Assembly (NCBI GenBank): GCA_964291495.2
Contig: OZ219868.1
Span: 32,001-96,000, forward strand
DNA from: Dehalococcoidia bacterium
GTDB lineage: Bacteria > Chloroflexota > Dehalococcoidia > UBA2979
Direction: 5' to 3'
DNA length: 64,000 bases
Program-made: the position numbers and the translations under genes
Shown here: positions 1 to 64,000 of the stretch, one piece after another
Position numbering within the stretch: the stretch's first letter is position 1
Layout of the letters: each line of letters begins with the position of its first letter
Notes under the pieces: model-generated
What the model saw: only the letters and a program-made list of their open reading frames with translations
The model's database searches: none
What the model was told of the DNA's origin: nothing

Positions 1-964
1 GCAGCTCGGCGTCGGCGAGCCGACCCCACACCTCGGCGGCCTCGCGCAGCAGCGGCGGCTCGCCCTCCTCGACGCGGTAGCCGGCGTCGGCGAGCGCACC
101 GGCCGCGCGCCGCACGCCCGCGGCGACCCGCTCGTCGACGCCGAGACCGCCGGGGTCGGTGGTGAAGGTGATGCGCGGTAGTTCGTCGCGAGGCGCCTCG
201 AGCGGCGCGGGCGCCAGCCGCGGGTCGCGCGGATCGGGCGCAGCGAGGACGGCGAAGGCAAGCCGCAGGTCGGCGACGTGCCGCGCCATCGGCCCGGTGA
301 CCGTGAACAGATCGCCGGTTGGCGTCGGCTCGGGCCAGCCCTCGCGCGGCGTCGTCGCGATACGGCCGTAGCCGGGCTTGAGCGCCGCGGTGCCGCAGCA
401 CTGCGAGGGGTAACGCAACGAGCCGCCGTAGTCGTTCCCGAGGCCCAGCGGCGTCATGCCGCTCGCGAGGGCGGACGCCTCGCCGCCGCTGGAGCCGCCC
501 GCTGTGCGCCCGGCGTCCCAGGGGTTGCGCGTCACGCCTCGCAGGCTGCTCGCGGTATGCCAGCGCATGCCGAGGTCCGGGAGGTTCGTCCGCCCGATCA
601 CGATCGCGCCGGCCTCGCGCAGCCGCTCGACCGCCGGGGCGTCGCGCTCCGCGGACGCCTCGGCGAGGCTGGGGACGCCGTTCGTCGTGGCCGTCCCGGC
701 GACCTCGATGTTCTCCTTGATGGTGCAAGGCGCGCCGTGGAGCGGGCCGATTTCGTCGCCACGCGCGATCGCGGCGTCCGCGCGGTCAGCCTCAGCGAGC
801 GCCTGCTCCGCGAGCACGACGGTGGCGGCGTTAAGGCGCGCGTTGACCGCCTCGATGCGTGCGAGGTGCGCCTCGACGGCCTCGCGCGCGGAGACTTCGC
901 GCGCCCGGATCGCCGCGACAAGTTGCGCGGCGCCCGCGCGCCAGAGCTCGGCCGGGAGGGTCAC
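1..964 (-). CDS. Amidase (amidase-signature family), partial: 3' end runs off the window
   Basis: Hand translation from GTG at 964 gives MTLPAELWRAGAAQLVAAIRAREVSAREAVEAHLARIEAVN...GPLHGAPCTIKENI...TRNPWDAGRTAGGSSGGEA...GNDYGGSLRYP, carrying the Lys/Ser-Ser amidase signature motifs. Confidence 0.9.
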   Translation of the reverse strand, partial: MTLPAELWRAGAAQLVAAIRAREVSAREAVEAHLARIEAVNARLNAATVVLAEQALAEADRADAAIARGDEIGPLHGAPCTIKENIEVAGTATTNGVPSLAEASAERDAPAVERLREAGAIVIGRTNLPDLGMRWHTASSLRGVTRNPWDAGRTAGGSSGGEASALASGMTPLGLGNDYGGSLRYPSQCCGTAALKPGYGRIATTPREGWPEPTPTGDLFTVTGPMARHVADLRLAFAVLAAPDPRDPRLAPAPLEAPRDELPRITFTTDPGGLGVDERVAAGVRRAAGALADAGYRVEEGEPPLLREAAEVWGRLADAEL

Positions 965-994
965 GCCGCCGGGCGGAGGGGCCGCCTCGAGGCG

Positions 995-2050
995 CTACGC
1001 GGCCTCGTCGCCCGTCCGCTCATCGGCCTCGATCAGCGTCGCCGACGCCTCCGATCCGAGGAAGGCGAGCAGCACGAGCGCCGCGACCATCGCAACCGGC
1101 AAGCCGAAGGAGACGTCGGCCAGCGCGAGGGTGCCCGCCTCGGTGAAGTCGACGAGGTTCACGAGCGCAAGCAGCCCGCCGAGGGCGGCCGCGGTGAAGA
1201 CCCAGAGGTGCCCGAGCCGCGCGCTGATCTCGCGCCGGTGTAGCAGCCATGCGCCCACGGTGGCGGCGAGACCGGCGACGAGCACCACCTGGCCGGCGGC
1301 CGAGGTGATCCCGAGGTCGCCGGAGCGCCACGGCAGGAAGGCGGAGACGGCAAGCGCCACTCCGGCGACGACGGCGGCAGAGCCGAGGCGCAGCGCAGTC
1401 GGGGCGCTCTCGCCGCGCAGCGCCTGCTCCGGGCCGAACTCGAAGGCGCGCACCGCCAGCCAGCCGGCCGGGACGAGCGAGGCGGCGAGCAGCAGCTTCG
1501 CGAGGTCGCCGGGGATGAACGGCGTCAGGCCCCACTGCATGACGAGCCCCGCGCTCGCCTCGATGCCGAGCGTGGCCTCGTTGACGTACATCCAGTTCGC
1601 GAGCCAGGGCAGGCCGAAGACGTAGATGATCACGTTGCCCACCAACATCGCGAGGGCGAGCGTGACGGGGCGGCGATCCCAGCCAAGGCGGGCGAGGAAG
1701 CCGACGGCGAAGGCGGCGAAGGGGTAGGACAGCAGGTAGCCGCCGGACGAGCCGGTGATCACGCCCCAGCCGTGCGCGCCGCTCGCGTAGACGGGCAGAT
1801 TCGCGATGCCCTCGAGGACGTAGAGCGTGGCGGCCATGGTGCCGAGCCGGGGCCCGAGCACCGCGCCGAGCAGCAGCACGGCGAAGGTCTGGCCGGTGAT
1901 CGGGACGGGCCCGATCGGCAGGTGAATCGTCACCTGCGCGCAGAGCGCGAGCAGCGCAGAGCCCGCGACGATCAGTACGACGTCGCGTACCAGTGTCTCG
2001 CGTGGCAGCAGCGCGTCGAGGCGCGTCCTGCGGAAAGGCGTGGTGTGCAT
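995..2050 (-). CDS. bioY: Biotin ECF substrate-binding component BioY with an extra C-terminal membrane domain
   Basis: PVPITGQTFAVLLLGAVLGPRLG...LPVY...SGGYLLSYP...PFIPGDLAK are BioY motifs; followed by ~140 additional hydrophobic residues. Confidence 0.85.
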   Translation of the reverse strand: MHTTPFRRTRLDALLPRETLVRDVVLIVAGSALLALCAQVTIHLPIGPVPITGQTFAVLLLGAVLGPRLGTMAATLYVLEGIANLPVYASGAHGWGVITGSSGGYLLSYPFAAFAVGFLARLGWDRRPVTLALAMLVGNVIIYVFGLPWLANWMYVNEATLGIEASAGLVMQWGLTPFIPGDLAKLLLAASLVPAGWLAVRAFEFGPEQALRGESAPTALRLGSAAVVAGVALAVSAFLPWRSGDLGITSAAGQVVLVAGLAATVGAWLLHRREISARLGHLWVFTAAALGGLLALVNLVDFTEAGTLALADVSFGLPVAMVAALVLLAFLGSEASATLIEADERTGDEAA

Positions 2051-2154
2051 GGTGTCTCCCGGCCCGGTGCGGCAGCCCTGCGCCGCCGCGCGCGCATGGT
2101 ACCGGAGCGTGCGCGCTGCGCGCGACGGGAGCGTGGGCCGCTACCCTGCGTGCC

Positions 2155-2694
2155 ATGCCGTCCCTTCCGAAGATCGCTCGAGCCGCCCTCGTAACGTGCG
2201 CCCTCGTGGCGCTGGCGGGCGCCTGCACCTCCGAGAGGACGTGCAGCGAGGCGCCACTGTCACCCGAGGCCGCCGAAGCGCTCGACGCGATCCAGCGCGG
2301 GGTCGACTTCGCGCTCGCGCGCCCGTGCGCCTTCGAGTCCGGCCTCGAGGTGACGGGCGTCTCGGAGGACTCGCTTTCGGACCAAGACGTGCGCCACCCC
2401 CGAGTCAACTTCGTCGTGGGCCGCGACGGGAGACACGCCTTCACCCTGAGTCAGACGAGGGCGGTCGTTTCGTTCAGGGCGATTCCGACCGGGAGCCACT
2501 GGCTTCGCGTCTCGGCGGGGGGAGTCACTGCCGAAGGCTTCGCCGGGCCGACGGGCGCGGGCGTGGACCTCGCCTACCTGCGCTGGCGCAAAGACGGCGT
2601 CACGTTCGAGCTCCAGGCGACGCTGGGCCCGCGGCTGACGGAGGACGGCGTCGAGGAGATTGCGGCTGCCCTCATGGAGAGCGGCTCTCAGTAG
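2155..2694 (+). CDS. Hypothetical lipoprotein
   Basis: ATG at 2155; signal peptide and lipobox (ALVALAGAC); typical high-GC codon usage. Confidence 0.6.
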   Translation: MPSLPKIARAALVTCALVALAGACTSERTCSEAPLSPEAAEALDAIQRGVDFALARPCAFESGLEVTGVSEDSLSDQDVRHPRVNFVVGRDGRHAFTLSQTRAVVSFRAIPTGSHWLRVSAGGVTAEGFAGPTGAGVDLAYLRWRKDGVTFELQATLGPRLTEDGVEEIAAALMESGSQ

Positions 2695-3113
2695 AGGCCG
2701 GCCTCCTGCTGTTGGGCCCGGACGTACGCGATGATCGCCTCGACCTGCTGGTCGCTCAGGCCCTCGATCTTCGGCATGTTGCCGAACGGCCAGTGGTGGG
2801 CGATCACGCCCCGCTGCACTGCGAGCCGGAACGCGGCGTCGGAGTGATGGTTCGGGTGGTAGAGCCGGTCGATGAACGGCGGGCCTTGCGCGGTGCCCTG
2901 CAGATCGACGCCGTGGCAGACGGCGCAGGTCTGCCGGAAGAGCGTCTCGCCGTCGAGGATCGGGACCGCCGTCGGCGTCGGTGAGGCTGCCGGGGGCGGG
3001 GCGGGTGGATCGTCCGCCTCGCCCTCGCACGCGGCGGCGAGGGCAAGCGACGCGGCGAGCGCCGCCAGGCCGAGCGAGGCGCTGCTTGCCAGCTTCCGGA
3101 GTGACGTTCGCAT
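2688..3113 (-). CDS. Monoheme cytochrome c lipoprotein
   Basis: ATG at 3113; lipobox LAAAC, Pro-rich linker, CAVCH heme motif, distal GNMP, His-rich HPNHH/AHHW segment. Confidence 0.85.
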   Translation of the reverse strand: MRTSLRKLASSASLGLAALAASLALAAACEGEADDPPAPPPAASPTPTAVPILDGETLFRQTCAVCHGVDLQGTAQGPPFIDRLYHPNHHSDAAFRLAVQRGVIAHHWPFGNMPKIEGLSDQQVEAIIAYVRAQQQEAGLY

Positions 3114-3165
3114 GCAGTCATTGTCCCACGCGTCGCCGTTCGCGGGCTGGTATCGTCGCGCCGAG

Positions 3166-3251
3166 GCCGGGGTGGCGGAACTGGCAGACGCAGCGGGCTT
3201 AAAACCCGCGGCCTTCGGGCTTTGAGGGTTCGACTCCCTCCCCCGGCACCA
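3166..3251 (+). tRNA. tRNA-Leu (anticodon TAA)
   Basis: Acceptor GCCGGGG/CCCCGGC-A-CCA; anticodon arm GCGGG-CT-TAA-AA-CCCGC; long variable arm; GGTTCGACTCC T-arm. Confidence 0.95.
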
Positions 3252-3278
3252 CCAACGCTCACGAGGGGAGGCCCCACG

Positions 3279-4178
3279 ATGGCGGAGACAATCGGCTTCA
3301 TCGGGCTCGGGAACATCGGCTCGCCGATGGCGCGCAACGTGCTCGGCGCGGGCTTCCGCCTCGTCGCCTACGACATCCAGCCCAACGCCCTCGCGCGCCT
3401 TGGCGAGGCAGGCGCGCAGCCGGCGGACTCGCCGCGCGCGGTCGCGAGTGCAGCGCGGACGATCTGCCTCTCGCTCCCGACCTCGAACGAGGTCGAGGCG
3501 GTGTGCTTCGGGCCTGACGGCATCGTCGAGGGCGCCTCGGACGGCACGATCATCGTCGACCTCACGAGCGGCAACCCGCCGCAGACGGCCGCGATCGGCG
3601 AGCGCCTGCGCGAATCCGGCATCGAGCTCGTCGACGCCGGGGTGAGCGGCGGCGTGCCCGGCGCCGAGGCGGGCACGCTCGGCATCATGTGCGGCGGCTC
3701 GATCGAGGCGTACGAGGCGTGCCTGCCGGTCCTCGAGGCGATCGGGGCGCAGATCTTCCACCTCGGCGAGCCGGGCGCGGGGCACCTGACGAAGGCGCTC
3801 AACAACTTCTGCTCGGCGGCCAACTACCTCGCGCTGTCGGAGGCGATGACGGTGGCCACGAAGGCCGGCCTCGACCCGCTCAAGGTGCTGGGCGCGATCA
3901 ACGCCAGCTCCGGGCGCAGCTGGACGAGCGAGAATCGTTTCCCCCGCTTCGTCCTCGCGGGCGACTTCTCCTCGCGCGGCGGGATGGCGACCGAGCTGAT
4001 GGTGAAGGACCTGGCGAACGCCGTGGCCGGCGGCAAGGAGCACGGCGTGCCGATGCCCGTCGCCGGCCTGATCTCGCAGCTCTTCCTGCTCTCGCAGGCG
4101 CTGCACGGCGAGCAGGCTCCGAACCAGGTCGCCGTGCGCATGTACGAGGGCTGGGCGCAGGCGGAGAGCCGCACCTGA
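3279..4178 (+). CDS. NAD(P)-dependent beta-hydroxyacid dehydrogenase (3-hydroxyisobutyrate dehydrogenase/GarR family)
   Basis: IGFIGLGNIGSPMA Rossmann motif, DAGVSGG, catalytic KALNN; ATG at 3279 after a GGGGAGG RBS. Confidence 0.9.
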   Translation: MAETIGFIGLGNIGSPMARNVLGAGFRLVAYDIQPNALARLGEAGAQPADSPRAVASAARTICLSLPTSNEVEAVCFGPDGIVEGASDGTIIVDLTSGNPPQTAAIGERLRESGIELVDAGVSGGVPGAEAGTLGIMCGGSIEAYEACLPVLEAIGAQIFHLGEPGAGHLTKALNNFCSAANYLALSEAMTVATKAGLDPLKVLGAINASSGRSWTSENRFPRFVLAGDFSSRGGMATELMVKDLANAVAGGKEHGVPMPVAGLISQLFLLSQALHGEQAPNQVAVRMYEGWAQAESRT

Positions 4179-4188
4179 GGCGGGGCGC

Positions 4189-5679
4189 TCAGGCGCCCTC
4201 GGATGGCGCTGCGGCGGCGGCCGCGCGCCCGGCCCAGCGACCGAAGAAGGTGCAGTCGCCCAGCGAGAGACCGCTGCTGTAGCCGCGCCCCTGCAGGCCC
4301 GCTGTGGCGCGCCCCGCGGCGTAGAGCCCGCCGATCGGCGAGCCGTCCTCGCGCAGCACCTCGCCCGTCAGCGCCGTCCTGAGCCCGCCGATCGGGAAGC
4401 CCGACCAGACCGACGCCGTGATCGAGAAGTCGAGCGCGGCGAACGGCGGGCTGTCGAGCGGCTCGAGCCACTCGCGCGCCTTGTGGAACTCCGGATCCTC
4501 GCCGCGCGCGGCGTGCTCGTTGTACGAGGCCATCGTGCGCTGGAGGTTGCCGCCGGGCATGCCCAGCTCGCGCTCGAGCTCCTCGTACGTCTCGCCGATG
4601 GCGACGATCTCGGCCTGCGCGAGCACGGGGCGGCGGTAGGTCTCGTCGTCCACGATCATCAGCACCTCGCCGCCGTGGTCGTAGAGGGCCGTCGGGCCGA
4701 GCTGGTCGCGGTACTGATCCTCGTTCACGAAGCGGCGCCCCTCGCGATCGACGAGCACGCCCTTGACGAGCCGCCGCGGCGGGCTCGTCGTCAGGTTCAC
4801 CATGCCCCACTCCATGCGATCGAGGGCGGCCCCCAGGCCGAGGCCGAGACGGATCGCGATGCCGTCACTGGCGTCGGTGCCGAGCCGGTTGCGCAGCTGC
4901 AGCAGCTCCGGCGCGTACTGCCGCAGCAACGCCTCGTTCATCACAAAGCCGCCCGTGGCGAGGACCAAGCCTCGCCGCGACTGCACGAGCCGCGTGTCGC
5001 CTTCGATGCGCGCTTGGAGGCCAACGACGCGAGGCGCCTCGGGCGGCCCGTCCGTCACGAGGCGCTCCACGCGAGCGCCGGTCTCGATTCGCACGCCTGC
5101 AGCCACGGCAGCGGCGCTCAGGGCCTCCATCAGCACCAGCCCGCCGCCTTCGCCGGGGTGCTGCGGGTGGTGGCCGCGAGGCGCGGAGTTCGCGAGGGCG
5201 CTGAACGGGTGGGCGAGCTCGCTACCGGTGTAGGAGAGGCCGTGCTCCGAGCCCCAGGGGTAGGTGCCGCGCTCGGGCGGCAGGAACTCGGGCTTGAACG
5301 GCACGCCGCGGGCGACCAGCCACTCGTAGAGCTCGACGCTGCCCTCGCAGTAGGCGCGCAGCCACTCGTCGTCCGGTCCCGGCTGCACCGAGGCGCGCAG
5401 GTAGCGGTACATCTCCTCGGGCGTGTCGTCGAAGCCGCAGGCGCGCTGCAGCGCCGTCCCTCCCCCGAGGTAGAGCGAGCCGCCGGAGAGCGCGCTCGTC
5501 CCGCCGCCGGCGAACTCACGCTCCAGCACCAGCACGTCCGCCCCGGCCTCGGCAGCCTCGATCGCCGCGGAGGCCCCCGCCGCGCCGAGCCCGACGACGA
5601 CCACGTCGGCGTCGAGATCCCAGCGGGGAACCCCGCCGGCCGCGAGGGGCGCAATCGCTCCGGACTCGTCGCTGCTCAC
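4189..5679 (-). CDS. FAD-dependent oxidoreductase, fumarate reductase/3-ketosteroid dehydrogenase (delta4-5alpha KSTD/TesI-like) family
   Basis: DVVVVGLGAAG, GGTSALSGG, LATGGF, GRRFVNED, GLYAAG and C-terminal YSSGLSLGDCTFFGR. Confidence 0.75.
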   Translation of the reverse strand: MSSDESGAIAPLAAGGVPRWDLDADVVVVGLGAAGASAAIEAAEAGADVLVLEREFAGGGTSALSGGSLYLGGGTALQRACGFDDTPEEMYRYLRASVQPGPDDEWLRAYCEGSVELYEWLVARGVPFKPEFLPPERGTYPWGSEHGLSYTGSELAHPFSALANSAPRGHHPQHPGEGGGLVLMEALSAAAVAAGVRIETGARVERLVTDGPPEAPRVVGLQARIEGDTRLVQSRRGLVLATGGFVMNEALLRQYAPELLQLRNRLGTDASDGIAIRLGLGLGAALDRMEWGMVNLTTSPPRRLVKGVLVDREGRRFVNEDQYRDQLGPTALYDHGGEVLMIVDDETYRRPVLAQAEIVAIGETYEELERELGMPGGNLQRTMASYNEHAARGEDPEFHKAREWLEPLDSPPFAALDFSITASVWSGFPIGGLRTALTGEVLREDGSPIGGLYAAGRATAGLQGRGYSSGLSLGDCTFFGRWAGRAAAAAAPSEGA

Positions 5680-5764
5680 TCGCTACCCCTGCTGGCGCCG
5701 TGCTCGCTGCTGTGTTCCGGGTAGAGTAGCCGCGACGGAGCGAGGAACGGGAGGAGACAGCACG

Positions 5765-6238
5765 ATGGGTGAATCGAACGCGCCGCTCAACCGCGTGATG
5801 ACGCAGGTCGCCTTCGTCGTCCCGGACATCGAGGCGGCGGTCGCGACCTACTCGGAACTGCTCGGCATGGACCCGGCCGAGATCTACACGCCGCCACTGC
5901 GCGAGGCGCGTGAGTACCGGGGCAAACCACTCCCGCCCGAGGTCAATCTGCGGGTCGCGATGATCGAGCTGGACAACATCACCCTCGAGCTGATCGAGCC
6001 GATCGGCGGGCCGAGCGTCTGGAAGGACGTCCTCGACGAGCAGGGCGGCGGCCCGGTCTTCCACCACCTCGCGTTCGAGGTCGGTGACGCCGGCGCCTCG
6101 GCTGAGCAGCTCGGCGAACGCGGCTACGAAGCGGCGCACTCGCAGATCCGCGCCAACGGTGGCCGGATGTTCTACGTCGACGCACGCGAGGAGCTGGGCA
6201 CGCTCTTCGAGCTGCTCGGCAGCGGGCCCGGGGAGTAG
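5765..6238 (+). CDS. VOC/glyoxalase family protein (methylmalonyl-CoA epimerase-like)
   Basis: QVAFVVPDIEAA...LELIEP...HHLAFEV...LFEL metal-site pattern. Confidence 0.85.
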   Translation: MGESNAPLNRVMTQVAFVVPDIEAAVATYSELLGMDPAEIYTPPLREAREYRGKPLPPEVNLRVAMIELDNITLELIEPIGGPSVWKDVLDEQGGGPVFHHLAFEVGDAGASAEQLGERGYEAAHSQIRANGGRMFYVDAREELGTLFELLGSGPGE

Positions 6239-6246
6239 GAGCGCCG

Positions 6247-7095
6247 GTGACGCAGTCCGCGGAGGAGCCGGGACGCCTCGCCGGCCGCGTCGCGGTCGTC
6301 ACCGGCGCCGCGCGCGGCATCGGCTACCAGATCGCCGCGCGGCTCGGCCGCGAGGGGATGCGCGTGGTCATCGCCGATATCGACGGCGAGAAGCTCGCAC
6401 AGGCAGAGCGCGACCTGCACGCGGAGGGCGTCGAGGCGGTCGCTGTCCCCGTCGACGTGAGCGACTTCGCCGACATCGACCGCCTGCCGCGCGTCGCGCT
6501 CTCGGCCTTCGGCAGGATCGACGTGGTCTGCCTCAACGCCGGGGTGAACGCCGCGCACATCCCGACATGGGAGATCGGCCTCGAGGACTGGGACTGGATC
6601 ATCGGGCCGAACGTCTGGGGCGTACTCAACGGCATCCAGGTCTTCGTGCCGCGCATGCTCGCGCTGGAGCGTGCGGGTGCCGAGGGCGGCCACATCGTGA
6701 TCACCGCCTCGAACGGGGCGCTGGCCACACGGGCCGGGAGCGGACCCTACCCGGTCACGAAGCGCCTCGTGCTCTCCGCCGCCCAGTCGCTCTACCACGA
6801 CCTGAGGGCGGCAGGGTCCGAGCTGCGCGCCTCGGTGCTGCTGCCCGGCGCGATCCGCACGCACGAGGCGATGGCGCGGCGCGGCGAGCCGCGCGCCACG
6901 AGGACGGAGGACCAGCAGGACGCGGAGGAGCGGCGCATGCCCCCGGAGGAGGTCGCCGAGATCGTGCTCGGCGCAATCCTCGAACCGCGCTTCTACATCC
7001 TCACCCACCCCGAGCGCTCCCACGCCCTCGTCCGCGCCCGCACCGACTACATCCTCGAGGACCGCGACCCCGACTTCGGCGACCTCACGCCGTAG
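6247..7095 (+). CDS. Short-chain dehydrogenase/reductase (SDR)
   Basis: VTGAARGIG, NAG, YPVTK (YxxxK) and LPG motifs. Confidence 0.9.
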   Translation: MTQSAEEPGRLAGRVAVVTGAARGIGYQIAARLGREGMRVVIADIDGEKLAQAERDLHAEGVEAVAVPVDVSDFADIDRLPRVALSAFGRIDVVCLNAGVNAAHIPTWEIGLEDWDWIIGPNVWGVLNGIQVFVPRMLALERAGAEGGHIVITASNGALATRAGSGPYPVTKRLVLSAAQSLYHDLRAAGSELRASVLLPGAIRTHEAMARRGEPRATRTEDQQDAEERRMPPEEVAEIVLGAILEPRFYILTHPERSHALVRARTDYILEDRDPDFGDLTP

Positions 7096-7153
7096 CAGCT
7101 CCGGCGCGGCCGAGTTCCCTGCCCGCACGCCTCGCGCATGCGAACATGGAAGC

Positions 7154-8416
7154 ATGAGCGAGACGCCTCCGGCGGTGACGATCGAGGACGTGTACGCGGC
7201 GCGCGAGCGCATCGTGGGGGCGGTGCGCGCGACGCCGCTCTGGCCGATCGGATCGCTGTCCGCGATTGCGGGCGTGCCGGTGCTGCTCAAGTGCGAGCAG
7301 CTCCAGCGCGGCGGCTCCTTCAAGTTCCGCGGCGCCTCGAACATGCTCGCGTCCCTCGAGGAGCGGCCGGAAGGCGTGGTCGCGGCCAGCGCCGGCAACC
7401 ACGCGCAGGGCGTCGCGCTTGCGGCTACGGAGCGCGGCATCCCCTCGACCGTCGTGATGCCGGCCAACGCACCCCTCGCCAAGCAGGCCGCGACGCGCGC
7501 CTACGGCGCGGAGGTGGTGCTGCTCGACGGCGGGCTCGAGGCCTGCATCGCGCGCGCCCGCGAGCTGGCGGCCGAGTTCGGCCTGCTCTTCGTGCCGCCC
7601 TTCGACAACCCGGCCGTCGTCGCCGGGCAGGGCACGCTCGGCCTCGAGGTGCTCGAGCAGGCGCCCGAGGCGGAGACGGTGCTCGTGCCGGCAGGCGGCG
7701 GCGGGCTGCTCGCCGGGGTCGCACTCGCGATCAAGTCGCTCAAGCCCGAGGTGCGCGTGGTCGGCGTGCAGGCACAGGCGATGCCCGGCATCGCCGCCTC
7801 GCTCGGCTCGGGCTCGCCGCTCGCGGTCCCGCTCGTGCAGACGCTCGCCGACGGCGCGGCCGTCGCCGGGCCCTCGGACCTGACGTTCGAGCTGATCCGG
7901 CGCTACGTCGACGACGTGGTCACGGTCGCCGAGCCGGACATCGAGCACGCGATGGTGCTGTTGATCGAGCGCGCCAAGTTCGTGGTCGAGGGCGCGGGGG
8001 CGCTCGGCGTCGCGGCGCTGCTCGCGGACGCCGTCGAGCTGCGCGGACCGGTCGCGGTGGTGCTGTCCGGGGGGAACGTCGACATCAACCTGCTCGGGCG
8101 CATCGTCGAGCGCGGCCTGACGGGCGCGGGGCGGCGTCGCCTCGTGACGTTCGCCGCCGCGCACGCGCCGGGCGAGCTGGCGCGCATCAGCGCGATCATC
8201 GCCGGCTCGCGGGCCAACGTGATCCAGGTCGAGCACCGGTTGACCGGCGACAACCAGCCGATCGGCGTCGTGCTGATCACCTTCCACCTCGATGTCGCGG
8301 GCGACGAGGGCTTCGAGGAGCTGAGCGCCGCGCTGCAGGAGGCCGGGATGCGCCCCGGCACTCCCGGCGGCGGTGTCGACTTCGTGACACCGAACGCGCA
8401 GGCGCTGCCCTGGTAA
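7154..8416 (+). CDS. ilvA: Threonine ammonia-lyase (PLP) with C-terminal ACT domain
   Basis: KCEQLQRGGSFKFRGA PLP-lysine motif, SAGNHAQG, GGGGLL, LSGGNVD, ACT-like tail. Confidence 0.88.
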   Translation: MSETPPAVTIEDVYAARERIVGAVRATPLWPIGSLSAIAGVPVLLKCEQLQRGGSFKFRGASNMLASLEERPEGVVAASAGNHAQGVALAATERGIPSTVVMPANAPLAKQAATRAYGAEVVLLDGGLEACIARARELAAEFGLLFVPPFDNPAVVAGQGTLGLEVLEQAPEAETVLVPAGGGGLLAGVALAIKSLKPEVRVVGVQAQAMPGIAASLGSGSPLAVPLVQTLADGAAVAGPSDLTFELIRRYVDDVVTVAEPDIEHAMVLLIERAKFVVEGAGALGVAALLADAVELRGPVAVVLSGGNVDINLLGRIVERGLTGAGRRRLVTFAAAHAPGELARISAIIAGSRANVIQVEHRLTGDNQPIGVVLITFHLDVAGDEGFEELSAALQEAGMRPGTPGGGVDFVTPNAQALPW

Positions 8417-8425
8417 GAGGCTGCC

Positions 8426-9463
8426 TCAGCCCAGCGTGATCTCGTCGATCTCCGCCAGCTCGGCGGCGTCGAGCCGCCAGTCCGAGGCCGCGATGTTCTG
8501 GTCGATCTGCGCCGGCCGGCTCGCGCCCGCGATGATGCTGCCGATGTGCGGCTGCGAGGCGAGCCAGCCGATCGCGAGGTCGACAAGCGCGCGCCCTCGC
8601 TCGCCGGCGAACGCCTCGAGGCGCTCCAGCCGCTCCCAGGCGTCCTCGGAGACGAAGCGGCTGGGCAGGTGCGGCGACATCTCGAAGCGCGTGCCTTCGG
8701 GCGCGGTTTCGCCGCGGCGGTACTTGCCGGTGAGGAAGCCGCTGGCGAGCGGGAAGTAGGGCAGTACGCTCACGCCCGCCGCGTTGCAGGCCGGCACGAG
8801 GTCCGCCTCGATGCGGCGGTCGAGCATGTGGTACTCGGCCTGCGTCGAGATGAACGGCGTGAGCTGCGCCGCCTCGGCGATGCCGGCCGCCTCGGCGAGT
8901 CGCCAACCCTCGAAGTTCGAGCAGCCGACGTAGCGCACCTTACCGTCGCGCACGAGGTCGTCGAGGGCGCGCAGCGTCTCATCGAGGGGCGTCGTCGGGT
9001 CGGGCCCGTGCAACTGGTAGAGATCGATGTAGTCCGTGCCCAGCCGCCGCAGCGAGCCTTCGAGGGCGTGGACGATGTGCCGCCGGGAGGCGCCCTGGCG
9101 CAGCAGCCGCGGCGCGACGCTCGCGCCCTCGCCGGCGTCGTGCCCGGCGCGCTCGAGGACGCTCGCACGGTAGAGCGCGGCGCCCTCGCCGGTCGGGCGC
9201 GAGAACTTGGTGGCGATGACCGCCTCGTGGCGGCGGCCGCGCAGCACCTCGCCGAGGTACTCCTCGGAGCGCCCCGGCGGTCCCTCGCCGCCCGCGGGCG
9301 AGGGGTAGACGTCCGAGGTGTCGAAGAGGTTCACGCCGGCGTCGAGCGCGTGCGTGATCACCTCGCGCGAGTGTTCGAGGTCCCAGCGTCCGCCGAAGTC
9401 GTTGCAGCCCAGACCGACGATCGAGACCTTGAGGCCGGAGCGGCCGAGCCTGCGGTGCTCCAT
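8426..9463 (-). CDS. Aldo/keto reductase
   Basis: ATG at 9463 (MEHRRLGRSGLKVSIVGLG); FDTSDVY, IATK, SLRRLGTDYIDLYQLH, GKVRYVGCSN, PLASGFLTGKY. Confidence 0.93.
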   Translation of the reverse strand: MEHRRLGRSGLKVSIVGLGCNDFGGRWDLEHSREVITHALDAGVNLFDTSDVYPSPAGGEGPPGRSEEYLGEVLRGRRHEAVIATKFSRPTGEGAALYRASVLERAGHDAGEGASVAPRLLRQGASRRHIVHALEGSLRRLGTDYIDLYQLHGPDPTTPLDETLRALDDLVRDGKVRYVGCSNFEGWRLAEAAGIAEAAQLTPFISTQAEYHMLDRRIEADLVPACNAAGVSVLPYFPLASGFLTGKYRRGETAPEGTRFEMSPHLPSRFVSEDAWERLERLEAFAGERGRALVDLAIGWLASQPHIGSIIAGASRPAQIDQNIAASDWRLDAAELAEIDEITLG

Positions 9464-9476
9464 CGCGGCTCCGCGC

Positions 9477-11129
9477 TCAGCGCCGCGCCGCGATCGGCAC
9501 GCTGACGGGGCGGCTGAGGCGGCCCCAGGAGGGGAACCACGCCGAGTGCTTCCCCGCGCCGCCCGCGACGACAATGTTGATGCCCTCGGCTTCCTCGGCG
9601 ATCGGCAGCAGCACGTCGTCGTCGAAGCGTTCCTGCGCGCTCTCGGGCACATCGCCCTCGGGGACGCGGCGCACGGCGATGGCGCGCCGCAGCTCGGGCG
9701 AGAGCTTCCCCGCCGGGTAGCGCGCGTGCTCGAACAGCCACTCGCGGATGCTCTCGCGCGTCCAGCCGTCGCCGGCGAGGAGCGCCGCGTGCTCCGGGCA
9801 GAGCGCGAGCAGCGGGTTGCCGCGGTTGAGGATGTTGTTGCTGCCCGGCTGGCTCATCGCCGCGGCGATCGTGCGCAGCAGGCCCTCGCCCGTGTTGCTG
9901 TCGCCGTCGCGGATGTTGTGCGGGCCCTCGCTGCCGAAGACCGTGACCGCACTCGCGCCCGCCTCGAGGCCGCGCGCGACGTGGAAGGGCTCCCAGGGGT
10001 TCGCCCCGGCGTTCTCGGCGAAGCAGGAGGCGAACTTCGCCGGCGTGCCCTGTGTGGCCTGGTCGCCGCGCCCCGGCTGCGCGCCGCCGATGTTGAGGAG
10101 CACCAGGCGGATCGCACGGCCGATCGAGGCGTTCGCGGGGAAGGCCGGCCCGAAGCAGCCGCTGCCCGAGTGAATGCCGAGCTCCTCGGCGATCGGACCG
10201 CTCACCACGATCGTCTCGGCCACCGGGTGCGTCGTCGCGTTCATCCCGGCGACGTTGTGCGACTCGTCGAGGATCGCTTGCACCACCGCCAGCACCACGG
10301 GGAAGGCGCGCGCCTCGCAGCCGGCCATCGCGGCGTTCGCGGCGACGACCTCGACCGTCACGAGCCCGTGGCCGGGCGGCAGCACGCCGAGGACGTCGAG
10401 GGCGTCACGGTCGCCGCAGGCGATCAGTGCCTCTACCAGCTCCGGGGTCGGCGGGATGATCGGCAGGCCGTCCGACCAGCCTCGGGCGATCGCCGCCTCG
10501 TGCAGCGCGCGCGGGTCCGAGGGCAGCGTGAGCCGCTCGGCGGGCTCGCCGCGATCCGGCAGCGCGGAGGGCGCCGCGCCCTCGTTGGCCGCGCCGCCGT
10601 TGACCGCCGTCAGCAGGCGCTCGACCTCGGGCGTCGTGGGTGTGGCGAGGCCGCCGACGGCCGAAGGCGGGATGCCGCCGAGCGGGTGCGGCACGGTGAC
10701 GTAGGGCAGGGCGGGCAGGCCGCGCCGCTCGGCCTCGTACTCAATGAGGCCGCTGAAGGCGTCGGTGCCGATCGTGACGGTCGGGACTCCGCGGGCTTCG
10801 AGGGCGATCGAGGCGTGGACACTCCACGTCGTGCAGCTGCCTCAGTCGCAGCTCCCGACGAGCACGAAGTCGGCCTCCTTCGAGAATGCCTCGAGCACGG
10901 AGCCCGGCGCGGGCGCCGAGGCGTTCTTGGACCTCAGCGCCGTCGGCCCGAGGTCGTGCCGCTCGCGCAGGCCCTCGACGAGCCGTTCGAGCAGCAGTTT
11001 GGCGTTCGCCTTGCGGTTCTCGAGGATGCCGGGCCGCAGCCCGTCGAGGCTGGCGGGCCGCGGCGCGAGGGGGATGGCGGCCTGGTGCAGCCGCCCGCGC
11101 GGGTTCAGCACCTCGATCGTCCCGGCCAT
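9477..11129 (-). CDS. UGSC-family selenoprotein fused to a C-terminal GWSDGLPIIPPT-type domain (Sec at in-frame TGA 10842-10844), ~550 aa
   Basis: ORFs 10842..11129 and 9477..10694 are in one frame separated only by TGA. Read-through gives ...VLVGSCD-U-GSCTTWSVHASIALEARGVPTVTIGTDAF...VTVPHPLGG; a hairpin follows the TGA. Confidence 0.82.
10810..10844 (-). promoter_or_regulatory. Putative bacterial SECIS element
   Basis: On the minus strand: TGA-GGCAGCTGCACGA-CGTGGA-GTG-TCCACG-CCTC. A 6-bp stem (10814-10828) with a G-containing apical loop lies ~20 nt after the UGA. Confidence 0.6.
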
Positions 11130-11230
11130 GGCGCGCCTCCTCTCGCGTTCGCGCGGATGCTACACCGCGAGGGCGACCGCGAGTGAAGGCCGCCGTCCAT
11201 CCCCCCTCCTCGCGGGAGAGCTTTGCAGAA

Positions 11231-11528
11231 CCGTCATTCCGGCGAAAGCCGGAATCCAGGCGCCAGCCAGGCGAGGAGCGAACGGAGCCACGAGGGCGGC
11301 GCGCGTCGCCTGCGGGGGGCTGCGCCCCCCACACCCCCATCCCGGACGAGCACGCGCTGCGCGCGGCTCGGACCCGCCCACCCGCCCTCGGACTATCTTT
11401 CTGTGGGGGCTCCGCCCCCACGCCCCCGCCGGATCAGGCTCGGGCGGTGCAACCCTCGCACGCGTACGGAGGTTCTGATGGCGTCCGCTCCCGTCTCCCC
11501 GGGGGAGAGGGTAGGGGTGAGGGCGCTC
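11231..11528. repeat. Composite array of palindromic repeats (REP/BIME-like), copy 1
   Basis: CGTCATTCCGGCGAAAGCCGGAATCCAG, GGGGGGCTGCGCCCCCC, TGTGGGGGCTCCGCCCCCAC and TCTCCCCGGGGGAGAGGGTAGGGGTGAGGG hairpins; a homologous array is at 12944-13231. Confidence 0.7.
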
Positions 11529-11904
11529 CTAGCTGTTCGTGAACCGCGGCTCGCGCCGCTCGATGAAGGCGGCGACGGCCTCCTTGTGGTCGGCGGTGAT
11601 CATCGACATGCCCTCGGCGGCGAGCGAGTAGTGCATCACGTCGTTCGACATCGCGAGCAGCACGCGGTTGATCGAGCGCTTCGTCGAGCGCACGGCGTAG
11701 GGCGCGCCCGCCGCCAGCTTCGAGGCGATCGCCAGTGCCTCGTCGAGCAACTCGTCGTCCTCGACCACCTTGAAGACGAGGCCGATCCGCTCGGCGGTCT
11801 CGGCGTCGAGGCGCTCGCCGGTCATCAGGTAGTACTTGGCGTGCTGCGGCCCGGCGAGCAGCGGCCAGAGCAGCGCGCCGCCGTCGCCGGCGGTGAGGCC
11901 GACC
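11529..11904 (-). pseudogene. Duplicated 3' fragment of the enoyl-CoA hydratase gene at 13232-14050
   Basis: About 376 bp near-identical to 13232-13607, ending abruptly at ...GAGGCCGACC; the 5' half of the gene is missing. Confidence 0.85.
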
Positions 11905-11956
11905 TATGATGCGTGGCGGCATCGCGACGTGCCGCGCATACCGAAGGAGGCCCGAG

Positions 11957-12805
11957 GTGGGCGACTACGAGAACATCCTCTACGAGACCGACGACGACCA
12001 GATCGCAACCATCACCCTCAACCGTCCGAACCAGATGAACGCGATCTCCCCGGACCTCGAGCGCGAGCTCCATGAGGCCCTCGACGAGGCGGCCGCTGAC
12101 GACGCGGTGCGCACGATCATCCTCACCGGCGCGGGCCGTGCGTTCTCCGCGGGCTACGACATCGGCCGCGAGCGCGAGGCGCCCAGCACGCGCAGCGCGA
12201 CGCTGGCGCAGTGGATGCCGAAGGACATGAACCACACCGACCACGTGATGCACATCATGGAGCTGGACAAGCCGGTCATCGCCGCCGTCAACGGCTGGGC
12301 GCTGGGTGGCGGGTTCTGGTACACGCTCGCCTGCGACATCACCATCGCGTCCGAGCAGGCCGCGTTCGGCCAGCCCGAGGTGCGCATGGTGTCGAACACC
12401 TCGTTCCTCTTCCCTGCCCTCGTCGGCTGGAAGGTGGCGGCCCGCTACGCGCTCACCGGTGACCACTTCGGCCCCGAGGAAGCCGTGCGCATCGGCGCCA
12501 TCAACGAGGTCGTCCCGCACGACGAGCTGATGTCGCGCGCACGCGAGATGGCGAAGCGGCTGGCGATGGTGCCGTCTGACTCCGTGCGGCTCAACAAGAA
12601 GCTCACCACGCTCGGCTTCCAGGCGATGGGCCTGCGCAACGCCGTCCAGACCGGCGGACTGATCTCCATCCTCGCGCACGCCTCGACAGACGCCGAGGAA
12701 GTCGCCGACATGTACGAGGTGCAGCGCAACGAGGGCCTCGGCGCCTTCCTGAAGATGCGCGACACCAAGTTCATCCCCGAGCCGGGCGGCCCACGCTCGC
12801 GGTAA
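11957..12805 (+). CDS. Enoyl-CoA hydratase/isomerase (crotonase) family protein
   Basis: GTG at 11957 after an AAGGAGG RBS; ITLNRP, AFSAGYD, KPVIAAVNGWALGGG, FGQPEV. Confidence 0.92.
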   Translation: MGDYENILYETDDDQIATITLNRPNQMNAISPDLERELHEALDEAAADDAVRTIILTGAGRAFSAGYDIGREREAPSTRSATLAQWMPKDMNHTDHVMHIMELDKPVIAAVNGWALGGGFWYTLACDITIASEQAAFGQPEVRMVSNTSFLFPALVGWKVAARYALTGDHFGPEEAVRIGAINEVVPHDELMSRAREMAKRLAMVPSDSVRLNKKLTTLGFQAMGLRNAVQTGGLISILAHASTDAEEVADMYEVQRNEGLGAFLKMRDTKFIPEPGGPRSR

Positions 12806-12823
12806 GCCAAGGGCACGGGCTCC

Positions 12824-12946
12824 GTGACGGAGCAAGACACGACGGCGGCGCTGCCGGACCTCGACGCGATCCGGCGCGCCGCCGACGTGCTCGGCGAGCA
12901 CCTCTCGCTGCCCTCGCCGCTCGTCTACTCACCCGCGCTGTCGGAA
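12824..12946 (+). pseudogene. 5' remnant of a threonine dehydratase-like PLP enzyme gene, truncated at a repeat array
   Basis: GTG 19 nt after the ECH stop; MTEQDTTAALPDLDAIRRAADVLGEHLSLPSPLVYSPALSE resembles the N-terminal helix plus TPL..S..LS motif of fold-type II PLP enzymes, then runs into non-coding repeats. Confidence 0.5.
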
Positions 12947-13231
12947 GCCGGAACCCAGTTGGCCCGCCGGCCTGGCTGCCGCCTCGATGGATCGTCGCGC
13001 CCTCGTGGGTTCGTGCCCGGCGGGCGTCGGAGACCGAGCGCTGCGCGCCGCTCAGCCCACCCACCCGCCCGCGGAGTTTCCTTGTGTGTGGGGGCGGAGC
13101 CCCCACGCCCCCGCCGGATCACGTGCCTGCGACGCGGCCTTCGACGCCGCACCGAACTCCCGATTGCGTCCGGCCCCCTCTCCCCGAGGGAGAGGGTTGG
13201 GGTGAGGGCCTTCCGGGTCCGGCGCAACAGC
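12944..13231. repeat. Composite array of palindromic repeats, copy 2
   Basis: Shares AAGCCGGAAnCCAG, GCGCTGCGCGC, CCCACCCGCCC, TGTGGGGGC..CCCCCACGCCCCCGCCGGATCA and CTCTCCCCGAGGGAGAGGGTTGGGGTGAGGGC with copy 1, in the same order. Confidence 0.7.
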
Positions 13232-14050
13232 CTAGCTGTTCGTAAACCTCGGTTCGCGCCGCTCGATGAAGGCGGCGACGGCCTCCTTGTGGTCGGCGGT
13301 CATCATCGACATGCCCTCGGCGGCGAGCGAGTAGTGCATCACGTCGTTCGACATCGCGAGCAGCACGCGGTTGATCGAGCGCTTCGTCGAGCGCACGGCG
13401 TAGGGCGCGCCCGCCGCCAGCTTCGAGGCGATCGCCAGCGCCTCGTCGAGCAGGTCATCGTCCTCGACGACCTTGAAGACGAGGCCGATCCGCTCGGCGG
13501 TCTCGGCGTCGAGGCGCTCGCCGGTCATCAGGTAGTACTTGGCGTGCTGCGGCCCGGCGAGCAGCGGCCAGAGCAGCGCGCCGCCGTCGCCGGCGGTGAG
13601 GCCGACCGAGACGTGCGGGTCGGCGAAGACGGCGCTGCGCCCCGCAATCACGATGTCGCCGAGCAGCGCGGTGGTGCAGCCGAAGCCGAGCGCGTAGCCC
13701 TTGACGGCGGTGATGACCGGCTTGTCGTTGTTGAGGAAGCCCTCGACGATCTCGCGCGGCTCGCCAAGCACATCGAGCGCGCTCATCCCCTTGCCCCCGC
13801 CGCCGAGTCGCTGCTGCACGTCGGCGCCGGAGCAGAAGGAGCGCCCGGCCCCGGTGATCACCGCCGCGCGCACGTCCGGATCCTCCTGGATGTCACCCGG
13901 GAGCTGTGCGAACTCCGCATGCATCACCGCCGTCGAGGCGTTGTGCCGCTCCGGCCGGTTGAGCGTGATCAGCGCGACCCCGTCGTCGCGCTTCTCGATC
14001 AGCATCTCCGCATAGTTCGCCTGGTCAAGCGTCCTGGCCTCACGCGGCAT
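13232..14050 (-). CDS. Enoyl-CoA hydratase/isomerase family protein
   Basis: ATG at 14050 after GAGGAGG; ITLNRPE, SFCSGAD, KPVITAVKGYALGFG, FADPHVSVGLTAGDGG. Confidence 0.92.
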   Translation of the reverse strand: MPREARTLDQANYAEMLIEKRDDGVALITLNRPERHNASTAVMHAEFAQLPGDIQEDPDVRAAVITGAGRSFCSGADVQQRLGGGGKGMSALDVLGEPREIVEGFLNNDKPVITAVKGYALGFGCTTALLGDIVIAGRSAVFADPHVSVGLTAGDGGALLWPLLAGPQHAKYYLMTGERLDAETAERIGLVFKVVEDDDLLDEALAIASKLAAGAPYAVRSTKRSINRVLLAMSNDVMHYSLAAEGMSMMTADHKEAVAAFIERREPRFTNS

Positions 14051-14116
14051 CTTGGCCCTCCTCATCGCTGCGCGGGGATGCTAGCACTGGGGGCGAGGGC
14101 AGCTGCTCCTTGCTCG

Positions 14117-16294
14117 TCACGCCTGTCGCCACGGCTCAACGCCGCGTCGTTCGGCTGCGGGAACGAGCGCCGCGTGCACACGCGGCAACAACTTCGCGAG
14201 GTCGCTCTGGTAGGCCCGGAACAACAGTCCCGCGTCGTGAGGCTCCGTGTACCGCCGCTGAAGGTTGTAGCGAACGACAGTCGAGGCCAGAATCTCGGCA
14301 AGCATCGCGTTGAAGTGCGGGGTTTCCTGCCCCGGCCAATTGTCCTTCTTGGGGCCTAAGTAGGCTTTGACAGATGGGTCTAGGGCATTGACCTTCAGCG
14401 TGCTGCCCTCCAGCCATGAGCGCTGAGGCACATCGAACTCGTCGATGTCAGGTCTGATCCCGGAAGCAGCAGCACTGGTCACGCGTACTTCGGACTCGGC
14501 AGCCTCTTCACCGACGGCGGCAACGATCCGCGCCTTGGCGCCGACGCCCGACCCGCGGATCCTCACGGGACACACCCCGGCCCGTAGCGCTTCGTCGTAG
14601 CCGAACACGAACAAGGGAGCTTGGTCGATCAGTTGGATGCCGGGGTCGCCCTGTATGTCGATGCGCGGCGTCACAGCTCCGTCGGCAACCAAGTCCCACG
14701 GGGCAAGCAGTCGGGCCATGCGGCGAGCCCCGTCCCTCACGCTGTAGGACGCGCTGTCGAATTGGATGCTCTCGACCGGCTCCGAATCCTGGACGAGCCG
14801 CCACTCGATGAGCCCGTCACCAACGATCCCTGCGACGCTCACCGCAAGCTCCGTAACCGCCCCCTCCTCGCGCCCGGGAGAGCGGTGGGTAGCAGTGAAG
14901 TAAACGCCGTCAGCCCGCGCGGTCATCTGTAGCTCGACGGGGTCGTGCTCACCCTCTTCGTCCGTCAGCCGGACAGTAGCCGTGGGCGGTTCATCCAAGG
15001 GCTCATTGGGCCGGTACCGGATGGATACGCGTCCGGTTTCGCCGGGCTCCACAACGCGAAGAGCAGGAATAACCGTCAGCCCCGGCTCAGGCAAGTGACC
15101 GCCACCGCCACCTCCTTCCTCGTCGGTTTCCTCGAGGTACTCGTTGAGTACCCTGCTCACACGATCGAATCGGCGGCGCTGGCTGTCGGATTGCCGGACA
15201 CCCGCGCCACGCTCGGCTTCTTGGCGCAGCCTTTCTAGGTGCGGTTGCAGCGCCTCTTCAATCGCCTTGTACAGTGCATCGACGAACGGATGGTCGCCAC
15301 GGTCGACCAGTCCGTAGCGATCACGGCGAACGAGCCGTATCGGGTTGTCGTGTGGCGGGCTCTGCCCGGCCTCAATGCAGTCGTCGTACTGGCGAATCAG
15401 CTCGTTGATTGCCGGGACGTCAACTGCGCCGAAGAGCCTCCCCAGATAGTGAGCGTATGGACCGCGAGCGAACGTACCCCCCTGAAACACCTCGTATGCC
15501 GCGCGTCCAGACTTGATAAGTAGCGAGTGCCGCCAGTATTCCCACGGCTGGTTATCGTCGAGCGACTCGGCGCACTCCGACAGGGTCAGAACGAGTTCGC
15601 GTCCATCGTAGCCCGGGATGGGCAGGCTCTCGTGGCCGATGAGCAGTTTGCCCCGAGGCGGCTCGAAGACGACCTTCTTGTCGTTGAGGGTGAGTTCGCG
15701 GCCTCGACGGTCCTCAAGGATGGGCCTCATCGCGTAGTGCCGCTTGAGGTTCTCCATCAGCGTCGCTTCGCGCGGGATCCTGAACCGCGGCTGGATCTCC
15801 AAGATCACGGTTGTTCCCGTGTCGCGGCGTTCCACCGCTGGGAGCTCATCGATTCGCCACTGATTAGTTGCTCCGGAGTCGTACTCAATCGCGAAGCGAG
15901 TATGTTCGCCATCGCGCTTCGATTCCCAACTCACCGGGCCGAAGTGCACTACATCCTTAGCCCCACGGCCAAGCAGCCCGCGGCGCTGTGCACCCCCTTC
16001 AAAGCCGCTTGTCCGACCGCCGAGCGTCCCGAGGCGCTCCTTCATTTCTGCATTGGTCATGCCTCGGGCCCGGTCGCGGACACGGAGAATCGTCGGGCTC
16101 TTGCGCCGCGGCTCCCACTCGACGCGGATCTTCCCCTTGCGATTGTTCGAGACATCCTCGTAGGAGTCGTCTGCGTTGGTGACAAGCTCAACGATGGCGC
16201 GAATGGGATCAGAGCCCATCGCGTTCTCGGCATCCTGCTGATAGCTGCGTGTGGTGGCGATCAACTCTCCGCGGACAGGCTGGCCTTCAACCAT
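14117..16294 (-). CDS. GHKL (Hsp90/MORC-like, HATPase_c_3) ATPase with long uncharacterised C-terminal region, ~725 aa
   Basis: ATG at 16294 with GGAGG RBS; N-box ELVTNADD, G1 VRDRARGM, G2 GLLGRGAK, G3 TGTTV; lower GC than flanking genes. Confidence 0.8.
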   Translation of the reverse strand: MVEGQPVRGELIATTRSYQQDAENAMGSDPIRAIVELVTNADDSYEDVSNNRKGKIRVEWEPRRKSPTILRVRDRARGMTNAEMKERLGTLGGRTSGFEGGAQRRGLLGRGAKDVVHFGPVSWESKRDGEHTRFAIEYDSGATNQWRIDELPAVERRDTGTTVILEIQPRFRIPREATLMENLKRHYAMRPILEDRRGRELTLNDKKVVFEPPRGKLLIGHESLPIPGYDGRELVLTLSECAESLDDNQPWEYWRHSLLIKSGRAAYEVFQGGTFARGPYAHYLGRLFGAVDVPAINELIRQYDDCIEAGQSPPHDNPIRLVRRDRYGLVDRGDHPFVDALYKAIEEALQPHLERLRQEAERGAGVRQSDSQRRRFDRVSRVLNEYLEETDEEGGGGGGHLPEPGLTVIPALRVVEPGETGRVSIRYRPNEPLDEPPTATVRLTDEEGEHDPVELQMTARADGVYFTATHRSPGREEGAVTELAVSVAGIVGDGLIEWRLVQDSEPVESIQFDSASYSVRDGARRMARLLAPWDLVADGAVTPRIDIQGDPGIQLIDQAPLFVFGYDEALRAGVCPVRIRGSGVGAKARIVAAVGEEAAESEVRVTSAAASGIRPDIDEFDVPQRSWLEGSTLKVNALDPSVKAYLGPKKDNWPGQETPHFNAMLAEILASTVVRYNLQRRYTEPHDAGLLFRAYQSDLAKLLPRVHAALVPAAERRGVEPWRQA

Positions 16295-16830
16295 CCCAAG
16301 AAACCCTCCAGTTCCTGCCGTCCTCCGGCCCGGGCGGCTCCCTCCAGCTCGGCGATGCGTCGCTCGATCGAGGTGGCTGGCGCGTCCGCCTGCAACCCGA
16401 CAGCGTCGGCGGCTCGAAAGATTGAGACGGGGCCCGCACCTGCCTGCCACTCGTCGAACATGGGATGCTGCCGCAGGCGCCTCAGTTCGCGGTCATCAGC
16501 GACACGCAGGACCGACGCTCCACCGGCGCTGTCGTCACCGGCCAACTGCGCTCGTTCCTGGGCCCAGTCAATCCCTGCTGGCGTGAGTAGCCAGCCCACT
16601 CGCTTGTCACCGGTTACAAGCGCCCCGTGCTTCTCCTTTTTTCCGTCGCGAAGGGCGACTCCGGCGCGGTCGATGTCAGGGTAGTCATGTCGTTCCCAGC
16701 TAAAGCGCCTTGGTGCCAGCTCGTAGCATTTGACAGCCACATCTTCTTGATGCTGCCTCGACGTGGCCCCTCCAAGCGAGTAGAGGGCCAACGCCGCGAC
16801 CTGCCAATTCGTCATGCGATCCAACGACAT
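16261..16830 (-). CDS. Hypothetical protein, probable N-terminal winged-helix-like domain
   Basis: ALYSLGG...EDVAVKCYELAPRRFSW..YPDID..VALRD...GWLLTPAG (W-x-LT-x-x-G wing pattern); overlaps the ATPase start by 34 nt. Confidence 0.65.
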   Translation of the reverse strand: MSLDRMTNWQVAALALYSLGGATSRQHQEDVAVKCYELAPRRFSWERHDYPDIDRAGVALRDGKKEKHGALVTGDKRVGWLLTPAGIDWAQERAQLAGDDSAGGASVLRVADDRELRRLRQHPMFDEWQAGAGPVSIFRAADAVGLQADAPATSIERRIAELEGAARAGGRQELEGFLGWLKASLSAES

Positions 16831-16891
16831 CGCAGAGCGGCGGGGTGGATTGGTCACGCGGACAGACTCTCTTCGACGGACCAAGTCCTCC

Positions 16892-18085
16892 CTACAACTC
16901 CGCCGGCACCCGCTTCGAGGGCAGGCGGACGGTGGCGAGGCCGGGGAGGGTGAGGCGGCCGCGCTGGTTCTCGCCTCGGATCTCGATGTCCACCAGGGCT
17001 TCGTCGCCTTCGAGGTAGGTGCGGGTGACCGTGCCGCGCAGCCAGGTGGTGTCGCCCATCAGGTTGAAGCCGCGCAGCTCGCCGCGCAGGCGCTTGAGGA
17101 AGCCGTCGTCGCCCATCCAGTTCTCGATCAGCGTGCCCGCCCAGGAGATGCGCTGCGGGCCGAAGTCGTAGGCGCCCGGGACGCCGACCTGCGCCGCGAC
17201 CTCGCGCAGCTGGTGGCCCATGCCCGTGTACTCGAGGCCCTGTCCGGCCTCGGGGTTGCGGAAGTAGTGGCCCGGGTGGCGGCGCGCCTCCTTGAGCGCG
17301 GCGCCGTGCGCGCGCCCTCGGCCCGTGCCGACCAGCCAGGCCGTGACGTCCGAGGTGGTGAGCGGCCCGCGCGCGATCGCGTCGAGCTCGTCGCCGACCT
17401 TGACGTCCTCCCAGTAGCGGGTCTCGCCGCCGCGGATGCGCTCGTCCTCACTGTATTGCGTCTGCTCGATCTCGTACAACTCCTCGGCGCCGTAGTCGTA
17501 GGCGCGGCCGCCGCCGGTCACGGAGTCCTCGCGTGACTCCTTGCCGCGCTCGCGGGCGGCGGAGCGCTCGTGGCGCGTGTTCCAGCCGCGCACGCTGGCG
17601 ATCAGCTCGCCGCGCTGGTTGGTGAAGGTGGTCTCGACGTGGATGATGACGAGCGTGCCGGAGAAGCGGCTCTCCTTCTCCTCGAAGCCGAGCATGCGCT
17701 CGACGCTGTCGATGCGGTCGCCGAGGCGGATCTCGCGCTCGAAGCGGAAGTCGTTGCCGGCGTGGAAGCCGTGAACGCCGGGCAGGCCGAAGCGGGTGCG
17801 GCCGGGCCAGGTGCGCGCGTAGAGGAAGCAGCCGGGCGCCAGCAGGCCGCCGTAGCGCGTCCACTTCGCGTATTCCTCGTCGCGGTGCAGCGGGTTGAGG
17901 TCGCCGATGCCGTTGCAGAAGTTGGTGACGGTGTCGATCGTCGCCTCGCGGATGTAGCGCTCGGGGCGCATCTGCAGGCCGGTGATGCGGCGCAGATCGT
18001 CGAGCGCCTCGGGGGTGATGCGCCCCTCGGGCAGGTCGAGGCCGGAGGGCGGTCCGGAGGCCGCCTCGGAGTCGGTCGTGGTCAT
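16892..18085 (-). CDS. Double hot-dog MaoC-family dehydratase
   Basis: NFCNGIGDLNPLHRDEEYA..TRYGGLLAP in the first domain; RYWEDVKVGDEL and GDTTWLRGTV in the second. Confidence 0.85.
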   Translation of the reverse strand: MTTTDSEAASGPPSGLDLPEGRITPEALDDLRRITGLQMRPERYIREATIDTVTNFCNGIGDLNPLHRDEEYAKWTRYGGLLAPGCFLYARTWPGRTRFGLPGVHGFHAGNDFRFEREIRLGDRIDSVERMLGFEEKESRFSGTLVIIHVETTFTNQRGELIASVRGWNTRHERSAARERGKESREDSVTGGGRAYDYGAEELYEIEQTQYSEDERIRGGETRYWEDVKVGDELDAIARGPLTTSDVTAWLVGTGRGRAHGAALKEARRHPGHYFRNPEAGQGLEYTGMGHQLREVAAQVGVPGAYDFGPQRISWAGTLIENWMGDDGFLKRLRGELRGFNLMGDTTWLRGTVTRTYLEGDEALVDIEIRGENQRGRLTLPGLATVRLPSKRVPAEL

Positions 18086-18262
18086 CGTTCGCCGCCCTTC
18101 GCCGGTGCGGGATCGTATGGCGTGTCTGTCGTGCGGAGCGTCCGGTGCAGGTCGATGCGTGTCAAGGCGCAGCGTGGCCTCGCCGTTCAGCGTTGTAGCC
18201 CGCGAGCCGGCCGGTCAGCGCCGGAGGCTCGGCTTCACGCTCGAGGGCACGAGCGGATCCCG

Positions 18263-19336
18263 CTACTGCTCGACGACGGCGGGCAGCGTCAACACCTTCA
18301 GTAGCTCTTCGTCGTTGAGGCACTCGAAGAGCCGGGCGGCCTCGGCGCCGAGTTGAGCGAGCTCGCTCTCCGCCATCTGGTCGACATCGAGGGTTCCGAA
18401 TCCCAGGGCCAGGATGTCGGGGCTCCCTGCAACGATGCTGGCGACGCAGACCAGCGCCTCATCTCTCAGCCCGTCGACTCGCGATGCGGTGAATGCGGTG
18501 AAGAGGGCCGTCTTGCTCTCCAGAGTCAGGCAGTCGAGCAGGGCGACCGCGGGACCGAACGCTTGCGTAGCCGTAGCGTTGAGGAACGCGTCGAACTGCG
18601 CCTCGCCGACCTTCTCACGCAGGCATGCCGCTTCGTCGGTTGAGAGCAGTTCGATGATCTCGCGGCCGGTGAAGCTGTCCCTCTGATCCAGCCTCGTCGT
18701 GAGTTGCACGAGCACGTCCGCCTGGTCTACCGGGCTGAGGCAGTCGAACGCCGCCTTTTGGGCGGAGAGCAGGGCTTCGCCGTCAATCGGCCCCATCTGC
18801 TCACGGAGCAGGGCGAACCTGATGTGGATGATCTCAGGGTTCGCTCGGGCGATTGGGATCCTGCACTCGCGTGCGTCCGGGTCGCTCCGCCCGTAGTTGG
18901 CGTCGATGAGCACGAGCCCGATGAGCACGAGATTGTCTTCGGTCAGGCAATTCAGGAACGAGCTCGCGCCGCCCGTTCCACTCTCCTGGATCACCCTCGT
19001 GACCGGAATGCCGAGGAAGGCGTTGTATGCGACTTCTCCGATGGCCTGGCGAAGACAGTCCTGCTCGTCCTCGGAGAGGCGGCTCATCAGCTCACCGCCG
19101 GTAGTCGTGTCGGTCAGGTAGAAGTCCTCCAGCGACCCTGCCGGCTCAGCCGCCGGGGTGGGAGTTGGCTCAGGCGTGGCGGGAGGAGGTGACGGCGTCG
19201 GTTCCGGCGTGGGCGTCGCAGTGGGGGCAGTCGTAGGTGTTGCGGTGGGCGTTGGCTCGGGATCGGACCCGCAGCCGGCGCCGACCAGGAAGAGAGCGAG
19301 CGCGAAGGCGACGACGACGAGCCAGCGACTATTCAT
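18263..19336 (-). CDS. Lipoprotein with PT linker and two Cys-containing internal repeats
   Basis: ATG at 19336 after GAGGTG; lipobox VGAGC; PTPTATP linker; repeated T-G-x-EL..LS.DE..CLR..GE unit; slightly lower GC. Confidence 0.75.
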   Translation of the reverse strand: MNSRWLVVVAFALALFLVGAGCGSDPEPTPTATPTTAPTATPTPEPTPSPPPATPEPTPTPAAEPAGSLEDFYLTDTTTGGELMSRLSEDEQDCLRQAIGEVAYNAFLGIPVTRVIQESGTGGASSFLNCLTEDNLVLIGLVLIDANYGRSDPDARECRIPIARANPEIIHIRFALLREQMGPIDGEALLSAQKAAFDCLSPVDQADVLVQLTTRLDQRDSFTGREIIELLSTDEAACLREKVGEAQFDAFLNATATQAFGPAVALLDCLTLESKTALFTAFTASRVDGLRDEALVCVASIVAGSPDILALGFGTLDVDQMAESELAQLGAEAARLFECLNDEELLKVLTLPAVVEQ

Positions 19337-19568
19337 AGTGACATGCACCTCGATGCTGTTCCCCGACCCCGGACTCGCGATCGGTCTAGACCCGTACTGC
19401 GACTGCGACGTGGTATCAGCCCTGTGTTCGATCCGTCAACCCGCTTGCTCGGGTACCCGGGCGCGCTACGGGAGGGGCCGGGCAGGCCTGCGAGCACTTC
19501 GCGTTGCCCACTCGACGTTCCAGTTCACGAGTCGCAGCGCATCGGCCTGTCGCCTCGTTGCGCTTCCG

Positions 19569-20735
19569 TCAGTACAGCACCTGCTCCGCCGTGAGGCGCT
19601 CGAGCTCCTCGCGAGGGCGGCCGAGCAGCTTGCAGACGACGTACTCGTTGTGCTCGCCCATGAGGGGGGCGCGGTTGTTGGCGAGCGGGATCTCGTCCGG
19701 CCAGATCCAGGGCGCGCGGTAGACCAGCTCCCAGCCGATCGAGGGGTGCTCCGTCTCCACGTAGGTGCCGCGCGCCTGGTAGTGGGGGTCCTCGAAGCGG
19801 TCCTTGGCGGTCGTGACGGCGCCCGCGGGCACCCCCGCCGCCTGCAGCGCCTCCATCGCGTCTCGCGGGTCACGCTCCGCGCACCAGCGTTCGAGGGCGT
19901 CCCGCACTGCCGCCGGATCGTCCGAGGGCGCGCCGGTGAGGGCGGCGACGGCGGCGAGCTGCGCCTCGTCCTCGGCGGCGACGGCGATCCACTCGTCCTC
20001 GCCCGCGCAGCGGAAGCAGTCGTGCAGCGGCTCGTCATTGGGCGGGAGGTTTCCGAGCGGGCCGGGAACCTCGCCGAAGAGGTCGAGCCACGCCATCGCC
20101 TCGGCGGAGGTCTGCATGCCGGCGGCCAGCTGCGAGAGGTCGATGTGCTCGCCGCGGCCGCTGCGCTTGCGGCGGATCAGCGCGGCGAGGATGGCGACCG
20201 CGCCGTGCAGGCTGGCGTTGGGGTCGGGGTAGGACTGCTGAACGCCCAGCGGCTCCTCGCCGGGGTAGCCGCAGAGCGAGTCGAGGCCACTGAAGGCGGC
20301 GATCGTCGAGGCGTAGCTGCGCAGCTCGCGCAGCGGGCCCTGCTGGCCGCCGCCGGACATCGAGAGCATCACGAGGTCCGGCCGGCGCTCGCGCAGCGCC
20401 TCGTAGCCGAGGCCGTAGCGGTCGAGCACGCCGGGCGCGAAGTTCTGGATCGCCACGTCGCAGTGCGCGGCGAGGTCGAGCAGCAGGTCGCGCCCGGCCT
20501 CGGTGGTGAAGTCGATGCTGAGGCTGAGCTTGCCGCGGTTGATGTTGTGGAACATCGGCTGCTGCTCGGTGTCGGGCGCGTCCTTGACGATCGCGCGGCC
20601 CTGCCGCATGTAGTCGAGCCGCTTGCGCGTCTCCACCTTGATCACCTCGGCGCCGAGGAAGGCGAGCATCTGGCCGGGCACCGCCCCGGCCCAGACCCAG
20701 CCGAAGTCGAGCACGCGCACGCCCTGCAGCAGCAT
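19569..20735 (-). CDS. Family III CoA-transferase (CaiB/BaiF), catalytic-type subunit
   Basis: ATG at 20735 overlaps the upstream stop; GVRVLDFG, GAEVIKVE, NRGKLSL, NFAPG, SYPD, APLMGEHN. Confidence 0.92.
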   Translation of the reverse strand: MLLQGVRVLDFGWVWAGAVPGQMLAFLGAEVIKVETRKRLDYMRQGRAIVKDAPDTEQQPMFHNINRGKLSLSIDFTTEAGRDLLLDLAAHCDVAIQNFAPGVLDRYGLGYEALRERRPDLVMLSMSGGGQQGPLRELRSYASTIAAFSGLDSLCGYPGEEPLGVQQSYPDPNASLHGAVAILAALIRRKRSGRGEHIDLSQLAAGMQTSAEAMAWLDLFGEVPGPLGNLPPNDEPLHDCFRCAGEDEWIAVAAEDEAQLAAVAALTGAPSDDPAAVRDALERWCAERDPRDAMEALQAAGVPAGAVTTAKDRFEDPHYQARGTYVETEHPSIGWELVYRAPWIWPDEIPLANNRAPLMGEHNEYVVCKLLGRPREELERLTAEQVLY

Positions 20736-21880
20736 CAGGAGGCCTCCGGAGGCGGCGGGACCGGGCCCGGCGGCGCGAGCTCCGCCTCGGCGAAGCGGTA
20801 CGGCGGCGCGGGTAGCGTCAGCTCCACGCCCGAGGCGCCCTCGAAGCGCTCGAAGGCGCCCGCGGCTTGCAGGTCGGCGTCGGCGCGCACGTCGGCGACG
20901 GTGCGGACGGGGGCGGCGGGGATGTTGCGGGCGCGGCACTCCTCGAAGACCTGCTGGCGGGTACGCGCCTCGAACCATGGGGCGAGCAGGGCGTCGACCT
21001 CGTCGGCGTGGCGGTCGTTCATGTCGAGGCGGCTGCCGAAGCGCCGCTCGGCGGCCCACTCGGGCGAGCCGACCATCTCGATGAAGAGCTGGTGCTGGTG
21101 GCGCTCGGAGGCCTGGATCGCGATCCAGCCGTCGGAGCAGCGGAAGAGCTGGTGCGGGTAGGGCTGGCCGAGCACGCGGCGGCCCTGGCGGCTGCGCAGG
21201 CGGTTGGAGAAGAGGTAGCTGACCACCGTCGTGCCCGTGTGCACCGTCGCCCAGACATCGCTCTCGGCGATGTCGACGACGCGTGCGCCCTCGGCGGCCT
21301 CGCGCTCGTCGCCCTCGTATGCGTCCCCGAGGGCTGCGATGGCGGCGACGAGGCCGGCCTGGATCGCGGTCTGCGAGAGCGGCATGCGCAGCGGCGGGCG
21401 GCCGGGCGCGCCGATGCCGACGCTGGAGCCGCCGAACGCCGAGGTGACGATCTCCGGGCCGCGGTAGTTGCGGTAGGGGCCGCTGAGCCCGAACGGCGTG
21501 ATCGCGCAGACCACGTCGCAACCGAGTCCGGCGAGCGCGCCGACCTCGAGGCCCCACGCCTCGTAGCGGCGCGGCTCGAGGTCGAGGATGAAGGCGTCGG
21601 CCCCGGCGACCAGCTCGCGCAGCCGGGCGGGGTCGGCGACGACTTCGCTGGTCTTGCCCTCGTTGAAGAAGTCGAAGGCGGCGGTGGTGGTGCGGCCGTT
21701 CGCCTCGTGCCGGCGCGAGCCGTCGCGGCGCAGCGGGTCGCCCTCGGGCGGCTCGACCTTGACGAGGTCGGCGCCGAGGCGGCGCAGCAGCTTGCCCGCG
21801 TAGGCGGCGGCCCCGCGCTCGCTCAGCTCGACGACGCGCAGGCCGCCAATCGGGAGATCGAGGTCGGGCAGGTCCGCCAT
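20735..21880 (-). CDS. Family III CoA-transferase, probable non-catalytic subunit
   Basis: ATG at 21880; GLRVVEL, GADLVKVEPP, ITPFGLSGPY; no Asp at the usual catalytic position (MPLSQTAIQAG). Confidence 0.85.
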   Translation of the reverse strand: MADLPDLDLPIGGLRVVELSERGAAAYAGKLLRRLGADLVKVEPPEGDPLRRDGSRRHEANGRTTTAAFDFFNEGKTSEVVADPARLRELVAGADAFILDLEPRRYEAWGLEVGALAGLGCDVVCAITPFGLSGPYRNYRGPEIVTSAFGGSSVGIGAPGRPPLRMPLSQTAIQAGLVAAIAALGDAYEGDEREAAEGARVVDIAESDVWATVHTGTTVVSYLFSNRLRSRQGRRVLGQPYPHQLFRCSDGWIAIQASERHQHQLFIEMVGSPEWAAERRFGSRLDMNDRHADEVDALLAPWFEARTRQQVFEECRARNIPAAPVRTVADVRADADLQAAGAFERFEGASGVELTLPAPPYRFAEAELAPPGPVPPPPEAS

Positions 21881-24186
21881 CAGTAGACGGCCTGCTCGCC
21901 GATCCAGCGCTCGAGGTCCTCGCGGCTGTGGCCGAGCAGGCCGCAGATGACCTCCTCGTTGTGCTCGCCGAGGTCCGGAGACCACGCGTCGTAGCGCACG
22001 CTCGAGGCGATCTCGAAGCGCCAGGGCGCGCCGACGGTGGCGCGCTCGCCGTAGCGCTCGTCCCGGAGGTCGACGATGGCGCCGCGCTCGCGCAGGTGCG
22101 CGTCGGCGACGAGGTTCTCGCCCGTCATCGAGACCTCGGCGGCGATTCCGGCGGCCTGGAGGCGGGCGGCCAGCTCGTGCGCGTCATGGCCGGCCGTCCA
22201 GTAGCGCAGCGCGGCGTCGAGCGGTCCGCCGTTGGCGCGGCGCCGGCCCGCGCTCACGTATTGCGGGCGGTCGAAGGACTGGTGTCCGGACAGCTCGACG
22301 AAGCGCTCCCACTCCTCGTCGGAGCGGATGGCGATGGCAATCCAGGCGTCCTCGCCGGCCGCAGGGTAGACGCCGTGCGGGGCCCACTGCTCGTGGCCGG
22401 TGCCGACGCGCGGCGCGTCGCCGTCGGCGATCGTCTGCACGATCGACTCACCGACGAGCATGGCCGCCACCTCGCGAGCCGCGAGGTCGGCGAAGGCGCC
22501 CGCGCCGGTACGGTCGCGCTGTTCGAGCATCGCGAGGGAGAGCAGGGCGGCGATCAGGCCTGCCTCGTGGTCCATCTGGTTGCGGATCTCGCCCGGAGCG
22601 CCGTCGGGGTAGCCGCTCATGTAGCCGAGGCCGCCCTCGGCGGCGAAGATCGGCGCGTAGCCGGGGCGGTGGCTGTCCGGGCCGTGCTGGCCGTAGGCGG
22701 AGAGCGAAACCATCACGAGGCGCGGATTGACCGCCTTGAGGTCCTCCCAGCCGAGACCGAGCCGCCCCATCACGCCGGGCCGGAAGTTCTCGATCGCCAC
22801 GTCGCTCGCCGCCACCAGTTCACGCGCGAGCTGCGCGGCGCGCTCCTCCTTGAGGTTGAGCGTGATCGAGCGCTTGTGGCCCGCGAGGTGGTCGAAGTTC
22901 GGCACGTCGAAACGGCCGTAGAGCGGGTGCGGCCGCCGCCCGATGTCGAGCCGCGCCTGCGACTCGACCTTGATCACGTCCGCGCCGAGCAGGCTGAGCA
23001 TCAGCGTCGCGTAGGGACCGGCGGCCATGTTCGTGAAATCGGCCACGCGGACGCCCTCGAGTGGCTTCGCGCCGCCCGAGGCGGGAGCAGCGGGGGTAGT
23101 GGAGGCGCCGCCATCGCTCGCTGCGCTCGCGAGTTGCCAGGCGACGCCGGGCGTCAGTTCGCCATTCTCGCTCGTTCGGAAGAAGCCGCGGTGCTGGAAC
23201 TGCTGGTCCTCGGGCAGCTGCTCTGGGGCGAGGTAGGGGCCGCAGGGCAGGCCGGTCTCCGCGGCGCGCGCGACGACCTCCGCGACGCTGCGCTCGGCGA
23301 CCCAGGCGCGCAGGTGCTCGTTGATGAAGGGGCCGCGCCGGCCGCGCTCGACGGTGTCCTCGAACTCCGGCGCCTGCGCCCATTCCGGGTCGCCCATGAG
23401 CTCGCGCAAGGCAATCCAGTGGTGCTGCTCGATCGGCACGATCTCGACATAACCGTCGGCGCAGCGCACGATCCCGCCGTAGCTGAAGCTGCGGTTCGAG
23501 CGCCGTTCGAAGTGCCCGTCCACGTAACGGCTGACCGACAGGTAGTTGAGCGAGAGCTGCGAGTCCTGCACCGAGAGGTCGATGCGCTCGGTGCGCCCGG
23601 ACGCCCTCGAGGAGCGCAGGCCGGCCAGCGCGGCGAAGGCGGCGTTCGTGCCCGCCTGGTAGCTCCCGAGGTAGCGGCCGACGCCGATCGGCGGGCGGTC
23701 GGGGAACTCCTCGTAGCCAAGTCCCGAGGGCTGGAGGAAGCCCTCGCCGCCGCCCTGGAACAGCGTCAGCTCGGACCCCTGCCAGTCGCTCTTGGGGCCG
23801 CTCTGCCCGTAGGGCGTCAGCGCCACGAAGGCCCGCCCGCGATCGGGCAGCGGGGCCGCCTCGACGATCGGGTTCCAGCCGAAGGGCAGCGTGGGGCGCT
23901 CGTGCACGATGATCTCGACTCTTGCGACCTGCCCGGCGTCGGGGCGGGCGGGAAGGTCGCGCGTCTCCAATCCCGCGGCGAGGTAGCGGAAGACCGCGCT
24001 CTCGCCACTCTCGAGGAACGGCGGACAACTGCGCAGCGGAGTGCCGCCGGGCGGCTCCAGCAACTCGACGCGCGCGCCGAGCTCGCGCAGCAGCCGGCCG
24101 GCGAACCCGCCGGCGGGTGTATCGGCGATCAGCCACGCGCGAAAGCCGTCGAGCGGAAGCATGGGCAGCCCTTCGTCGTCGGTCAT
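21880..24186 (-). CDS. Tandem two-domain family III CoA-transferase
   Basis: 768 aa with two CaiB/BaiF units; the second begins KPLEGVRVADFT and contains ENFRPG and NQMD. Confidence 0.9.
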   Translation of the reverse strand: MTDDEGLPMLPLDGFRAWLIADTPAGGFAGRLLRELGARVELLEPPGGTPLRSCPPFLESGESAVFRYLAAGLETRDLPARPDAGQVARVEIIVHERPTLPFGWNPIVEAAPLPDRGRAFVALTPYGQSGPKSDWQGSELTLFQGGGEGFLQPSGLGYEEFPDRPPIGVGRYLGSYQAGTNAAFAALAGLRSSRASGRTERIDLSVQDSQLSLNYLSVSRYVDGHFERRSNRSFSYGGIVRCADGYVEIVPIEQHHWIALRELMGDPEWAQAPEFEDTVERGRRGPFINEHLRAWVAERSVAEVVARAAETGLPCGPYLAPEQLPEDQQFQHRGFFRTSENGELTPGVAWQLASAASDGGASTTPAAPASGGAKPLEGVRVADFTNMAAGPYATLMLSLLGADVIKVESQARLDIGRRPHPLYGRFDVPNFDHLAGHKRSITLNLKEERAAQLARELVAASDVAIENFRPGVMGRLGLGWEDLKAVNPRLVMVSLSAYGQHGPDSHRPGYAPIFAAEGGLGYMSGYPDGAPGEIRNQMDHEAGLIAALLSLAMLEQRDRTGAGAFADLAAREVAAMLVGESIVQTIADGDAPRVGTGHEQWAPHGVYPAAGEDAWIAIAIRSDEEWERFVELSGHQSFDRPQYVSAGRRRANGGPLDAALRYWTAGHDAHELAARLQAAGIAAEVSMTGENLVADAHLRERGAIVDLRDERYGERATVGAPWRFEIASSVRYDAWSPDLGEHNEEVICGLLGHSREDLERWIGEQAVY

Positions 24187-24196
24187 CGCGAAGATG

Positions 24197-25483
24197 CTAT
24201 TGGATGGCCCCCGCTGCGCGATAGGCGTCGAGGTCTGCGTCCGAGCAGCCTGCCTCGCGCAGCACCGCCTCGGTGTCCGCGCCGAGCAGCGGGGCGGGGC
24301 CTCGCACGGCCGTCGGCGTCTCCGAGAGCTCGACGATCGGCCCGACGACGCGCTGCGGGCCGGTCAGCGGGTGTTCGAGGTCGGCCATCATGCCGGCGGC
24401 GTTGACATGCGAGTCGTCGGCCAGTTCCTCCGGGAAGTGCACCGGGCCGACGGGCACGCCCTCCGCCTCGAAGGCCTCGATCCACTCGGCCACGGGGCGA
24501 GTGCGGATCAGCGCGCGGATGCGCCCGAGCAGTGCCGTGGCGTGCGCGATGTTCGCGGGGTCGCCGCTGTCGAAGTCCGGCATGTCGCTCGGGTCATCCT
24601 CGATGCCAAGCACGCGGCGCGCGCCGTCACGCGTCCGCGGCGTAAGCGCGCCGAGGGCGATCACGCCGTCGCTGGCCTCGAAGCCGCCGTAGTAGATGCG
24701 GAACGCCCAGCGCCTCGCGCGGATCGCGTGGCGCGCGTCCAGCTGCTCGCGGTACGAGGCGCCCGCCGCGCGCAGCTCCCGGACCGCCTCCATCATCGGG
24801 TCGACGGTCGAGGCGTCGCTGACCGGCTCGCGCATGATGTAGCTGTCCTGGATCGCCATCGCCGAGCGCAGCAGCGAGGTCTCGACGAGCTGGCCGCGGC
24901 CGGTGAGCTCGCGCCGGTAGAGGGCCGAGCAGATCCCGATCACCGCCGCGAGTCCCGAGGTGTAATCGGAGACTGGCCCCGCTGCGATGTGCTCGGGCGC
25001 GCCCGCGTCATCGGTCTTCGCGTCGCCGACCGTGAGGCCGGAGTAAGCGGACATCGTCGCGTCGGTGCCCGCGCGATCGGCGAGCGGCCCGCGTGATCCG
25101 AAGGCGGAGATGCGGCAGTAGACGAGGCCCGGATGCAGCGAGGAGAGCGTCTCGTAGTCGATCTCCAGCCGCTCCAGCACGCGCTGGCGGAAGTTGATCG
25201 TCAGCACGTCGAAGCGCGGCAGGATGCGGTGGATCAGCTCGCGCCCGGCGTTCGTCTGGAGGTCGACGAGAATGCTGCGCTTGCCGCGGTTGACCGCCTG
25301 GAAGCGCTTGCCCTCGTTGGGGATGATCGCGCCGAAGTTGCGGTGCGGATCGCCGCCCGGCGGACGCTCGACCTTGACCACCTCGGCCCCGAGGTCGGAG
25401 AGCACGCAGCCCGAGAACGGCCCCGCCACGAGCTGCGAGAACTCCAGCACCCGGATGCCATCGAGGGGTCCGCCTGTGGCCAT
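24197..25483 (-). CDS. Family III CoA-transferase
   Basis: GPLDGIRVLEFSQLVAGP, GAEVVKVE, NRGKRS, PVSD, APLLGADT. Confidence 0.93.
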   Translation of the reverse strand: MATGGPLDGIRVLEFSQLVAGPFSGCVLSDLGAEVVKVERPPGGDPHRNFGAIIPNEGKRFQAVNRGKRSILVDLQTNAGRELIHRILPRFDVLTINFRQRVLERLEIDYETLSSLHPGLVYCRISAFGSRGPLADRAGTDATMSAYSGLTVGDAKTDDAGAPEHIAAGPVSDYTSGLAAVIGICSALYRRELTGRGQLVETSLLRSAMAIQDSYIMREPVSDASTVDPMMEAVRELRAAGASYREQLDARHAIRARRWAFRIYYGGFEASDGVIALGALTPRTRDGARRVLGIEDDPSDMPDFDSGDPANIAHATALLGRIRALIRTRPVAEWIEAFEAEGVPVGPVHFPEELADDSHVNAAGMMADLEHPLTGPQRVVGPIVELSETPTAVRGPAPLLGADTEAVLREAGCSDADLDAYRAAGAIQ

Positions 25484-25617
25484 CGGGCACGCTCCGTCCG
25501 CGCCACGCTCGCCCCCTGCCAGTCCGGCGGGCGGGCGGCGTCGCGGGCGATGATAAGCTGCCCGCCCGTGGCAGGCGCGCCGCCTGCCGCACCGGCCTGC
25601 GCGCGGAGGTGACAGCC

Positions 25618-26400
25618 ATGCCCAAGCTAGACCGCGACGGCGTCGCGATCCACTACGAGGACGATGGGCCGAAGGACACGGGCACGCTGCCCGTGCTGCT
25701 CACGCACGGCTACGCGGCGACCTGCCTGATGTGGCGGCCGCAGATCGCGGCCTTCGCCGACCGCTACCGGCTGATCGGCTGGGACATGCGCGGCCACGGA
25801 CAGAGCGACAGCCCGCCCGACGACGCCCTCTACAGCCGCGAGCTGACCGTCGAGGACATGCGCGCGATCCTCGATGAGCTCGGGATCGAGCAGGCGGTGA
25901 TCGCGGGACACTCGCTCGGCGGCTACATGTCGCTCGCCTTCCAGGCGACGCACCCGGAGCGCACGGGCGCGCTGATCCTGCAGGGCACCGGCCCCGGCTA
26001 CCGCAACCCCGTCGCACGCGAGGCGTGGAACGAGGACCGCCTCGAGCGCGCTCGCCGGTTGGAGACGATCGGCATGAGCACCCACGACGGCGGATCCGAG
26101 GTCGACATGAGCGAGCACAGCTCGGCGGAGGGACTCGCACGCTCCGCGCGCGGGATGCTCACCCAGCACGACTCGCTGGTGATCGACGGCATCGCCTCGA
26201 TCACGCTGCCGACCCTGCTGCTGGTCGGGGAGAACGACACGCCGTTCCGCAACGGCATGAGCTACATGGAGAACCGCATCGAGGGCAGCGAGCTGCACGT
26301 CTTCGACGGCGCCGGGCACGGCGTGAACATCGAGGCGCCGGAGGGCGTGAACGCGGCGATTGAGGGCTTCCTCGCGCACCTCGCGGGAGGCGCCCAGTGA
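25618..26400 (+). CDS. Alpha/beta-fold hydrolase
   Basis: LTHG, DMRGHGQS, nucleophile GHSLG, GEND, AGH. Confidence 0.9.
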   Translation: MPKLDRDGVAIHYEDDGPKDTGTLPVLLTHGYAATCLMWRPQIAAFADRYRLIGWDMRGHGQSDSPPDDALYSRELTVEDMRAILDELGIEQAVIAGHSLGGYMSLAFQATHPERTGALILQGTGPGYRNPVAREAWNEDRLERARRLETIGMSTHDGGSEVDMSEHSSAEGLARSARGMLTQHDSLVIDGIASITLPTLLLVGENDTPFRNGMSYMENRIEGSELHVFDGAGHGVNIEAPEGVNAAIEGFLAHLAGGAQ

Positions 26401-27371
26401 GCGTCACGATTCTCTTCTGGCCGCCGTGGCGCCGCGGTCAGGAGGACTGGGCGCGACGCGTCGATGAGGCCCTGCCGGACGTCCGCACGCTCTCGCCCGC
26501 GGACACCGAGTCCGCCCTCGACGTGATCGGGGAGGCGGACGCGATCTTCGCGGAGAGCCGCATCTCCGAGGAGGCGCTCGCCGCTGCGACGAAGGTGCGC
26601 TGGATCCACTCGGCGATGGTCGCGCCGCCCCCTGGCTGGTACCACGACGCGCTGATCGAGCACCCGGCAACGGTCACGAATCCTCGAGGCGTCTACAACG
26701 ACCACATCAGCGTGCACATCATGTCCTTCGTCCTCTACTTCGCGCGCCAGCTGCACCGCTACGTGCCTCGCATCGCCGAGGCCCGCTGGGAGCCGGACCT
26801 CTCACGCAGCGGCGTCACCTACCTCGAGGAGTCGACCGTGCTGCTGATCGGCGTCGGCGAGATCGGCGCGGAGACCGCGCGCCTCCTCGGCGCTTTCGGC
26901 GCCACCGTCGTCGGCGTCGACGCGCGCCGTAGCGAGTTGACCGAGGGGCTGGCGGAACTGCACCCGCCCGAGGCGCTGGACGAGCTGTTGCCGCGCGCCG
27001 ACTTCGTGATCCTCACGGTGCCGCACACGCCGGAGACCGAGGGGATGATGAACGCCGCACGCTTCGAGGCGATGAAGGACACGGCCTACCTCGTGAACAT
27101 CGGTCGCGGTCCGACGGTGCGCCTCGACGATCTCAACGAGGCGCTGCGCGAGGGCCGGATCGGCGGGGCCGGCCTCGACGTGTACGAGATCGAGCCGCTG
27201 CCGGCGGAGCACCCGCTGTGGAGCGCCCCGAACGTGCTGCTCACGCCGCACGTCGCCGCCCACGGCCCGTACGTCGAGGAGCGGCGCTTCCAGGTCCTCC
27301 TCGAAAACTGCCGACGCTTCGCGGCCGGCGAGCCGCTCGAGAACATCGTCGACAAGGCGCGCTGGTTCTGA
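26397..27371 (+). CDS. D-2-hydroxyacid dehydrogenase family protein
   Basis: GVGEIG, PHTPETEG, VNIGRG, LDVYEIEPLP, TPHVA. Confidence 0.92.
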   Translation: MSVTILFWPPWRRGQEDWARRVDEALPDVRTLSPADTESALDVIGEADAIFAESRISEEALAAATKVRWIHSAMVAPPPGWYHDALIEHPATVTNPRGVYNDHISVHIMSFVLYFARQLHRYVPRIAEARWEPDLSRSGVTYLEESTVLLIGVGEIGAETARLLGAFGATVVGVDARRSELTEGLAELHPPEALDELLPRADFVILTVPHTPETEGMMNAARFEAMKDTAYLVNIGRGPTVRLDDLNEALREGRIGGAGLDVYEIEPLPAEHPLWSAPNVLLTPHVAAHGPYVEERRFQVLLENCRRFAAGEPLENIVDKARWF

Positions 27372-27386
27372 GCGAGGGGGATCGAG

Positions 27387-28199
27387 ATGGCCGACGCGGG
27401 CGAGCCGGGAGTCTACAAGGTCTACGCCACGAAGTACGCGTGGCGCCCCGTCCGTCGAGGCGACCTGTTTCCCACCGGTGGCGGAGATCGCAGCGAGCAG
27501 GTCGGGATGGACTACTTCGTCTGGGCCGCGATCAGCCCGGAGCGCACCTTCGTCATCGACACGGGCTTCACCGCGGAGGAGGCCGAGCGGCGGGGCCGCA
27601 CGCCGCTGCGCCGCCCGGCGGAGGCGCTCGCGCTCGTCGGCGTGGATGCCGAGAGCGCCGAGGACGTGATCCTCACGCACTGTCACTACGACCACATCGG
27701 CACGGTCGACGACTTCCCGAACGCGCGGCTGCACCTCCAGGAGAGCGAGCTGCAGTTCGCCAGCGGGCGCTACATGCAGAACGCGAGCATCGGCCACTCG
27801 TTCAACGCCGAGGAGGTGACCGGCCTCGTGCGCGACGTGTTCAGCGGGCGGACCGTGCTGCACGACGGCGACGTCGAGCTCGCCGACGGCCTGAGCCTCC
27901 ACCTGCTAGGCGGCCATACCGGCGGCAACCAGGTGGTGCGCGTGCGCACCGCGCGCGGCTGGGTCGTGCTCGCCTCGGACGCCGCGCACTACTACGACCA
28001 GCTCGAGGATGGGGCGCTGTTCGCGATCGTCTTCGACGTCGGCAGGCTCGTGCGCGGCTACCAGCGGATGTACGAGCTGGGCGACTCGCCGCAGCACCTG
28101 GTACCGGGCCACGACCCGCGCGTGCTGCAACGCTATCCGGCGCCCTCGCCGGACCTCGAGGGCATCGTCGCGCGCCTCGACGTGCCGCCGCAGGGGTAG
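27387..28199 (+). CDS. Metallo-beta-lactamase-fold N-acyl homoserine lactonase family protein
   Basis: IDTG, THCHYDH (HxHxDH), GGHT, ASDAAHYY, PGHDP. Confidence 0.85.
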   Translation: MADAGEPGVYKVYATKYAWRPVRRGDLFPTGGGDRSEQVGMDYFVWAAISPERTFVIDTGFTAEEAERRGRTPLRRPAEALALVGVDAESAEDVILTHCHYDHIGTVDDFPNARLHLQESELQFASGRYMQNASIGHSFNAEEVTGLVRDVFSGRTVLHDGDVELADGLSLHLLGGHTGGNQVVRVRTARGWVVLASDAAHYYDQLEDGALFAIVFDVGRLVRGYQRMYELGDSPQHLVPGHDPRVLQRYPAPSPDLEGIVARLDVPPQG

Positions 28200-28423
28200 C
28201 TCCCGAGGGGTATCGGGTCCGGACTGGCGCGGATCGCCCCCGATGTGCGTACACTGGATCGGCGTCCAACACTCTTCGGGCGCATCACGAGGAGGCGCTC
28301 CGCGGCGGGGGAGCGCCTCCATCGCTATTCTCGGACCGTCGCAGCGAGGCTTGACAGCCGCTCTGTGCCCTGCCGAGCATGAGCCGGCGACGCCCATCGC
28401 CCGACGATGAGCCGGAGACGCCG

Positions 28424-29878
28424 ATGACCACGACCGCGCCTCGCTCCACGGAGTCACCCGCCGTCTCGCCGGGCATCGACGGCCTGCTCGACTGGGCCGT
28501 CGGCTACCGCCCGGACGAGACCGGCGAGGCGGCCACGCAGGTCCGCTACCTGCTGCTCGACCACGCCGCGAACGCGCTCGGCGGGCTCACGGCGGAGTCC
28601 TCGCGCCTCGTGCGGCGCTACGCCGCGGGCCGCGCGGGTGGCGTGCCCGCGCCCGGTGGCCATGAGTTGCTCGAGGAGTACGCCGCGTTCGTCGCGGGGG
28701 TGAGCGCGCACGCCCTCGAGAGCGACGACACGCACCAGGCCTCGTCCTCGCACCCCGGCTCGGCGGTCTTCCCCGCCGTGCTCGCGCTCGCGACCGTGGA
28801 GGGCGCGAGCTTCGAGGACGTCGTGGCGGCCAGCGTCGTGGGTTACGAGGTGATGGCCCGCATCGGCACGACCGCCACCGTGCAGGGCCAGTACGATCGC
28901 GGCTTCCACCCCACCGGCACCACCGGCGTCTTCGGCGCGGCGGCAGCAGCCTCGCGGCTGCTCGGCCTCGACGCCGCCGCGATGCGCTCGGCGCTCGGCA
29001 TCTCGCTGAGCCTCGCGGCGGGCTCGATGGCGTTCCTCGTCGACGGCGCGTGGACGAAGCGGCTGCACCCCGGCTGGGCGGCGCACGGCGGGCTCCTCGC
29101 CGCGCGGCTCGCCGCCGAGGGCTTTGCGGGGCCGCGAGACCCGATCTGCGGCCCGGACGGCTACCTGCACTCCTACAGCGACACTCCCGCCGGCGACGAC
29201 GCCGCGGAGCGCCTGACAGATGGCCTCGGCGTCGCGCCGCTGGCGATCGACCGCACGAGCATCAAGGCGCACGCCTGCTGCCGTTACAAGCAGGCGCCGA
29301 TCGACGCCGTCCTCGACCTCGTGGCCACGCACGAGATCGCGCCGGAGCAGGTCGCGCGCATCCGCGTCGGCGTGCTGGAGGCCGGCTGGAACATCATCGC
29401 GGCTCCCGAGGCGGACAAGCGCCGCCCGGCCTCGATCGTCGATGCGCAGTTCTCGATGCCGTTCGGGGCCGCCGTCGCGACGCTGCACCGCTCGGCGGGG
29501 ACGCGCCAGTACACGCCGGCGGTGATCACCTCGCCCGAGGTCGCGGCGCTGATGGACCGGGTCGAGTGCTACCGCTCGGACGACCTCGATGCGGCGTTCC
29601 CGGAGCGCTGGCCGGCCGAGGTCGTGATCGAGCTACGCGACGGCGGCAGCGTCTCGCGCCGCGTCGACTACCCCAAGGGCGACCCGGAGAATCCGCTGAG
29701 CCTGCCCGAGCTGGAGGCCAAGTTCCGCGATCTGACCGCCGGCGTCGTCACGCCCTCGGGCCAGTCGCAGGTGATCGAGGCGGCCGCGGCGCTCGGCGAG
29801 GGCGTCACGCCGTCGGCGTTCGCGGCACTGGTCGGCAGCGGCGCCATCCTCGAGGCCGCCGCGGCGGAGATCGGCTAG
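28424..29878 (+). CDS. MmgE/PrpD family protein
   Basis: HALESDDTH, HPG, RGFHPTG, KRLHPGWAA, KAHACC, AQFSMP, KGDPENP. Confidence 0.92.
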   Translation: MTTTAPRSTESPAVSPGIDGLLDWAVGYRPDETGEAATQVRYLLLDHAANALGGLTAESSRLVRRYAAGRAGGVPAPGGHELLEEYAAFVAGVSAHALESDDTHQASSSHPGSAVFPAVLALATVEGASFEDVVAASVVGYEVMARIGTTATVQGQYDRGFHPTGTTGVFGAAAAASRLLGLDAAAMRSALGISLSLAAGSMAFLVDGAWTKRLHPGWAAHGGLLAARLAAEGFAGPRDPICGPDGYLHSYSDTPAGDDAAERLTDGLGVAPLAIDRTSIKAHACCRYKQAPIDAVLDLVATHEIAPEQVARIRVGVLEAGWNIIAAPEADKRRPASIVDAQFSMPFGAAVATLHRSAGTRQYTPAVITSPEVAALMDRVECYRSDDLDAAFPERWPAEVVIELRDGGSVSRRVDYPKGDPENPLSLPELEAKFRDLTAGVVTPSGQSQVIEAAAALGEGVTPSAFAALVGSGAILEAAAAEIG

Positions 29879-29885
29879 CGCAGCA

Positions 29886-30665
29886 GTGCCGCGACCCGAG
29901 CGCTACGACTCGGCCGCGGCCGCCGTCGCCGACATCCCGGACGGCTCCTCGATCCTCGTCGCCGGCTTCCACGCGGGCGTGCCCTGGAACCTCGTGCAGG
30001 CGCTCTACGAGCAGGGCGCGAGGGACCTCGTCATGATCTCGACGACGGTGAACCGCCCGCTGCTCGACGAGGACGGGCGCGTGACGATCGCGGATCTCGT
30101 GCTGGCGGGTCGCGTGAGGAAGGTGATCGCCTCGTTCACGGCCGCGCCTCACCCGTCGCAGCCGAACGCCGCGGAGGACGTCTTCCGGGCGGGCGGGGCG
30201 GAGGCGGAGCTGGTCCCGCAGGGCACGGTCGCGGAGCGCATCCGCGCCGGCGGCGCGGGCATCCCGGCCTTCTACACCCCGGCCGGCGTCGGCAGCGCCT
30301 ACGCCGAGGGCCGCGAGCAGCGCGAGTTCGACGGGCGGACCTACGTCCTCGAGCGCGGCATCACCGCCGACTACGCCTTCGTCCGCGCGCAGCGCGCCGA
30401 CGAGGCAGGCAACCTCGTCTACCGCCGCGCCGCGCGCAACTTCAACCCGATCATGGCCACCGCCGGCCGCTGCACCATCGCCGAAGTGGACGACCCGATC
30501 CTGCCCGTTGGCTCCTTCGACCCCGACCAAGTGCACACACCCGGCGTCTATGTCGGGCGCCTCGTGCACATCGCCGAGGGCCGCATCGAGGCCCCGCGGC
30601 GGACGCGGCGCAGCGGGCGCGAGCTGGACCTCGACACACCCGAGGACACCGGAGGCGCCTCGTGA
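29886..30665 (+). CDS. 3-oxoacid CoA-transferase subunit A
   Basis: VADIPDG, PQGTVAERIRAGGAGIPAFYTP, GNLVYRRAARNFNP, HTPGVYV. Confidence 0.92.
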   Translation: MPRPERYDSAAAAVADIPDGSSILVAGFHAGVPWNLVQALYEQGARDLVMISTTVNRPLLDEDGRVTIADLVLAGRVRKVIASFTAAPHPSQPNAAEDVFRAGGAEAELVPQGTVAERIRAGGAGIPAFYTPAGVGSAYAEGREQREFDGRTYVLERGITADYAFVRAQRADEAGNLVYRRAARNFNPIMATAGRCTIAEVDDPILPVGSFDPDQVHTPGVYVGRLVHIAEGRIEAPRRTRRSGRELDLDTPEDTGGAS

Positions 30666-31345
30666 GCGGCGCCGCGAAGGAGCCGCTCAACCGCGAGCAG
30701 ATCGCCGCCGTGCTCGCCGGTCGCCTCGAGCGCGACTGGATCGTGAACCTCGGCGTTGGTATCCCCGTCCTCGGGTGCGACTTCGTCGACCTCGACGCGG
30801 GGATCGTGCTGTCCTCGGAGAACGGGCTGATCGGCTACGGCTGGCATGCTCCGCAGGGTCAGGAGGACCTCGACATCGTCTCGCCGGGGATGCAGTACGT
30901 GGTGCTGCAGCCCGGCGCAGCGATCGTCCACCACGCCGATGCCTTTGGCCTGATCCGCAGCGGGCGCGTCGATTGCTCCGTGCTCGGTGCGTACGAGGCA
31001 GCGGCCGACGGCTCGTTCGCGAACTGGACGCCGCACGCCGACGGGCGGACCGACCTCGGTGGCGTCGGCGGGGCGATGGATCTGACGCAGGGCGCGAAGC
31101 GCGTCTGGCTGACGATGTTCCACACCACGCCCGAGGGCGCTCCGCGGCTCGTCGAGCGCTGCACGCTGCCCGTCACGGGTGGCCGCCCCGCCTCGCTGGT
31201 GGTCACGGACCTCGCAGTCATCGAGGTCGGCGAGCGCGGCTTCGAGCTGCTGGAGCACGCGCCGGGCTACAGCGTCGAGGACATCCAGGCGGTCACGGCC
31301 GCGCCGCTGTCCGTCTCGCCCTCGCTGCGTCCGATGCCGGTGTAA
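30662..31345 (+). CDS. 3-oxoacid CoA-transferase subunit B
   Basis: VNLGVGIP, catalytic SENG, GGAMDL, CTLPVT; overlaps the subunit A stop. Confidence 0.92.
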   Translation: MSGAAKEPLNREQIAAVLAGRLERDWIVNLGVGIPVLGCDFVDLDAGIVLSSENGLIGYGWHAPQGQEDLDIVSPGMQYVVLQPGAAIVHHADAFGLIRSGRVDCSVLGAYEAAADGSFANWTPHADGRTDLGGVGGAMDLTQGAKRVWLTMFHTTPEGAPRLVERCTLPVTGGRPASLVVTDLAVIEVGERGFELLEHAPGYSVEDIQAVTAAPLSVSPSLRPMPV

Positions 31346-31388
31346 GCGAGCGGGCACCAGTCAGGCTGGCCGCGATGGGAGGCTTCCG

Positions 31389-31814
31389 ATGAGCGACACC
31401 GAGGCGAACAAGGCGCTCGTGCAGCGCTTCTTCGAAGAGGTGATGAACGAGGGCAACCTCGATCTCGTCGATGAGATCTTCGCCCCTGAGTACGTGAACC
31501 GGCACGCCCACCCCGGCCAGCAGCCGGGACCGGACGGCGTGCGGCAGCTGGTCACGAACGTGCGCCGCGCCTTCCCCGACCTGGTCGAGACCGTCGACGA
31601 CCTCGTCGCCGAGGGCGACCGCGTCGGCCTCCGCCTGACGCTGCGCGGCACGCACCTGGGCGCCTTCCGCGGCGCCGAGGCGACCGGCAAGCGGGTCGAG
31701 GTGATGGGGATGGCGATCGTGCGCGTCGAGGACGATCGCATCGCCGAGGGCTGGTTCTTCTTCGACCGCGAGGCGATGTGGGAGCAGCTGGGGATCGACC
31801 CGCCGGCGCGGTAG
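31389..31814 (+). CDS. SnoaL-like ester cyclase (NTF2 fold)
   Basis: ATG at 31389; NKALVQRFF, AFPD, AEGDRV, GTHLGAFRG..ATGK. Confidence 0.88.
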   Translation: MSDTEANKALVQRFFEEVMNEGNLDLVDEIFAPEYVNRHAHPGQQPGPDGVRQLVTNVRRAFPDLVETVDDLVAEGDRVGLRLTLRGTHLGAFRGAEATGKRVEVMGMAIVRVEDDRIAEGWFFFDREAMWEQLGIDPPAR

Positions 31815-31820
31815 GAGTGC

Positions 31821-31894
<74 letters not shown>

Positions 31895-32034
31895 CCACCG
31901 CGTAACGCCCGCCGAGGCGGGCGCATCCCCTCGATCCTACCATCGGCGGCCGGGCCGGGTGCACCGCCCGTTCAACCCGAATCCCGCCCCGGCGCGGTAT
32001 CCTCGCCGCGGGGCAGCGCCCCGAGGGAGGCGTC

Positions 32035-32481
32035 ATGAGCGCGGACGATCGCCTGGAGATCATGGAGCTGGTCGCGCGCTACGCCTACGCGTGGGACGCG
32101 AAGGACGCGGCCGCCTACGCTGCCTGTTTCACCGAGGACGCCGAGTTCGACGTCTACACCCGCGGCCGCGAGGCGCCCGCCATCAGTGAGCGAGGCCGCG
32201 ACGCGATCGAGAGCTGGGCGAGGCGCTCGCACAGCGGGGAGCTGGAGGGCATGCGCGAGCCCGACCCGCTCGAGCGTACGCGCCACGCGCCCGGCGGCGT
32301 GGTCTTCGACGCCCTTGAGGGCGACACGGCGCAGACGCGCGCGATGCTCTTCGAGACGCGGGTGAGCGGCGGCCGGTCCACGGCGATCCCGCAGATCTCC
32401 GGCGTCTACACCGACGAGTGGCGGCGCACGGCGGAGGGCTGGCGGCTCTCGCGGCGCGTGCTGCGCATGGACCGCCAGTAA
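32035..32481 (+). CDS. NTF2/SnoaL-like family protein
   Basis: DRLEIMELVARYAYAWD...FTEDA...GVYTDEWRRTAEGWRL. Confidence 0.85.
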   Translation: MSADDRLEIMELVARYAYAWDAKDAAAYAACFTEDAEFDVYTRGREAPAISERGRDAIESWARRSHSGELEGMREPDPLERTRHAPGGVVFDALEGDTAQTRAMLFETRVSGGRSTAIPQISGVYTDEWRRTAEGWRLSRRVLRMDRQ

Positions 32482-32515
32482 CGGCTGCGGGCGACTGCCT
32501 GGAGGGACGGGCACG

Positions 32516-33706
32516 ATGGGTTATCGACCGCGCCGGATGAAGTTCGGCATCTTCCTCGCGCCGTTCCACGAGCCGGGCGAGAACCCCACGCTCGCCATCG
32601 AGCGCGACGCGGCGCTGATCGAGGAGCTCGACCGCCTCGGCTACGACGAGGCGTGGATCGGCGAGCACCACAGCGTCGGCTGGGAGTTCATCCCCGACCC
32701 GGCGCTCTTCGCCGCACACATGGCTGCGCGCACGAAGCAGATCAAGCTCGGGACCGGCGTCGTCAGCCTCCCGTACCACAACCCGCTGATGGTCGCCGAC
32801 CGGATGATGTTCCTCGACCACCTCACCCGGGGGCGCGCGCTCTTCGGCGTCGGACCGGGCGCGCTCGCCTCGGACGCCTACATGATGGGCATCGACCCCT
32901 CCACGCAGCGCACGCGCATGGTTGAGGCGCTCGAGGCGATCCTGCCGCTGTTGCGCGGCGAGCACGTCACGATGGAGACGGACTGGTTCCACCTGCGCGA
33001 CGCGCACCTGCAGCTCGCGCCCTACCGGGAGGACCACCTCCCGGTCTCGGTCGCGCACAGCCTCTCGCCCTCGGGGCCGCAGACGGCGGGGCGCTTTGGC
33101 ATCGGGATGCTCTCGGTGGCCACGGCAGCGCCCGGCGGTATCGGCTCGCTGCAAGGCGCCTGGCAGTGGGCGCAGGAGGCCGCGGAGGAGCACGGGCAGA
33201 AGATCAGCCGCGACGACTGGCGCGTCACGATGTACTTCCACCTCGCCGACTCGAAGGAGGAGGCGCTGGCGCAGACTGCCGAGGGCTGCATCGCCTACAA
33301 CCAGGGCTACACCGGCGCGCTCGGCGTGCGCTTCGCCGAGGGCGAGGACACGATCGAGGCGATGGTCGAGCGCGGCGGCGCGATCGTCGGCACGCCCGAC
33401 GACGCGATCGAGGGCATCGAGCGGTTGCTCGAGCTCTCGGGTGGCTTCGGCGCGCTGCTCTGCTCGATGCGTGAGTTCGCGTCGACGGAGCAGACGAAGC
33501 GCAGCTTCGAGCTGTTCGCGCGCTACGTGATGCCGCGCTTCCAAGGCCAGATCGACTCGATCGAGGGCTCGCTCTCCTGGGCACAGGACAACATGCGCGA
33601 GTTGTTCGCCCCGCAGGCCGCCGCCCAGCGCAAGGCCTTCGAGGACGCCGGCATGGAGGCTCCCGCCCGCTCCCGCCGCCGCCCCGCGACGCCCTCGCAG
33701 CAGTAG
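32516..33706 (+). CDS. LLM-class flavin-dependent monooxygenase (luciferase-like)
   Basis: MKFGIFLAPFH, WIGEHHS, IKLGTGVVSLPYHNP, LDHLTRGR; the start may be the ATG at 32537. Confidence 0.92.
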   Translation: MGYRPRRMKFGIFLAPFHEPGENPTLAIERDAALIEELDRLGYDEAWIGEHHSVGWEFIPDPALFAAHMAARTKQIKLGTGVVSLPYHNPLMVADRMMFLDHLTRGRALFGVGPGALASDAYMMGIDPSTQRTRMVEALEAILPLLRGEHVTMETDWFHLRDAHLQLAPYREDHLPVSVAHSLSPSGPQTAGRFGIGMLSVATAAPGGIGSLQGAWQWAQEAAEEHGQKISRDDWRVTMYFHLADSKEEALAQTAEGCIAYNQGYTGALGVRFAEGEDTIEAMVERGGAIVGTPDDAIEGIERLLELSGGFGALLCSMREFASTEQTKRSFELFARYVMPRFQGQIDSIEGSLSWAQDNMRELFAPQAAAQRKAFEDAGMEAPARSRRRPATPSQQ

Positions 33707-33735
33707 GGCGGGGGGCCGATACCCGCGCGGCTTCC

Positions 33736-33757
33736 CTACAGCCGGGGCCGGCTGTAG
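33736..33757. terminator. Hairpin downstream of the LLM gene (terminator or REP-like)
   Basis: CTACAGCCGG-GG-CCGGCTGTAG inverted repeat; no clear U-tract. Confidence 0.4.
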
Positions 33758-33871
33758 CCTCGATCCGCGACTGCTGACATCCCACGGATGTGCCAAGGAG
33801 CCCCCGTGTCCACGACGTCGTCCGACGCCTCGAGGTTCCCGGCGCGCGTGTGGATCGGGAGCCGCTAGCAC

Positions 33872-36094
33872 ATGCTGGGGCGCGCCACCGACTTCGCGAG
33901 CAGCCGGCGCGGCAAGTGGGTCACGCTGGTCGCCTGGGTGGTGCTCGCCGGCGCGCTGATCTCACAACTGCCGCGCCTCGACGAGGTGACGGAGAACGAG
34001 GCGGCGCTCTTTCTTCCCGAGGACGCCGAGGCGACGCGCGCCTTCGATCTGGCCCGCGAGCGCTTCCCCTCGGCGGGGACGCCCACGCTGATCGTCGTTC
34101 GTGAGCCCGCAGGGCTCAGCCCGGCCACGTTCGCGGCCGTGGCCGACCTCGATCGGTGGCTGACGGGTCCTGAGGCGCCGGACAACGTCATCGCCGTGCG
34201 CGCACCAGCACCCGTCGAGGGGGCCGCATCCGGCCTCGTTTCGCCCGACGGCACCACGCTCTACGTCTTCGTCGAGCTTGCGGGGGAGCCTGCCGAGGAG
34301 GCGTTCCGCGAGGCTGTGTCCGCGATTCGCGACCGCGCCGCGGCGCTCGACCTGCCGGGCGTCGAGGTCGCCGTCGGTGGGCCCGGCGGGCTGATCGTCG
34401 ACCTCGTGCAGGTCTTCGCGAACATCGACTCGTTCCTGCTGATCGTGACCGCCTCGCTGGTACTGGTGCTGCTGGTGCTGATCTACCGCTCGCCGATCAT
34501 GGCGGTGATCCCGCTGCTGGGCGTCGGCCTCGTCTTCCAGCTCGCCGGCGCGGTCGGCGCGGGGGTCGCGAAGCTGTTCGACCTGCCGATCTCGGGACAG
34601 ACGACCGGCATCATGACGGTCGTGCTCTTCGGCACCGGCACCGACTACGTGCTCTTCGTCTCCGCCCGCTTCCGCGAGGAGCTGACCCGCAACGCCGACA
34701 AGCACGAGGCGATGCGCCGCACGATGCGCGGTGTGGGCGGGGCCGTCGCCTCGGCCGGCGCGACGATCCTGATCGCCTCGGCGGCGCTGACGTTCGCGAT
34801 CCTGCGCTCCTACCAGTCGCTCGGTCCCGTGATCGCGATCGCAGTCGGGTTGATGATGCTGGCCGCGCTCACGCTGATCCCGGCGGTGCTGACCATCGTC
34901 GGGCGGCGCGTCTTCTGGCCGATGCAGCCCCGCCTGGACCCTGAGGCGGCGGCGCAGCCGGAGGCGCCGCAGGACTGGCGGCGCAGCATCTACGGCCGCG
35001 TCGGGAGCGTCGTGTTGCGCTGGCCGCGCGCCTCACTCGCGGCGACGACGGCGGCGCTGGCGCTGCTCATCGCCGGCCTCTTCGCCTTCGAGCCGAACTA
35101 CGACCAGCTCGCCAGCCTCCCGGGCAACACCGAGTCCGTGCGCAGCTTCGAGCTGCTGCGCGAGGGCTTCCCGGGTGGCGAGCTCTCGCCGACGCGTGTC
35201 TACGTCTCGCTGCCGCCGGGCGAGCAGGTCCTCGATCCCGAGCGCCTCGAGCAGCTCGACATGCTGACGCTCACCCTCGCCGGCCACCCGGCGGTCGCGA
35301 GCGCCTCGGGGCCGAGCCGTCCCTTCGGCACGGCCGGACCGCCCGGCGGGCCGCCGGGAGCCGCGGCGCGCTTCGTCTCCGCCGACGGCGGCACGGCGCG
35401 CATCGAGGTGGTGCTGACGGACAACCCCTTCTCCGACGCATCGCTCGACGTCGTCCCCGAGCTGCGCGAGCTGGCTCGCGGCGCGGCCGCCTCGGCCGGA
35501 CTCGACCCGGGCGGCGTGCTGGTCGGCGGCGACACCGCCGCGGAGGCCGATACGCGCACGGCCGGCAACCGAGACTCGCGGGTGGTGTTGCCGCTGATCC
35601 TGCTGGCGATCGGGGTGGTGCTGGCGCTGCTGCTGCGCTCGCTGATCGCGCCGCTCTACCTGATGGCGACGATCGCCTTCACCTACTTCGCGACGCTCGG
35701 CCTCGCGGTCATCGTCTTCCTGCTGGTCTTCGACCACGCGGGGATCGGGCCGGGCGTGCCGTTCTTCCTGTTCGTCTTCCTGAACGCGCTCAGCGTCGAC
35801 TACAACATCTACCTGATGTCGCGCATCCGCGAGGAGGTGAGGCGCGCCCCGCTCAAGGAGGCGACCGCACACGCGCTGGCGCGCACCGGGCCGGTGATCA
35901 CCTCGGCCGGCCTGATCCTCGCGGGGACCTTCTCGGCGCTGATGACGCTGCCGCTCGAGGATCTCGTGCAGCTCGGCTTCGCGGTGGGCATCGGCGTGCT
36001 GATCGACACGTTCATCACGCGCACGCTGATCGTGCCGGCGCTGGTGGCGATCTTCGGCCGCTGGAACTGGTGGCCGTCACGCACGCCGGCCTGA
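33872..36094 (+). CDS. MMPL/RND family transporter
   Basis: Two TM clusters, GTGTDY..F..RFREE and LSVDYNI.L.SRIREE, TGPVITSAG. Confidence 0.92.
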   Translation: MLGRATDFASSRRGKWVTLVAWVVLAGALISQLPRLDEVTENEAALFLPEDAEATRAFDLARERFPSAGTPTLIVVREPAGLSPATFAAVADLDRWLTGPEAPDNVIAVRAPAPVEGAASGLVSPDGTTLYVFVELAGEPAEEAFREAVSAIRDRAAALDLPGVEVAVGGPGGLIVDLVQVFANIDSFLLIVTASLVLVLLVLIYRSPIMAVIPLLGVGLVFQLAGAVGAGVAKLFDLPISGQTTGIMTVVLFGTGTDYVLFVSARFREELTRNADKHEAMRRTMRGVGGAVASAGATILIASAALTFAILRSYQSLGPVIAIAVGLMMLAALTLIPAVLTIVGRRVFWPMQPRLDPEAAAQPEAPQDWRRSIYGRVGSVVLRWPRASLAATTAALALLIAGLFAFEPNYDQLASLPGNTESVRSFELLREGFPGGELSPTRVYVSLPPGEQVLDPERLEQLDMLTLTLAGHPAVASASGPSRPFGTAGPPGGPPGAAARFVSADGGTARIEVVLTDNPFSDASLDVVPELRELARGAAASAGLDPGGVLVGGDTAAEADTRTAGNRDSRVVLPLILLAIGVVLALLLRSLIAPLYLMATIAFTYFATLGLAVIVFLLVFDHAGIGPGVPFFLFVFLNALSVDYNIYLMSRIREEVRRAPLKEATAHALARTGPVITSAGLILAGTFSALMTLPLEDLVQLGFAVGIGVLIDTFITRTLIVPALVAIFGRWNWWPSRTPA

Positions 36095-36115
36095 GCGGTC
36101 CGGGGCAAACGCAAA

Positions 36116-36139
36116 CGGGGGCGGCCCGGGCCGCCCCCG
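36116..36139 (-). terminator. Rho-independent terminator between convergent genes
   Basis: Perfect 24-nt palindrome CGGGGGCGGCCCGGGCCGCCCCCG, followed by TTTGCGTTTG on the minus strand. Confidence 0.65.
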
Positions 36140-36163
36140 CTGTTCGTCCGAGGCAGGTCGCGA

Positions 36164-36955
36164 TTAGCGGCCGTGGTAGACGGGCTGGCGCTTCTCGGCG
36201 AAGGCGCGCTTCGCCTCGAGGGCGTCCTCGGTCTCCTGCAGGATGCGCGTGCGCGTCTGCTCCCAGCGGTAGCCGTTCCGCACGTCCATCGTCTCGATCA
36301 TGCTGAGGTTTTCCTTGGCGAGGCGGATGCCGATCGGCATCTTCGAGGCGATCAGCCGCGCCTCCTCCATCACCACCTCCATCAGCTGCTCGGGCGGGGC
36401 CAGCTTCCAGACCGCGCCGAAGTGGTAGGCGTCCTGCGCGCTGATGCGCTCGCCGCTGTAGTGCGCGCGGCGCACGATGTGGTGCGGGAAGGCGCGCATC
36501 ATGTGGCGCGCGCCGCCCAGCAGGCCGACGTTGATCTCCGGCAGCCCGAAGCTCGCCGTCTCCGAGGCGATCAGGTAGTCGCACGACCCGGCGAGGGCCA
36601 TGCCCGCGCCGAGGCAGTAGCCGTTGATCGCGCCGATCACCGGCACGGCGGACTCCAGGATGCAGTTGAAGTTCTCGCGGCCGCGGCGCTGGCCGGAGAT
36701 GTAGGCGGTATTGCCGCCGGCGCCGCCGGACTCCTGCGCCTCGCTGACGTCGGCCGCGCGGCGCTTCACGTCCGCCCCGGCGCAGAAGGAGCGGGTGCCC
36801 TCGCCGGTGAGCACGGCGACCCGCACGTCGGTGTTGTAGTAGAAGGAGTCGAAGACGCCCTGGAAGTCCCAGTCCTGCGAAGCCGCGTTCACAGGGGGGT
36901 TGTCCATTGTGACGAGGGCAATCCCGTCCTCGATCTCCAGTCTCAGCTCGGCCAT
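36164..36955 (-). CDS. Enoyl-CoA hydratase/isomerase family protein
   Basis: DNPPVNA, SFCAGAD, PVIGAINGYCLGAG, FGLPEINVG. Confidence 0.92.
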   Translation of the reverse strand: MAELRLEIEDGIALVTMDNPPVNAASQDWDFQGVFDSFYYNTDVRVAVLTGEGTRSFCAGADVKRRAADVSEAQESGGAGGNTAYISGQRRGRENFNCILESAVPVIGAINGYCLGAGMALAGSCDYLIASETASFGLPEINVGLLGGARHMMRAFPHHIVRRAHYSGERISAQDAYHFGAVWKLAPPEQLMEVVMEEARLIASKMPIGIRLAKENLSMIETMDVRNGYRWEQTRTRILQETEDALEAKRAFAEKRQPVYHGR

Positions 36956-37033
36956 CGGCAGACTCCTTTGGGGATGCGCGCTGGGGTTGCACGGACCGTT
37001 GCGGTCCGAGCGGACTATATCGAGCGCCGCGAA

Positions 37034-37061
37034 GCCCTACAAGGAACGCCCTACAAGGAAC
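37034..37061. repeat. Perfect 14-bp tandem duplication
   Basis: GCCCTACAAGGAAC repeated twice. Confidence 0.85.
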
Positions 37062-37101
37062 GATGGTGCGCCGTGACGTTTGCGGGGCGCCCGGGACGCA
37101 G

Positions 37102-37125
37102 AACCGCCGGCTTCAGCCGGCGGTT
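37102..37125 (-). terminator. Hairpin downstream of the tRNA pair
   Basis: AACCGCCGGCT-TC-AGCCGGCGGTT, 11-bp stem 11 nt after the tRNA-Leu CCA. Confidence 0.55.
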
Positions 37126-37136
37126 GGGGTGTGCGT

Positions 37137-37223
37137 TGGTGCCGAGGATGAGATTCGAACTCATACGCCCTTGCGGGCACCGCCCCCTCAAGACGGCGTG
37201 TCTGCCTATTCCACCACCTCGGC
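37137..37223 (-). tRNA. tRNA-Leu (anticodon GAG)
   Basis: Reverse complement GCCGAGGTGGTGGAATAGGCAGACACGCCGTC-TT-GAG-GG-GGCGG, long variable arm, GAGTTCGAATCTC, ends CCTCGGCACCA. Confidence 0.95.
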
Positions 37224-37252
37224 CCTGTTCGCGCCCTCGGGAGGGCGAATGC

Positions 37253-37328
37253 TGGCAGGAGTGGAGGGACTCGAACCCCCGACCTGCGGTTTTGGAGACC
37301 GCTGCTCTTCCAGCTGAGCTACACTCCT
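37253..37328 (-). tRNA. tRNA-Trp (anticodon CCA)
   Basis: Reverse complement AGGAGTGTAGCTCAGCTGGAAGAGCAGCGGT-CT-CCA-AA-ACCGC...GGTTCGAGTCCCTCCACTCCTGCCA. Confidence 0.96.
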
Positions 37329-37444
37329 GGGCCCTCCGAGTCTATCAACGGCCCGCCGGGGAGTGAAGCGCGGCGCAGTAGGGCGGCGCGCGTCCGCGAA
37401 GTTCGAGCTGAGGGCAGCGGCGTCGACAGCGGTCGCTGCGTGCC

Positions 37445-38341
37445 CTACCCGTCGTCGCGCTGATCGCGGAGGAAGCCCTCGAGGTCGCTCAGCAGGTCCT
37501 CGGCGGAGGGGAGCTCGGCGTCCTCGCCTGACTCTTGCTCCGCCTGCTGCTCGATGTTGGCGTCGTACTGCTGCTCCAGCATCTGGATGTAGGACTCGGC
37601 CTCGCCCGACTCCGTGACCGCCTCCTGCACCTGCTCGCTGAAGCGCTCGATGCGCCGCTCGATCCTCGCGAGCGAGGTGTTCGTACCGAAGCCGCGATCG
37701 ATCAGCTTGATGAGCGCGGCGATCGCGTTCGGGTTCGGGCCAGTCGAGAGGTAGTGCGGCAGCTGGGCCCAGAGGCTCGCGTTGCGGAAGCCGCGCTGGC
37801 GCTGGTCCACGTTGAATGCGCCGACGATGCCCGTCGGGCCCTCATAGCGGGACTGCGGCACGCGCAGCCCGAACTGGCCCTCGAAGTCTGAGTCCGAGGC
37901 GGAGAGCGTGACCGGCAGCGGTCGTGTGTGCGGGACCGCGCCGGCCTGCGCGGCGATCGTGATGCTGGTGGTCGCGCCGACCTCGACCATCAGGTCGGCG
38001 ATCGCCTCGGTGAAGGTGCGCCAGCGCAGGTGCGGCTCCGGGCCGCTCAGCAGCACGAAGTCGCGCTCCGCCCCCGGCGGGCTGGCCACGCGGAAGTGAT
38101 GCCTGGGCCAGTCGATCACACGGCGCTCGCCGTCGAGGCGCACCGTCGGGCGCTGGACGGTGAAGTCGAAGAGGCGCTCGTTGCGGATCTCGGCGAGGTC
38201 GCTCGCCTTCCACTGGTCGCCCATGTGCTTGATCGCCGCCGCCGCGGCGCCGCCGAAGTCGTTCCAGCCGGAGAATGCGGCGATCAGCACCGGGTCGCGG
38301 AGCGGCCGAACCTCGCCGATCGGTTCCACCAGCTCGTGCAT
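37445..38341 (-). CDS. PAC2 family protein (proteasome assembly chaperone-like)
   Basis: ATG at 38341; LIAAFSGWNDFG, FDFTVQRP, GPEPHLRW, VPHTRP, SRYEGPTGI, LPHYL. Confidence 0.88.
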   Translation of the reverse strand: MHELVEPIGEVRPLRDPVLIAAFSGWNDFGGAAAAAIKHMGDQWKASDLAEIRNERLFDFTVQRPTVRLDGERRVIDWPRHHFRVASPPGAERDFVLLSGPEPHLRWRTFTEAIADLMVEVGATTSITIAAQAGAVPHTRPLPVTLSASDSDFEGQFGLRVPQSRYEGPTGIVGAFNVDQRQRGFRNASLWAQLPHYLSTGPNPNAIAALIKLIDRGFGTNTSLARIERRIERFSEQVQEAVTESGEAESYIQMLEQQYDANIEQQAEQESGEDAELPSAEDLLSDLEGFLRDQRDDG

Positions 38342-38391
38342 GGAGCCTCCTCGTCCGGGGATCGCGGCTCCATCATACGGGAGCCCGCGCT

Positions 38392-39006
38392 TCAGGCCGC
38401 CGCTCGGCGTGCGCGCAGCCGGTGCCAACCGAGCCAGGCGAGGAGCGCAGCAACGGCCGCCGCGGCGAGCGCGCTCACCACGATGTCGAAGCGATCCGTG
38501 ATGAACTCGGCGAAGCGTTCGCCCCAGAAGAAGATCAGCACGCCGTAGACGCCGAAGCGCAGCCCGCGCCCGAGAATCGAGGCGAAGACGAACTGCGTGC
38601 GCGGTATCCCGACAACCCCCGCGCCGATGGTGAACACCTTGTAAGGGATTGGTGTCAGGCCCGCAGCTGCGACGGCCCAGAATCCCCAGCGCTGGAGCAG
38701 CTCCTCGACACGCTCGGCGTGCCGGCTGTGCAGCCGCAGCAGCAGCGGCCGGCCGAGCCGCAGGCCCAGCCAGTGACCGACAACGCCTCCGAGGACGGAG
38801 GCGACGATGGTGAGCGCGGCGAGGATGAGCGCGGCGTCCGGATGGCGCAGCGCGAGCGCGACCAGCAGCGGGTCCGTGGGGATCGGGAAGAAGACCGACT
38901 CAGAGGCGGTGATCAGGGCGAGCGCGATCGGCGCGACCGGGCTGTCCGCCCAGTCGATCAGCCACTCGCGCAGGTCATCCAGCCACTCGCGCAGGTCGTG
39001 CAGCAC
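38392..39006 (-). CDS. DedA/YqaA (VTT domain) membrane protein
   Basis: ESVFFPIPTD, GLTPIPYKVF, SILGRGLRF. Confidence 0.88.
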   Translation of the reverse strand: MLHDLREWLDDLREWLIDWADSPVAPIALALITASESVFFPIPTDPLLVALALRHPDAALILAALTIVASVLGGVVGHWLGLRLGRPLLLRLHSRHAERVEELLQRWGFWAVAAAGLTPIPYKVFTIGAGVVGIPRTQFVFASILGRGLRFGVYGVLIFFWGERFAEFITDRFDIVVSALAAAAVAALLAWLGWHRLRARRAAA

Positions 39007-39117
39007 GAGGTACAGCGTGAGCCCTCGATGCGCTCAGGGGCAACCGCGAGGCGGCAGCAACCGCGAGCGTGACGAGACGTCAGCCCGCGGGATGGTGCGT
39101 GGAGTCCGGGGGAGTGC

Positions 39118-39471
39118 CTAGTGGCCGCCGCCGCTGGCGCAGCCGCAGCCGCCGCCTTCGGCCGCCTGCGCGTTCGGGGCGTCGATGGTGAAGCCCTTTC
39201 GCATCAGGTCGTCCTCGGTGTAGTCGATCGAGGCGCCCTCGAGGCTGTTCGCGGTCGTCGGGTCGACGATGAAGGTGACGCCGTGCAGGTCGAGCACGTT
39301 GTCGTCGTCACCGGCCTTGTCGATGCCCATCGCGAAGGAGGGGCCGGAGCAGCCGCAGCCGCCGCCGCGCGCGAAGATGCGCAGGCCCTGGTCTTCGCTC
39401 TCGCGCTGCTGCGTGACGATCATGCCAAGCCGCTCCGCGGCGTCCTTGCTGACGGTGAGGGTCAGGCTCAT
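39118..39471 (-). CDS. A-type Fe-S cluster carrier (HesB/IscA/ErpA family)
   Basis: LRIFARGGGCGCSG, LEGASIDY, C-terminal GCGC. Confidence 0.88.
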   Translation of the reverse strand: MSLTLTVSKDAAERLGMIVTQQRESEDQGLRIFARGGGCGCSGPSFAMGIDKAGDDDNVLDLHGVTFIVDPTTANSLEGASIDYTEDDLMRKGFTIDAPNAQAAEGGGCGCASGGGH

Positions 39472-39525
39472 CGAGAACTCCTCTGGTGTGGGGCCGCGCC
39501 GCGTCCGGGGCGGCGGCCGCTTCGC

Positions 39526-41850
<2,325 letters not shown>

Positions 41851-41917
41851 GGCCGCATCCTAGCGCAGAACGCCCGTTCGCGCACCTGCACTCGCGCTTT
41901 TGCACGGGTTTCCGCGG

Positions 41918-42454
41918 CTAGTTCGCGCCCTCCGGATCAACGCCCGAGAGCGTACTCGCGCGCTCGATCAGGCCCGGCACGTCCTCGATCTCGCCCTCGA
42001 CGGCGATGTGCGTGCCGCCGCGCTCGGAGAGCCGCCAGCGCACGTTGCCGAGCGTCTCGACACGCTCGATGTGCTCGAGCTCTGCCCAGCGCACCTCCGT
42101 GAGGGTGCGCCCTCGATGGAGCGCGAGAGCTCCCGTGCGGGTGAGCACGATCGCGGTCGCGGTGCGCCGCCAGGTGAACCAGACGATCGGGAGCTGCAGC
42201 ACCATCACGACGGCGAGGAAGATCCCGAACCCCGTCGCCTCAGCCGATCCGGCCAGTTGTCCGATCGCGAGAAAGACGAGCGCGCCGAGCAGCGGCAGCA
42301 CGAACGAGGCGTGGTTCCACCAGTGCGACTCGTTGCGGTGGGCCGCGACCACCTCGAGGCCTTCGAGGGCCGCGCGGTCGTCGGGGTGGATGGGGCGCAG
42401 TGACGCGGCCGCCGATTCGCCGGCGGCGTCGCCCGGGTCCTGCTCGCCGTCCAT
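41918..42454 (-). CDS. Hypothetical membrane protein (two TM helices plus PH-like tail)
   Basis: Two hydrophobic helices followed by IVLT..G...EVRWAELE. Confidence 0.6.
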   Translation of the reverse strand: MDGEQDPGDAAGESAAASLRPIHPDDRAALEGLEVVAAHRNESHWWNHASFVLPLLGALVFLAIGQLAGSAEATGFGIFLAVVMVLQLPIVWFTWRRTATAIVLTRTGALALHRGRTLTEVRWAELEHIERVETLGNVRWRLSERGGTHIAVEGEIEDVPGLIERASTLSGVDPEGAN

Positions 42455-42481
42455 CGCGTGCCGGTTACGCCGCCATGCGCG

Positions 42482-42904
42482 CTAGACGCGCTCCCACTGC
42501 GGCACGAGCAGCGTCTCGTCCTCGTCGATGATCTCCTCGAAGACGGCGCGCACCTTCTGGCCGATCGCCACCTCGCCGGGCTCGCAGTTGAGCACGTTGC
42601 CCAGGATGCGCACGTGCGGATGCTCGTCGAGGCTGACGAGGGCCACGGCGTACGGCACGGCCTCGGCCAGCGCGGGGGCAGGTGGGTTGTGGACGACGAT
42701 GTAGGAGTAGACCGTCCCCTCGCCGTTCGTTTCCAGCGAGCGGAACTCCATAGCCCTGCAGGCGTTGCACGCGGCGTCCGGCGGGTGCTGGACCGTCCCG
42801 CACGGCACGCACTGCTGCACGACCAGTTTGCCCGAGGTGAAGAAGTCGCGGTTGAAGCGGTCAAGCTGGGGGATGGGCCAGTCTTCCGGCATGAATCGGG
42901 TCAT
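42482..42904 (-). CDS. DUF35 zinc-ribbon/OB-fold acyl-CoA-binding protein
   Basis: QQCVPCG..HPP..ACNAC, GEGTVYSY, PYAVALV.LDE; adjacent to a thiolase. Confidence 0.9.
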   Translation of the reverse strand: MTRFMPEDWPIPQLDRFNRDFFTSGKLVVQQCVPCGTVQHPPDAACNACRAMEFRSLETNGEGTVYSYIVVHNPPAPALAEAVPYAVALVSLDEHPHVRILGNVLNCEPGEVAIGQKVRAVFEEIIDEDETLLVPQWERV

Positions 42905-42959
42905 GGTGCTCTCCTCGCAAGCCCTCGCGGGGCTCGGAACTGCGGTCGCGCGGCGTCGG

Positions 42960-44141
42960 CTACGGCTCGACCGAGAGCAGCGCGGCGCTCGCCGGCAGCG
43001 CTCCCGGTCCCGCGACGACGAGGCTGAATTCGACGTTGTCGACCTGGCAGGTCGACTCGCCGCGGACCTGGCGGGCAGCCTCGTTCACCAGCTCGAAGCC
43101 GTGCACGTAGGCCTCCGCGAGGTTGCCGCCGCTGGTGTTGATCGGCAGCTCGCCGTCCGGCCAGCGGAGGTTGCCGGCGCGCACCCAGTCCTCGATCTCC
43201 TCGGGCGGCGAGAAGCCCATCTCGGAGATCGCCATCAGCGCAAGGCCGGTGAAGTTCTCGTAGAACTGCGCGACCTGCACGTCCCTGGGGCCGACGCCGG
43301 CCCGCGACCAGATCATGTCGGCGATGTTCTTGTAGTGCGCGGTCGGGAAGTCGGGGTCGTTGTAGCCGGCGCCGACGGCGCCCCCGGCGGCGCCGCGGTA
43401 GTCGATGCCCTGCGCGGCCGAGCGGATGTAGACGGGCTGCTTGTCGAGCTCGCGGGCGCGCTCGGCGCTCGTCACGATCACCGCGGCCGAGCAGTCGTTC
43501 TCCTGACAGCAGTCGAAGAGCCGGAACGGCTCGACGATCCAGCGCGAGTTGAGGTAGTCGTCCTTGGTCAGCTCGCGGCCGTGGCGGATCGCCCGGGGAT
43601 TGCGCTGGGCGTGCGCGTAGGCGGCGAGCGAAATCTCCGCGAGGGCGTGCTCGGTGATCCCGTGCTCGTACATGAAGCGCTGCGCGATCATCGCGTACCA
43701 GTGCGCTGGGACCATCACGCCGTAAGGGATGCGGAAGGCGCCCTCCTCGGGCACGCGCACGCGGCCGGTCACGCGCGCCTGGCCGAAGCGCCCGTACTCG
43801 CCCTGGGCGAGGCTGCGATAGCAGACGACGTAGTCGGCGTAGCCGGCGGTGACCGCCGCGTCGGCGATGGCGAGCGTGCCGGCGACGTTGTTGCCTCCGC
43901 CGTCCCAGGACAGCGCGGCGAACTTCGTCTCGTTGACGCCCAGCACCGTCGAGAGCTTCGAGGGCGTGCTGCGGTCGTTGCCGTAGGAGACGAACCCGTC
44001 GATCTCCTCGACATCGATGCCCGCGTCGGCGGCGGCGTTGGTGATCGCCGTGACCGCCAGCTGCAGTTCGCTGTCCGGGGAGCCGCCCGGCCGATAGTAC
44101 GTCGATTCGCCGATGCCGACGATCGCCGAGGTGCCTCGCAT
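42960..44141 (-). CDS. SCP-x/Ltp2-type thiolase superfamily protein
   Basis: AIVGIGES, RWIVEPFRLFDCC, QFYENFT, INTSGGNLAEAYVHG, RQVRGE; no canonical thiolase nucleophile Cys. Confidence 0.88.
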   Translation of the reverse strand: MRGTSAIVGIGESTYYRPGGSPDSELQLAVTAITNAAADAGIDVEEIDGFVSYGNDRSTPSKLSTVLGVNETKFAALSWDGGGNNVAGTLAIADAAVTAGYADYVVCYRSLAQGEYGRFGQARVTGRVRVPEEGAFRIPYGVMVPAHWYAMIAQRFMYEHGITEHALAEISLAAYAHAQRNPRAIRHGRELTKDDYLNSRWIVEPFRLFDCCQENDCSAAVIVTSAERARELDKQPVYIRSAAQGIDYRGAAGGAVGAGYNDPDFPTAHYKNIADMIWSRAGVGPRDVQVAQFYENFTGLALMAISEMGFSPPEEIEDWVRAGNLRWPDGELPINTSGGNLAEAYVHGFELVNEAARQVRGESTCQVDNVEFSLVVAGPGALPASAALLSVEP

Positions 44142-44463
44142 GGGGCGCCCCTTCCCGCTGCGCGCCCGCCTGTCCTGCCGGCGAGCGCCCGGATCGTGTG
44201 CGCTTCCGCCCGGGATGTCAAAGCGCGCGGGGAAGCCCGGGTTCCAGCCGCGCGGCTCGAGATCGTGGAGACGGGCCGCGCGACAACGCGCCGCCCGCGC
44301 GCGCGTCCTCTCGCGATACGGGCCCGAATCAACGATTCGAGAGAGTGAGCACGGTCACAACGCAGCGGGTATGGCACGGGAGTGGTATGGTTACGTCCAG
44401 CCTTGGATGCTTGACTTGTGCGTGCTACGCCGGTGAAGTGTCCGCCTGAAAGAACCGAGGCAA

Positions 44464-44498
44464 TTGACCAGGGTAAAAGGTAACTATAACCGTACCCT
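44464..44498 (+). promoter_or_regulatory. Putative promoter/operator upstream of the PAS-LuxR gene
   Basis: AT-rich patch with TTGACC (44464) and TATAAC (44485), 15-nt spacer, bracketed by an AGGGTA...TACCCT inverted repeat. Confidence 0.4.
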
Positions 44499-44513
44499 TA
44501 ATGGTCGTCGATC

Positions 44514-45203
44514 ATGCAAGGATTTGCGCCGGTGACATTGGATGCCATCTTCCAGCTTCTCGCGACCGCTCAGTTCGGCGCCTACGTCATGTCGCTCGAT
44601 CAGAAGATCATCTTCTGGAATCAGGCCGCCGAGCGGATCCTCGGCTTCCCGCGCGACCAGGTGATCGGTCGCCGCTGCTACGAGGTGGTGACGGGGCTGA
44701 GCCCCGGGGGCTTCACGCCCGAGTGCCTGCTCGGCTGCCCGTCGCTCCGCTCACTGCGAGGCGGTGATATCCCGAGTGCGTTCACCATGCTGATGCTGTG
44801 CGAGTCCGGCGAGCGCAAGGCAGTTTCGCTCACGCCGATGGTGATCGCCGCTCCCGGCGAGGACACGCCGTTCCTGGTACACCTCTTCGACGAGCCCGCC
44901 GAGGACGAAGGAGCCGACCAGGCGGCCGATTCACTGCGGAGCGAGTTGCGTGAGCAGGGCGCAGCCATCGTGTCGGACCAAGCGCCGGCGACCTCGACTC
45001 CGTCTGATCTCGGCAGACTGACCCAGCGAGAGCTCGAGGTTCTGCGCCTGGTAGCCGCGGGCTGGGGCACGCATCGGATCGCCGAGGCGTTGAGCATCAG
45101 TCCGCATACCGTGCGCAACCACGTGCGCCACTTCCGCGGGAAGCTGAACGCGACGACGAAGCTCGATGCAGTCGTCACGGCGATCCGCCTCGGGATCCTG
45201 TAG
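44514..45203 (+). CDS. PAS-domain LuxR-family transcriptional regulator
   Basis: IIFWNQAAERILGF..DQVIGR.CY PAS motif; C-terminal LTQRELEVL...IAEALSISPHTVRNH LuxR HTH. Confidence 0.92.
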   Translation: MQGFAPVTLDAIFQLLATAQFGAYVMSLDQKIIFWNQAAERILGFPRDQVIGRRCYEVVTGLSPGGFTPECLLGCPSLRSLRGGDIPSAFTMLMLCESGERKAVSLTPMVIAAPGEDTPFLVHLFDEPAEDEGADQAADSLRSELREQGAAIVSDQAPATSTPSDLGRLTQRELEVLRLVAAGWGTHRIAEALSISPHTVRNHVRHFRGKLNATTKLDAVVTAIRLGIL

Positions 45204-45321
45204 TCGCATCGCAGGAGGTGGCCCGCTCGGCCCGCCCCGGACGCGCCAGCAACGGTCCGGATGAAGGTCATGCCGGGAAAGCAGTTCGCGTCGGCGGGCG
45301 CCTCAGCCGCCCGTTCCCCGA

Positions 45322-45350
45322 ATAGGATGGCAGCCTCGGATAGGATGGCA
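45322..45350 (+). promoter_or_regulatory. 11-bp direct repeat ATAGGATGGCA (18-nt period) immediately upstream of the MMPL start
   Basis: Copies at 45322-45332 and 45340-45350; each contains TAGGAT (-10-like); the ATG is at 45355. Confidence 0.5.
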
Positions 45351-45354
45351 CGCC

Positions 45355-47838
45355 ATGAGTAGGGTTCTCGCCAGGCTGAGCTGGCTGATCACCGTTCGCC
45401 CGTACCTCACGATCCTCGTGCTCTTCATCATCACCGTCGTGCTGGCCGCGGGAGCAGGGCGGCGCGCCCCGGTCGTGGAGGGCGCTGCCCTGGCCTTCCT
45501 GCCCCCGGGGAACGCCGTCGCCAATGCGATCGAGGAGATCGACACGCACTTCGGGGAGTCGAGCGACGTCGGCGTCGTCACGCTGATCTTCCGTGGGGAC
45601 GCACTCACTCCCGAGGGGCTCGCGCAGATGGACGGCCTGATCGGTCGCATCGCCGGCGATCCGGGCGTGGGGGAGCTGCTGGCGCACGGCGACCCGATCA
45701 TCGCGCCCACCCTGGTCATCAATGCCGTGCTCCAACGAGATGGCCTCGCGGCGGTCACGCAGGCGGAGATCGACGCCGCCCGCGCTGTCCCCGAGATCGG
45801 CGGGGCGCTCGACGCGATGACCGGAACCGACACCGACGGTACGCCGGTCGCGATAGCCACGATCCGCCTGATCAACACCGGGGACGAGCGAGTAAAGGAG
45901 GCCGAACGGCGGATCAACGAGCTGGCGATCGCGGACGAGGGCCCACTGCGCGTGAGCAGCGTCTCGCCGATCGTGGTCGAGGATGAGTACCGCAAGGCCA
46001 CCGAGGAGGGCATGGCGCCCCTGATCGGCCTGGCGCTGCTCCTGATCGCCGCACTGATCCTGGTCTTCCTCCGCACGCTTTCGGACCTGCTGCTCACGCT
46101 GGTCGGCCTGCTCCTCTCGCTGATCTGGGTGATCGGGGCGGAGGGCTGGCTCGGACCGAACGCGCTGGGGCTGATCGGCCCGCCGAGCTCGCTGACCGCA
46201 TTGGTGCCGATCATCGTGATCAGCCTCACCGTGGACTACGCGATCCAGGCCGTCTCGCACTACCGCGAGCAGCGCGCCGAGGGCGAGCCGGTGGTGGCGG
46301 CGGTGCGGATCGGACTGCAACACGTCACCGTCCCGCTGACCCTGGCCGCCGTCACGACGATCGCGAGCCTGCTGGTGAACCTGCTCTCCCCGATCGGGGT
46401 GATGGGCGACTTCGGCATCGTCGCCGGGCTCGGCGTGGGGATGAGCCTGATCGTGATGCTGACGCTGATCCCGGCCGGCCGGGTGATCATCGACCGGCGG
46501 CGCGAGTCGCGCGGCACGTTGACGCAGCCTCGCCAGGTCGCGAACGCCCTGCCCGGCATCGGCCGGCTGGCGGAGCTTCTCGGGACCTCGGTCGCGCGCA
46601 CCCCGGCGCCCTACTTCGTCGTCGTGATCGCGGTGACCATCGGGCTCGGGTACGCAGCCACGGGACTCGAGTCCGGGTTCAATATCCGCGAGATCCTTCC
46701 CCGGGGCGGCAGCGTGCTGAAAGACATGGAGACGCTCGACGCAACCGTCGGCGGCTCAACGGAGATGGCGAGCGTGCTCATCACGGCCGAGGCCACCGAG
46801 ACTCGCACGCTGCTGAACCTCCACGACCTCAGGATTGCCTTCGATGACGAGGCGCGTCGCCCGCCGGCGGCGGCGGGACCGATCCAGGTCTCCTACGAGT
46901 TACTCGTCAGCGACTGGACAGAGGACAGCGGCGCGCTCGGCGACAAGTACGATCCGGAGCTCGCAGCGCTCTTCCAGCAAGCCACCACGGGGGTGCAGCT
47001 CGACCCGATCGTGATGCAGGAGTTCCTCGACAAGCTCACGGCGAGAGATCCCACCCTCGCGCGTGCGCTTGTGAACGATCCGCAGGGCGTCGACGCCATG
47101 CTGGTCCAGTTCCCAGCCTACTCAGGGGATCCCGCAGTCACGAGGGAGCTGCAGGAGGACATCGAGGCGCTCTGGTTCGGCGACGACGGCGCGGTGACGG
47201 CGACCTCGCTGGACATCGTCGCGGTCGCGGTTACCGACGAGATCACCGGCCGGCAGACCCAGGCGATCAGCACGACCATCGCGGTGGCCCTCGGGATTCT
47301 CGCCCTCTTCTTCTGGGTGACGCTGCGCCAGCCGCTCCTGGCGGTTGTCGCGGTGGGGCCGATCGTGCTCGTCCTTATCTGGGTGCTGGGCACGATGGCG
47401 CTGCTCGACATCCCCTACACGCTGGTCACCTCGATCATCACGGCGCTCTCCATCGGGATCGGGGTGGACTACACGATCCACCTGATCCATCGCTACCGCG
47501 AGGAGTTCACCCGTGTGCGCAATCCGGAGCAGGCGGCGATCCGGACGCTGGCCACCACCGGCTCGGCGCTGCTGGGCTCCGCGCTGACGACGGCGCTCGG
47601 GCTCGGCGTGCTGGTGGCCTCTCCGCTGCTCGCGTCCCAGCAGTTCGGCCTCACGGCGGCGATCACGATCGCCTACTCGCTGATCGTGTCGATCCTCGTG
47701 GTGCCGCCCGCCATGACCGTCTGGGGCGCCTACCAGAACATGCGGCTCCGCTCGATGGTGGACCGCATGGCGGAGGAGCTGGACCTGGCGATCGAGGCGG
47801 TGCACCGCCGCCACGAGGAGGAGCAGGGCGCGCCGTAG
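45355..47838 (+). CDS. MMPL/RND family transporter, paralog A
   Basis: 827 aa, two RND repeats, LTVDYAIQ..HYRE and GIGVDYTIH..RYREE, GSALLGSALTTALG. Confidence 0.92.
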   Translation: MSRVLARLSWLITVRPYLTILVLFIITVVLAAGAGRRAPVVEGAALAFLPPGNAVANAIEEIDTHFGESSDVGVVTLIFRGDALTPEGLAQMDGLIGRIAGDPGVGELLAHGDPIIAPTLVINAVLQRDGLAAVTQAEIDAARAVPEIGGALDAMTGTDTDGTPVAIATIRLINTGDERVKEAERRINELAIADEGPLRVSSVSPIVVEDEYRKATEEGMAPLIGLALLLIAALILVFLRTLSDLLLTLVGLLLSLIWVIGAEGWLGPNALGLIGPPSSLTALVPIIVISLTVDYAIQAVSHYREQRAEGEPVVAAVRIGLQHVTVPLTLAAVTTIASLLVNLLSPIGVMGDFGIVAGLGVGMSLIVMLTLIPAGRVIIDRRRESRGTLTQPRQVANALPGIGRLAELLGTSVARTPAPYFVVVIAVTIGLGYAATGLESGFNIREILPRGGSVLKDMETLDATVGGSTEMASVLITAEATETRTLLNLHDLRIAFDDEARRPPAAAGPIQVSYELLVSDWTEDSGALGDKYDPELAALFQQATTGVQLDPIVMQEFLDKLTARDPTLARALVNDPQGVDAMLVQFPAYSGDPAVTRELQEDIEALWFGDDGAVTATSLDIVAVAVTDEITGRQTQAISTTIAVALGILALFFWVTLRQPLLAVVAVGPIVLVLIWVLGTMALLDIPYTLVTSIITALSIGIGVDYTIHLIHRYREEFTRVRNPEQAAIRTLATTGSALLGSALTTALGLGVLVASPLLASQQFGLTAAITIAYSLIVSILVVPPAMTVWGAYQNMRLRSMVDRMAEELDLAIEAVHRRHEEEQGAP

Positions 47839-47891
47839 GCAGCGAGCGACGGCGCAGCGACACGCCCCGGCCCCGCTGCGTCGGCAGTCTG

Positions 47892-48914
47892 CTAGAGGGG
47901 CTTTCGAGCGAGAAAACAGTAGAGCGGTGTGAAGATGCCTGCCTTGCCGCCCGCGACATAGGCATCCGCAGTCCGATCGAGCAGTCGGACGACTTCCGCG
48001 GAGCCCTCGGGAAACAGCCGCACCACTTCAGCCAGCCCCAGTCCTGCGATCAACGCCTTGCGGCCCCACGGAAGCCTGCGAAGGGCCGTTCCCAGCGTCC
48101 CGTGGCGGCTTTCCATGGGCTGATACCAGGGTGTGGATGGTTCCGTTGTGGCTCCTCGGTCTAGCCCTTCGATAACGTGGAACCCGGCCTCTTCAAGCGC
48201 GTGGTTCACCTCCCTGAACGTCGCGATCTCGTTCAGAGCAATCCCGCGCATCAGGTCCTGCTTGATGGCCTGATGGCGGCGGTCGTTCGGATCGAACGTG
48301 TCCGTAAGGCACATCTCCTGGCCCCAGAAGAGGGCTCCGGGCTTCAGCACGCGGAAGATCTCCTCGAACGCACCTTGCTTGTCCGGCGCGTGGCACGTTG
48401 ACTCGATAGCGTACCCGCCGTCGAAGGTGTCGTCCGCGATTGCGCCCATGTCCATGAAGCTGCAGGCGTGGTAGTCAACCATGTGGTCGAGCCCCGCCTC
48501 GGCGTTCAACCGTTTCGCCCTCTCCAACTGGATCGTGTTGATGTTGATGCCGACTACGCGGACGCCGGACTCGCGGGCGACGCGGCGCATGGGGCCGCCG
48601 ATTCCACAACCGACATCGATAACCGTCATGCCCTGCTGCAGCTCCAGCCGGGAGATCATCAACCGCTGATGCCGGACCTGGGACTCCTCGAGGCTCTCGG
48701 TTGGGGAGAGGGGCGCGAAGTGCAGGGACTCGCTCCAGCCCCACACCATGAATCCGCTGCACAGGTCGTAGTAGTCCTTGACCGTCTCCGTGTGGTCGTA
48801 CCCGGCTTCTGGCGCCGCCCGATCGATCCAGCCGTCGAAGCGCTGGACTCTGTGCCTGACGTCCGTTCCCCGGTACGCATCTCGCAGCTCTCTCGATAGC
48901 CTGCGCAACTGCAC
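47892..48914 (-). CDS. Sterol C-24 methyltransferase-like (ERG6/SMT1 family) SAM-dependent methyltransferase
   Basis: DYYDL, GWSESLHFAP, IDVGCGIGGP, YAIESTCHAP, EIFRVLKPG, PWYQP and C-terminal GGKAGIFTPLYCFLARKP, all SMT-type blocks; GTG start with GGAGGAG RBS. Confidence 0.85.
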   Translation of the reverse strand: MQLRRLSRELRDAYRGTDVRHRVQRFDGWIDRAAPEAGYDHTETVKDYYDLCSGFMVWGWSESLHFAPLSPTESLEESQVRHQRLMISRLELQQGMTVIDVGCGIGGPMRRVARESGVRVVGININTIQLERAKRLNAEAGLDHMVDYHACSFMDMGAIADDTFDGGYAIESTCHAPDKQGAFEEIFRVLKPGALFWGQEMCLTDTFDPNDRRHQAIKQDLMRGIALNEIATFREVNHALEEAGFHVIEGLDRGATTEPSTPWYQPMESRHGTLGTALRRLPWGRKALIAGLGLAEVVRLFPEGSAEVVRLLDRTADAYVAGGKAGIFTPLYCFLARKPL

Positions 48915-49045
48915 GCCCTGGCTCTCCTCCCCGATCGCGCCGATCGTGGTACGCGGTCTGGTCTAGCTGCCTGCTGAGGATGACGCCGATCTCCACGGGG
49001 TCGGGCCGTGGCGGTCGGCGACGGGGATGGTTCGCCGCGTCAGCG

Positions 49046-51091
49046 TTATGAGCTCGCGGCCGGCGCTGTGGGGATCTCGCGCCGCTGCTCGGCGATGTGG
49101 AACTTCAGCTTCTTGCTCACCGAGAGCGACGGGAACGGGTCGATCTTGAGCTTGTAGTTCCTGGGCGCCACCTCGATCGTGAAGTGGTGCGCGAGCAGCA
49201 GCAGGTTGACGGCGAGCTGCAGCTCCATCCAGCGGTTCCCGAGGCAGGTATGCGTACCCAGCCCGAACGGGGCGTACCCGGGGCTGAGGTGTTCGTTGCG
49301 CGGAGGCAGGTAGCGGTCGATGTCGAATGTCCACGGCTCCGGGAAGATGTCGCTCATGTAGTGCGCCGCTGCCTGGGCGATGAAGATCCGTGACCCCTCC
49401 GGGATTTCGTAACCCTCGACCACGCACGCATTCATCACGGTCCGGACGGACATCGGAACGATCGAGTACATGCGCATGGATTCCATGATGAAGCGGCGCG
49501 TCACGTCGATCGAGTCCTCCGTGAAGCCCTCGCGTCCGGGATCGCCGCCATCGAACAGGGCGTCCGCCTCTTCCCGGATCCTGGCGTAGAGCTCGGGCTG
49601 GGACGCCATCGCGTAGAGCGCGAAGCTCAGGCCATCGCCGAGGTAGACGCTGGCGATCAGCGGCGCGGAGAGGACGAAGCGCAGGTTCGACTCCGGGAGG
49701 AACGAAGGGTCGCTCGAGTGCAAGCTGAGCAGGTCGTCCGCGAGATCGCGGGGGCAGCCCGCCCGCTGGGCGGCCGTGTGGACACTCTGGACGCGCTCCA
49801 GCAGCACCTGGATGCTCTTTGCCCGGCGCCGCATTCCCGGGGTCTTGAGCATGAACTTGGGCATGACACCCAGGACGTGCGTGGACAGCGCCCGCGTCTT
49901 GTACTTGACCAGATCGTCCAGGACGTCCTGCGAGTCGACGCTGATCATCAGGGGCGAGATCTGGGAGTTGATCAGCTGCCGGCACATGGACACCGCGGGG
50001 CGAGTGTCTCCAACCTCCCAGGTCGCCATGTGTGACCGGGTGTGGTCGTAGAGATCCTCGAGTTGCCCTTCCAGCCTCGCGCGCGAGTACCCCGGCGCCA
50101 GGGCCTTGCGGAACCGGAAGTGATCGGCGCCGTCCAGCGCGGGCAAGATTCCCGATGCGCCATAGACCTTCTCGAAGTCCTGGAGATAGTCCCGGGCCCT
50201 CAGGTACGTGCGCCCCTGCCGATGCGCCCAGTAGTTCGTCTCCGACCCGGCCAGGACGAGCATGGGCTTCTGGAACGGCGGGTTGAGCTGGTACACGGGC
50301 CCGTACTGTTCGGCGAGATCCGCGAACAGTGCGGGGAGATTGCCGTCGCGAAGATGCCGGTGCAGCGCGAACTTGAGCAGCGGTACCTGGGGAATCGACT
50401 TCGTAAGGCCGGCACGTCCGATCAAGGGGACGTTCATGTTCTGGGTGACTGCCTCGGCGATCGCCCGCCCGATCAGGTCCATCCGGCAGACAAGCTCGAT
50501 GCGCTCCTCCAGCTCGTCGTCGAGCTGGAACATGAAGCGAAACACGTCACAGGTATTGACGAGGGCGACAATGATCACGTCACGAGGGTCGGGGATCTCG
50601 TTGTTGAAGAGCACCCTGCTGATGCGCGTCTTGACGAACTGGGCAGCGGTGCCTTCCCTCTCGCTGCTGAACATCTCGGTCTGCCATGCACGATTCGCAA
50701 GCGTCCAGAAGTCGCCTTCGTGATGCTCCAGGATCTGTCGATCAACCAGGCGCTCAAGCGTCAGGTCGATGATCGACTCTGCACGCGGCGCAAGCCGTTC
50801 GATCCAGTATTGCGCGTTTCGCTGCGTCGTTTCACTTGCAATCTGATCCAGAATGGGATCCAGAACAGGATTGCCGGTTTCCGTCTGGTCCAGAAGGATC
50901 AGGGAGTCCATGTCTGTATCGATACGAGATATGAGCGACAGCTCCGCAAGTGCGGCGCCGACGACGGCGCAGTTCAAGTGCCAGCCTGGTACCTGGTGAA
51001 AGTACCCGCTCTCTTCATTGAGCAGCATCAGGATGAGCTCTTCGGGCAAACTCAGCGCTTGAGTCGTCACGCGGTCGGTAGCGAGAGTCAT
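49046..51091 (-). CDS. GPP34 (GOLPH3/Vps74-like) domain fused to cytochrome P450, paralog A
   Basis: N-terminal SLPEELILMLL...GAALAELS...GNPVLD...WI..L...LERLVDRQIL; C-terminal ESMR (ExxR), FDIDRY, PFGLGTHTCLG heme ligand. Confidence 0.85.
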   Translation of the reverse strand: MTLATDRVTTQALSLPEELILMLLNEESGYFHQVPGWHLNCAVVGAALAELSLISRIDTDMDSLILLDQTETGNPVLDPILDQIASETTQRNAQYWIERLAPRAESIIDLTLERLVDRQILEHHEGDFWTLANRAWQTEMFSSEREGTAAQFVKTRISRVLFNNEIPDPRDVIIVALVNTCDVFRFMFQLDDELEERIELVCRMDLIGRAIAEAVTQNMNVPLIGRAGLTKSIPQVPLLKFALHRHLRDGNLPALFADLAEQYGPVYQLNPPFQKPMLVLAGSETNYWAHRQGRTYLRARDYLQDFEKVYGASGILPALDGADHFRFRKALAPGYSRARLEGQLEDLYDHTRSHMATWEVGDTRPAVSMCRQLINSQISPLMISVDSQDVLDDLVKYKTRALSTHVLGVMPKFMLKTPGMRRRAKSIQVLLERVQSVHTAAQRAGCPRDLADDLLSLHSSDPSFLPESNLRFVLSAPLIASVYLGDGLSFALYAMASQPELYARIREEADALFDGGDPGREGFTEDSIDVTRRFIMESMRMYSIVPMSVRTVMNACVVEGYEIPEGSRIFIAQAAAHYMSDIFPEPWTFDIDRYLPPRNEHLSPGYAPFGLGTHTCLGNRWMELQLAVNLLLLAHHFTIEVAPRNYKLKIDPFPSLSVSKKLKFHIAEQRREIPTAPAASS

Positions 51092-51246
51092 CCATCTTCC
51101 TCCCTGCCCGTCATCAAAATAGTGTAGGTCACGCGCTCAGGCCTCGCAAGGCGACATCCGTGAGACGTCCGGCCAGCCGTGCGGGGAACGCCCCGCTCCC
51201 GTATCCTGACTCCGTGCAGCGGACGACAACAGCGGGAAGGCAGGCC

Positions 51247-52629
51247 ATGGCAACGGGCCGGGGAGCGAGAGCGCCACGGCGAATTGCCATTGTCGGCGGG
51301 GGTATTTCCGGGTTGGCCGCGGCGTGGGCGCTGCACCATCACCCGGACCGCTTTGACTTCCGCCTCTTCGAGGCTCGGGACCAGCTTGGCGGCAACGCGA
51401 TCACGGCTGATATGCCGCAAGGTGACGGCAATTCGATCCCGTTCGACATTTCTGTTACCGCCTGTATCCCATCTGTATACGACCATATTGTCCTGCTCAT
51501 GGAGCAGTTTGGCATCGAGCTGCTCGACACAAGATTCAGCTACAGTGTGAAGTACGCGGGCCAGGTATACGCGCACGACTTCGACTCTGATATCAGGGAA
51601 GAACTGCGATCTGAGATTGCGAGATTCCAACGACTCTTAAGGCGGCTGCATTGGTTCGGAGCCCTCACCCGGTCCCGGTCGAAGCTCCTGAACGCGCTCA
51701 ATCCGTTCAACTACATCAGCATGGGAACGGTGCTCAATCTGGGAGGGTTTTCCGCCGACTTCCGCTACAAGGTGTTGAAGCCGATGTTCGTCAACTTCCT
51801 GATGGCGACGAACGTGTTCGATATGCCTGCGGCGCTCTTCACGAGGTACCTCGAGTTCTTCGATATCGAGACCGCCACGCCGATGCAGACGTGGGACCAG
51901 GGCACGCGACGCATCTACGAGCAGCTGTCGGCCGGCTTCCTCGACAAGATCTCCCTGAGCCGCCCGGTCCGGAAGGTGTATCGCCGCGCCGCCGGAGTCG
52001 TCGTCGAGGACGAGGACGGCGCGCGGGAGGCGTTCGACGATGTGGTCTTCGCGTGCAACGCGAACCAGACGCTGATGATGCTCGACAGGCCTACGATGCT
52101 CGAGCGCCAGCTCCTCTCCTCGATTCGCTACGACAGCGAGCTGCACAACCACGCGATCGTGCACTCGGACTCCTCGGTCCTGCCTGACAACGAGGTCAAG
52201 CCGCTGACGACGCGCAGTAATCACATCGAGCAGTACGGGGCGCGGCCGGACAACTACGAGATCACCTACATCATGCACAACCAGCAGCCGTGGGCGAACA
52301 AGTCGGACAAGCCCTGCCTGGTCACCTACAACCCGATCAGCCGCATCGACGAGGAGAAGATCGTCAAGCGAACGTGGTTCCAGCACATCGTCCACGACGT
52401 GCGCCACGTCGCCCTGACCGTGAACCTCTTCCGCTTCATCCAGGGGAAGCGACGAACCTGGCACTGCGGCGCCCACACGCTGATCAACAGCCAGGAGACG
52501 TGCTTCGTCACCGGGCTCGCCGCGGCGAGGCAACTCGGCGCCGACTACCCCTTCGAGGATCCTGCGGCGCGGCAGTCATTCAACTACTACGGCAGCATCC
52601 TCTACGGCTCGCGATTCAGGAAGGCGTAG
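51247..52629 (+). CDS. FAD-dependent oxidoreductase (COG2907/amine-oxidase-like)
   Basis: ATG at 51247; RIAIVGGGISGLAAAWAL, FEARDQLGGNA, FDDVVFAC, HSDSSVLP, IQGKRRTWHCGA. Confidence 0.8.
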   Translation: MATGRGARAPRRIAIVGGGISGLAAAWALHHHPDRFDFRLFEARDQLGGNAITADMPQGDGNSIPFDISVTACIPSVYDHIVLLMEQFGIELLDTRFSYSVKYAGQVYAHDFDSDIREELRSEIARFQRLLRRLHWFGALTRSRSKLLNALNPFNYISMGTVLNLGGFSADFRYKVLKPMFVNFLMATNVFDMPAALFTRYLEFFDIETATPMQTWDQGTRRIYEQLSAGFLDKISLSRPVRKVYRRAAGVVVEDEDGAREAFDDVVFACNANQTLMMLDRPTMLERQLLSSIRYDSELHNHAIVHSDSSVLPDNEVKPLTTRSNHIEQYGARPDNYEITYIMHNQQPWANKSDKPCLVTYNPISRIDEEKIVKRTWFQHIVHDVRHVALTVNLFRFIQGKRRTWHCGAHTLINSQETCFVTGLAAARQLGADYPFEDPAARQSFNYYGSILYGSRFRKA

Positions 52630-52778
52630 CGCCCGAGGGCCCTCGTCACAGGGGTCCGGCGGACCCCGCGGCGCGCACCGTTCGGCGTGCGACGAGCGGG
52701 TGACTCTCGTATTCTGGATCTGTGCCCGCTTTGCGGGGAGGCCGTCAACCCGGTATCCGGGGTGAGGAGGGCCGAGCG

Positions 52779-53885
52779 ATGCCAGTCCGACACGGCGAGC
52801 CCGCGATTGTCTCGCTGCCCCCGTTCCCCGAGGGCTGGTACTTCGTCACGAGCCGCAAGGCCCTGCAGCAGGCCGGGCTCATCCAGAAGACCTGGATGGG
52901 CGAGGACATCGTCGTCTGGACTGACGAGGAAGGCCGCGCCTGCGTCGCCGAGGCCATCTGCCCGCACCTGGGCTCCGATCTGGGACCCGACGCGGGCGGG
53001 CGCGTCTGCGCCGGCCGGCTCGTCTGCCCCTTCCATGGCTTCGAGTTCGATACGACCGGCCAGTGCGTCGACACTCCCTACGCTCCCCCGCCCAGGTCCG
53101 CCAGGCTGCGCGTCTTCGAGACACGAGAGATCGCCGGCCTGATCTTCGGCTGGTGGGGGATCGGAGGTCGGGAGCCTCAATGGAGCCTCCCCGAGGAGAC
53201 GCCGGACCAGACCGGCTGGAGCGAGGTGTACGTCCAGACGCTCCGCTTCCCCGGCCACCCCCAGGAGATCGCGGAGAACTCGGTGGACCTGGCCCACCTC
53301 CGCTACATCCACGGCTACCACAGCGTGAACCGCGTCGAACCGGCCTCGGTAGACGGGCACCACATGGTGAGCCGGTTCGACTTCACGAGTCGCCGCAAGG
53401 TCGCGAAGGTGGCGACCCTCACCTTCGAGCTCTCCGCCAACACCGACATCTACGGGCTGGGCTACTCGTTCGTCGACATCCGGGAGCACACGATCGGCAT
53501 GGATCTGCGTCTGTGGATCCTGGCGACGCCCGTTGACGGCACGCTCGTCGACATGACGCTGGCCTCGCAGGTGCGGGAGATCAGCAACCCGAAGCGACTG
53601 TTCGTCGGCCTGGGCTTCCTCCCGCGCAAGCTCCGCGCCCCGCTCATGAACAGGTTCATGGCGTCCCGGCAGCGTCAGGACGTGCTGGACGACGTCGTGA
53701 TCTGGAGCCGCAAGCAGTTCGTGTCGCCTCCGCGCCTCAACCGCTCCGACGGCGAGATCATGGCCTATCGGGCGTACTGCGCCCAGTTCTACCCCGACCC
53801 GACCGCCGACGAGAGCGCCGCTGCGACGCACATGGCGCCGCCCCGGGAAGTCCCGAGAGCCGCGGCCGTCTCGCTGCGCGACTAG
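52779..53885 (+). CDS. Rieske non-heme iron oxygenase, Neverland/DAF-36/KshA-like
   Basis: ATG at 52779 after GAGGAGG; PEGWY, CPHLG...CPFHG Rieske motif, ENSVDLAHLRYIH iron site, D..IW..K....P.L...DG.I..YR....QFY tail. Confidence 0.85.
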   Translation: MPVRHGEPAIVSLPPFPEGWYFVTSRKALQQAGLIQKTWMGEDIVVWTDEEGRACVAEAICPHLGSDLGPDAGGRVCAGRLVCPFHGFEFDTTGQCVDTPYAPPPRSARLRVFETREIAGLIFGWWGIGGREPQWSLPEETPDQTGWSEVYVQTLRFPGHPQEIAENSVDLAHLRYIHGYHSVNRVEPASVDGHHMVSRFDFTSRRKVAKVATLTFELSANTDIYGLGYSFVDIREHTIGMDLRLWILATPVDGTLVDMTLASQVREISNPKRLFVGLGFLPRKLRAPLMNRFMASRQRQDVLDDVVIWSRKQFVSPPRLNRSDGEIMAYRAYCAQFYPDPTADESAAATHMAPPREVPRAAAVSLRD

Positions 53886-55228
53886 GCGGGCGCCTCGAGT
53901 GGCGCCCGCTTCGGCGGCGGCTCACGTGAGGCGAGGATAGCGAGGGCGCCGCCGAGGTAGGCGGCGACGAAGGCCGCAAATACGCCCTCGTACGACCCGA
54001 CCGCGTCGAAGTACAGCCCACCGAGGACGGGACCCAGCGCACCGAAGACGATCGTGAACGGCGCCGCGACGCCTCGCACCGCCCCGATGTGCACGCGCCC
54101 GAAGTACTTCGCCCAGATGAACTCACTGAGCGGTACCGTTCCACCGAACCCGAAGCCCCAGAAGAAGAACGCGACGAACATCAGCGGCAGCGCTCCCAGC
54201 TGCGCCGCGACGAGCATGGTGACGACGCCCGTCGCCGAGATCGACAGCGCCGTCGCCCCGAGGTAGCGGACGTGCACCCGCTGCAGGAAGTAACCCCACA
54301 CGAACTTCGAGCTGAGGTTGGCGCCGCCGTTGACCGCGATCGCCAGCGCGGCCTCGGTGCGCGTGAAGCCGTTGTCCGTCATGAACGGAATGGCGTGCAC
54401 CAGCACCGCCAACAGCGCCATGGTGTTCAGCCCGTAGCCGACGATCAGCAGCCAGATCGCCGGCGTGCGCAGCGCCTCGCCGCGCGTGTAGGAGTTCGCG
54501 GCGTCCTGCGCCTGAGCCTCGGCCGCCGTGCCGCCGCCCCTCGCCCGCGCGCCGGGCTCGACGCCGTCGGGTCGAAGACCGTGGTCCTCGGGCCGCCGCC
54601 GCATCACGAGCGCGACCGGCACGACGATCGCGAACATGAACAGCGCGAGGATCGCGTAGGCGTCGCGCCACCCGGTCGAGTCGACAATGCGCGTCATCGT
54701 CAGCGGCATGATCAGCCCCGCGAGCGAGATGCCCGACGAGCCGAGCGCGATCGCCCAGCCGCGCCGCAGCACGAACCACTTCGAGAGCGTCGCGTTCACG
54801 ACGAGCGGTCCGACCATCGAGAATCCGGCGCCGCCGGCGATCATCGAGAGCGCGACGAACTGCCACAGCTCCTCGACACGCGACATCGCGAAGAACGAGA
54901 CGGCGTAGACGCAGGCGCCGGCAAGCATCAGCGGCCGCGCCCCGTAGCGGTCGATGAACGGCCCGGCCACGAACCCGGCGACGCCGCCAAGCAGGAAGGC
55001 GGACGAGCCGCCGAGGGTGTACTCGGCCGCGGTCCAGCCGAGTTCCTCGGTCATCGGGCGGAGGAAGACGCCGGCGATGGCCCCGCCGGCGCCCATCGCC
55101 GCGAACTGGGCGACGATCGCCCCGGCGACGATGTACCAGCCCCAGAAGACGCGGCGAGGCCTCGCGGCGGGTAGTGCCCTCGAGCGCGGCTCGTCGTCGT
55201 CCACGGGCGCGGCGGGCTCGCGACTCAT
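53882..55228 (-). CDS. MFS transporter (OFA/MCT-like)
   Basis: FWGWYIVA, GPFIDRYGAR motif A, KWFVLRRG.A, 12 TM pattern; host-like very high GC. Confidence 0.9.
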   Translation of the reverse strand: MSREPAAPVDDDEPRSRALPAARPRRVFWGWYIVAGAIVAQFAAMGAGGAIAGVFLRPMTEELGWTAAEYTLGGSSAFLLGGVAGFVAGPFIDRYGARPLMLAGACVYAVSFFAMSRVEELWQFVALSMIAGGAGFSMVGPLVVNATLSKWFVLRRGWAIALGSSGISLAGLIMPLTMTRIVDSTGWRDAYAILALFMFAIVVPVALVMRRRPEDHGLRPDGVEPGARARGGGTAAEAQAQDAANSYTRGEALRTPAIWLLIVGYGLNTMALLAVLVHAIPFMTDNGFTRTEAALAIAVNGGANLSSKFVWGYFLQRVHVRYLGATALSISATGVVTMLVAAQLGALPLMFVAFFFWGFGFGGTVPLSEFIWAKYFGRVHIGAVRGVAAPFTIVFGALGPVLGGLYFDAVGSYEGVFAAFVAAYLGGALAILASREPPPKRAPLEAPA

Positions 55229-55993
55229 GGCGGCAGCATAGCGGCAGTGGAGGCTCGGTCAGGCGCGCAGCGCGGTCCAGCTCCGCCATGGACCGGCAGC
55301 GCGGTTCAATGCCAGAACCTGGGTCGTGTCCGGGAGTACGGCCGGCCAAGGAGGACCGTACTGCGAGCTTCACAGCATGTACAGAGGGCTGCTCATCGTC
55401 ACGGACGGTCGCGAATCTGAGGGCGGGTGTGCGGGTCGAGGTGCCGATCATCGAGGCGGTCGAGGGCTCAGATCTTGTTACCAATGAACAGACACCGGTT
55501 TCCGCGTTCAGAAGCGACAAGATCGAGCGCGTGCCGTTGGTCGTGACCGTCCCGCTCACGCGCCGGAAGACCCGACAACTGGCTACGGCGCCCTCGCCTG
55601 ATCGTCCCAGGGGGTCTCGTCCTGAGTGCCGCAGCGCCGTCCCGGATCTCAGTGTGTAGTAGGAGAAGCGCCTACTAGTGGGGTGCGGTCTCGGGACTGA
55701 TGAGACCGCGGCGTTCCTCGCCCCGGGTGCGGATCCAGGTGACCAGACACATGAGGCGGTCACGGGGCAGTCGCCTGCTGTCGCGGTAGTCGCGGGCACG
55801 ATTAGGGCCGAGTGAGACATTGAGCAGTAATCGGTACAAATTGACCGCTGCATTGGACGGAAACACAACAACCAATGGTTATGATCCACACGCTATATCA
55901 CTGATTCGCATCCTAGGCAGGGATGGGAGCCGACGTTCGGACGGGCGGTACCACAACTTCACGGGAGCCGATGTGTTCCAGGAGGAGGATTCC

Positions 55994-57982
55994 GTGAGCC
56001 ACCTGAGCCTGGCCGATAATCTGTGCCTGCTGATGCTCGATGACGCTTCCGGGAGCCTCTGCCGCCTCGAGGGGCGAACCCGAGACTTCGGCTTCGCGGC
56101 CGCGGTCCTGTTGGAGTTGGAGCAGCATGAACGCATCCAGACCCAGCCGGGCCTGCTGTCCGTCATCGATGCAACACCGCTCGGTGACCCCGTCGCGGAT
56201 CCGGTGCTCGCTGAGGTCGCGGACAGTGATCACTCGTCTCCGCAGGACTGGGTGCGACGTATTGGCTCTCGGTCCGGCTCGGAGATAGCCGCCGCCACCC
56301 TGGACCGGCTCGTAGCACGCGGAGTCCTTGAGCAGATACCGGGCGACCTGTTCTTCCTCCCGTCCGAGGTGGCGCGTTCACAGCGCTACCCGGGGGCAGT
56401 AGGCGGCGCTGACGAGGTCCGCATCCGGGTGATGCGGGCACTCTTTGGCGGCGACGCCCCGGATACATCCGATGCGGACCTGATAGGGCTCGCCGATTCC
56501 TGCGGTGTCTTCGGCGTCATCCTGAGCGCTGGCGAGTTCGACAAGGTGAGGGATCGGATCGGAGAGATTGCGCCACGCAACCCGCTGTGCCGAGCGGTTG
56601 AGCAGGCGGCGGCCGACGACCTGGCCGCGCAAGGGCCCTCGCGCGGGGCGTTCCCGCCGATACCCGAGGTCCGGGGGCTTCCGATCCTCGGCAACGCGGT
56701 GGGCATGGCCGGCAACCTGCAGCCATTCCTCGACAAGCAGTACAGGCGGCATGGTCCAGTTTTTGGTCTTCGAGTGCCGGGGAGACGCATGGTCGTCATG
56801 GCGGGCAAGGAAGCTGTTGCTTTCATGAAGGAGCATTCCCAGACGCACCTTCGCAGCAACCGGTCGTTCACTGACTTTCTGGACGCGATGGAGACAGATC
56901 GCTCGATCATCTCAATGGACGGTCACGATCACATCAAGCTCCGGCGCATCGCTCACGCGGGCTACAACGAGATGACCGTCGCAGACAACCTGTCAACGGT
57001 CATCGAGGTCACCCGCCGCGCCGTCGCCTCCTGGCCCACTGGACGACCGCTTTCGGTGTACCCCGCAATGCAGGAAATCGTGATTCCGCAACTCGGCGTT
57101 GTCGCAACCGGACTTGCGCCCACCGAATTCGTGGACGATCTCCGGTACTGGTTCGACTCGCTCGTGATTGCAATGCGTCGCGACCGTCCGAAGTTCATGG
57201 TCGAGTACCGGCTGCGCAAGGTGCGTCCCAGAATCAGGGAACTGTTCCACCGGGCCGTGGAGTTGCACGACCCCGAATTGCGCGATGGACGCCCTCGCGA
57301 CCTGCTCGATGAGTTCATGGACCTGCGGAGGCGGGATCCGCAGTTCCTTCCGGAGACCGACCTGGCCTCTTCCGTGGTGGCTCCATACATCCAGGCATTG
57401 GACCCCGTCGCCGGGACCTTGGGGTTCGCCCTGTTGCGCCTGTTGGCAGAGCCGCAGCATGCCGAGGCTCTCCAGGAGGAGGCCGATGAAGCGTTTGCCG
57501 CCGGGCTGGCGGATGCGGATGCCATTAGCGGACTGGAGAAGACGTACGCCTTCCTTGCCGAGGTCATGCGCTGCCACACGATCACGCCGGTGATGCTGCG
57601 CACGGCGTGCAACGCGTTCGAGTTCGAGGGCCACTGGGTGCCCGCCGGCACTTCGCTGTGGATGGCTCCGGGGGTGGTCCACAGCGACCCCGATCATTAT
57701 CCGAACCCCGAGCGATTCGAACCTGAGCGGCATTTGCCCCCACGCCTGGAATCCACGGAGCAGGGCGCGTTCGTCCCCTTCGGGGTCGGTCCTCACTCCT
57801 GCCTCGGAGAGTCGTTCGCCAAGGATCAGATGGCGGTGACGCTTGCGACCCTGCTGCACTACGCGGAGTTCGACCGCTATCCGAGTCGAGACAACCGCAT
57901 GAGGATCACTTCCTACCCTTCACTCCGTCCGCACCGCAAGAGCCGCGTTCAGGTGAAGCGTCAGCGGTCCGCCCAGCGGTGA
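55994..57982 (+). CDS. GPP34 domain fused to cytochrome P450, paralog B
   Basis: GTG at 55994 after GGAGGAGG; SLADNLCLLMLDD...AAVLLELE...GDPVAD...LDRLVARGVL; EVMR, PERFEPER, PFGVGPHSCLG. Confidence 0.85.
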   Translation: MSHLSLADNLCLLMLDDASGSLCRLEGRTRDFGFAAAVLLELEQHERIQTQPGLLSVIDATPLGDPVADPVLAEVADSDHSSPQDWVRRIGSRSGSEIAAATLDRLVARGVLEQIPGDLFFLPSEVARSQRYPGAVGGADEVRIRVMRALFGGDAPDTSDADLIGLADSCGVFGVILSAGEFDKVRDRIGEIAPRNPLCRAVEQAAADDLAAQGPSRGAFPPIPEVRGLPILGNAVGMAGNLQPFLDKQYRRHGPVFGLRVPGRRMVVMAGKEAVAFMKEHSQTHLRSNRSFTDFLDAMETDRSIISMDGHDHIKLRRIAHAGYNEMTVADNLSTVIEVTRRAVASWPTGRPLSVYPAMQEIVIPQLGVVATGLAPTEFVDDLRYWFDSLVIAMRRDRPKFMVEYRLRKVRPRIRELFHRAVELHDPELRDGRPRDLLDEFMDLRRRDPQFLPETDLASSVVAPYIQALDPVAGTLGFALLRLLAEPQHAEALQEEADEAFAAGLADADAISGLEKTYAFLAEVMRCHTITPVMLRTACNAFEFEGHWVPAGTSLWMAPGVVHSDPDHYPNPERFEPERHLPPRLESTEQGAFVPFGVGPHSCLGESFAKDQMAVTLATLLHYAEFDRYPSRDNRMRITSYPSLRPHRKSRVQVKRQRSAQR

Positions 57983-58184
57983 AGCCTGCCGGCGTAGCCC
58001 GCGGTGACCACGGAAGCCAGGGTTGGCCGCCCGCAGGGTCCGAGGTCCGCATGGCACTCGCCTGTTGGTGCGGGGCACGTCTCTCCCGTAGTCCGTGTAT
58101 CCGCGTCGTCGCGTGGTGGTCCGGTGGGCGGGTGGCGGCTGCACGGTGTCGAGCGGCCGCGCCGCTCACACGGAGTGGCGTGCG

Positions 58185-60809
58185 ATGAACCAGGCGCTCT
58201 CCCGTCTGACCTGGCTGGTCACGGCTCGCCCCTGGGTCACGATCTTCGTCCTCCTGCTGACTACGGTGGTGCTCGCTGCGGGGGCGGAACGGCGCGCGCC
58301 TGTGGTGGAGGGCGCAGTGCTCGCGTTCCTCCCACCCGGACACCCCATTGCGGAGGCGTCGAACGAAATCGACGAGCTCTTTGGGGATTCGGGCGAAGTG
58401 ACGGTTGTCACGATCATCTTCCGCGGGAATGCGTTCACGCCCGAAGGGCTCGCCCAGATGGATGCGCTCACCTGGGGCGTCCTTGCCGACGCACAGGTGG
58501 AAGCAGTGCTGGCGCCCGGTGAGTCAGTGATCGCGCCCTCTTTGCTCGTCCGGGAGGCGCTCCAGGTAGACAGCTTCGAGTCGGTCACGCAGGCGCAGAT
58601 CAACTCCGCCCTCGGTTCACCCGAGATCGAAGAGGTGCTGGCAGCGATGACCGCATCCGACGCAGACGGCAACCCTGTGGCGATCGCCACGGTGCGGCTG
58701 AGCGACGCGGACGAGCGGAAGGTCGCGGATGCGGAGAGGCGGATCAATGAGCTGACGGCCGGAAACGTGGGCCCGTTACGTGTGAGCAGCGTGTCGCCCG
58801 TTGTTGTCGAGGCCGAGTACAGAGACGCTACCGAGTCGGGGATGCTGCCCCTGATCGCGCTCGCGCTTGGGTTGGTCGCATCCCTGATCCTGCTGTTTCT
58901 GCGTACGCTCGCGGACCTCTTGCTCACGCTTCTGGGGCTATTCGTCGCCCTCATCTGGGTCGTCGGCGCGGAGGGATGGCTTGGGCCACATGGTCTTGGC
59001 TGGATCGGCCCGCCGAGCTCGCACAGCGCGATGGTCCCGATCATCGTGATCAGCCTCACCGTGGACTATGCCATCCAGACTGTCTCGAGCTATCGCGAGC
59101 AGCGAACCGCGGGGTTGCCGGTGGCCGATGCGATCGGAACGGGACTGGGACACGTCGCGATTCCACTGATGCTGGCTGCCGTGACGACGATCGCGAGCCT
59201 GCTGACGAATCTGTTCTCGCCCATCGGCGCGGTGGGCGACTTCGGCATCGTCGCGGGCCTCGGGGTTGGCCTGAGCCTGATCGTGATACTGACCCTGCTC
59301 CCAGCGGGACGGATGATCATCGACCGGCGGCGCGAGCAGCGCGCCACGCTCGCTCCGCCCCGTCCGGTCTCGAGTGCGCTGCCGGGCGTCAGGCGCGCTG
59401 CGGAGTTGCTGGGAACGTCTGTCACGCGCCGGCCGGCCCCGTTCATCCTTGTCGTGCTCGCGATCACGGTCGGACTCGGGTTCGCGGCCGCGCGGCTCGA
59501 GACCGGATTCGACATCCGCGACATCCTGCCAAGGGGCGGGACCGTGCTGGAGGACATCGAGACCCTCGAAGCCTTCGGCGGATCCACGGAGATGGCGAGC
59601 GTACTCGTGAAGGCGGAGGCGACTGACACCCGCACGTACCTGAACCTGAACGATCTCAGGGTTGCCTTCGAAGATGATCGGCTCCGGCCACAGGCAGCTG
59701 CAGGGCCCATCCACACCTCATACGAGCTGCTTGTGCACGACTGGACGCACGACAGCGGCGAAGAGGGCGACAAGTACGATGCCGGGCTCGCAGAGCTCTT
59801 CCGCCACGCTTCGGTCGGCCTGAGGCTGAATCCGGTGCTGCTCCAGGAGCTTCTCGACAGGCTGAAGGCGAAGGAGCCCGCCCTCGTCAGCGTACTTGCC
59901 GACAATCCCGATGGAATCGATTCGTTGCTGTTCCAGTTCCCGACCTTCTCAGGCGATCCCGAAGCAACAAGGGCGCTGCAGCAGGACATCGAAGCGCTGT
60001 GGCGAGAAAAGGACGTGAGCGTGACGGTTACGTCGCTGGACGTCGTTTCCGTCGCAGTCACGGATGAGATCACGCGCGGTCAGACGGCGGCGATCAGCAC
60101 GACGATCGCGGTAGCCATCGGCGTCCTCGCCATCTTCTTCTGGGTGACACTGCGGCAACCCGCGCTTGCATTCATTGCGGTGGTGCCGGTGGTGCTCGCA
60201 CTCATCTGCGTGCTGGGAACGATGGCGCTCCTGGACATTCCCTACAACCTGATCACATCCATCATCACCGCGCTCTCCATCGGGATCGGCGTTGACTACA
60301 CCATCCACATCATCCATCGCTACCGCGAGGAGTTCGCCCGCTCGCGCAGCCCGGAGCAGGCGGCGGTCAGCACGCTTGCAACCATCGGCTCGGCGCTGTT
60401 GGGCTCGGCACTGACGACGGCGCTCGGCCTCGGGGTGCTGGTGTTTTCGCCGCTGCTCGCTTCCCAACAATTCGGCATCACGGCGGCGATCACCATCGCG
60501 TACTCGCTGGTCATCTCCATCCTGCTCGTTCCGCCCGCGATGACGGTCTGGGGGTCGTACCAGAACATGCGGTTGCGCTCGATGGTGGAGCGACGTGGGC
60601 AGAGCTCGATGTGGCCATTGAGGATGCGTACCAGCGCCACGGGGAGAGAGCGGGCCTGGCCTAGGATGTTCCTGCCCGCCTGGTCCGGTACGAATGCGCT
60701 GAGGGGTGGGGAGCTCTTCGAAGGTCTGTCGGCGTCTCCGCTGTCCGCAGTCGGCGGTCGCGCGCCGGTCTGGTTGGTCAGGCTGATGTGCGCGGCGAGG
60801 TGCGGATGA
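58185..60809 (+). CDS. MMPL/RND family transporter, paralog B, with apparent frameshift near the 3' end (homologous end at 60664)
   Basis: ATG at 58185; collinear with paralog A to YQNMRLRSMV; the homologous tail AELDVAIEDAYQRH continues in the -1 frame to TAG at 60662-60664. Confidence 0.88.
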   Translation: MNQALSRLTWLVTARPWVTIFVLLLTTVVLAAGAERRAPVVEGAVLAFLPPGHPIAEASNEIDELFGDSGEVTVVTIIFRGNAFTPEGLAQMDALTWGVLADAQVEAVLAPGESVIAPSLLVREALQVDSFESVTQAQINSALGSPEIEEVLAAMTASDADGNPVAIATVRLSDADERKVADAERRINELTAGNVGPLRVSSVSPVVVEAEYRDATESGMLPLIALALGLVASLILLFLRTLADLLLTLLGLFVALIWVVGAEGWLGPHGLGWIGPPSSHSAMVPIIVISLTVDYAIQTVSSYREQRTAGLPVADAIGTGLGHVAIPLMLAAVTTIASLLTNLFSPIGAVGDFGIVAGLGVGLSLIVILTLLPAGRMIIDRRREQRATLAPPRPVSSALPGVRRAAELLGTSVTRRPAPFILVVLAITVGLGFAAARLETGFDIRDILPRGGTVLEDIETLEAFGGSTEMASVLVKAEATDTRTYLNLNDLRVAFEDDRLRPQAAAGPIHTSYELLVHDWTHDSGEEGDKYDAGLAELFRHASVGLRLNPVLLQELLDRLKAKEPALVSVLADNPDGIDSLLFQFPTFSGDPEATRALQQDIEALWREKDVSVTVTSLDVVSVAVTDEITRGQTAAISTTIAVAIGVLAIFFWVTLRQPALAFIAVVPVVLALICVLGTMALLDIPYNLITSIITALSIGIGVDYTIHIIHRYREEFARSRSPEQAAVSTLATIGSALLGSALTTALGLGVLVFSPLLASQQFGITAAITIAYSLVISILLVPPAMTVWGSYQNMRLRSMVERRGQSSMWPLRMRTSATGRERAWPRMFLPAWSGTNALRGGELFEGLSASPLSAVGGRAPVWLVRLMCAARCG

Positions 60810-60888
60810 TCGGGGCCGACACGGGGACAGATTCTCTCACCACGGCACGGCCGTTGGTGGCGTCCCGGGCTCTCGTGGGTCCCGGCAC

Positions 60889-62313
60889 TCAGCGGCGACG
60901 TTCGAGTCTCATCGGCATGCCGCCCTTCACCTTGAGGCTCATGCGAGGCACAACTTCCGCCTTGCCGGTCGCGTCGGCGCGCCAACGACGGCACAGGCTA
61001 GCCAGCGCGATCTTCGCCTCCATCCACGCGAAGCCCTCGCCGATGCACTGGTGTGGGCCTCCCCCGAAGGGGAAGTACGCGAAGCGCGGCAGCTCACTGC
61101 GGAACTCGTCCGTCCAGCGCCCGGGGCGGAACTCCAGCGGATCCTCGAACCAGCGCGGATCGCGCTGCGTGATGAACGGCGCTGCTATCACCGTGACGCC
61201 CGCCGGGACGTGGTATCCGCCCACGTCGATGGGCTCGTACACCATCCTGCCCAGCGCCCAGAACGGCGGATAGAGCCTCAGTGTCTCCGTGATGATCTGG
61301 TCGGTGAGGGGCAGCTGGGGCAAGTCGTCGAGTGTCACTTCGCGATCGCCCAGCACACCGTCCAACTCCGCATGGAACCGCTCTTCCACGTCGGGGTTCC
61401 GCGAAAGGAGATGGAACGCGTACGCGAGGGTCGTCGCCGTGGTGTCGTGCCCGGCGAGGTACAGAGAGACCGCCTCGTCACGCACCAGCTCGTCGCTCAT
61501 CCCGCCGGCGTCCTCGCCTTCCGCATCCTCGTACCTGGCCTGTAGCAGCATGCACAGCAGGTCGTCCCCCTCGGCCCCGGACTGCCGGCGTTCGCGGATC
61601 AGGCCGAAGATCAGGTCGTCCAGGTAGGCGCGAGCAGCCTTGAAGCGCCTCGAGGAAGGCAGCGGCAGACGATGGAGCAGGTGCCGCAGGAACACCGGCT
61701 GGGTCAGGCGGAGATACATGTACCTGTCGGCCTCCGCGAACGACTCACCCACGCGCCGGACCACCTCGCTCGTCTCGATATCGAACAGGGCCTTGGCCAC
61801 CATCTGGAGCGTCAAGTCCCGCATCTCCTGCTCCATGTCCACACTGGCGCCGTCCTGCCACTGCCGGGACTTCCGGGACGAGATGTCGGTCATCGCGTGA
61901 GCGTATTTCTCGATGAACCTGTGATGGAACCGGGGCTGTATCAGCCGCCGCTGCTGCAGGTGAAAGGCTCCCGTGGATGCGACGAGGCCGTCTCCCATCA
62001 TCCAGCGCACGGTCTCGAACGCAGCGGCGCCCCTGCCGGTATTCTGGTGGTTGGTCACCAGGACCTGCTGGTTGAGTTCCGGGTGATTCACGAGATAGAT
62101 CAGGATCGGCTTCATCGCCACGGTGCTGACATCACCGTACGTGGCGGCCTCCTGCAACAGACCAATCAAGTCGGACCGCAGGCGGAACGCCTGCCCGAGC
62201 ACTGGCAGCCCGGATGGCCCAGGGGGGCGTTCAGCTGACTGGATGGACGGTCTGGGAGGATCGGAGAGCGGCTCGGCGTTGGTCGTGACCGACTGTGCCG
62301 GGCGTGGCTGCAT
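60889..62313 (-). CDS. Cytochrome P450 (canonical stand-alone)
   Basis: PPGP, I-helix AGHDTT, ETLRLYPP, PLEFRPGRW, PFGGGPHQCIG; start is ATG 62313 or GTG 62349. Confidence 0.93.
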   Translation of the reverse strand: MQPRPAQSVTTNAEPLSDPPRPSIQSAERPPGPSGLPVLGQAFRLRSDLIGLLQEAATYGDVSTVAMKPILIYLVNHPELNQQVLVTNHQNTGRGAAAFETVRWMMGDGLVASTGAFHLQQRRLIQPRFHHRFIEKYAHAMTDISSRKSRQWQDGASVDMEQEMRDLTLQMVAKALFDIETSEVVRRVGESFAEADRYMYLRLTQPVFLRHLLHRLPLPSSRRFKAARAYLDDLIFGLIRERRQSGAEGDDLLCMLLQARYEDAEGEDAGGMSDELVRDEAVSLYLAGHDTTATTLAYAFHLLSRNPDVEERFHAELDGVLGDREVTLDDLPQLPLTDQIITETLRLYPPFWALGRMVYEPIDVGGYHVPAGVTVIAAPFITQRDPRWFEDPLEFRPGRWTDEFRSELPRFAYFPFGGGPHQCIGEGFAWMEAKIALASLCRRWRADATGKAEVVPRMSLKVKGGMPMRLERRR

Positions 62314-62580
62314 CACGCTATCCCGTTCGCCGGAGATGGCCGGCGCCACTGCGGGAGGCGAAAGCCCGGCGCGTCCAGCGATGCGAATCTGTGATCCTGC
62401 AATGGATCCTAGCTACCGGTTGTTCTGGTTTCGTCCAGCGAGGACCATCAGTTGTATAAAATACTGTGCAATGTCTTCAGCGAAGGGTATCCTCCCTCGG
62501 GGTGACTGCTACTGAGGGCGCCGGCTCCCATAACAGCCGCATATGCCCGCTGCTGAGGTCGAGATTCCGGGAAGGCGACT

Positions 62581-64000
62581 ATGACGGACGCTGATCAGCG
62601 AGACGCCGAGAACGGGGCCCTCCGACACCGGCTGTCCCGACTCAGCGAGGCCAGCCTCAGGATCAATGAAAGCCTCGATCTCGATCGAGTACTCCAGGGC
62701 GTCATGGAGAGCACGCGGGCGCTCACCGGCGCTCGGGCCGGCGTCATGCTGCTCTTCGACGACTCGCTCCAGGTCCAACACGCGCTCACGTCGGGGCTGA
62801 CGGTGGCGGAACAGGCGCAGTTGTGGCAGATGGAAGACGGGATGCTCCTCTTCAACCACATCGGCGGTCTCACATCGACGGTTCGGCACCCCGACTTCAG
62901 CGCGTATCTGAGGGACCTGGGGCTCCCGGACTTCGATTCCCCACTGGACGTGCACTCACCGCTCCCGTTTCTCTTCACTCCCATCACCTACGAAGGCAAA
63001 CCGATCGGCGCGATCTACCTCGGCGACAAGCCGACCGGTGAGGAGTTCACGCAGGAGGATGAAGAGACCCTCGTCATGTTCGCGTCCCAAGCCGCGCTGG
63101 TGATCGCGAACGCCCGCTACCACCGGGACGAGCGACGTGCACGCAATGACCTCGAGGCACTGATCGATTCCACCCCCGTGGCGGTGCTCGTGTTTGACCC
63201 AGGCACAGGCCTTCCGGTCTCGTTCAACCGCGAGGTTATTCGGCTGGCCAACGAGCTGAGCTCTCCGGATCAAAGCCCGGAGGACGTGCTGAAGGTCCTG
63301 ACGGTGCGCCGGGCGGATGGTGAGGAAGTCTCCCTCCAGGAATTGCCGCTGACGACCGCGCTGCGTACCGGCGAGACGGTGCGCGCTGAAGAGATCGCGC
63401 TCTCCGTCCCTGATGGGCGCAGCCTGACCGCACTGCTCAACGTCACCCCAATCCACTCGGAGGCGGGGGCGGTCGAGTCCGTGGTCGTCACGGTGCAGGA
63501 TTTGCGGCCTCTGGAAGAAGCAGAGCGCATGCGGGCCGAGTTCCTGGCCATGGTCAGCCACGAGCTGCGTACCCCGCTGAGTTCGATCCGGGGTTCCGCG
63601 GACACCCTGCTGGACGAACAGGCCGAGCTCCAGCCGGCCGAGGCGCGCGAGTTCTTCCGGATCATTCACGACCAGGCCGGGCGCATGCGCCGACTCATCA
63701 GCGACCTCCTGGACGTGGCCCAGATCCAGACCGGCAACCTCTCCGTCTCTGCCACGCCGGAAGAGGTACGCAACCTTGTGGACGAGGCGAGGAACTCCTT
63801 CGCGTCTTCAGGCGGCCAGAACAACATCCATGTTGAGCTGCCCCCGGACCTCCCGCTCGTGATGGCTGACCGCCCGCGTATCGTTCAGGTCATCACCAAC
63901 CTGCTGTCCAACGCTGCTCGCCACTCGCCCGACCTCTCGACAGTTCGACTGAGTGCCGAGTCCCGGGGCCTGCATGTCGCCGTTACCGTCTCGGACCAGG
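62581..64000 (+). CDS. GAF-PAS sensor histidine kinase, partial (runs off the window)
   Basis: Hand translation from ATG 62581: LSRLSEASLRINESLDLD (GAF), H-box FLAMVSHELRTPL (63541), N-box VITNLLSNA, all in one frame. Confidence 0.9.
   Translation, partial: MTDADQRDAENGALRHRLSRLSEASLRINESLDLDRVLQGVMESTRALTGARAGVMLLFDDSLQVQHALTSGLTVAEQAQLWQMEDGMLLFNHIGGLTSTVRHPDFSAYLRDLGLPDFDSPLDVHSPLPFLFTPITYEGKPIGAIYLGDKPTGEEFTQEDEETLVMFASQAALVIANARYHRDERRARNDLEALIDSTPVAVLVFDPGTGLPVSFNREVIRLANELSSPDQSPEDVLKVLTVRRADGEEVSLQELPLTTALRTGETVRAEEIALSVPDGRSLTALLNVTPIHSEAGAVESVVVTVQDLRPLEEAERMRAEFLAMVSHELRTPLSSIRGSADTLLDEQAELQPAEAREFFRIIHDQAGRMRRLISDLLDVAQIQTGNLSVSATPEEVRNLVDEARNSFASSGGQNNIHVELPPDLPLVMADRPRIVQVITNLLSNAARHSPDLSTVRLSAESRGLHVAVTVSDQ

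Follow-up and report, generated by a model that had tools for sequence, protein, structure and literature searches.

A conserved GPP34-P450 cassette of sponge-associated bacteria with a possible role in tailoring and exporting host-derived sterols

Positions 45355-53885 of the window (the whole 64,000-nucleotide stretch of Dehalococcoidia DNA analysed here) hold a conserved cassette of five genes, encoding an RND/SSD pump, an SMT-like methyltransferase, a GPP34-P450 fusion, an FAD enzyme and a KshA-like Rieske oxygenase. We lean towards reading it as one copy of a cassette for lipid tailoring and export that has been transferred horizontally among sponge-associated bacteria and that in this genome would act on exogenous sterol. 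Judged from gene content and genomic context, the source bacterium, a sponge-type member of the Chloroflexota that probably makes no sterols of its own, most likely takes sterol-like lipids from its host, modifies them and exports the products.

Results

The first-pass annotation had described an island of about 20 kb. All genes that it named were recovered in place as open frames with coding-type GC3, each with a Pfam match above the cut-off. They are arranged as follows:

44514..45203, + strand: PAS-LuxR (GerE) regulator (Pfam GerE 57.6 bits, PAS 31.7 bits)
45355..47838, + strand: RND1, HAE3/MMPL-type RND transporter with sterol-sensing-type domain (Pfam MMPL 147 bits, Sterol-sensing 44.6, Patched 38.3)
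47892..48914, - strand: divergent SMT-family enzyme of the 'SLHF' clade (Sterol_MT_C 61.7 bits, cut-off 21.7)
49046..51091, - strand: GPP34-P450 fusion no. 1 (Pfam GPP34 107.9 bits, residues 15-216; p450 132.3 bits, residues 244-660)
51160..52629, + strand: FAD-dependent amine-oxidase-fold enzyme (Pfam Amino_oxidase 66.9 bits, NAD_binding_8 47.2)
52722..53885, + strand: KshA-type Rieske non-heme-iron oxygenase (Pfam KshA_C 91.8 bits, Rieske 67.2)
53882..55228, - strand: MFS transporter (Pfam MFS_1 153 bits)
55820..57982, + strand: GPP34-P450 fusion no. 2 (Pfam p450 174.6 bits, GPP34 106.1)
58095..60809, + strand: RND2, MMPL/SSD RND transporter (Pfam MMPL 147.9 bits, Sterol-sensing 58.7)
60889..62349, - strand: stand-alone P450 of the terpenoid-oxidising type (Pfam p450 279 bits)
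62581..64000, continuing past the window to G000:C2:96980, + strand: fused sensor kinase-receiver-winged-helix regulator (Pfam GAF-PAS-HisKA-HATPase-REC-Trans_reg_C)

The lower GC of the island, also described initially, was borne out (0.61-0.69 against 0.72-0.74 in the flanks); GC3 is likewise lower, and a tRNA-Gln about 5 kb past the end of the window marks the end of the island. The MFS gene is a backbone gene and lies outside the cassette; it has a flank-like GC3 (0.93), shows synteny in the two nearest relatives only and has 16 paralogues in the genome. The real starts of fusion no. 2 and RND2 are probably near 55985 and at 58185, respectively, and the last ~20 residues of RND2 lie in another frame, where an RND1-like C-terminus can be read. 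A trio of GPP34, P450 and MMPL occurs three times in the source genome.

Fusion no. 1, which has the published GPP34_L architecture, is the anchor of the cassette. A relative of it is encoded in 552 of 599 candidate stretches of genome contigs (at least 552 relatives). Among the best 80 of these loci, genes for the Rieske oxygenase (65), the SMT (58), the RND pump (51) and the FAD enzyme (49) were found within 10 kb of the fusion. When only the 63 of the 80 loci flanked by 8 kb or more on either side and only neighbours of at least 50% identity were counted, Rieske was present in 52/63, SMT in 45/63, RND in 42/63 and the cassette FAD enzyme in 40/63 (73-85% identity). According to record titles, the best 80 loci belong to Chloroflexota/Dehalococcoidia (63), Nitrospirales (6), Latescibacterota (5), Opitutia (2), Binatia (2) and Gemmatimonadota-type bacteria (2), labels that span at least six phyla, with fusion identities of 67-95% across the groups. 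The genes are found together in many other genomes. The association weakens when the SMT is taken as the starting point: among 34 metagenome loci spanning 15 kb or more, GPP34-P450 was present in 21, Rieske in 14, RND in 6 and FAD in 6, and 12 contained only the SMT. No redox partner is encoded within the cassette.

Of the 20-kb unit proposed at first, the first module is conserved, but the second module, the PAS-LuxR regulator and the kinase-regulators fall outside the shared unit. The second module, which spans 55.8-64 kb and continues past the window, comprises fusion no. 2, RND2, the stand-alone P450 and two fused kinase-regulators; it is a strain-specific addition and lies beside the tRNA-Gln in a variable region. 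Its description as a sister of the first module is true of the pumps only, since RND1 and RND2 share 69% identity whereas the two fusions share just 30% and belong to different subfamilies. An orthologue of fusion no. 2 (76% identity) was found in one of 50 cassette genomes. The stand-alone P450 matches 3dbg best in the PDB (E 1.3e-68) and scores 301.6 bits against the NCBIfam albaflavenone monooxygenase (cut-off 700) and 299.2 bits against pentalenene oxygenase (cut-off 800); no homologue of at least 50% identity is present in the 80 loci. The predicted 'GAF-PAS kinase' is indeed a GAF-PAS-HisKA protein, but one of 799 aa in which sensor kinase, receiver and DNA-binding domain are fused and which runs past the window. 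It has four paralogues in the genome, a convergent one of 57% identity lying at C2:97701-100145, and none in the 80 related loci. PAS-LuxR homologues (at least 50% identity) occur in only 2/63 well-flanked loci, and the regulator is lineage-local.

The AF2 model of fusion no. 1 has a pLDDT of 78, and the heme-cysteine motif FGLGTHTCLG is present. None of the P450 domains falls into a sterol-specific family, and the top Foldseek hits of the P450 (fatty-acid-binding CYP184A1, M. capsulatus CYP51 and BM3) have similar scores. The GPP34 domain, which shows fold kinship with Vps74/GOLPH3 (profile E 1.6e-8 and 1e-7), has no hydrophobic segment, and the protein has neither a signal peptide nor a hydrophobic N-terminus. 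Columns aligned with R97, K178 and R181 of Vps74, which we take to be three of its four PI4P-contact residues, are non-basic in 22/22, 22/22 and 20/22 sequences, with moderate alignment confidence in this region. GPP34_L proteins, in which an N-terminal GPP34 is fused to a PF00067 P450, were described from sponge symbionts and proposed to be secreted PI4P-binding effectors (Ferreira et al., 2025, Microbiome, PMC11706023) that would bind host PI4P and block phagosome maturation; on this reading their gene neighbours would be unrelated. The proposal would agree with the Vps74/GOLPH3 kinship, with sponge symbionts being the only source of the architecture reported in that paper and with its expression there in metatranscriptomes of A. 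aerophoba. However, a GPP34 domain without the PI4P-binding basic residues argues against a phagocytosis effector, as do the missing secretion features and the tight linkage, seen in several phyla, of the fusion with a pump and four lipid enzymes, and a heme P450 dependent on redox partners in the cytoplasm would be an unlikely secreted protein. We consider the effector role quite improbable and prefer a role in lipid tailoring.

Concerning the source of the lipid, the first-pass annotation had seen no squalene synthase, squalene epoxidase or oxidosqualene cyclase in the window. The source genome (93.7% complete) has no SQHop_cyclase_C protein (squalene-hopene/oxidosqualene cyclase) and no squalene epoxidase. 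At this completeness a cyclase may have been missed in this genome taken alone; the six closest cassette genomes (G001-G005, G011), one of them a 3.2-Mb chromosome, also have no triterpenoid cyclase. As both the source genome and these relatives lack one, exogenous sterol, probably host-derived, is the likeliest substrate. In Nitrospirales, the cassette sits within a sterol-synthesis cluster: genome G009 carries the four cassette enzymes in a single block that also encodes a canonical SMT, an SdmA-like Rieske protein (407.5 bits), an ERG4/ERG24 protein, a squalene-epoxidase-OSC fusion and an MMPL/SSD pump, which supports the proposed link to sterols. An OSC-like gene is present in 8 of 50 cassette genomes (712-757 bits) and an ERG4/ERG24 reductase homologue (119 bits) elsewhere in the source genome; together with the SMT-containing sterol clusters known from sponge symbionts (PMC10070321, PMC9531527), these genes would suit an island belonging to a full pathway of de novo sterol synthesis. 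Against this stand the missing cyclase and squalene epoxidase, the nearest genomes without OSC and the absence of an SdmA equivalent from the island, and we regard such a pathway as extremely improbable here.

The closest named relatives of the methyltransferase are plant and fungal sterol C-24 methyltransferases (42% identity to a rice cycloartenol C-24 methyltransferase-like protein, 35% to a fungal ERG6 cluster), in line with its initial placement in the sterol family. Region I, the sterol-binding motif, reads GWSESLHF instead of the usual GWGxxFHF; it is altered in 129/129 members of the 'SLHF' clade, which has a support of 1.0 and a long stem (0.845) in the tree. The enzyme deviates at T78, G86 and F89, which are invariant among the SMTs with demonstrated in vitro activity. 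Owing to this departure from Region I of the active enzymes, C-24 methylation cannot be taken for granted with common sterols, and the cassette SMT may be inactive on them; the earlier assignment as a sterol-methylating enzyme holds for family membership, but not securely for this activity.

The altered motif and the long stem would also be expected if the cassette tailored a non-sterol lipid (a hopanoid, another polyprenyl or terpenoid compound, or a fatty-acyl or polyketide chain) and the sterol-like names reflected family ancestry. A hopene-type cyclase is encoded in 30 of 50 cassette genomes (3/3 sampled exceed the SHC cut-off), so that a hopanoid substrate is possible there. The best solved relative of the FAD enzyme, a putative lipid desaturase or oxidase, is the polyketide amide oxidase LkcE (E 2.7e-31), followed by a fatty-acid isomerase; the top structural match of the P450 binds oleic acid, the stand-alone P450 resembles sesquiterpene oxygenases, and a methylase followed by an FAD desaturase is the proven pair of furan fatty-acid synthesis (PMC7380195). 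Yet 20 of the 50 genomes, several of them chromosome-level and the source lineage included, have no strong hopene or oxidosqualene cyclase, the Nitrospirales cassette lies among OSC, SdmA-like and ERG24 genes, Sterol_MT_C and KshA_C are both steroid-associated, and the pumps carry sterol-sensing-type domains. A non-sterol substrate appears rather unlikely to us, and sterol tailoring is the reading that we follow.

In line with its first annotation as Neverland/KshA-like, the Rieske oxygenase carries the KshA_C steroid-oxygenase domain, and residues 33-360 match KshA (4qdc) with an E of 1.2e-22. It does not qualify as SdmA (34.3 bits, cut-off 600). A KshA-type enzyme could point to steroid catabolism, in which host sterols would serve as carbon source through ring opening and side-chain beta-oxidation, and the flanks encode a thiolase-like lipid-transfer protein with a ChsH2-type OB-fold partner, MaoC-like and enoyl-CoA hydratases and family III CoA-transferases. 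These CoA genes, however, show backbone GC3, and the thiolase-like and OB-fold genes are found in only 6/80 and 5/80 loci, mostly at 23-34% identity. Neither a methyltransferase nor an export pump is in keeping with catabolism, and the biosynthetic cluster around the Nitrospirales cassette also speaks against it; we judge it very improbable compared with tailoring.

Among NCBIfam models RND1 reaches 193 bits for HAE3 (cut-off 351.9), and it falls far below the curated cut-offs of HpnN (59.6/1100), BstA (46.5/1400) and MmpL3 (49/1400). Known relatives of RND/MMPL-type pumps export lipids. Sterol import, as originally suggested, is therefore unlikely.

Discussion

Taken together, the cassette may work in the following order. 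A sterol with an isolated double bond would be present in the cytoplasmic membrane, self-made in Nitrospirales and here derived from the host sponge or the diet. GPP34, without signal peptide or membrane helix, might take over the role of the usual N-terminal anchor and dock the eukaryote-type P450 on the membrane, and the P450 and the KshA-type Rieske oxygenase would then oxidise or desaturate the sterol. The FAD enzyme would introduce or shift a double bond, after which the divergent SMT-family enzyme would add a methyl group, its altered Region I pointing to a substrate or position other than that of ordinary C-24 SMTs. Finally, the RND/SSD pump would expel the product outward.

The component parts are already published, and no paper presenting the cassette as a unit was found; the initial impression of an undescribed gene set applies to the unit, but not to the GPP34-P450 fusion or to bacterial SMTs of sponge symbionts. 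With GPP34_L (PMC11706023) the cassette shares the fusion architecture: the source genome encodes two such proteins and, as that paper describes, one short GPP34_S protein that has a P450 within a few genes of it. In contrast to that account, whose main text contains none of the words 'sterol', 'methyltransferase' and 'MMPL', the fusion here anchors lipid enzymes and a pump.

Like the sponge-symbiont SMTs (Brown et al., 2023, PMC10070321; Brown & Welander, 2025, preprint), the cassette SMT belongs to the SMT family with Sterol_MT_C and SAM-binding Region II, and it comes from the same kind of metagenome (record prefixes LXNI01 and JGIcombinedJ30088 are common to both). It differs in forming a separate long-branch clade with GW[GSN]xSLHF and in lying in a genome without OSC. 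The 80 cassette contigs include none of the SMTs that the main texts of these studies name as tested; as this comparison covers main-text names, a clade member may have been tested.

The Rieske enzyme has the Rieske and KshA_C catalytic domains of KshA (3-ketosteroid 9-alpha-hydroxylase) and Neverland-type enzymes, with readable CxH...CxxH and DxxHxxxxH motifs; it is only distantly similar to KshA, has no KshB reductase nearby and stands in a biosynthetic or tailoring rather than catabolic setting. RND1 shares the HAE3/MMPL family and a sterol-sensing-type membrane domain with the lipid exporters HpnN, BstA and MmpL3, from which its low scores set it apart. The ERG24-CYP51-LSS steroid gene clusters of Ircinia symbionts (Kelly et al., 2022, PMC9531527) are, as described there, likewise horizontally transferred, sponge-enriched and spread over many phyla, often with an SMT alongside; in place of their cyclase, CYP51 and ERG24, the cassette has a GPP34-P450 fusion, a KshA-type Rieske oxygenase, an FAD enzyme and an RND pump.

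Gene content and layout of the island

The host genome comprises 3.08 Mb on 8 contigs (93.7% complete, 3.68% contaminated). Between 44.5 and 64 kb of the window, eleven open frames with third-position GC of coding type were found, each of them with a Pfam match over the cut-off. The GC content of this island was 0.61-0.69, compared to 0.72-0.74 in the left flank. The gene set that the first-pass annotation had named here was recovered in full as open frames with Pfam matches over cut-off.

Genes of the island (window coordinates, strand, product and supporting match)
44514-45203, +, PAS-LuxR regulator (Pfam)
45355-47838, +, RND1, MMPL-family pump (Pfam MMPL, sterol-sensing and Patched-type domain matches)
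47892-48914, -, methyltransferase (Sterol_MT_C 61.7 bits, cut-off 21.7)
49046-51091, -, GPP34-P450 fusion no. 1 (Pfam GPP34 and p450)
51160-52629, +, flavoprotein of the Amino_oxidase fold (Pfam)
52722-53885, +, Rieske protein with KshA_C (KshA_C 91.8 bits)
53882-55228, -, MFS transporter (Pfam)
55820-57982, +, GPP34-P450 fusion no. 2 (Pfam GPP34 and p450)
58095-60809, +, RND2, second MMPL/SSD pump (Pfam)
60889-62349, -, stand-alone P450 (Pfam)
from 62581, past the window end, +, GAF-PAS-HisKA protein (Pfam)

Read to its end, the GAF-PAS-HisKA gene encodes a protein of 799 aa in which a sensor kinase, a receiver and a winged-helix output domain are fused, and the gene is followed by a convergent paralogue with 57% identity. 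A fused kinase-receiver-regulator of the same architecture adjoins a hopene cyclase and hpnH in another Dehalococcoidia symbiont (G008, L086:10305-12776). The left flank (window 11900-24200 and 36164-44141) harbors many CoA-dependent lipid-catabolic genes, including three enoyl-CoA hydratases, one MaoC/FAS1-type hydratase and two family III CoA-transferases. It also encodes a thiolase-like lipid-transfer protein paired with a ChsH2-type OB-fold protein, an MMPL pump and a luciferase-like monooxygenase, and contains a patch of lower GC (0.64) at 14-17 kb. No RNA sequencing run was present among the runs matching sampled words, of which the top run contained 0.75 of the words and the others small shares.

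A conserved, mobile cassette surrounds fusion no. 1

Fusion no. 1 was used to scan one genome per prokaryote species, which yielded at least 599 candidate stretches, at least 552 of them encoding a relative. The best 80 of these at least 552 loci, in which the fusion relatives were 67-95% identical to fusion no. 1, were labelled as Chloroflexota/Dehalococcoidia (63), Nitrospirales (6), Latescibacterota (5), Opitutia (2), Binatia (2) and Gemmatimonadota-type MAGs (2). Within 10 kb of the fusion in these best 80 loci, homologues of the Rieske protein (65/80), the sterol methyltransferase (SMT; 58/80), the pump (51/80) and the flavoprotein (49/80) were detected. A stricter count, limited to matches of at least 50% identity in the 63 loci flanked by 8 kb or more on each side, gave 52/63, 45/63, 42/63 and 40/63, respectively, which bears out the proposed co-occurrence of these genes in other genomes. 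In the same set, the PAS-LuxR and MFS genes were found in 2/63 loci each and the kinase-regulators in 0/63. The regulators, which had been regarded as dedicated to the island, were therefore rejected as members of the conserved unit.

Gene order within the cassette was variable, the most frequent arrangement being seen 13 times. Reciprocally, 80 metagenome loci were found with the SMT. In the 34 of them that span at least 15 kb, a GPP34-P450 was present in 21, the Rieske gene in 14, the pump and the flavoprotein in 6 each, and the SMT stood alone in 12. Linkage from the SMT side is thus weaker than from the fusion side. As the genes are conserved near the fusion, yet more loosely linked when approached from the SMT, the cassette is real but not obligatory. 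Taken together, the core (window 45355-53885) is a conserved, mobile cassette. The MAGs with the nearest fusion relatives have names that match those of sponge data sets, and prefixes of sponge metagenomes occur on contigs found from the SMT side.

In L020, the nearest complete relative, the SMT gene (L020:12139-13166, corresponding to window 47892-48913) is inverted relative to its neighbors and shows 82% nucleotide identity, versus 87-91% for the flanking genes, which suggests a local rearrangement or replacement. In addition, a 477-aa database protein (P0018, 9 member sequences) joins a cassette SMT to a KshA_C segment; it may be a genuine fusion or may result from two genes being called as one.

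Module 2 lies in a variable region

Synteny between the window and its two nearest relatives, L020 and L007, extends from 39.4 kb as far as the MFS gene (~55.3 kb), beyond which the sequences part; in L020, it resumes at a tRNA-Gln and an MscS gene. In the window's own genome this tRNA-Gln (G000:C2:100923-100996, L004:6923-6996) is located beyond the window, is followed by MscS and LysM genes, and forms the far edge of the variable segment holding module 2. L020 keeps the tRNA-Gln with 98.8% identity, but the segment between the tRNA and the MFS gene differs in content; among other things, a Rieske-domain protein of 588 aa is encoded there. Of 50 cassette genomes, a single one, a Binatia MAG, encoded an orthologue of fusion no. 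2 (76%), and the matches ranking after it reached 35-40%. Given the break in synteny and the rarity of this orthologue, module 2 is specific to the strain and was added to a variable region that borders a tRNA.

The cassette methyltransferase diverges from standard SMTs

Sterol_MT_C (PF08498) was matched at residues 276-339 of the cassette protein with 61.7 bits (cut-off 21.7), and no second gene with this domain was found in the genome. The main text of the Brown & Welander preprint gives DxGxGxxGP as the SAM-binding Region II of SMTs, and the cassette protein reads DVGCGIGGP at this site. According to the same text, Region I (GWGxxFHF) is kept in every SMT active in vitro. Here the sterol-binding Region I reads GWSESLHF. 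Leucine occupied the F89 column in 129/129 homologues with at least 60% identity, and phenylalanine was kept in 11/14 more distant paralogues, including those in oxidosqualene cyclase (OSC) clusters. Judged by its sequence, the protein belongs to the SMT family; on the same grounds it is not a standard SMT, since GWSESLHF replaces the motif conserved in SMTs active in vitro. Some SMTs are described in the preprint as inactive on desmosterol and 24-methylenecholesterol, and the clade with the altered Region I (SLHF clade) is a candidate for substrates other than these two.

To place the protein among named relatives, 1.84 billion proteins were searched; of the 150 representatives listed, 10 were followed to their clusters, 5 of which had a name. 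The closest named relative among these 10 was a rice protein of the cycloartenol C-24 methyltransferase-like type (42%, E 2.9e-68), and an ERG6 cluster from Cladosporium showed 35% (E 8.5e-53). Bacterial SMTs from sponge symbionts have already been published; none of those named in the main texts of PMC10070321 and the Brown & Welander preprint lies on the 80 contigs. In a FastTree phylogeny of 130 sequences, the cassette SMTs formed a 25-tip clade with a support of 1.0 and a stem of 0.845. The tree was rooted on a fungal ERG6 representative, as midpoint rooting was uninformative. P0214, P0220 and P0233, which have leucine at the F89 column and fall elsewhere in the tree, were left out of the clade test.

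Rieske protein, flavoprotein, pumps and P450s

KshA carries out 9-alpha-hydroxylation of 3-ketosteroids together with the reductase KshB. The cassette Rieske protein has the KshA-type domain pair (Rieske 67.2 bits, KshA_C 91.8 bits) and its best PDB relatives are KshA structures (E 1.2e-22), while no reductase gene was found in the island. An identity as SdmA was ruled out, as the protein scored 34.3 bits on NCBIfam NF052579 (cut-off 600) with the Rieske domain only. Among solved structures, LkcE was closest to the flavoprotein, and a fatty-acid isomerase came second. In furan fatty-acid synthesis, a lipid C-methylase and a FAD desaturase acting after it have been proven to work as a pair (PMC7380195). 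The protein atlas returned only generic Rieske/KshA_C and amine-oxidase clusters, which serve as leads; a cluster bearing the name cholesterol 7-desaturase did not outscore the rest.

The pumps are HAE3/MMPL-like, with 193.4 bits on the HAE3 subfamily (cut-off 351.9). They stayed far below the curated cut-offs for MmpL3, BstA (46.5 versus 1400) and HpnN (59.6 versus 1100). RND1 and RND2 are 69% identical, and the two fusions 30%. In the RND2 gene call, the final ~70 residues (window 60540-60810) have no match in RND1, and an RND1-like C-terminus (AELDVAIEDAYQRHGERAGLA) is readable in another frame near the RND2 3' end, which looks like a frameshift or an error in sequencing. The genome encodes one more RND/SSD paralogue, the third, with 68% identity to RND1, at G000:C1:59306-61783 (L203:7306-9783), among frames without Pfam match and another ChsH2-type OB-fold protein.

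The P450 domains contain the heme-cysteine motif. Sequence searches, NCBIfam and Foldseek on the AF2 model gave generic E-class matches only, so that no assignment to CYP51 or another sterol-specific P450 family was possible.

The GPP34 domain as a possible docking module

GPP34 and PF00067 are joined in one polypeptide in two proteins of the island, with 107.9 and 106.1 bits for GPP34, and the family alignment extends over the full length. The same architecture is known as GPP34_L, which Ferreira et al. 2025 (PMC11706023) describe as exclusive to sponge symbionts and propose to be a secreted PI4P-binding effector; sterol, methyltransferase and MMPL are not mentioned in the main text. A PDB search with the single GPP34 sequence was weak (E 0.37), and a profile of 22 GPP34 domains matched Vps74 (E 1.6e-8) and GOLPH3 (1e-7).

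We take W88, R97, K178 and R181 to be the PI4P contacts of Vps74, and chain 4tu3_A has the expected residue type at each of these four positions. At moderate alignment confidence, the R97 column (V/A/I) and the K178 column (E/G/D) were non-basic in 22/22 domains and the R181 column (I/V/A/Q) in 20/22. On this presumed list and at that confidence, the basic contacts of GOLPH3/Vps74 proteins are absent. Two conserved arginines, R99 and R103, are located near these columns. Neither a signal peptide nor a hydrophobic segment was detected in the fusion. In the AF2 model (pLDDT 78, pTM 0.67) both domains are folded, their relative placement not being firm. The combination of GPP34, a P450 and an MMPL pump is found at three places in the genome, in modules 1 and 2 and on contig C5. 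Based on the non-basic contact columns, the lack of a signal peptide or hydrophobic segment and this recurring trio, GPP34 probably serves to dock the P450 to the membrane or to lipid. At the C5 locus (G000:C5:29287-35247, L005:9287-15247), the gene for a short GPP34-only protein comes directly before that of an MMPL transporter, after which an ABC1 kinase and then a P450 are encoded.

Sterol and hopanoid cyclases in cassette genomes

Cyclases were searched in 50 of the 80 cassette genomes, and a strong match to a triterpenoid cyclase was obtained in 30 of them. Three of these cyclases were sampled, and all three were squalene-hopene cyclases exceeding the curated cut-off (684-773 bits versus 431), one of them adjoining hpnH. 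On the OSC model, none of the 50 genomes reached the cut-off of 851. A second cyclase scoring 712-757 bits on this model, versus 146-291 for the hopene type, was present in eight genomes (five Nitrospirales, two Tepidiformaceae and one Dehalococcoidia). The remaining 20 genomes, several of them chromosome-level assemblies, had no strong cyclase.

The window's own genome, 93.7% complete, gave no match to PF13243 (cyclase) or PF08491 (squalene epoxidase, SE), in line with the earlier suggestion that the lipids are not made de novo. The combination of OSC and SE that marks a de novo bacterial sterol cluster is hence missing from this genome. The six closest cassette genomes (G001-G005 and G011) gave no match to these two families either. 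Since neither cyclase nor SE was matched in the genome or in its six closest counterparts, an outside source of the substrate is the simplest reading for this lineage. An ERG4/ERG24-family sterol-reductase homologue (119 bits) is encoded at G000:C1:9112-10251 (L202), adjoining a short-chain dehydrogenase, in this genome without any cyclase.

In the Nitrospirales genome G009, the OSC-like gene encodes a 1269-aa SE-cyclase fusion and forms a single block together with the cassette. First in this block come GPP34-P450, the cassette SMT (76%), a KshA-like Rieske protein, an outer-membrane beta-barrel and the flavoprotein. These are followed by a second SMT (44%), an unknown 403-aa frame, an SdmA-like Rieske protein, an ERG4/ERG24 gene, a small frame and the SE-cyclase fusion, with an MMPL/SSD pump a few genes beyond. 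The SdmA-like protein reached 407.5 bits on NF052579 (cut-off 600) and is present in addition to the cassette Rieske protein. This block is the strongest evidence for the cassette acting on sterols. SE and OSC-like cyclase in a single open frame of 1151-1269 aa were observed in G009 (L090:15522-19331) and five further genomes, the fusions occurring in sponge-type Nitrospirales and one Tepidiformaceae genome. One such protein contains SE, FAD_binding_3 and both SQHop_cyclase domains.

Possible function and comparison with known systems

The presence of the cassette in bacteria without a sterol or hopanoid cyclase points to symbionts editing host sterols. In its most explicit form, which we consider rather improbable, sponge symbionts unable to make sterols would take up host sterols, use the SLHF-clade SMT, the FAD desaturase, the Rieske protein and the docked GPP34-P450 to build unconventional 'sponge-specific' side chains or nuclei, and return the products to the host through the pump. 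One example would be a methyl transfer to a position that differs from that of the usual C-24 step. If so, part of the 'sponge' sterol/sterane biomarker signal would stem from editing by bacteria, and GPP34-P450 would belong with the sterol enzymes and not with the phagocytosis effectors. Editing by symbionts matters for the question of which organism produces the unusual sponge sterols and for the reading of side-chain-alkylated steranes as animal biomarkers.

Each part of this system is already published, namely the sponge-symbiont SMTs, GPP34_L and the steroid gene clusters, the latter reported for Ircinia symbionts in PMC9531527. In the literature searched, no paper joining the three was found, and GPP34 is absent from the titles and abstract starts of the papers retrieved on sponge-symbiont SMTs and OSCs. 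For GPP34-P450, the cassette suggests a metabolic role that can be tested and that would replace the effector hypothesis, and it joins two separate signatures of sponge symbiosis, the GPP34-P450 fusions and the bacterial SMTs, in one conserved gene unit.

Follow-up and report, generated by a model that had tools for sequence, protein, structure and literature searches.

Gene content of the locus

The window analysed here is a stretch of 64,000 nucleotides from a Dehalococcoidia genome (contig OZ219868.1), and it carries two genes that each encode an N-terminal GPP34 domain and a C-terminal cytochrome P450, with a linker between them that can be read from both translations (Table 1). Both domains are full-length in both proteins by Pfam, as the first-pass annotation had described them: residues 15-216 of fusion 1 match GPP34 (PF05719, profile positions 1-199 of 201, E 9e-31, 107.9 bits against a cut-off of 29.1 bits) and residues 244-660 match p450 (PF00067, E 3e-38), and fusion 2, numbered from position 55820, has GPP34 at residues 64-264 (E 3e-30) together with p450 (E 4e-51). 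The fusion 2 frame is open from a TTG at 55820 and the database gene call begins at 55973, giving 669 aa; alignment of homologue N-termini favours the GTG at 55994. In a full-length structure model of fusion 1 (pLDDT 84.8), linker residues 220-228 fall below a pLDDT of 50. Sequence inspection and a Kyte-Doolittle scan detected no signal peptide, hydrophobic N-terminus or membrane helix in the fusion proteins, the highest 19-residue mean being 1.7, inside the core helix of GPP34.

Table 1. Positions of the fusion genes, their parts and the surrounding genes in the window.
Feature	Position	Strand	Details
PAS-LuxR (GerE) regulator, upstream of first RND	44514..45203	+	present only in closest loci, 2/80
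First RND/MMPL transporter (HAE3, HpnN-like)	45355..47838	+	827 aa; MMPL 9e-43, Sterol-sensing 2e-11, Patched 1e-9
Sterol C-24 methyltransferase-like	47892..48914	-	340 aa; Sterol_MT_C PF08498 E 7e-17, CMAS, Methyltransf_11
Fusion 1	49046..51091	-	681 aa; stop 49046-49048
Fusion 1, P450	49049-50398	-	
Fusion 1, disordered linker	about 50399-50434	-	
Fusion 1, GPP34	about 50435-51055	-	
FAD-dependent amine-oxidase-family oxidoreductase	51160..52629	+	489 aa; Amino_oxidase E 3e-18
Rieske [2Fe-2S] oxygenase, KshA-type catalytic domain	52722..53885	+	387 aa; Rieske E 1e-18, KshA_C E 9e-26
MFS transporter, between island halves	53882..55228	-	448 aa; MFS_1 1e-44
Fusion 2	55994..57982	+	662 aa from GTG 55994; other possible starts 55973, 55820
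Fusion 2, GPP34	about 56009-56611	+	
Fusion 2, P450	about 56633-57979	+	
Second RND/MMPL transporter	58095..60809	+	904 aa; MMPL 5e-43, Sterol-sensing 8e-16, Patched 2e-12
Stand-alone cytochrome P450, CYP170/CYP184-like	60889..62349	-	486 aa; p450 E 9e-83

Fusions 1 and 2 align over their full length at 30% identity (197/667, E 1e-89) and are therefore old paralogues. Orthologues of fusion 1 occur in 80 loci at 67-95% identity; the fusion 2 family adds a further 47 proteins with both Pfam domains at 28-84% identity (same-architecture set: rows P0004-P0048 and P0050), and its close relatives adjoin a fusion-1-type gene in three of three loci. Since species-representative genomes yielded at least 552 confirmed relatives, and since the 80 loci come from independent assemblies, some with records titled whole chromosomes, an assembly accident is excluded, and the architecture is old and maintained, as had been proposed.

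The methyltransferase gene, the only copy in the genome, shares the strand of fusion 1 and follows it after 131 bp; on the other side, 68 bp separate fusion 1 from the divergently oriented gene for the FAD-dependent oxidoreductase. The nearest solved relatives of this oxidoreductase are the lankacidin amine oxidase LkcE (6f7l, E 3e-31) and a fatty-acid isomerase, and we know of no sterol function for it. The Rieske oxygenase, the only KshA_C protein in the genome, has KshA as its nearest solved structure (4qdc, E 1e-22) and matches the SdmA model only at E 1e-8 and 34 bits, against a cut-off of 600 bits. The first RND transporter matches the HAE3 and HpnN models, with a weak match to BstA, and the second shares the strand of fusion 2 and follows it after 112 bp; both share the HAE3/HpnN architecture and a sterol-sensing signature, and in these comparisons, as in that with KshA, all island scores are far under the equivalog cut-offs. 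The stand-alone P450 (solved matches 3dbg, E 1e-68, and 7wzl, E 1e-62) is not kept beside the fusion elsewhere (4 of 80 loci, about 25% identity). An ERG4/ERG24 reductase and two SQS_PSY genes are encoded elsewhere in the genome. Upstream, the window encodes CoA transferases, an enoyl-CoA hydratase, a MaoC-like hydratase, an FAD_binding_2 dehydrogenase, and thiolase-like and ChsH2-like DUF35/OB proteins; these catabolic-looking genes are rarely near the fusion in other loci (thiolase-like in 6/80, ChsH2-like in 5/80, hydratase in 1/80).

The GPP34 domain

The N-terminal domain of the fusions is a true GPP34/GOLPH3-fold domain, in agreement with the earlier assignment to PF05719. Its profile matches GOLPH3 (3kn1, 9e-11) and Vps74 (2zii, 1e-10), and when its structure model (pLDDT 84.3, pTM 0.82) was compared with the PDB by Foldseek, the top eight matches, with TMq up to 0.70 and E from 1.9e-8 to 2.4e-5, were all GOLPH3/Vps74 chains; the ninth match stood at E 0.055. 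The likeness to GOLPH3/Vps74 (3kn1, 9qpq, 2zii, 2zih) includes the beta-hairpin after the long central helix; the window domain differs in being bacterial and fused to an enzyme, and in its ligand pocket. In GOLPH3 the PI4P pocket comprises W81, R90, R171 and R174, and alanine variants of these four residues were built to test PI4P binding (Wood 2009, PMC2806290). Fusion 1 has P35, V44, E105 and I108 at the aligned positions, and across 48 fusions there is no tryptophan at the W81 column (0/48) and next to no lysine or arginine at the R90, R171 and R174 columns (0/48, 0/48 and 3/48); the segment of about 10 residues that precedes R171 in GOLPH3 is absent as well. Because the pocket is not conserved, the eukaryotic PI4P mechanism cannot simply be transferred to any membrane binding by these proteins. 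GPP34 is placed immediately N-terminal of the conserved Pro/Gly motif of the P450. In microsomal P450s, this is the position ahead of the N-terminal Pro/Gly motif where the membrane anchor sits.

The P450 domain

The first-pass annotation called the P450 complete, and this stands for the haem-ligand loop and the ExxR motif, with C616, E537 and R540 invariant in the alignment of 48 fusions. It does not stand for the canonical acid-alcohol pair of the I-helix, which is missing throughout the fusion-1 clade (18/18 rows) and altered in fusion 2, so that members of the fusion-1 clade may not be ordinary monooxygenases. The best solved match to a profile of the 48 fusions is the CYP51 of Methylococcus (2e-56; next family 9e-50), which is part of the M. 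capsulatus CYP51-ferredoxin protein (6mcw, 6mi0, 7jj1) and shares with the fusions the E-class fold (TMt 0.82) and a sterol context. The fusion P450 is nevertheless only about 20% identical to it, the AGHHTS region of the I-helix aligns to a different motif, and neither this region nor B' is retained in the alignment to 7jj1. Judged from the predicted structure, CYP51 is not singled out among P450 families by Foldseek, the CYP102-type, P450DA, CYP184A1 and CYP51 heme domains scoring alike (E 4e-17 to 1e-16); among the 60 solved-P450 matches listed, no chain is named CYP125 or CYP142. P450 BM3/CYP102 and CYP51-ferredoxin are likewise P450s covalently joined to a helper domain, but there the helper is a redox partner, in CYP51-ferredoxin a C-terminal ferredoxin, whereas in the window fusions it is GPP34, N-terminal and thus where membrane anchors sit.

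A conserved neighbourhood

The window genes were counted by tblastn in the 80 loci holding fusion 1 orthologues, which come from Chloroflexota, Nitrospirota, Latescibacterota, Verrucomicrobiota, Gemmatimonadota and Binatota. The KshA-like Rieske is found in 64 of them, the methyltransferase in 58 (separated from the fusion by a median of 53.5 bp), the RND transporter with a sterol-sensing domain in 51 and the FAD oxidoreductase in 49; the last, at a median identity of 82%, is better conserved than any other gene of the set. None of the four is more than 7.2 kb away from the fusion, and some of the loci span just 4-6 kb. In an unbiased clustering of open reading frames from 83 loci, only five families, those of the fusion and of these four genes, reach at least 50 loci (82, 60, 56, 52 and 50). 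The next are an MFS family (20), different from that of the window, whose homologue occurs only in the closest loci (3/80), followed by LppX_LprAFG-like (14), AcrB (12), SDR (10) and ERG4_ERG24 (8). The conserved set from this clustering holds no ferredoxin, reductase or KshB-type reductase gene, although the island Rieske has both domains of the KshA of KshAB 3-ketosteroid 9-alpha-hydroxylase, and no cyclase family is present among the identity-checked families common to at least five of the 83 loci. For comparison, we fetched 20 loci with seemingly stand-alone GPP34 genes, two of which (L088 and L089) turned out to be split long forms; in the 18 related genomes with stand-alone genes, none of the island neighbours occurs within 6 kb, so it is for the fused form only that the sterol link is shown.

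The association extends to whole genomes. In a single sample of 151 genomes from the class, 29 have GPP34 and 20 have Sterol_MT_C. All 20 of the latter, which fall in 8 genera and are not independent by kinship, also carry GPP34, and none of the 122 genomes without GPP34 has Sterol_MT_C. Among the 18 genomes whose GPP34 open frame is long or split-long, 16 have the methyltransferase; here, frames of at least 507 aa were read as GPP34-P450, and two split forms were included. PF13243 and PF13249, the squalene-hopene/oxidosqualene cyclase domains, are unmatched in the genome of the window, which is 93.7% complete.

Fusion identity is about 68-70% across phyla, other phyla nest on short branches within Chloroflexota diversity in a FastTree phylogeny, G+C is lower over 44-64 kb of the window (0.63-0.68) than over most of 0-44 kb (0.67-0.735), and occurrence in the class is patchy, at 12 of 110 genera. 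Taken together, these observations read as dissemination of the island by horizontal transfer. Three sponge metagenome runs from three studies and one coral reef metagenome run cover 30/30, 30/30, 30/30 and 27/30 bins of positions 47892-53885 at a contig identity of at least 90%, the habitats being those of the run labels.

Discussion

The setting of the fusions in a sterol-modification and transport island of sponge-associated bacteria suggests that they act on sterols. It is the neighbours that point to sterol as the substrate: Sterol_MT_C, KshA_C, the sterol-sensing and Patched signatures in both RNDs and the ERG4/ERG24 reductase give strong contextual support to the earlier guess of a sterol substrate, and the CYP51 profile match has the same flavour. 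We consider the odds somewhat better than even that the fusions are cytoplasmic, membrane-peripheral sterol P450s, with GPP34 replacing the membrane anchor, and that they belong to an island which modifies sterols of the host and has spread by horizontal transfer. Both fusions would then be sterol-oxidising (or sterol-desaturating) P450s of the GPP34_L type discussed below, in a compact island that tailors and moves sterols and may have spread among bacteria of sponge-type holobionts. The core of this island comprises the fusion, the sterol C-24 methyltransferase, the KshA-like Rieske, the FAD oxidoreductase and an RND with a sterol-sensing domain; in some genomes it is accompanied by an SDR, an ERG4/ERG24 sterol reductase, an LppX/LprG-like lipid-carrier lipoprotein or further transporters. 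Because the genome yielded no cyclase, the sterols acted on most likely come from the host or its diet and are not made by the bacterium itself, a host origin being presumed. GPP34 would tether the P450 to the cytoplasmic membrane, on its inner face, or else to the RND transporter, presenting it with membrane-embedded sterol, and such a membrane role would not run through the eukaryotic PI4P pocket.

It is possible, if unlikely, that the substrate is instead another membrane lipid (a hopanoid-like triterpenoid, a carotenoid, or a long-chain or polyketide lipid) and that GPP34 is an adaptor docking the P450 to the RND or to another enzyme. Docking would echo the binding of enzyme tails by GOLPH3, and GPP34 is also joined to Rieske and ABC-ATPase domains in other proteins (PMC11706023) and to STAS domains, which suggests a general adaptor. 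Both island RNDs are closer to the HAE3/HpnN models, their highest-scoring matches, than to the sterol transporter BstA, which leaves room for hopanoid-like or other lipids, and the LkcE- and isomerase-like FAD oxidoreductase and the two SQS_PSY genes are compatible with this. The almost perfect co-occurrence of methyltransferase and fusion argues against it. Moreover, Sterol_MT_C-type methyltransferases and ERG4/ERG24 reductases are, to our knowledge, sterol-specific families.

Steroid catabolism, with host sterol as a carbon source, a P450 that starts side-chain oxidation like CYP125/CYP142 and a KshA-like oxygenase that opens ring B, also strikes us as unlikely. It would account for the KshA_C domain, for KshA as the nearest solved structure and for the ChsH2-like, thiolase-like, hydratase, CoA transferase and dehydrogenase genes upstream. 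However, those genes seldom accompany the fusion elsewhere, and the P450 domain is closest to CYP51-type enzymes, with CYP125 and CYP142 absent from the matches listed. Sterol methyltransferases and ERG4/ERG24 reductases are, moreover, tailoring rather than degradative enzymes.

That the fused P450 is a 14-alpha-demethylase (CYP51 function) in de novo bacterial sterol synthesis, of the kind described by Brown et al. 2023 (PMC10070321), seems to us very improbable. Bacterial CYP51 is the best solved match of the family profile, the genome has an ERG4/ERG24-family reductase and two SQS_PSY genes, and sponge-symbiont methyltransferases are reported to cluster with sterol-synthesis homologues (PMC10070321); against this, no cyclase was found in the 93.7%-complete genome or among the checked families of the 83 loci, the I-helix and B' regions of CYP51 are not kept, and the Rieske fits KshA far better than SdmA. 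The clusters of that study likewise combine Sterol_MT_C with a Rieske oxygenase in uncultured sponge-associated bacteria, and its main text names sdmA/sdmB homologues while the terms P450, Rieske, transporter and Golgi are absent from it (PMC10070321); the window differs in its KshA-like, not SdmA-like, Rieske and in a genome where no cyclase was found.

The least probable reading, and one to which we give very little credence, is the published one. It holds that sponge symbionts secrete GPP34 proteins, long forms included, as effectors which attach to PI4P of the host and keep phagosomes from maturing (PMC11706023). In its favour are the homology of the domain to GOLPH3, a PI4P effector, the enrichment of the family in sponge-type holobionts, the transcription of GPP34 in 45 of 107 A. 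aerophoba MAGs (PMC11706023) and a patchy distribution among close relatives. Against it, the four pocket residues are not conserved, signal peptide and hydrophobic N-terminus are lacking, a haem P450 dependent on electron donors would be unlikely secreted cargo, the genes conserved beside the fusion encode sterol enzymes and transporters and are not secretion genes, and the terms 'signal peptide', 'binding site', 'sterol' and 'methyltransferase' are absent from the main text of that paper.

Contrary to what the first-pass annotation had implied, the combination of GPP34 and P450 is not itself novel, for it was published in January 2025 as 'GPP34_L' and makes up 656 of 663 long forms (Microbiome 2025;13:4, PMC11706023); the architecture has thus been described there, and what that paper gives is not a biochemical characterisation. 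The window fusions are members of GPP34_L, with the identical two domains in the same order, the same kind of hosts (Dehalococcoidia, Nitrospirota, Latescibacterota and others; sponge-type metagenomes) and several divergent copies per genome (PMC11706023). What is new here is the conserved sterol-gene neighbourhood of the fusion; the main text of the GPP34_L paper, which also has no occurrence of 'steroid', leaves conserved neighbours unmentioned (PMC11706023). That paper claims exclusivity to sponge symbionts, and the coral reef metagenome run reported here slightly widens the range.

Two GPP34-P450 fusions of a published architecture

The first-pass annotation had named two reading frames as fusions of a GOLPH3-like domain to a P450, and both are present in the window; in each, Pfam searches find GPP34 over its full length together with a P450 domain. 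Against a cut-off of 29.1 bits for GPP34 (PF05719), fusion 1 scores 107.9 over profile positions 1-199 of 201 (E 9e-31) and fusion 2 scores 106.1 over positions 1-198 of 201 (E 3e-30); the P450 domain (PF00067) matches at E 3e-38 and 4e-51, respectively. Aligned end to end, the two proteins share 30% identity. The GPP34 identity of the N-terminal domain is borne out by these scores and by its predicted fold. Recognition of this domain as GOLPH3/Vps74 in the PDB needed a 20-row profile, which matched human GOLPH3 at 9e-11 and yeast Vps74 at 1e-10, and a single-sequence phmmer search returned Vps74 alone at E 0.39. The best 8 Foldseek matches of the AlphaFold model of the domain (pLDDT 84.3, pTM 0.82) are all GOLPH3/Vps74 structures (top E 1.9e-8, TMq 0.70), and the first match of another kind follows at E 0.055. 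The full-length model of fusion 1 (pLDDT 84.8, pTM 0.74) shows both domains well folded, with a disordered linker between them at residues 220-228; complex prediction of its GPP34 domain (1-226) with its P450 domain (232-681), using the alignment of 48 fusions (A1), gave a score of 0.00 (mark 0.32) that counts neither for nor against contact between the two. A gene-fusion artefact is ruled out by at least 552 relatives in species-representative genomes and by homologues of the same architecture.

The GPP34-P450 architecture is already published and is not new. Both proteins fall within the definition of GPP34_L, the long GPP34 form coupled to a P450 in 656 of 663 long GPP34 proteins (Microbiome 2025;13:4, PMC11706023), and near-identical pieces of their cassette occur in three sponge-metagenome-labelled runs. 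GPP34_L is described in that paper as monophyletic, present in many sponge-symbiont phyla and expressed. In the open-access literature searched we found neither a biochemical characterisation of GPP34-P450 proteins nor any link between them and sterols.

A conserved sterol-type gene neighbourhood

The window corresponds to positions 32001-96000 of one contig (G000:C2) in a 3.08 Mb genome of 8 contigs. Its G+C content ranges from 0.63 to 0.735, and the island stretch is lower than the remainder. Gene identities over 44.5-62.3 kb, taken from Pfam, NCBIfam and PDB sequence searches, are listed in the table.

Features of the window (window positions; numbered genes in order over 44.5-62.3 kb) and of its own genome (G000; C1 and C5 are contigs, L084 and L085 loci)
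Feature	Coordinates	Remarks
1. PAS-LuxR regulator		
2. RND/MMPL transporter		sterol-sensing and Patched signatures
3. Sterol C-24 methyltransferase-type gene		PF08498 (Sterol_MT_C) E 7e-17; PF08241 E 2e-17
4. Fusion 1	49046-51091 (-)	681 aa
5. FAD amine-oxidase-family oxidoreductase		divergent from fusion 1; nearest solved structure LkcE
Segment of raised contig depth	51692-52491	middle of FAD oxidoreductase
6. Rieske oxygenase		KshA C-terminal domain; nearest solved structure KshA, E 1e-22; SdmA model only E 1e-8
7. MFS transporter		
8. Fusion 2	55994-57982 (+)	662 aa; GTG start at 55994 placed by homologue N-termini; frame open from 55820; start 55973 in one database gene call
9. Second RND transporter		sterol-sensing signatures
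10. Stand-alone P450		CYP170/184-like
Sensor histidine kinase	62581-63999 (past window end)	GAF-PAS-HisKA-HATPase; directly after stand-alone P450
Lipid/steroid side-chain beta-oxidation-like genes	4189-5679, 16892-18085, 21880-25483, 29886-30665, 36164-36955, 42482-44141	FAD_binding_2 dehydrogenase, MaoC-like hydratase, two family-III CoA transferases, CoA_trans subunit, enoyl-CoA hydratase, ChsH2-like DUF35/OB protein with thiolase-like partner
ERG4/ERG24-family sterol reductase	G000:C1:9112-10251 (L085)	E 3e-34; two flanking SDR genes
Stand-alone GPP34 gene	G000:C5:29287-30069 (L084:10287-11069)	260 aa; convergent with MMPL transporter (732 aa)
Another P450	C5:34261-35160	4.2 kb from stand-alone GPP34 gene

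The gene beside fusion 1 combines a SAM-methyltransferase core with Sterol_MT_C, the domain content that defines a sterol C-24 methyltransferase, and is predicted to be one. Scanning species-representative genomes with fusion 1 yielded 80 retained loci at 67-95% identity, by record title chiefly in Chloroflexota (61), with others in Nitrospirota (6), Latescibacterota (5), Verrucomicrobiota (2), Gemmatimonadota (2) and Binatota (2). By tblastn of the window genes, the Rieske oxygenase is found in 64 of these 80 loci, the methyltransferase in 58, the RND transporter in 51 and the FAD oxidoreductase in 49, the last at a median identity of 82%, the top of the set; because several loci are just 4-6 kb long, these counts are lower bounds. 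All partner genes lie within 7.2 kb of the fusion, and gene order varies among loci, with a median methyltransferase-fusion distance of 53.5 bp. Unbiased clustering of all G+C-filtered ORFs from 83 loci returned exactly the same five families as the tblastn set at the level of at least 50 loci. The next families were MFS (20 of 83), an LppX/LprAFG-like lipoprotein (14), AcrB (12), SDR (10), an enolase-superfamily protein (9), ERG4/ERG24 sterol reductase (8), ABC ATPase (8) and LigXa-type Rieske (6). Other window neighbours are poorly kept among the 80 loci: the regulator in 2, the MFS transporter in 3, the stand-alone P450 in 4 (at ~25% identity), the ChsH2-like protein in 5 and the thiolase-like protein in 6.

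Fewer close relatives were found for fusion 2, in three loci that by title belong to Binatia and Thermodesulfobacteriota. A fusion-1-type gene lies 0.2-5 kb downstream in all three, and the two-fusion arrangement is therefore conserved across phyla; the adjacency of fusion 2 to the second RND transporter was not seen in these loci. Some fusions in relatives are split or interrupted: one locus (L088, G131:C1) carries two adjacent pieces, another (L089, G103:C1) a partial piece beside a short GPP34 gene, and the G060:C35 fusion has one TAG within the match. These are possibly pseudogenes or sequencing frameshifts.

Co-occurrence with a sterol methyltransferase across the class

GPP34 occurs three times in the own genome, once in each fusion and once as a stand-alone protein, and the genome's single Sterol_MT_C and single KshA_C both lie inside the island. 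Across 151 genomes sampled from the same class (110 genera), GPP34 occurs in 29 genomes and 12 genera, with families all-or-none; within the window's own family it is present in the same-genus genome only, and in none of 5 genomes from the other genera. Sterol_MT_C occurs in 20 of the 151 genomes, all 20 among the 29 with GPP34 and none among the 122 without it, these 20 falling in 8 genera so that kin are not independent. Among 18 genomes whose GPP34 frame is long or split-long, 16 have the methyltransferase; a long frame is one of at least 507 aa, read as GPP34-P450 by its length, and two split forms are included.

We also considered whether GPP34 generally sits beside MMPL/RND transporters or P450s. 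This was dropped, as homologues of the MMPL and P450 genes near the own genome's stand-alone GPP34 were found at 0 of 20 (MMPL) and 0 of 20 (P450) loci fetched as stand-alone GPP34 from related genomes, taken with 6 kb on each side; 18 of these are true stand-alone genes and two (L088, L089) are the split long forms.

A P450 near the sterol demethylases

Residues of the haem loop, ExxR motif and core (C616, G610, G612, H614, E537, R540) are invariant in the 48 aligned fusions. The 48-row profile finds Methylococcus CYP51 as its best solved match (2e-56), followed by CYP184A1 (9e-50), other CYP51s (1e-46 to 1e-49) and CYP120. Foldseek with the full-length model gives near-equal scores to P450DA, CYP102 heme domains, CYP184A1 and CYP51 and thus does not discriminate among P450 families, so that the label 'CYP51-like' derives only from the sequence-profile E-values. 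CYP51 enzymes are recognised by signature regions in the B' helix and I-helix and by orthologue-level identity. In the profile alignment, the fusions have other residues where CYP51 has its I-helix and B' segments, and identity is ~20%. Given the profile ranking, the near-equal Foldseek scores and the CYP51 regions that are not kept, we classify the domain as an E-class P450 whose nearest sequence relatives are sterol demethylases, yet which is not a CYP51.

By I-helix, the family falls into three clades. The canonical AG-x-D-T is kept in one (P0040-P0048, 7 rows of homologous proteins). The fusion-2 clade is variable, with D-T, D-P or D-Q, fusion 2 itself having D-P. In the fusion-1 clade the acid-alcohol pair is absent and the I-helix carries a one-residue deletion in all 18 rows. 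Neither fusion 1 nor fusion 2 thus has the D/E-T pair of a canonical monooxygenase, and since its whole clade is without this pair, fusion 1 may be something other than an ordinary hydroxylase that activates oxygen.

When the fusions are aligned to CYP51, GPP34 and its linker stop directly before the conserved N-terminal Pro/Gly motif of the P450. The membrane anchor of microsomal P450s occupies this same position.

The PI4P pocket and the secreted-effector model

The PI4P pocket of GOLPH3 is formed by W81, R90, R171 and R174, and W81A/R90A and R171A/R174A variants were made to test its function (Wood et al. 2009, PMC2806290). A profile alignment with the full-length GOLPH3 chain places P35, V44, E105 and I108 of fusion 1 opposite these residues, and the ~10-residue segment preceding GOLPH3 R171 is missing. 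Across the 48 fusions, the tryptophan column holds W in 0 of 48, and the three arginine columns hold K or R in 0, 0 and 3 of 48; a W stands two columns beyond the aligned position in 17 of 48. The residues that the family does keep are different ones: R56, W96 and R156 are invariant, and C181 is present in 47 of 48. As judged from these alignments, GPP34 in the fusions probably does not read PI4P in the way GOLPH3 does. A search of the fusion 1 and fusion 2 sequences for a hydrophobic N-terminus or membrane-helix-like stretch found none.

The published proposal for bacterial GPP34 is that it is secreted as an effector, binds host PI4P and stops phagosomes from maturing (PMC11706023). The occurrence of GPP34_L in many sponge-symbiont phyla, and its expression, come from the same study, in whose main text the terms sterol, steroid, methyltransferase, signal peptide and binding site do not appear. 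Set against the altered pocket and the N-termini of both fusions, this model fits the long GPP34 forms poorly.

Sterol tailoring and its rivals

The conserved sterol-type neighbourhood, the lost pocket for PI4P and the absence of secretion signals lead us to a different hypothesis. The simplest account makes the fusions P450s that tailor sterols, encoded in a mobile island for modifying and transporting sterols not made by the bacteria themselves. The first-pass annotation had guessed that GPP34 is a membrane-targeting or lipid-extracting module delivering a sterol or lipid to the P450, a guess now supported in part; the sterol link has strong, replicated gene context, and the specific job of GPP34 we infer from its position in the polypeptide, the membrane association of its fold family, its alternative fusion partners and the lack of another anchor.

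Three less probable alternatives stand as rivals. The first is that the substrate is a lipid other than a sterol. The second is steroid catabolism; the rest of the window is rich in lipid/steroid side-chain beta-oxidation-like genes, which are not conserved beside the fusion in other loci. The third is de novo sterol synthesis. The own genome has two SQS_PSY genes, and no squalene-hopene or oxidosqualene cyclase (PF13243, PF13249) was matched in it at an estimated 93.7% completeness, so that the oxidosqualene cyclase that marks a de novo sterol biosynthesis cluster was found in neither cluster nor genome.

In a bolder version of this reading, the fusion would pick up host sterol at the cytoplasmic membrane, perhaps directly from the sterol-sensing RND transporter, and its P450 would carry out side-chain chemistry, such as a desaturation giving the double bond that the adjacent methyltransferase needs. 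Carried by many symbiont phyla, the mobile island would turn ordinary host sterols into unusual alkylated sponge sterols. We think it rather unlikely that all of this holds jointly, with bacterial GPP34 as a sterol/lipid-interface module, a non-canonical P450 altering host sterol side chains and a mobile island accounting for sponge sterols. If it were true, the products would include precursors of the 24-isopropyl or 26-methyl steranes that serve as 'sponge' biomarkers and, by extension, the GOLPH3 fold would have had lipid handling, and not PI4P reading, as its original task.

The family is large and marks sponge-type symbionts across many phyla, and the sole published functional idea for it is the secreted PI4P effector. 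Sterol-tailoring enzymes acting on host sterols are an alternative testable at the bench, and the defined five-gene set could be reconstituted with in-vitro assays of the kind published for bacterial sterol methyltransferases (PMC10070321). The question bears on the role of bacterial GPP34 domains and on which organisms make the unusual sponge sterols with alkylated side chains, the fossil steranes of which serve as the earliest animal biomarkers.

Phylogeny, habitat and wider family

In a FastTree of 80 rows (78 locus sequences plus fusions 1 and 2, without bootstrap and with one long outgroup; two loci with stops or short matches were left out), the fusions from other phyla nest within Chloroflexota diversity on short internal branches, each phylum mostly as one clade. 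This pattern fits a few transfers between phyla with vertical descent thereafter. The 6-kb core is covered at 90% identity or more by contigs of three sponge-metagenome-labelled runs from three studies and of one run labelled coral reef metagenome. In all four runs, the central part of the FAD oxidoreductase gene reaches 10- to 100-fold the summed contig depth of its neighbours at the same identity threshold, consistent with an exceptionally conserved gene present in many members of the community.

At E <=0.001, 4907 representative clusters (50% identity) match the N-domain profile, and 502 do so at <=1e-30; among the best 150 matches, 32 are full-length fusions of at least 630 aa. Fusion partners of GPP34 besides P450 in PMC11706023 include Rieske and PotA/ABC ATPase domains, and STAS is not named in its accessible text. 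By Pfam, an N-terminal STAS domain (PF01740) precedes GPP34 in four proteins of ~340-370 aa (P0152, P0162, P0164 and P0196), and length and offset make P0201 and P0204 probable further cases, giving six representatives among the best 150 matches. P0060 (444 aa) is a tandem GPP34-GPP34 protein and P0061 (872 aa) a GPP34-GPP34-P450. P0039 (649 aa), which joins GPP34 and the N-terminal half of a P450 to the C-terminal half of a sulfotransferase, was set aside as an architecture, being a single-member cluster and a probable chimera or deletion; it hints at a possible sulfotransferase gene beside a fusion gene.
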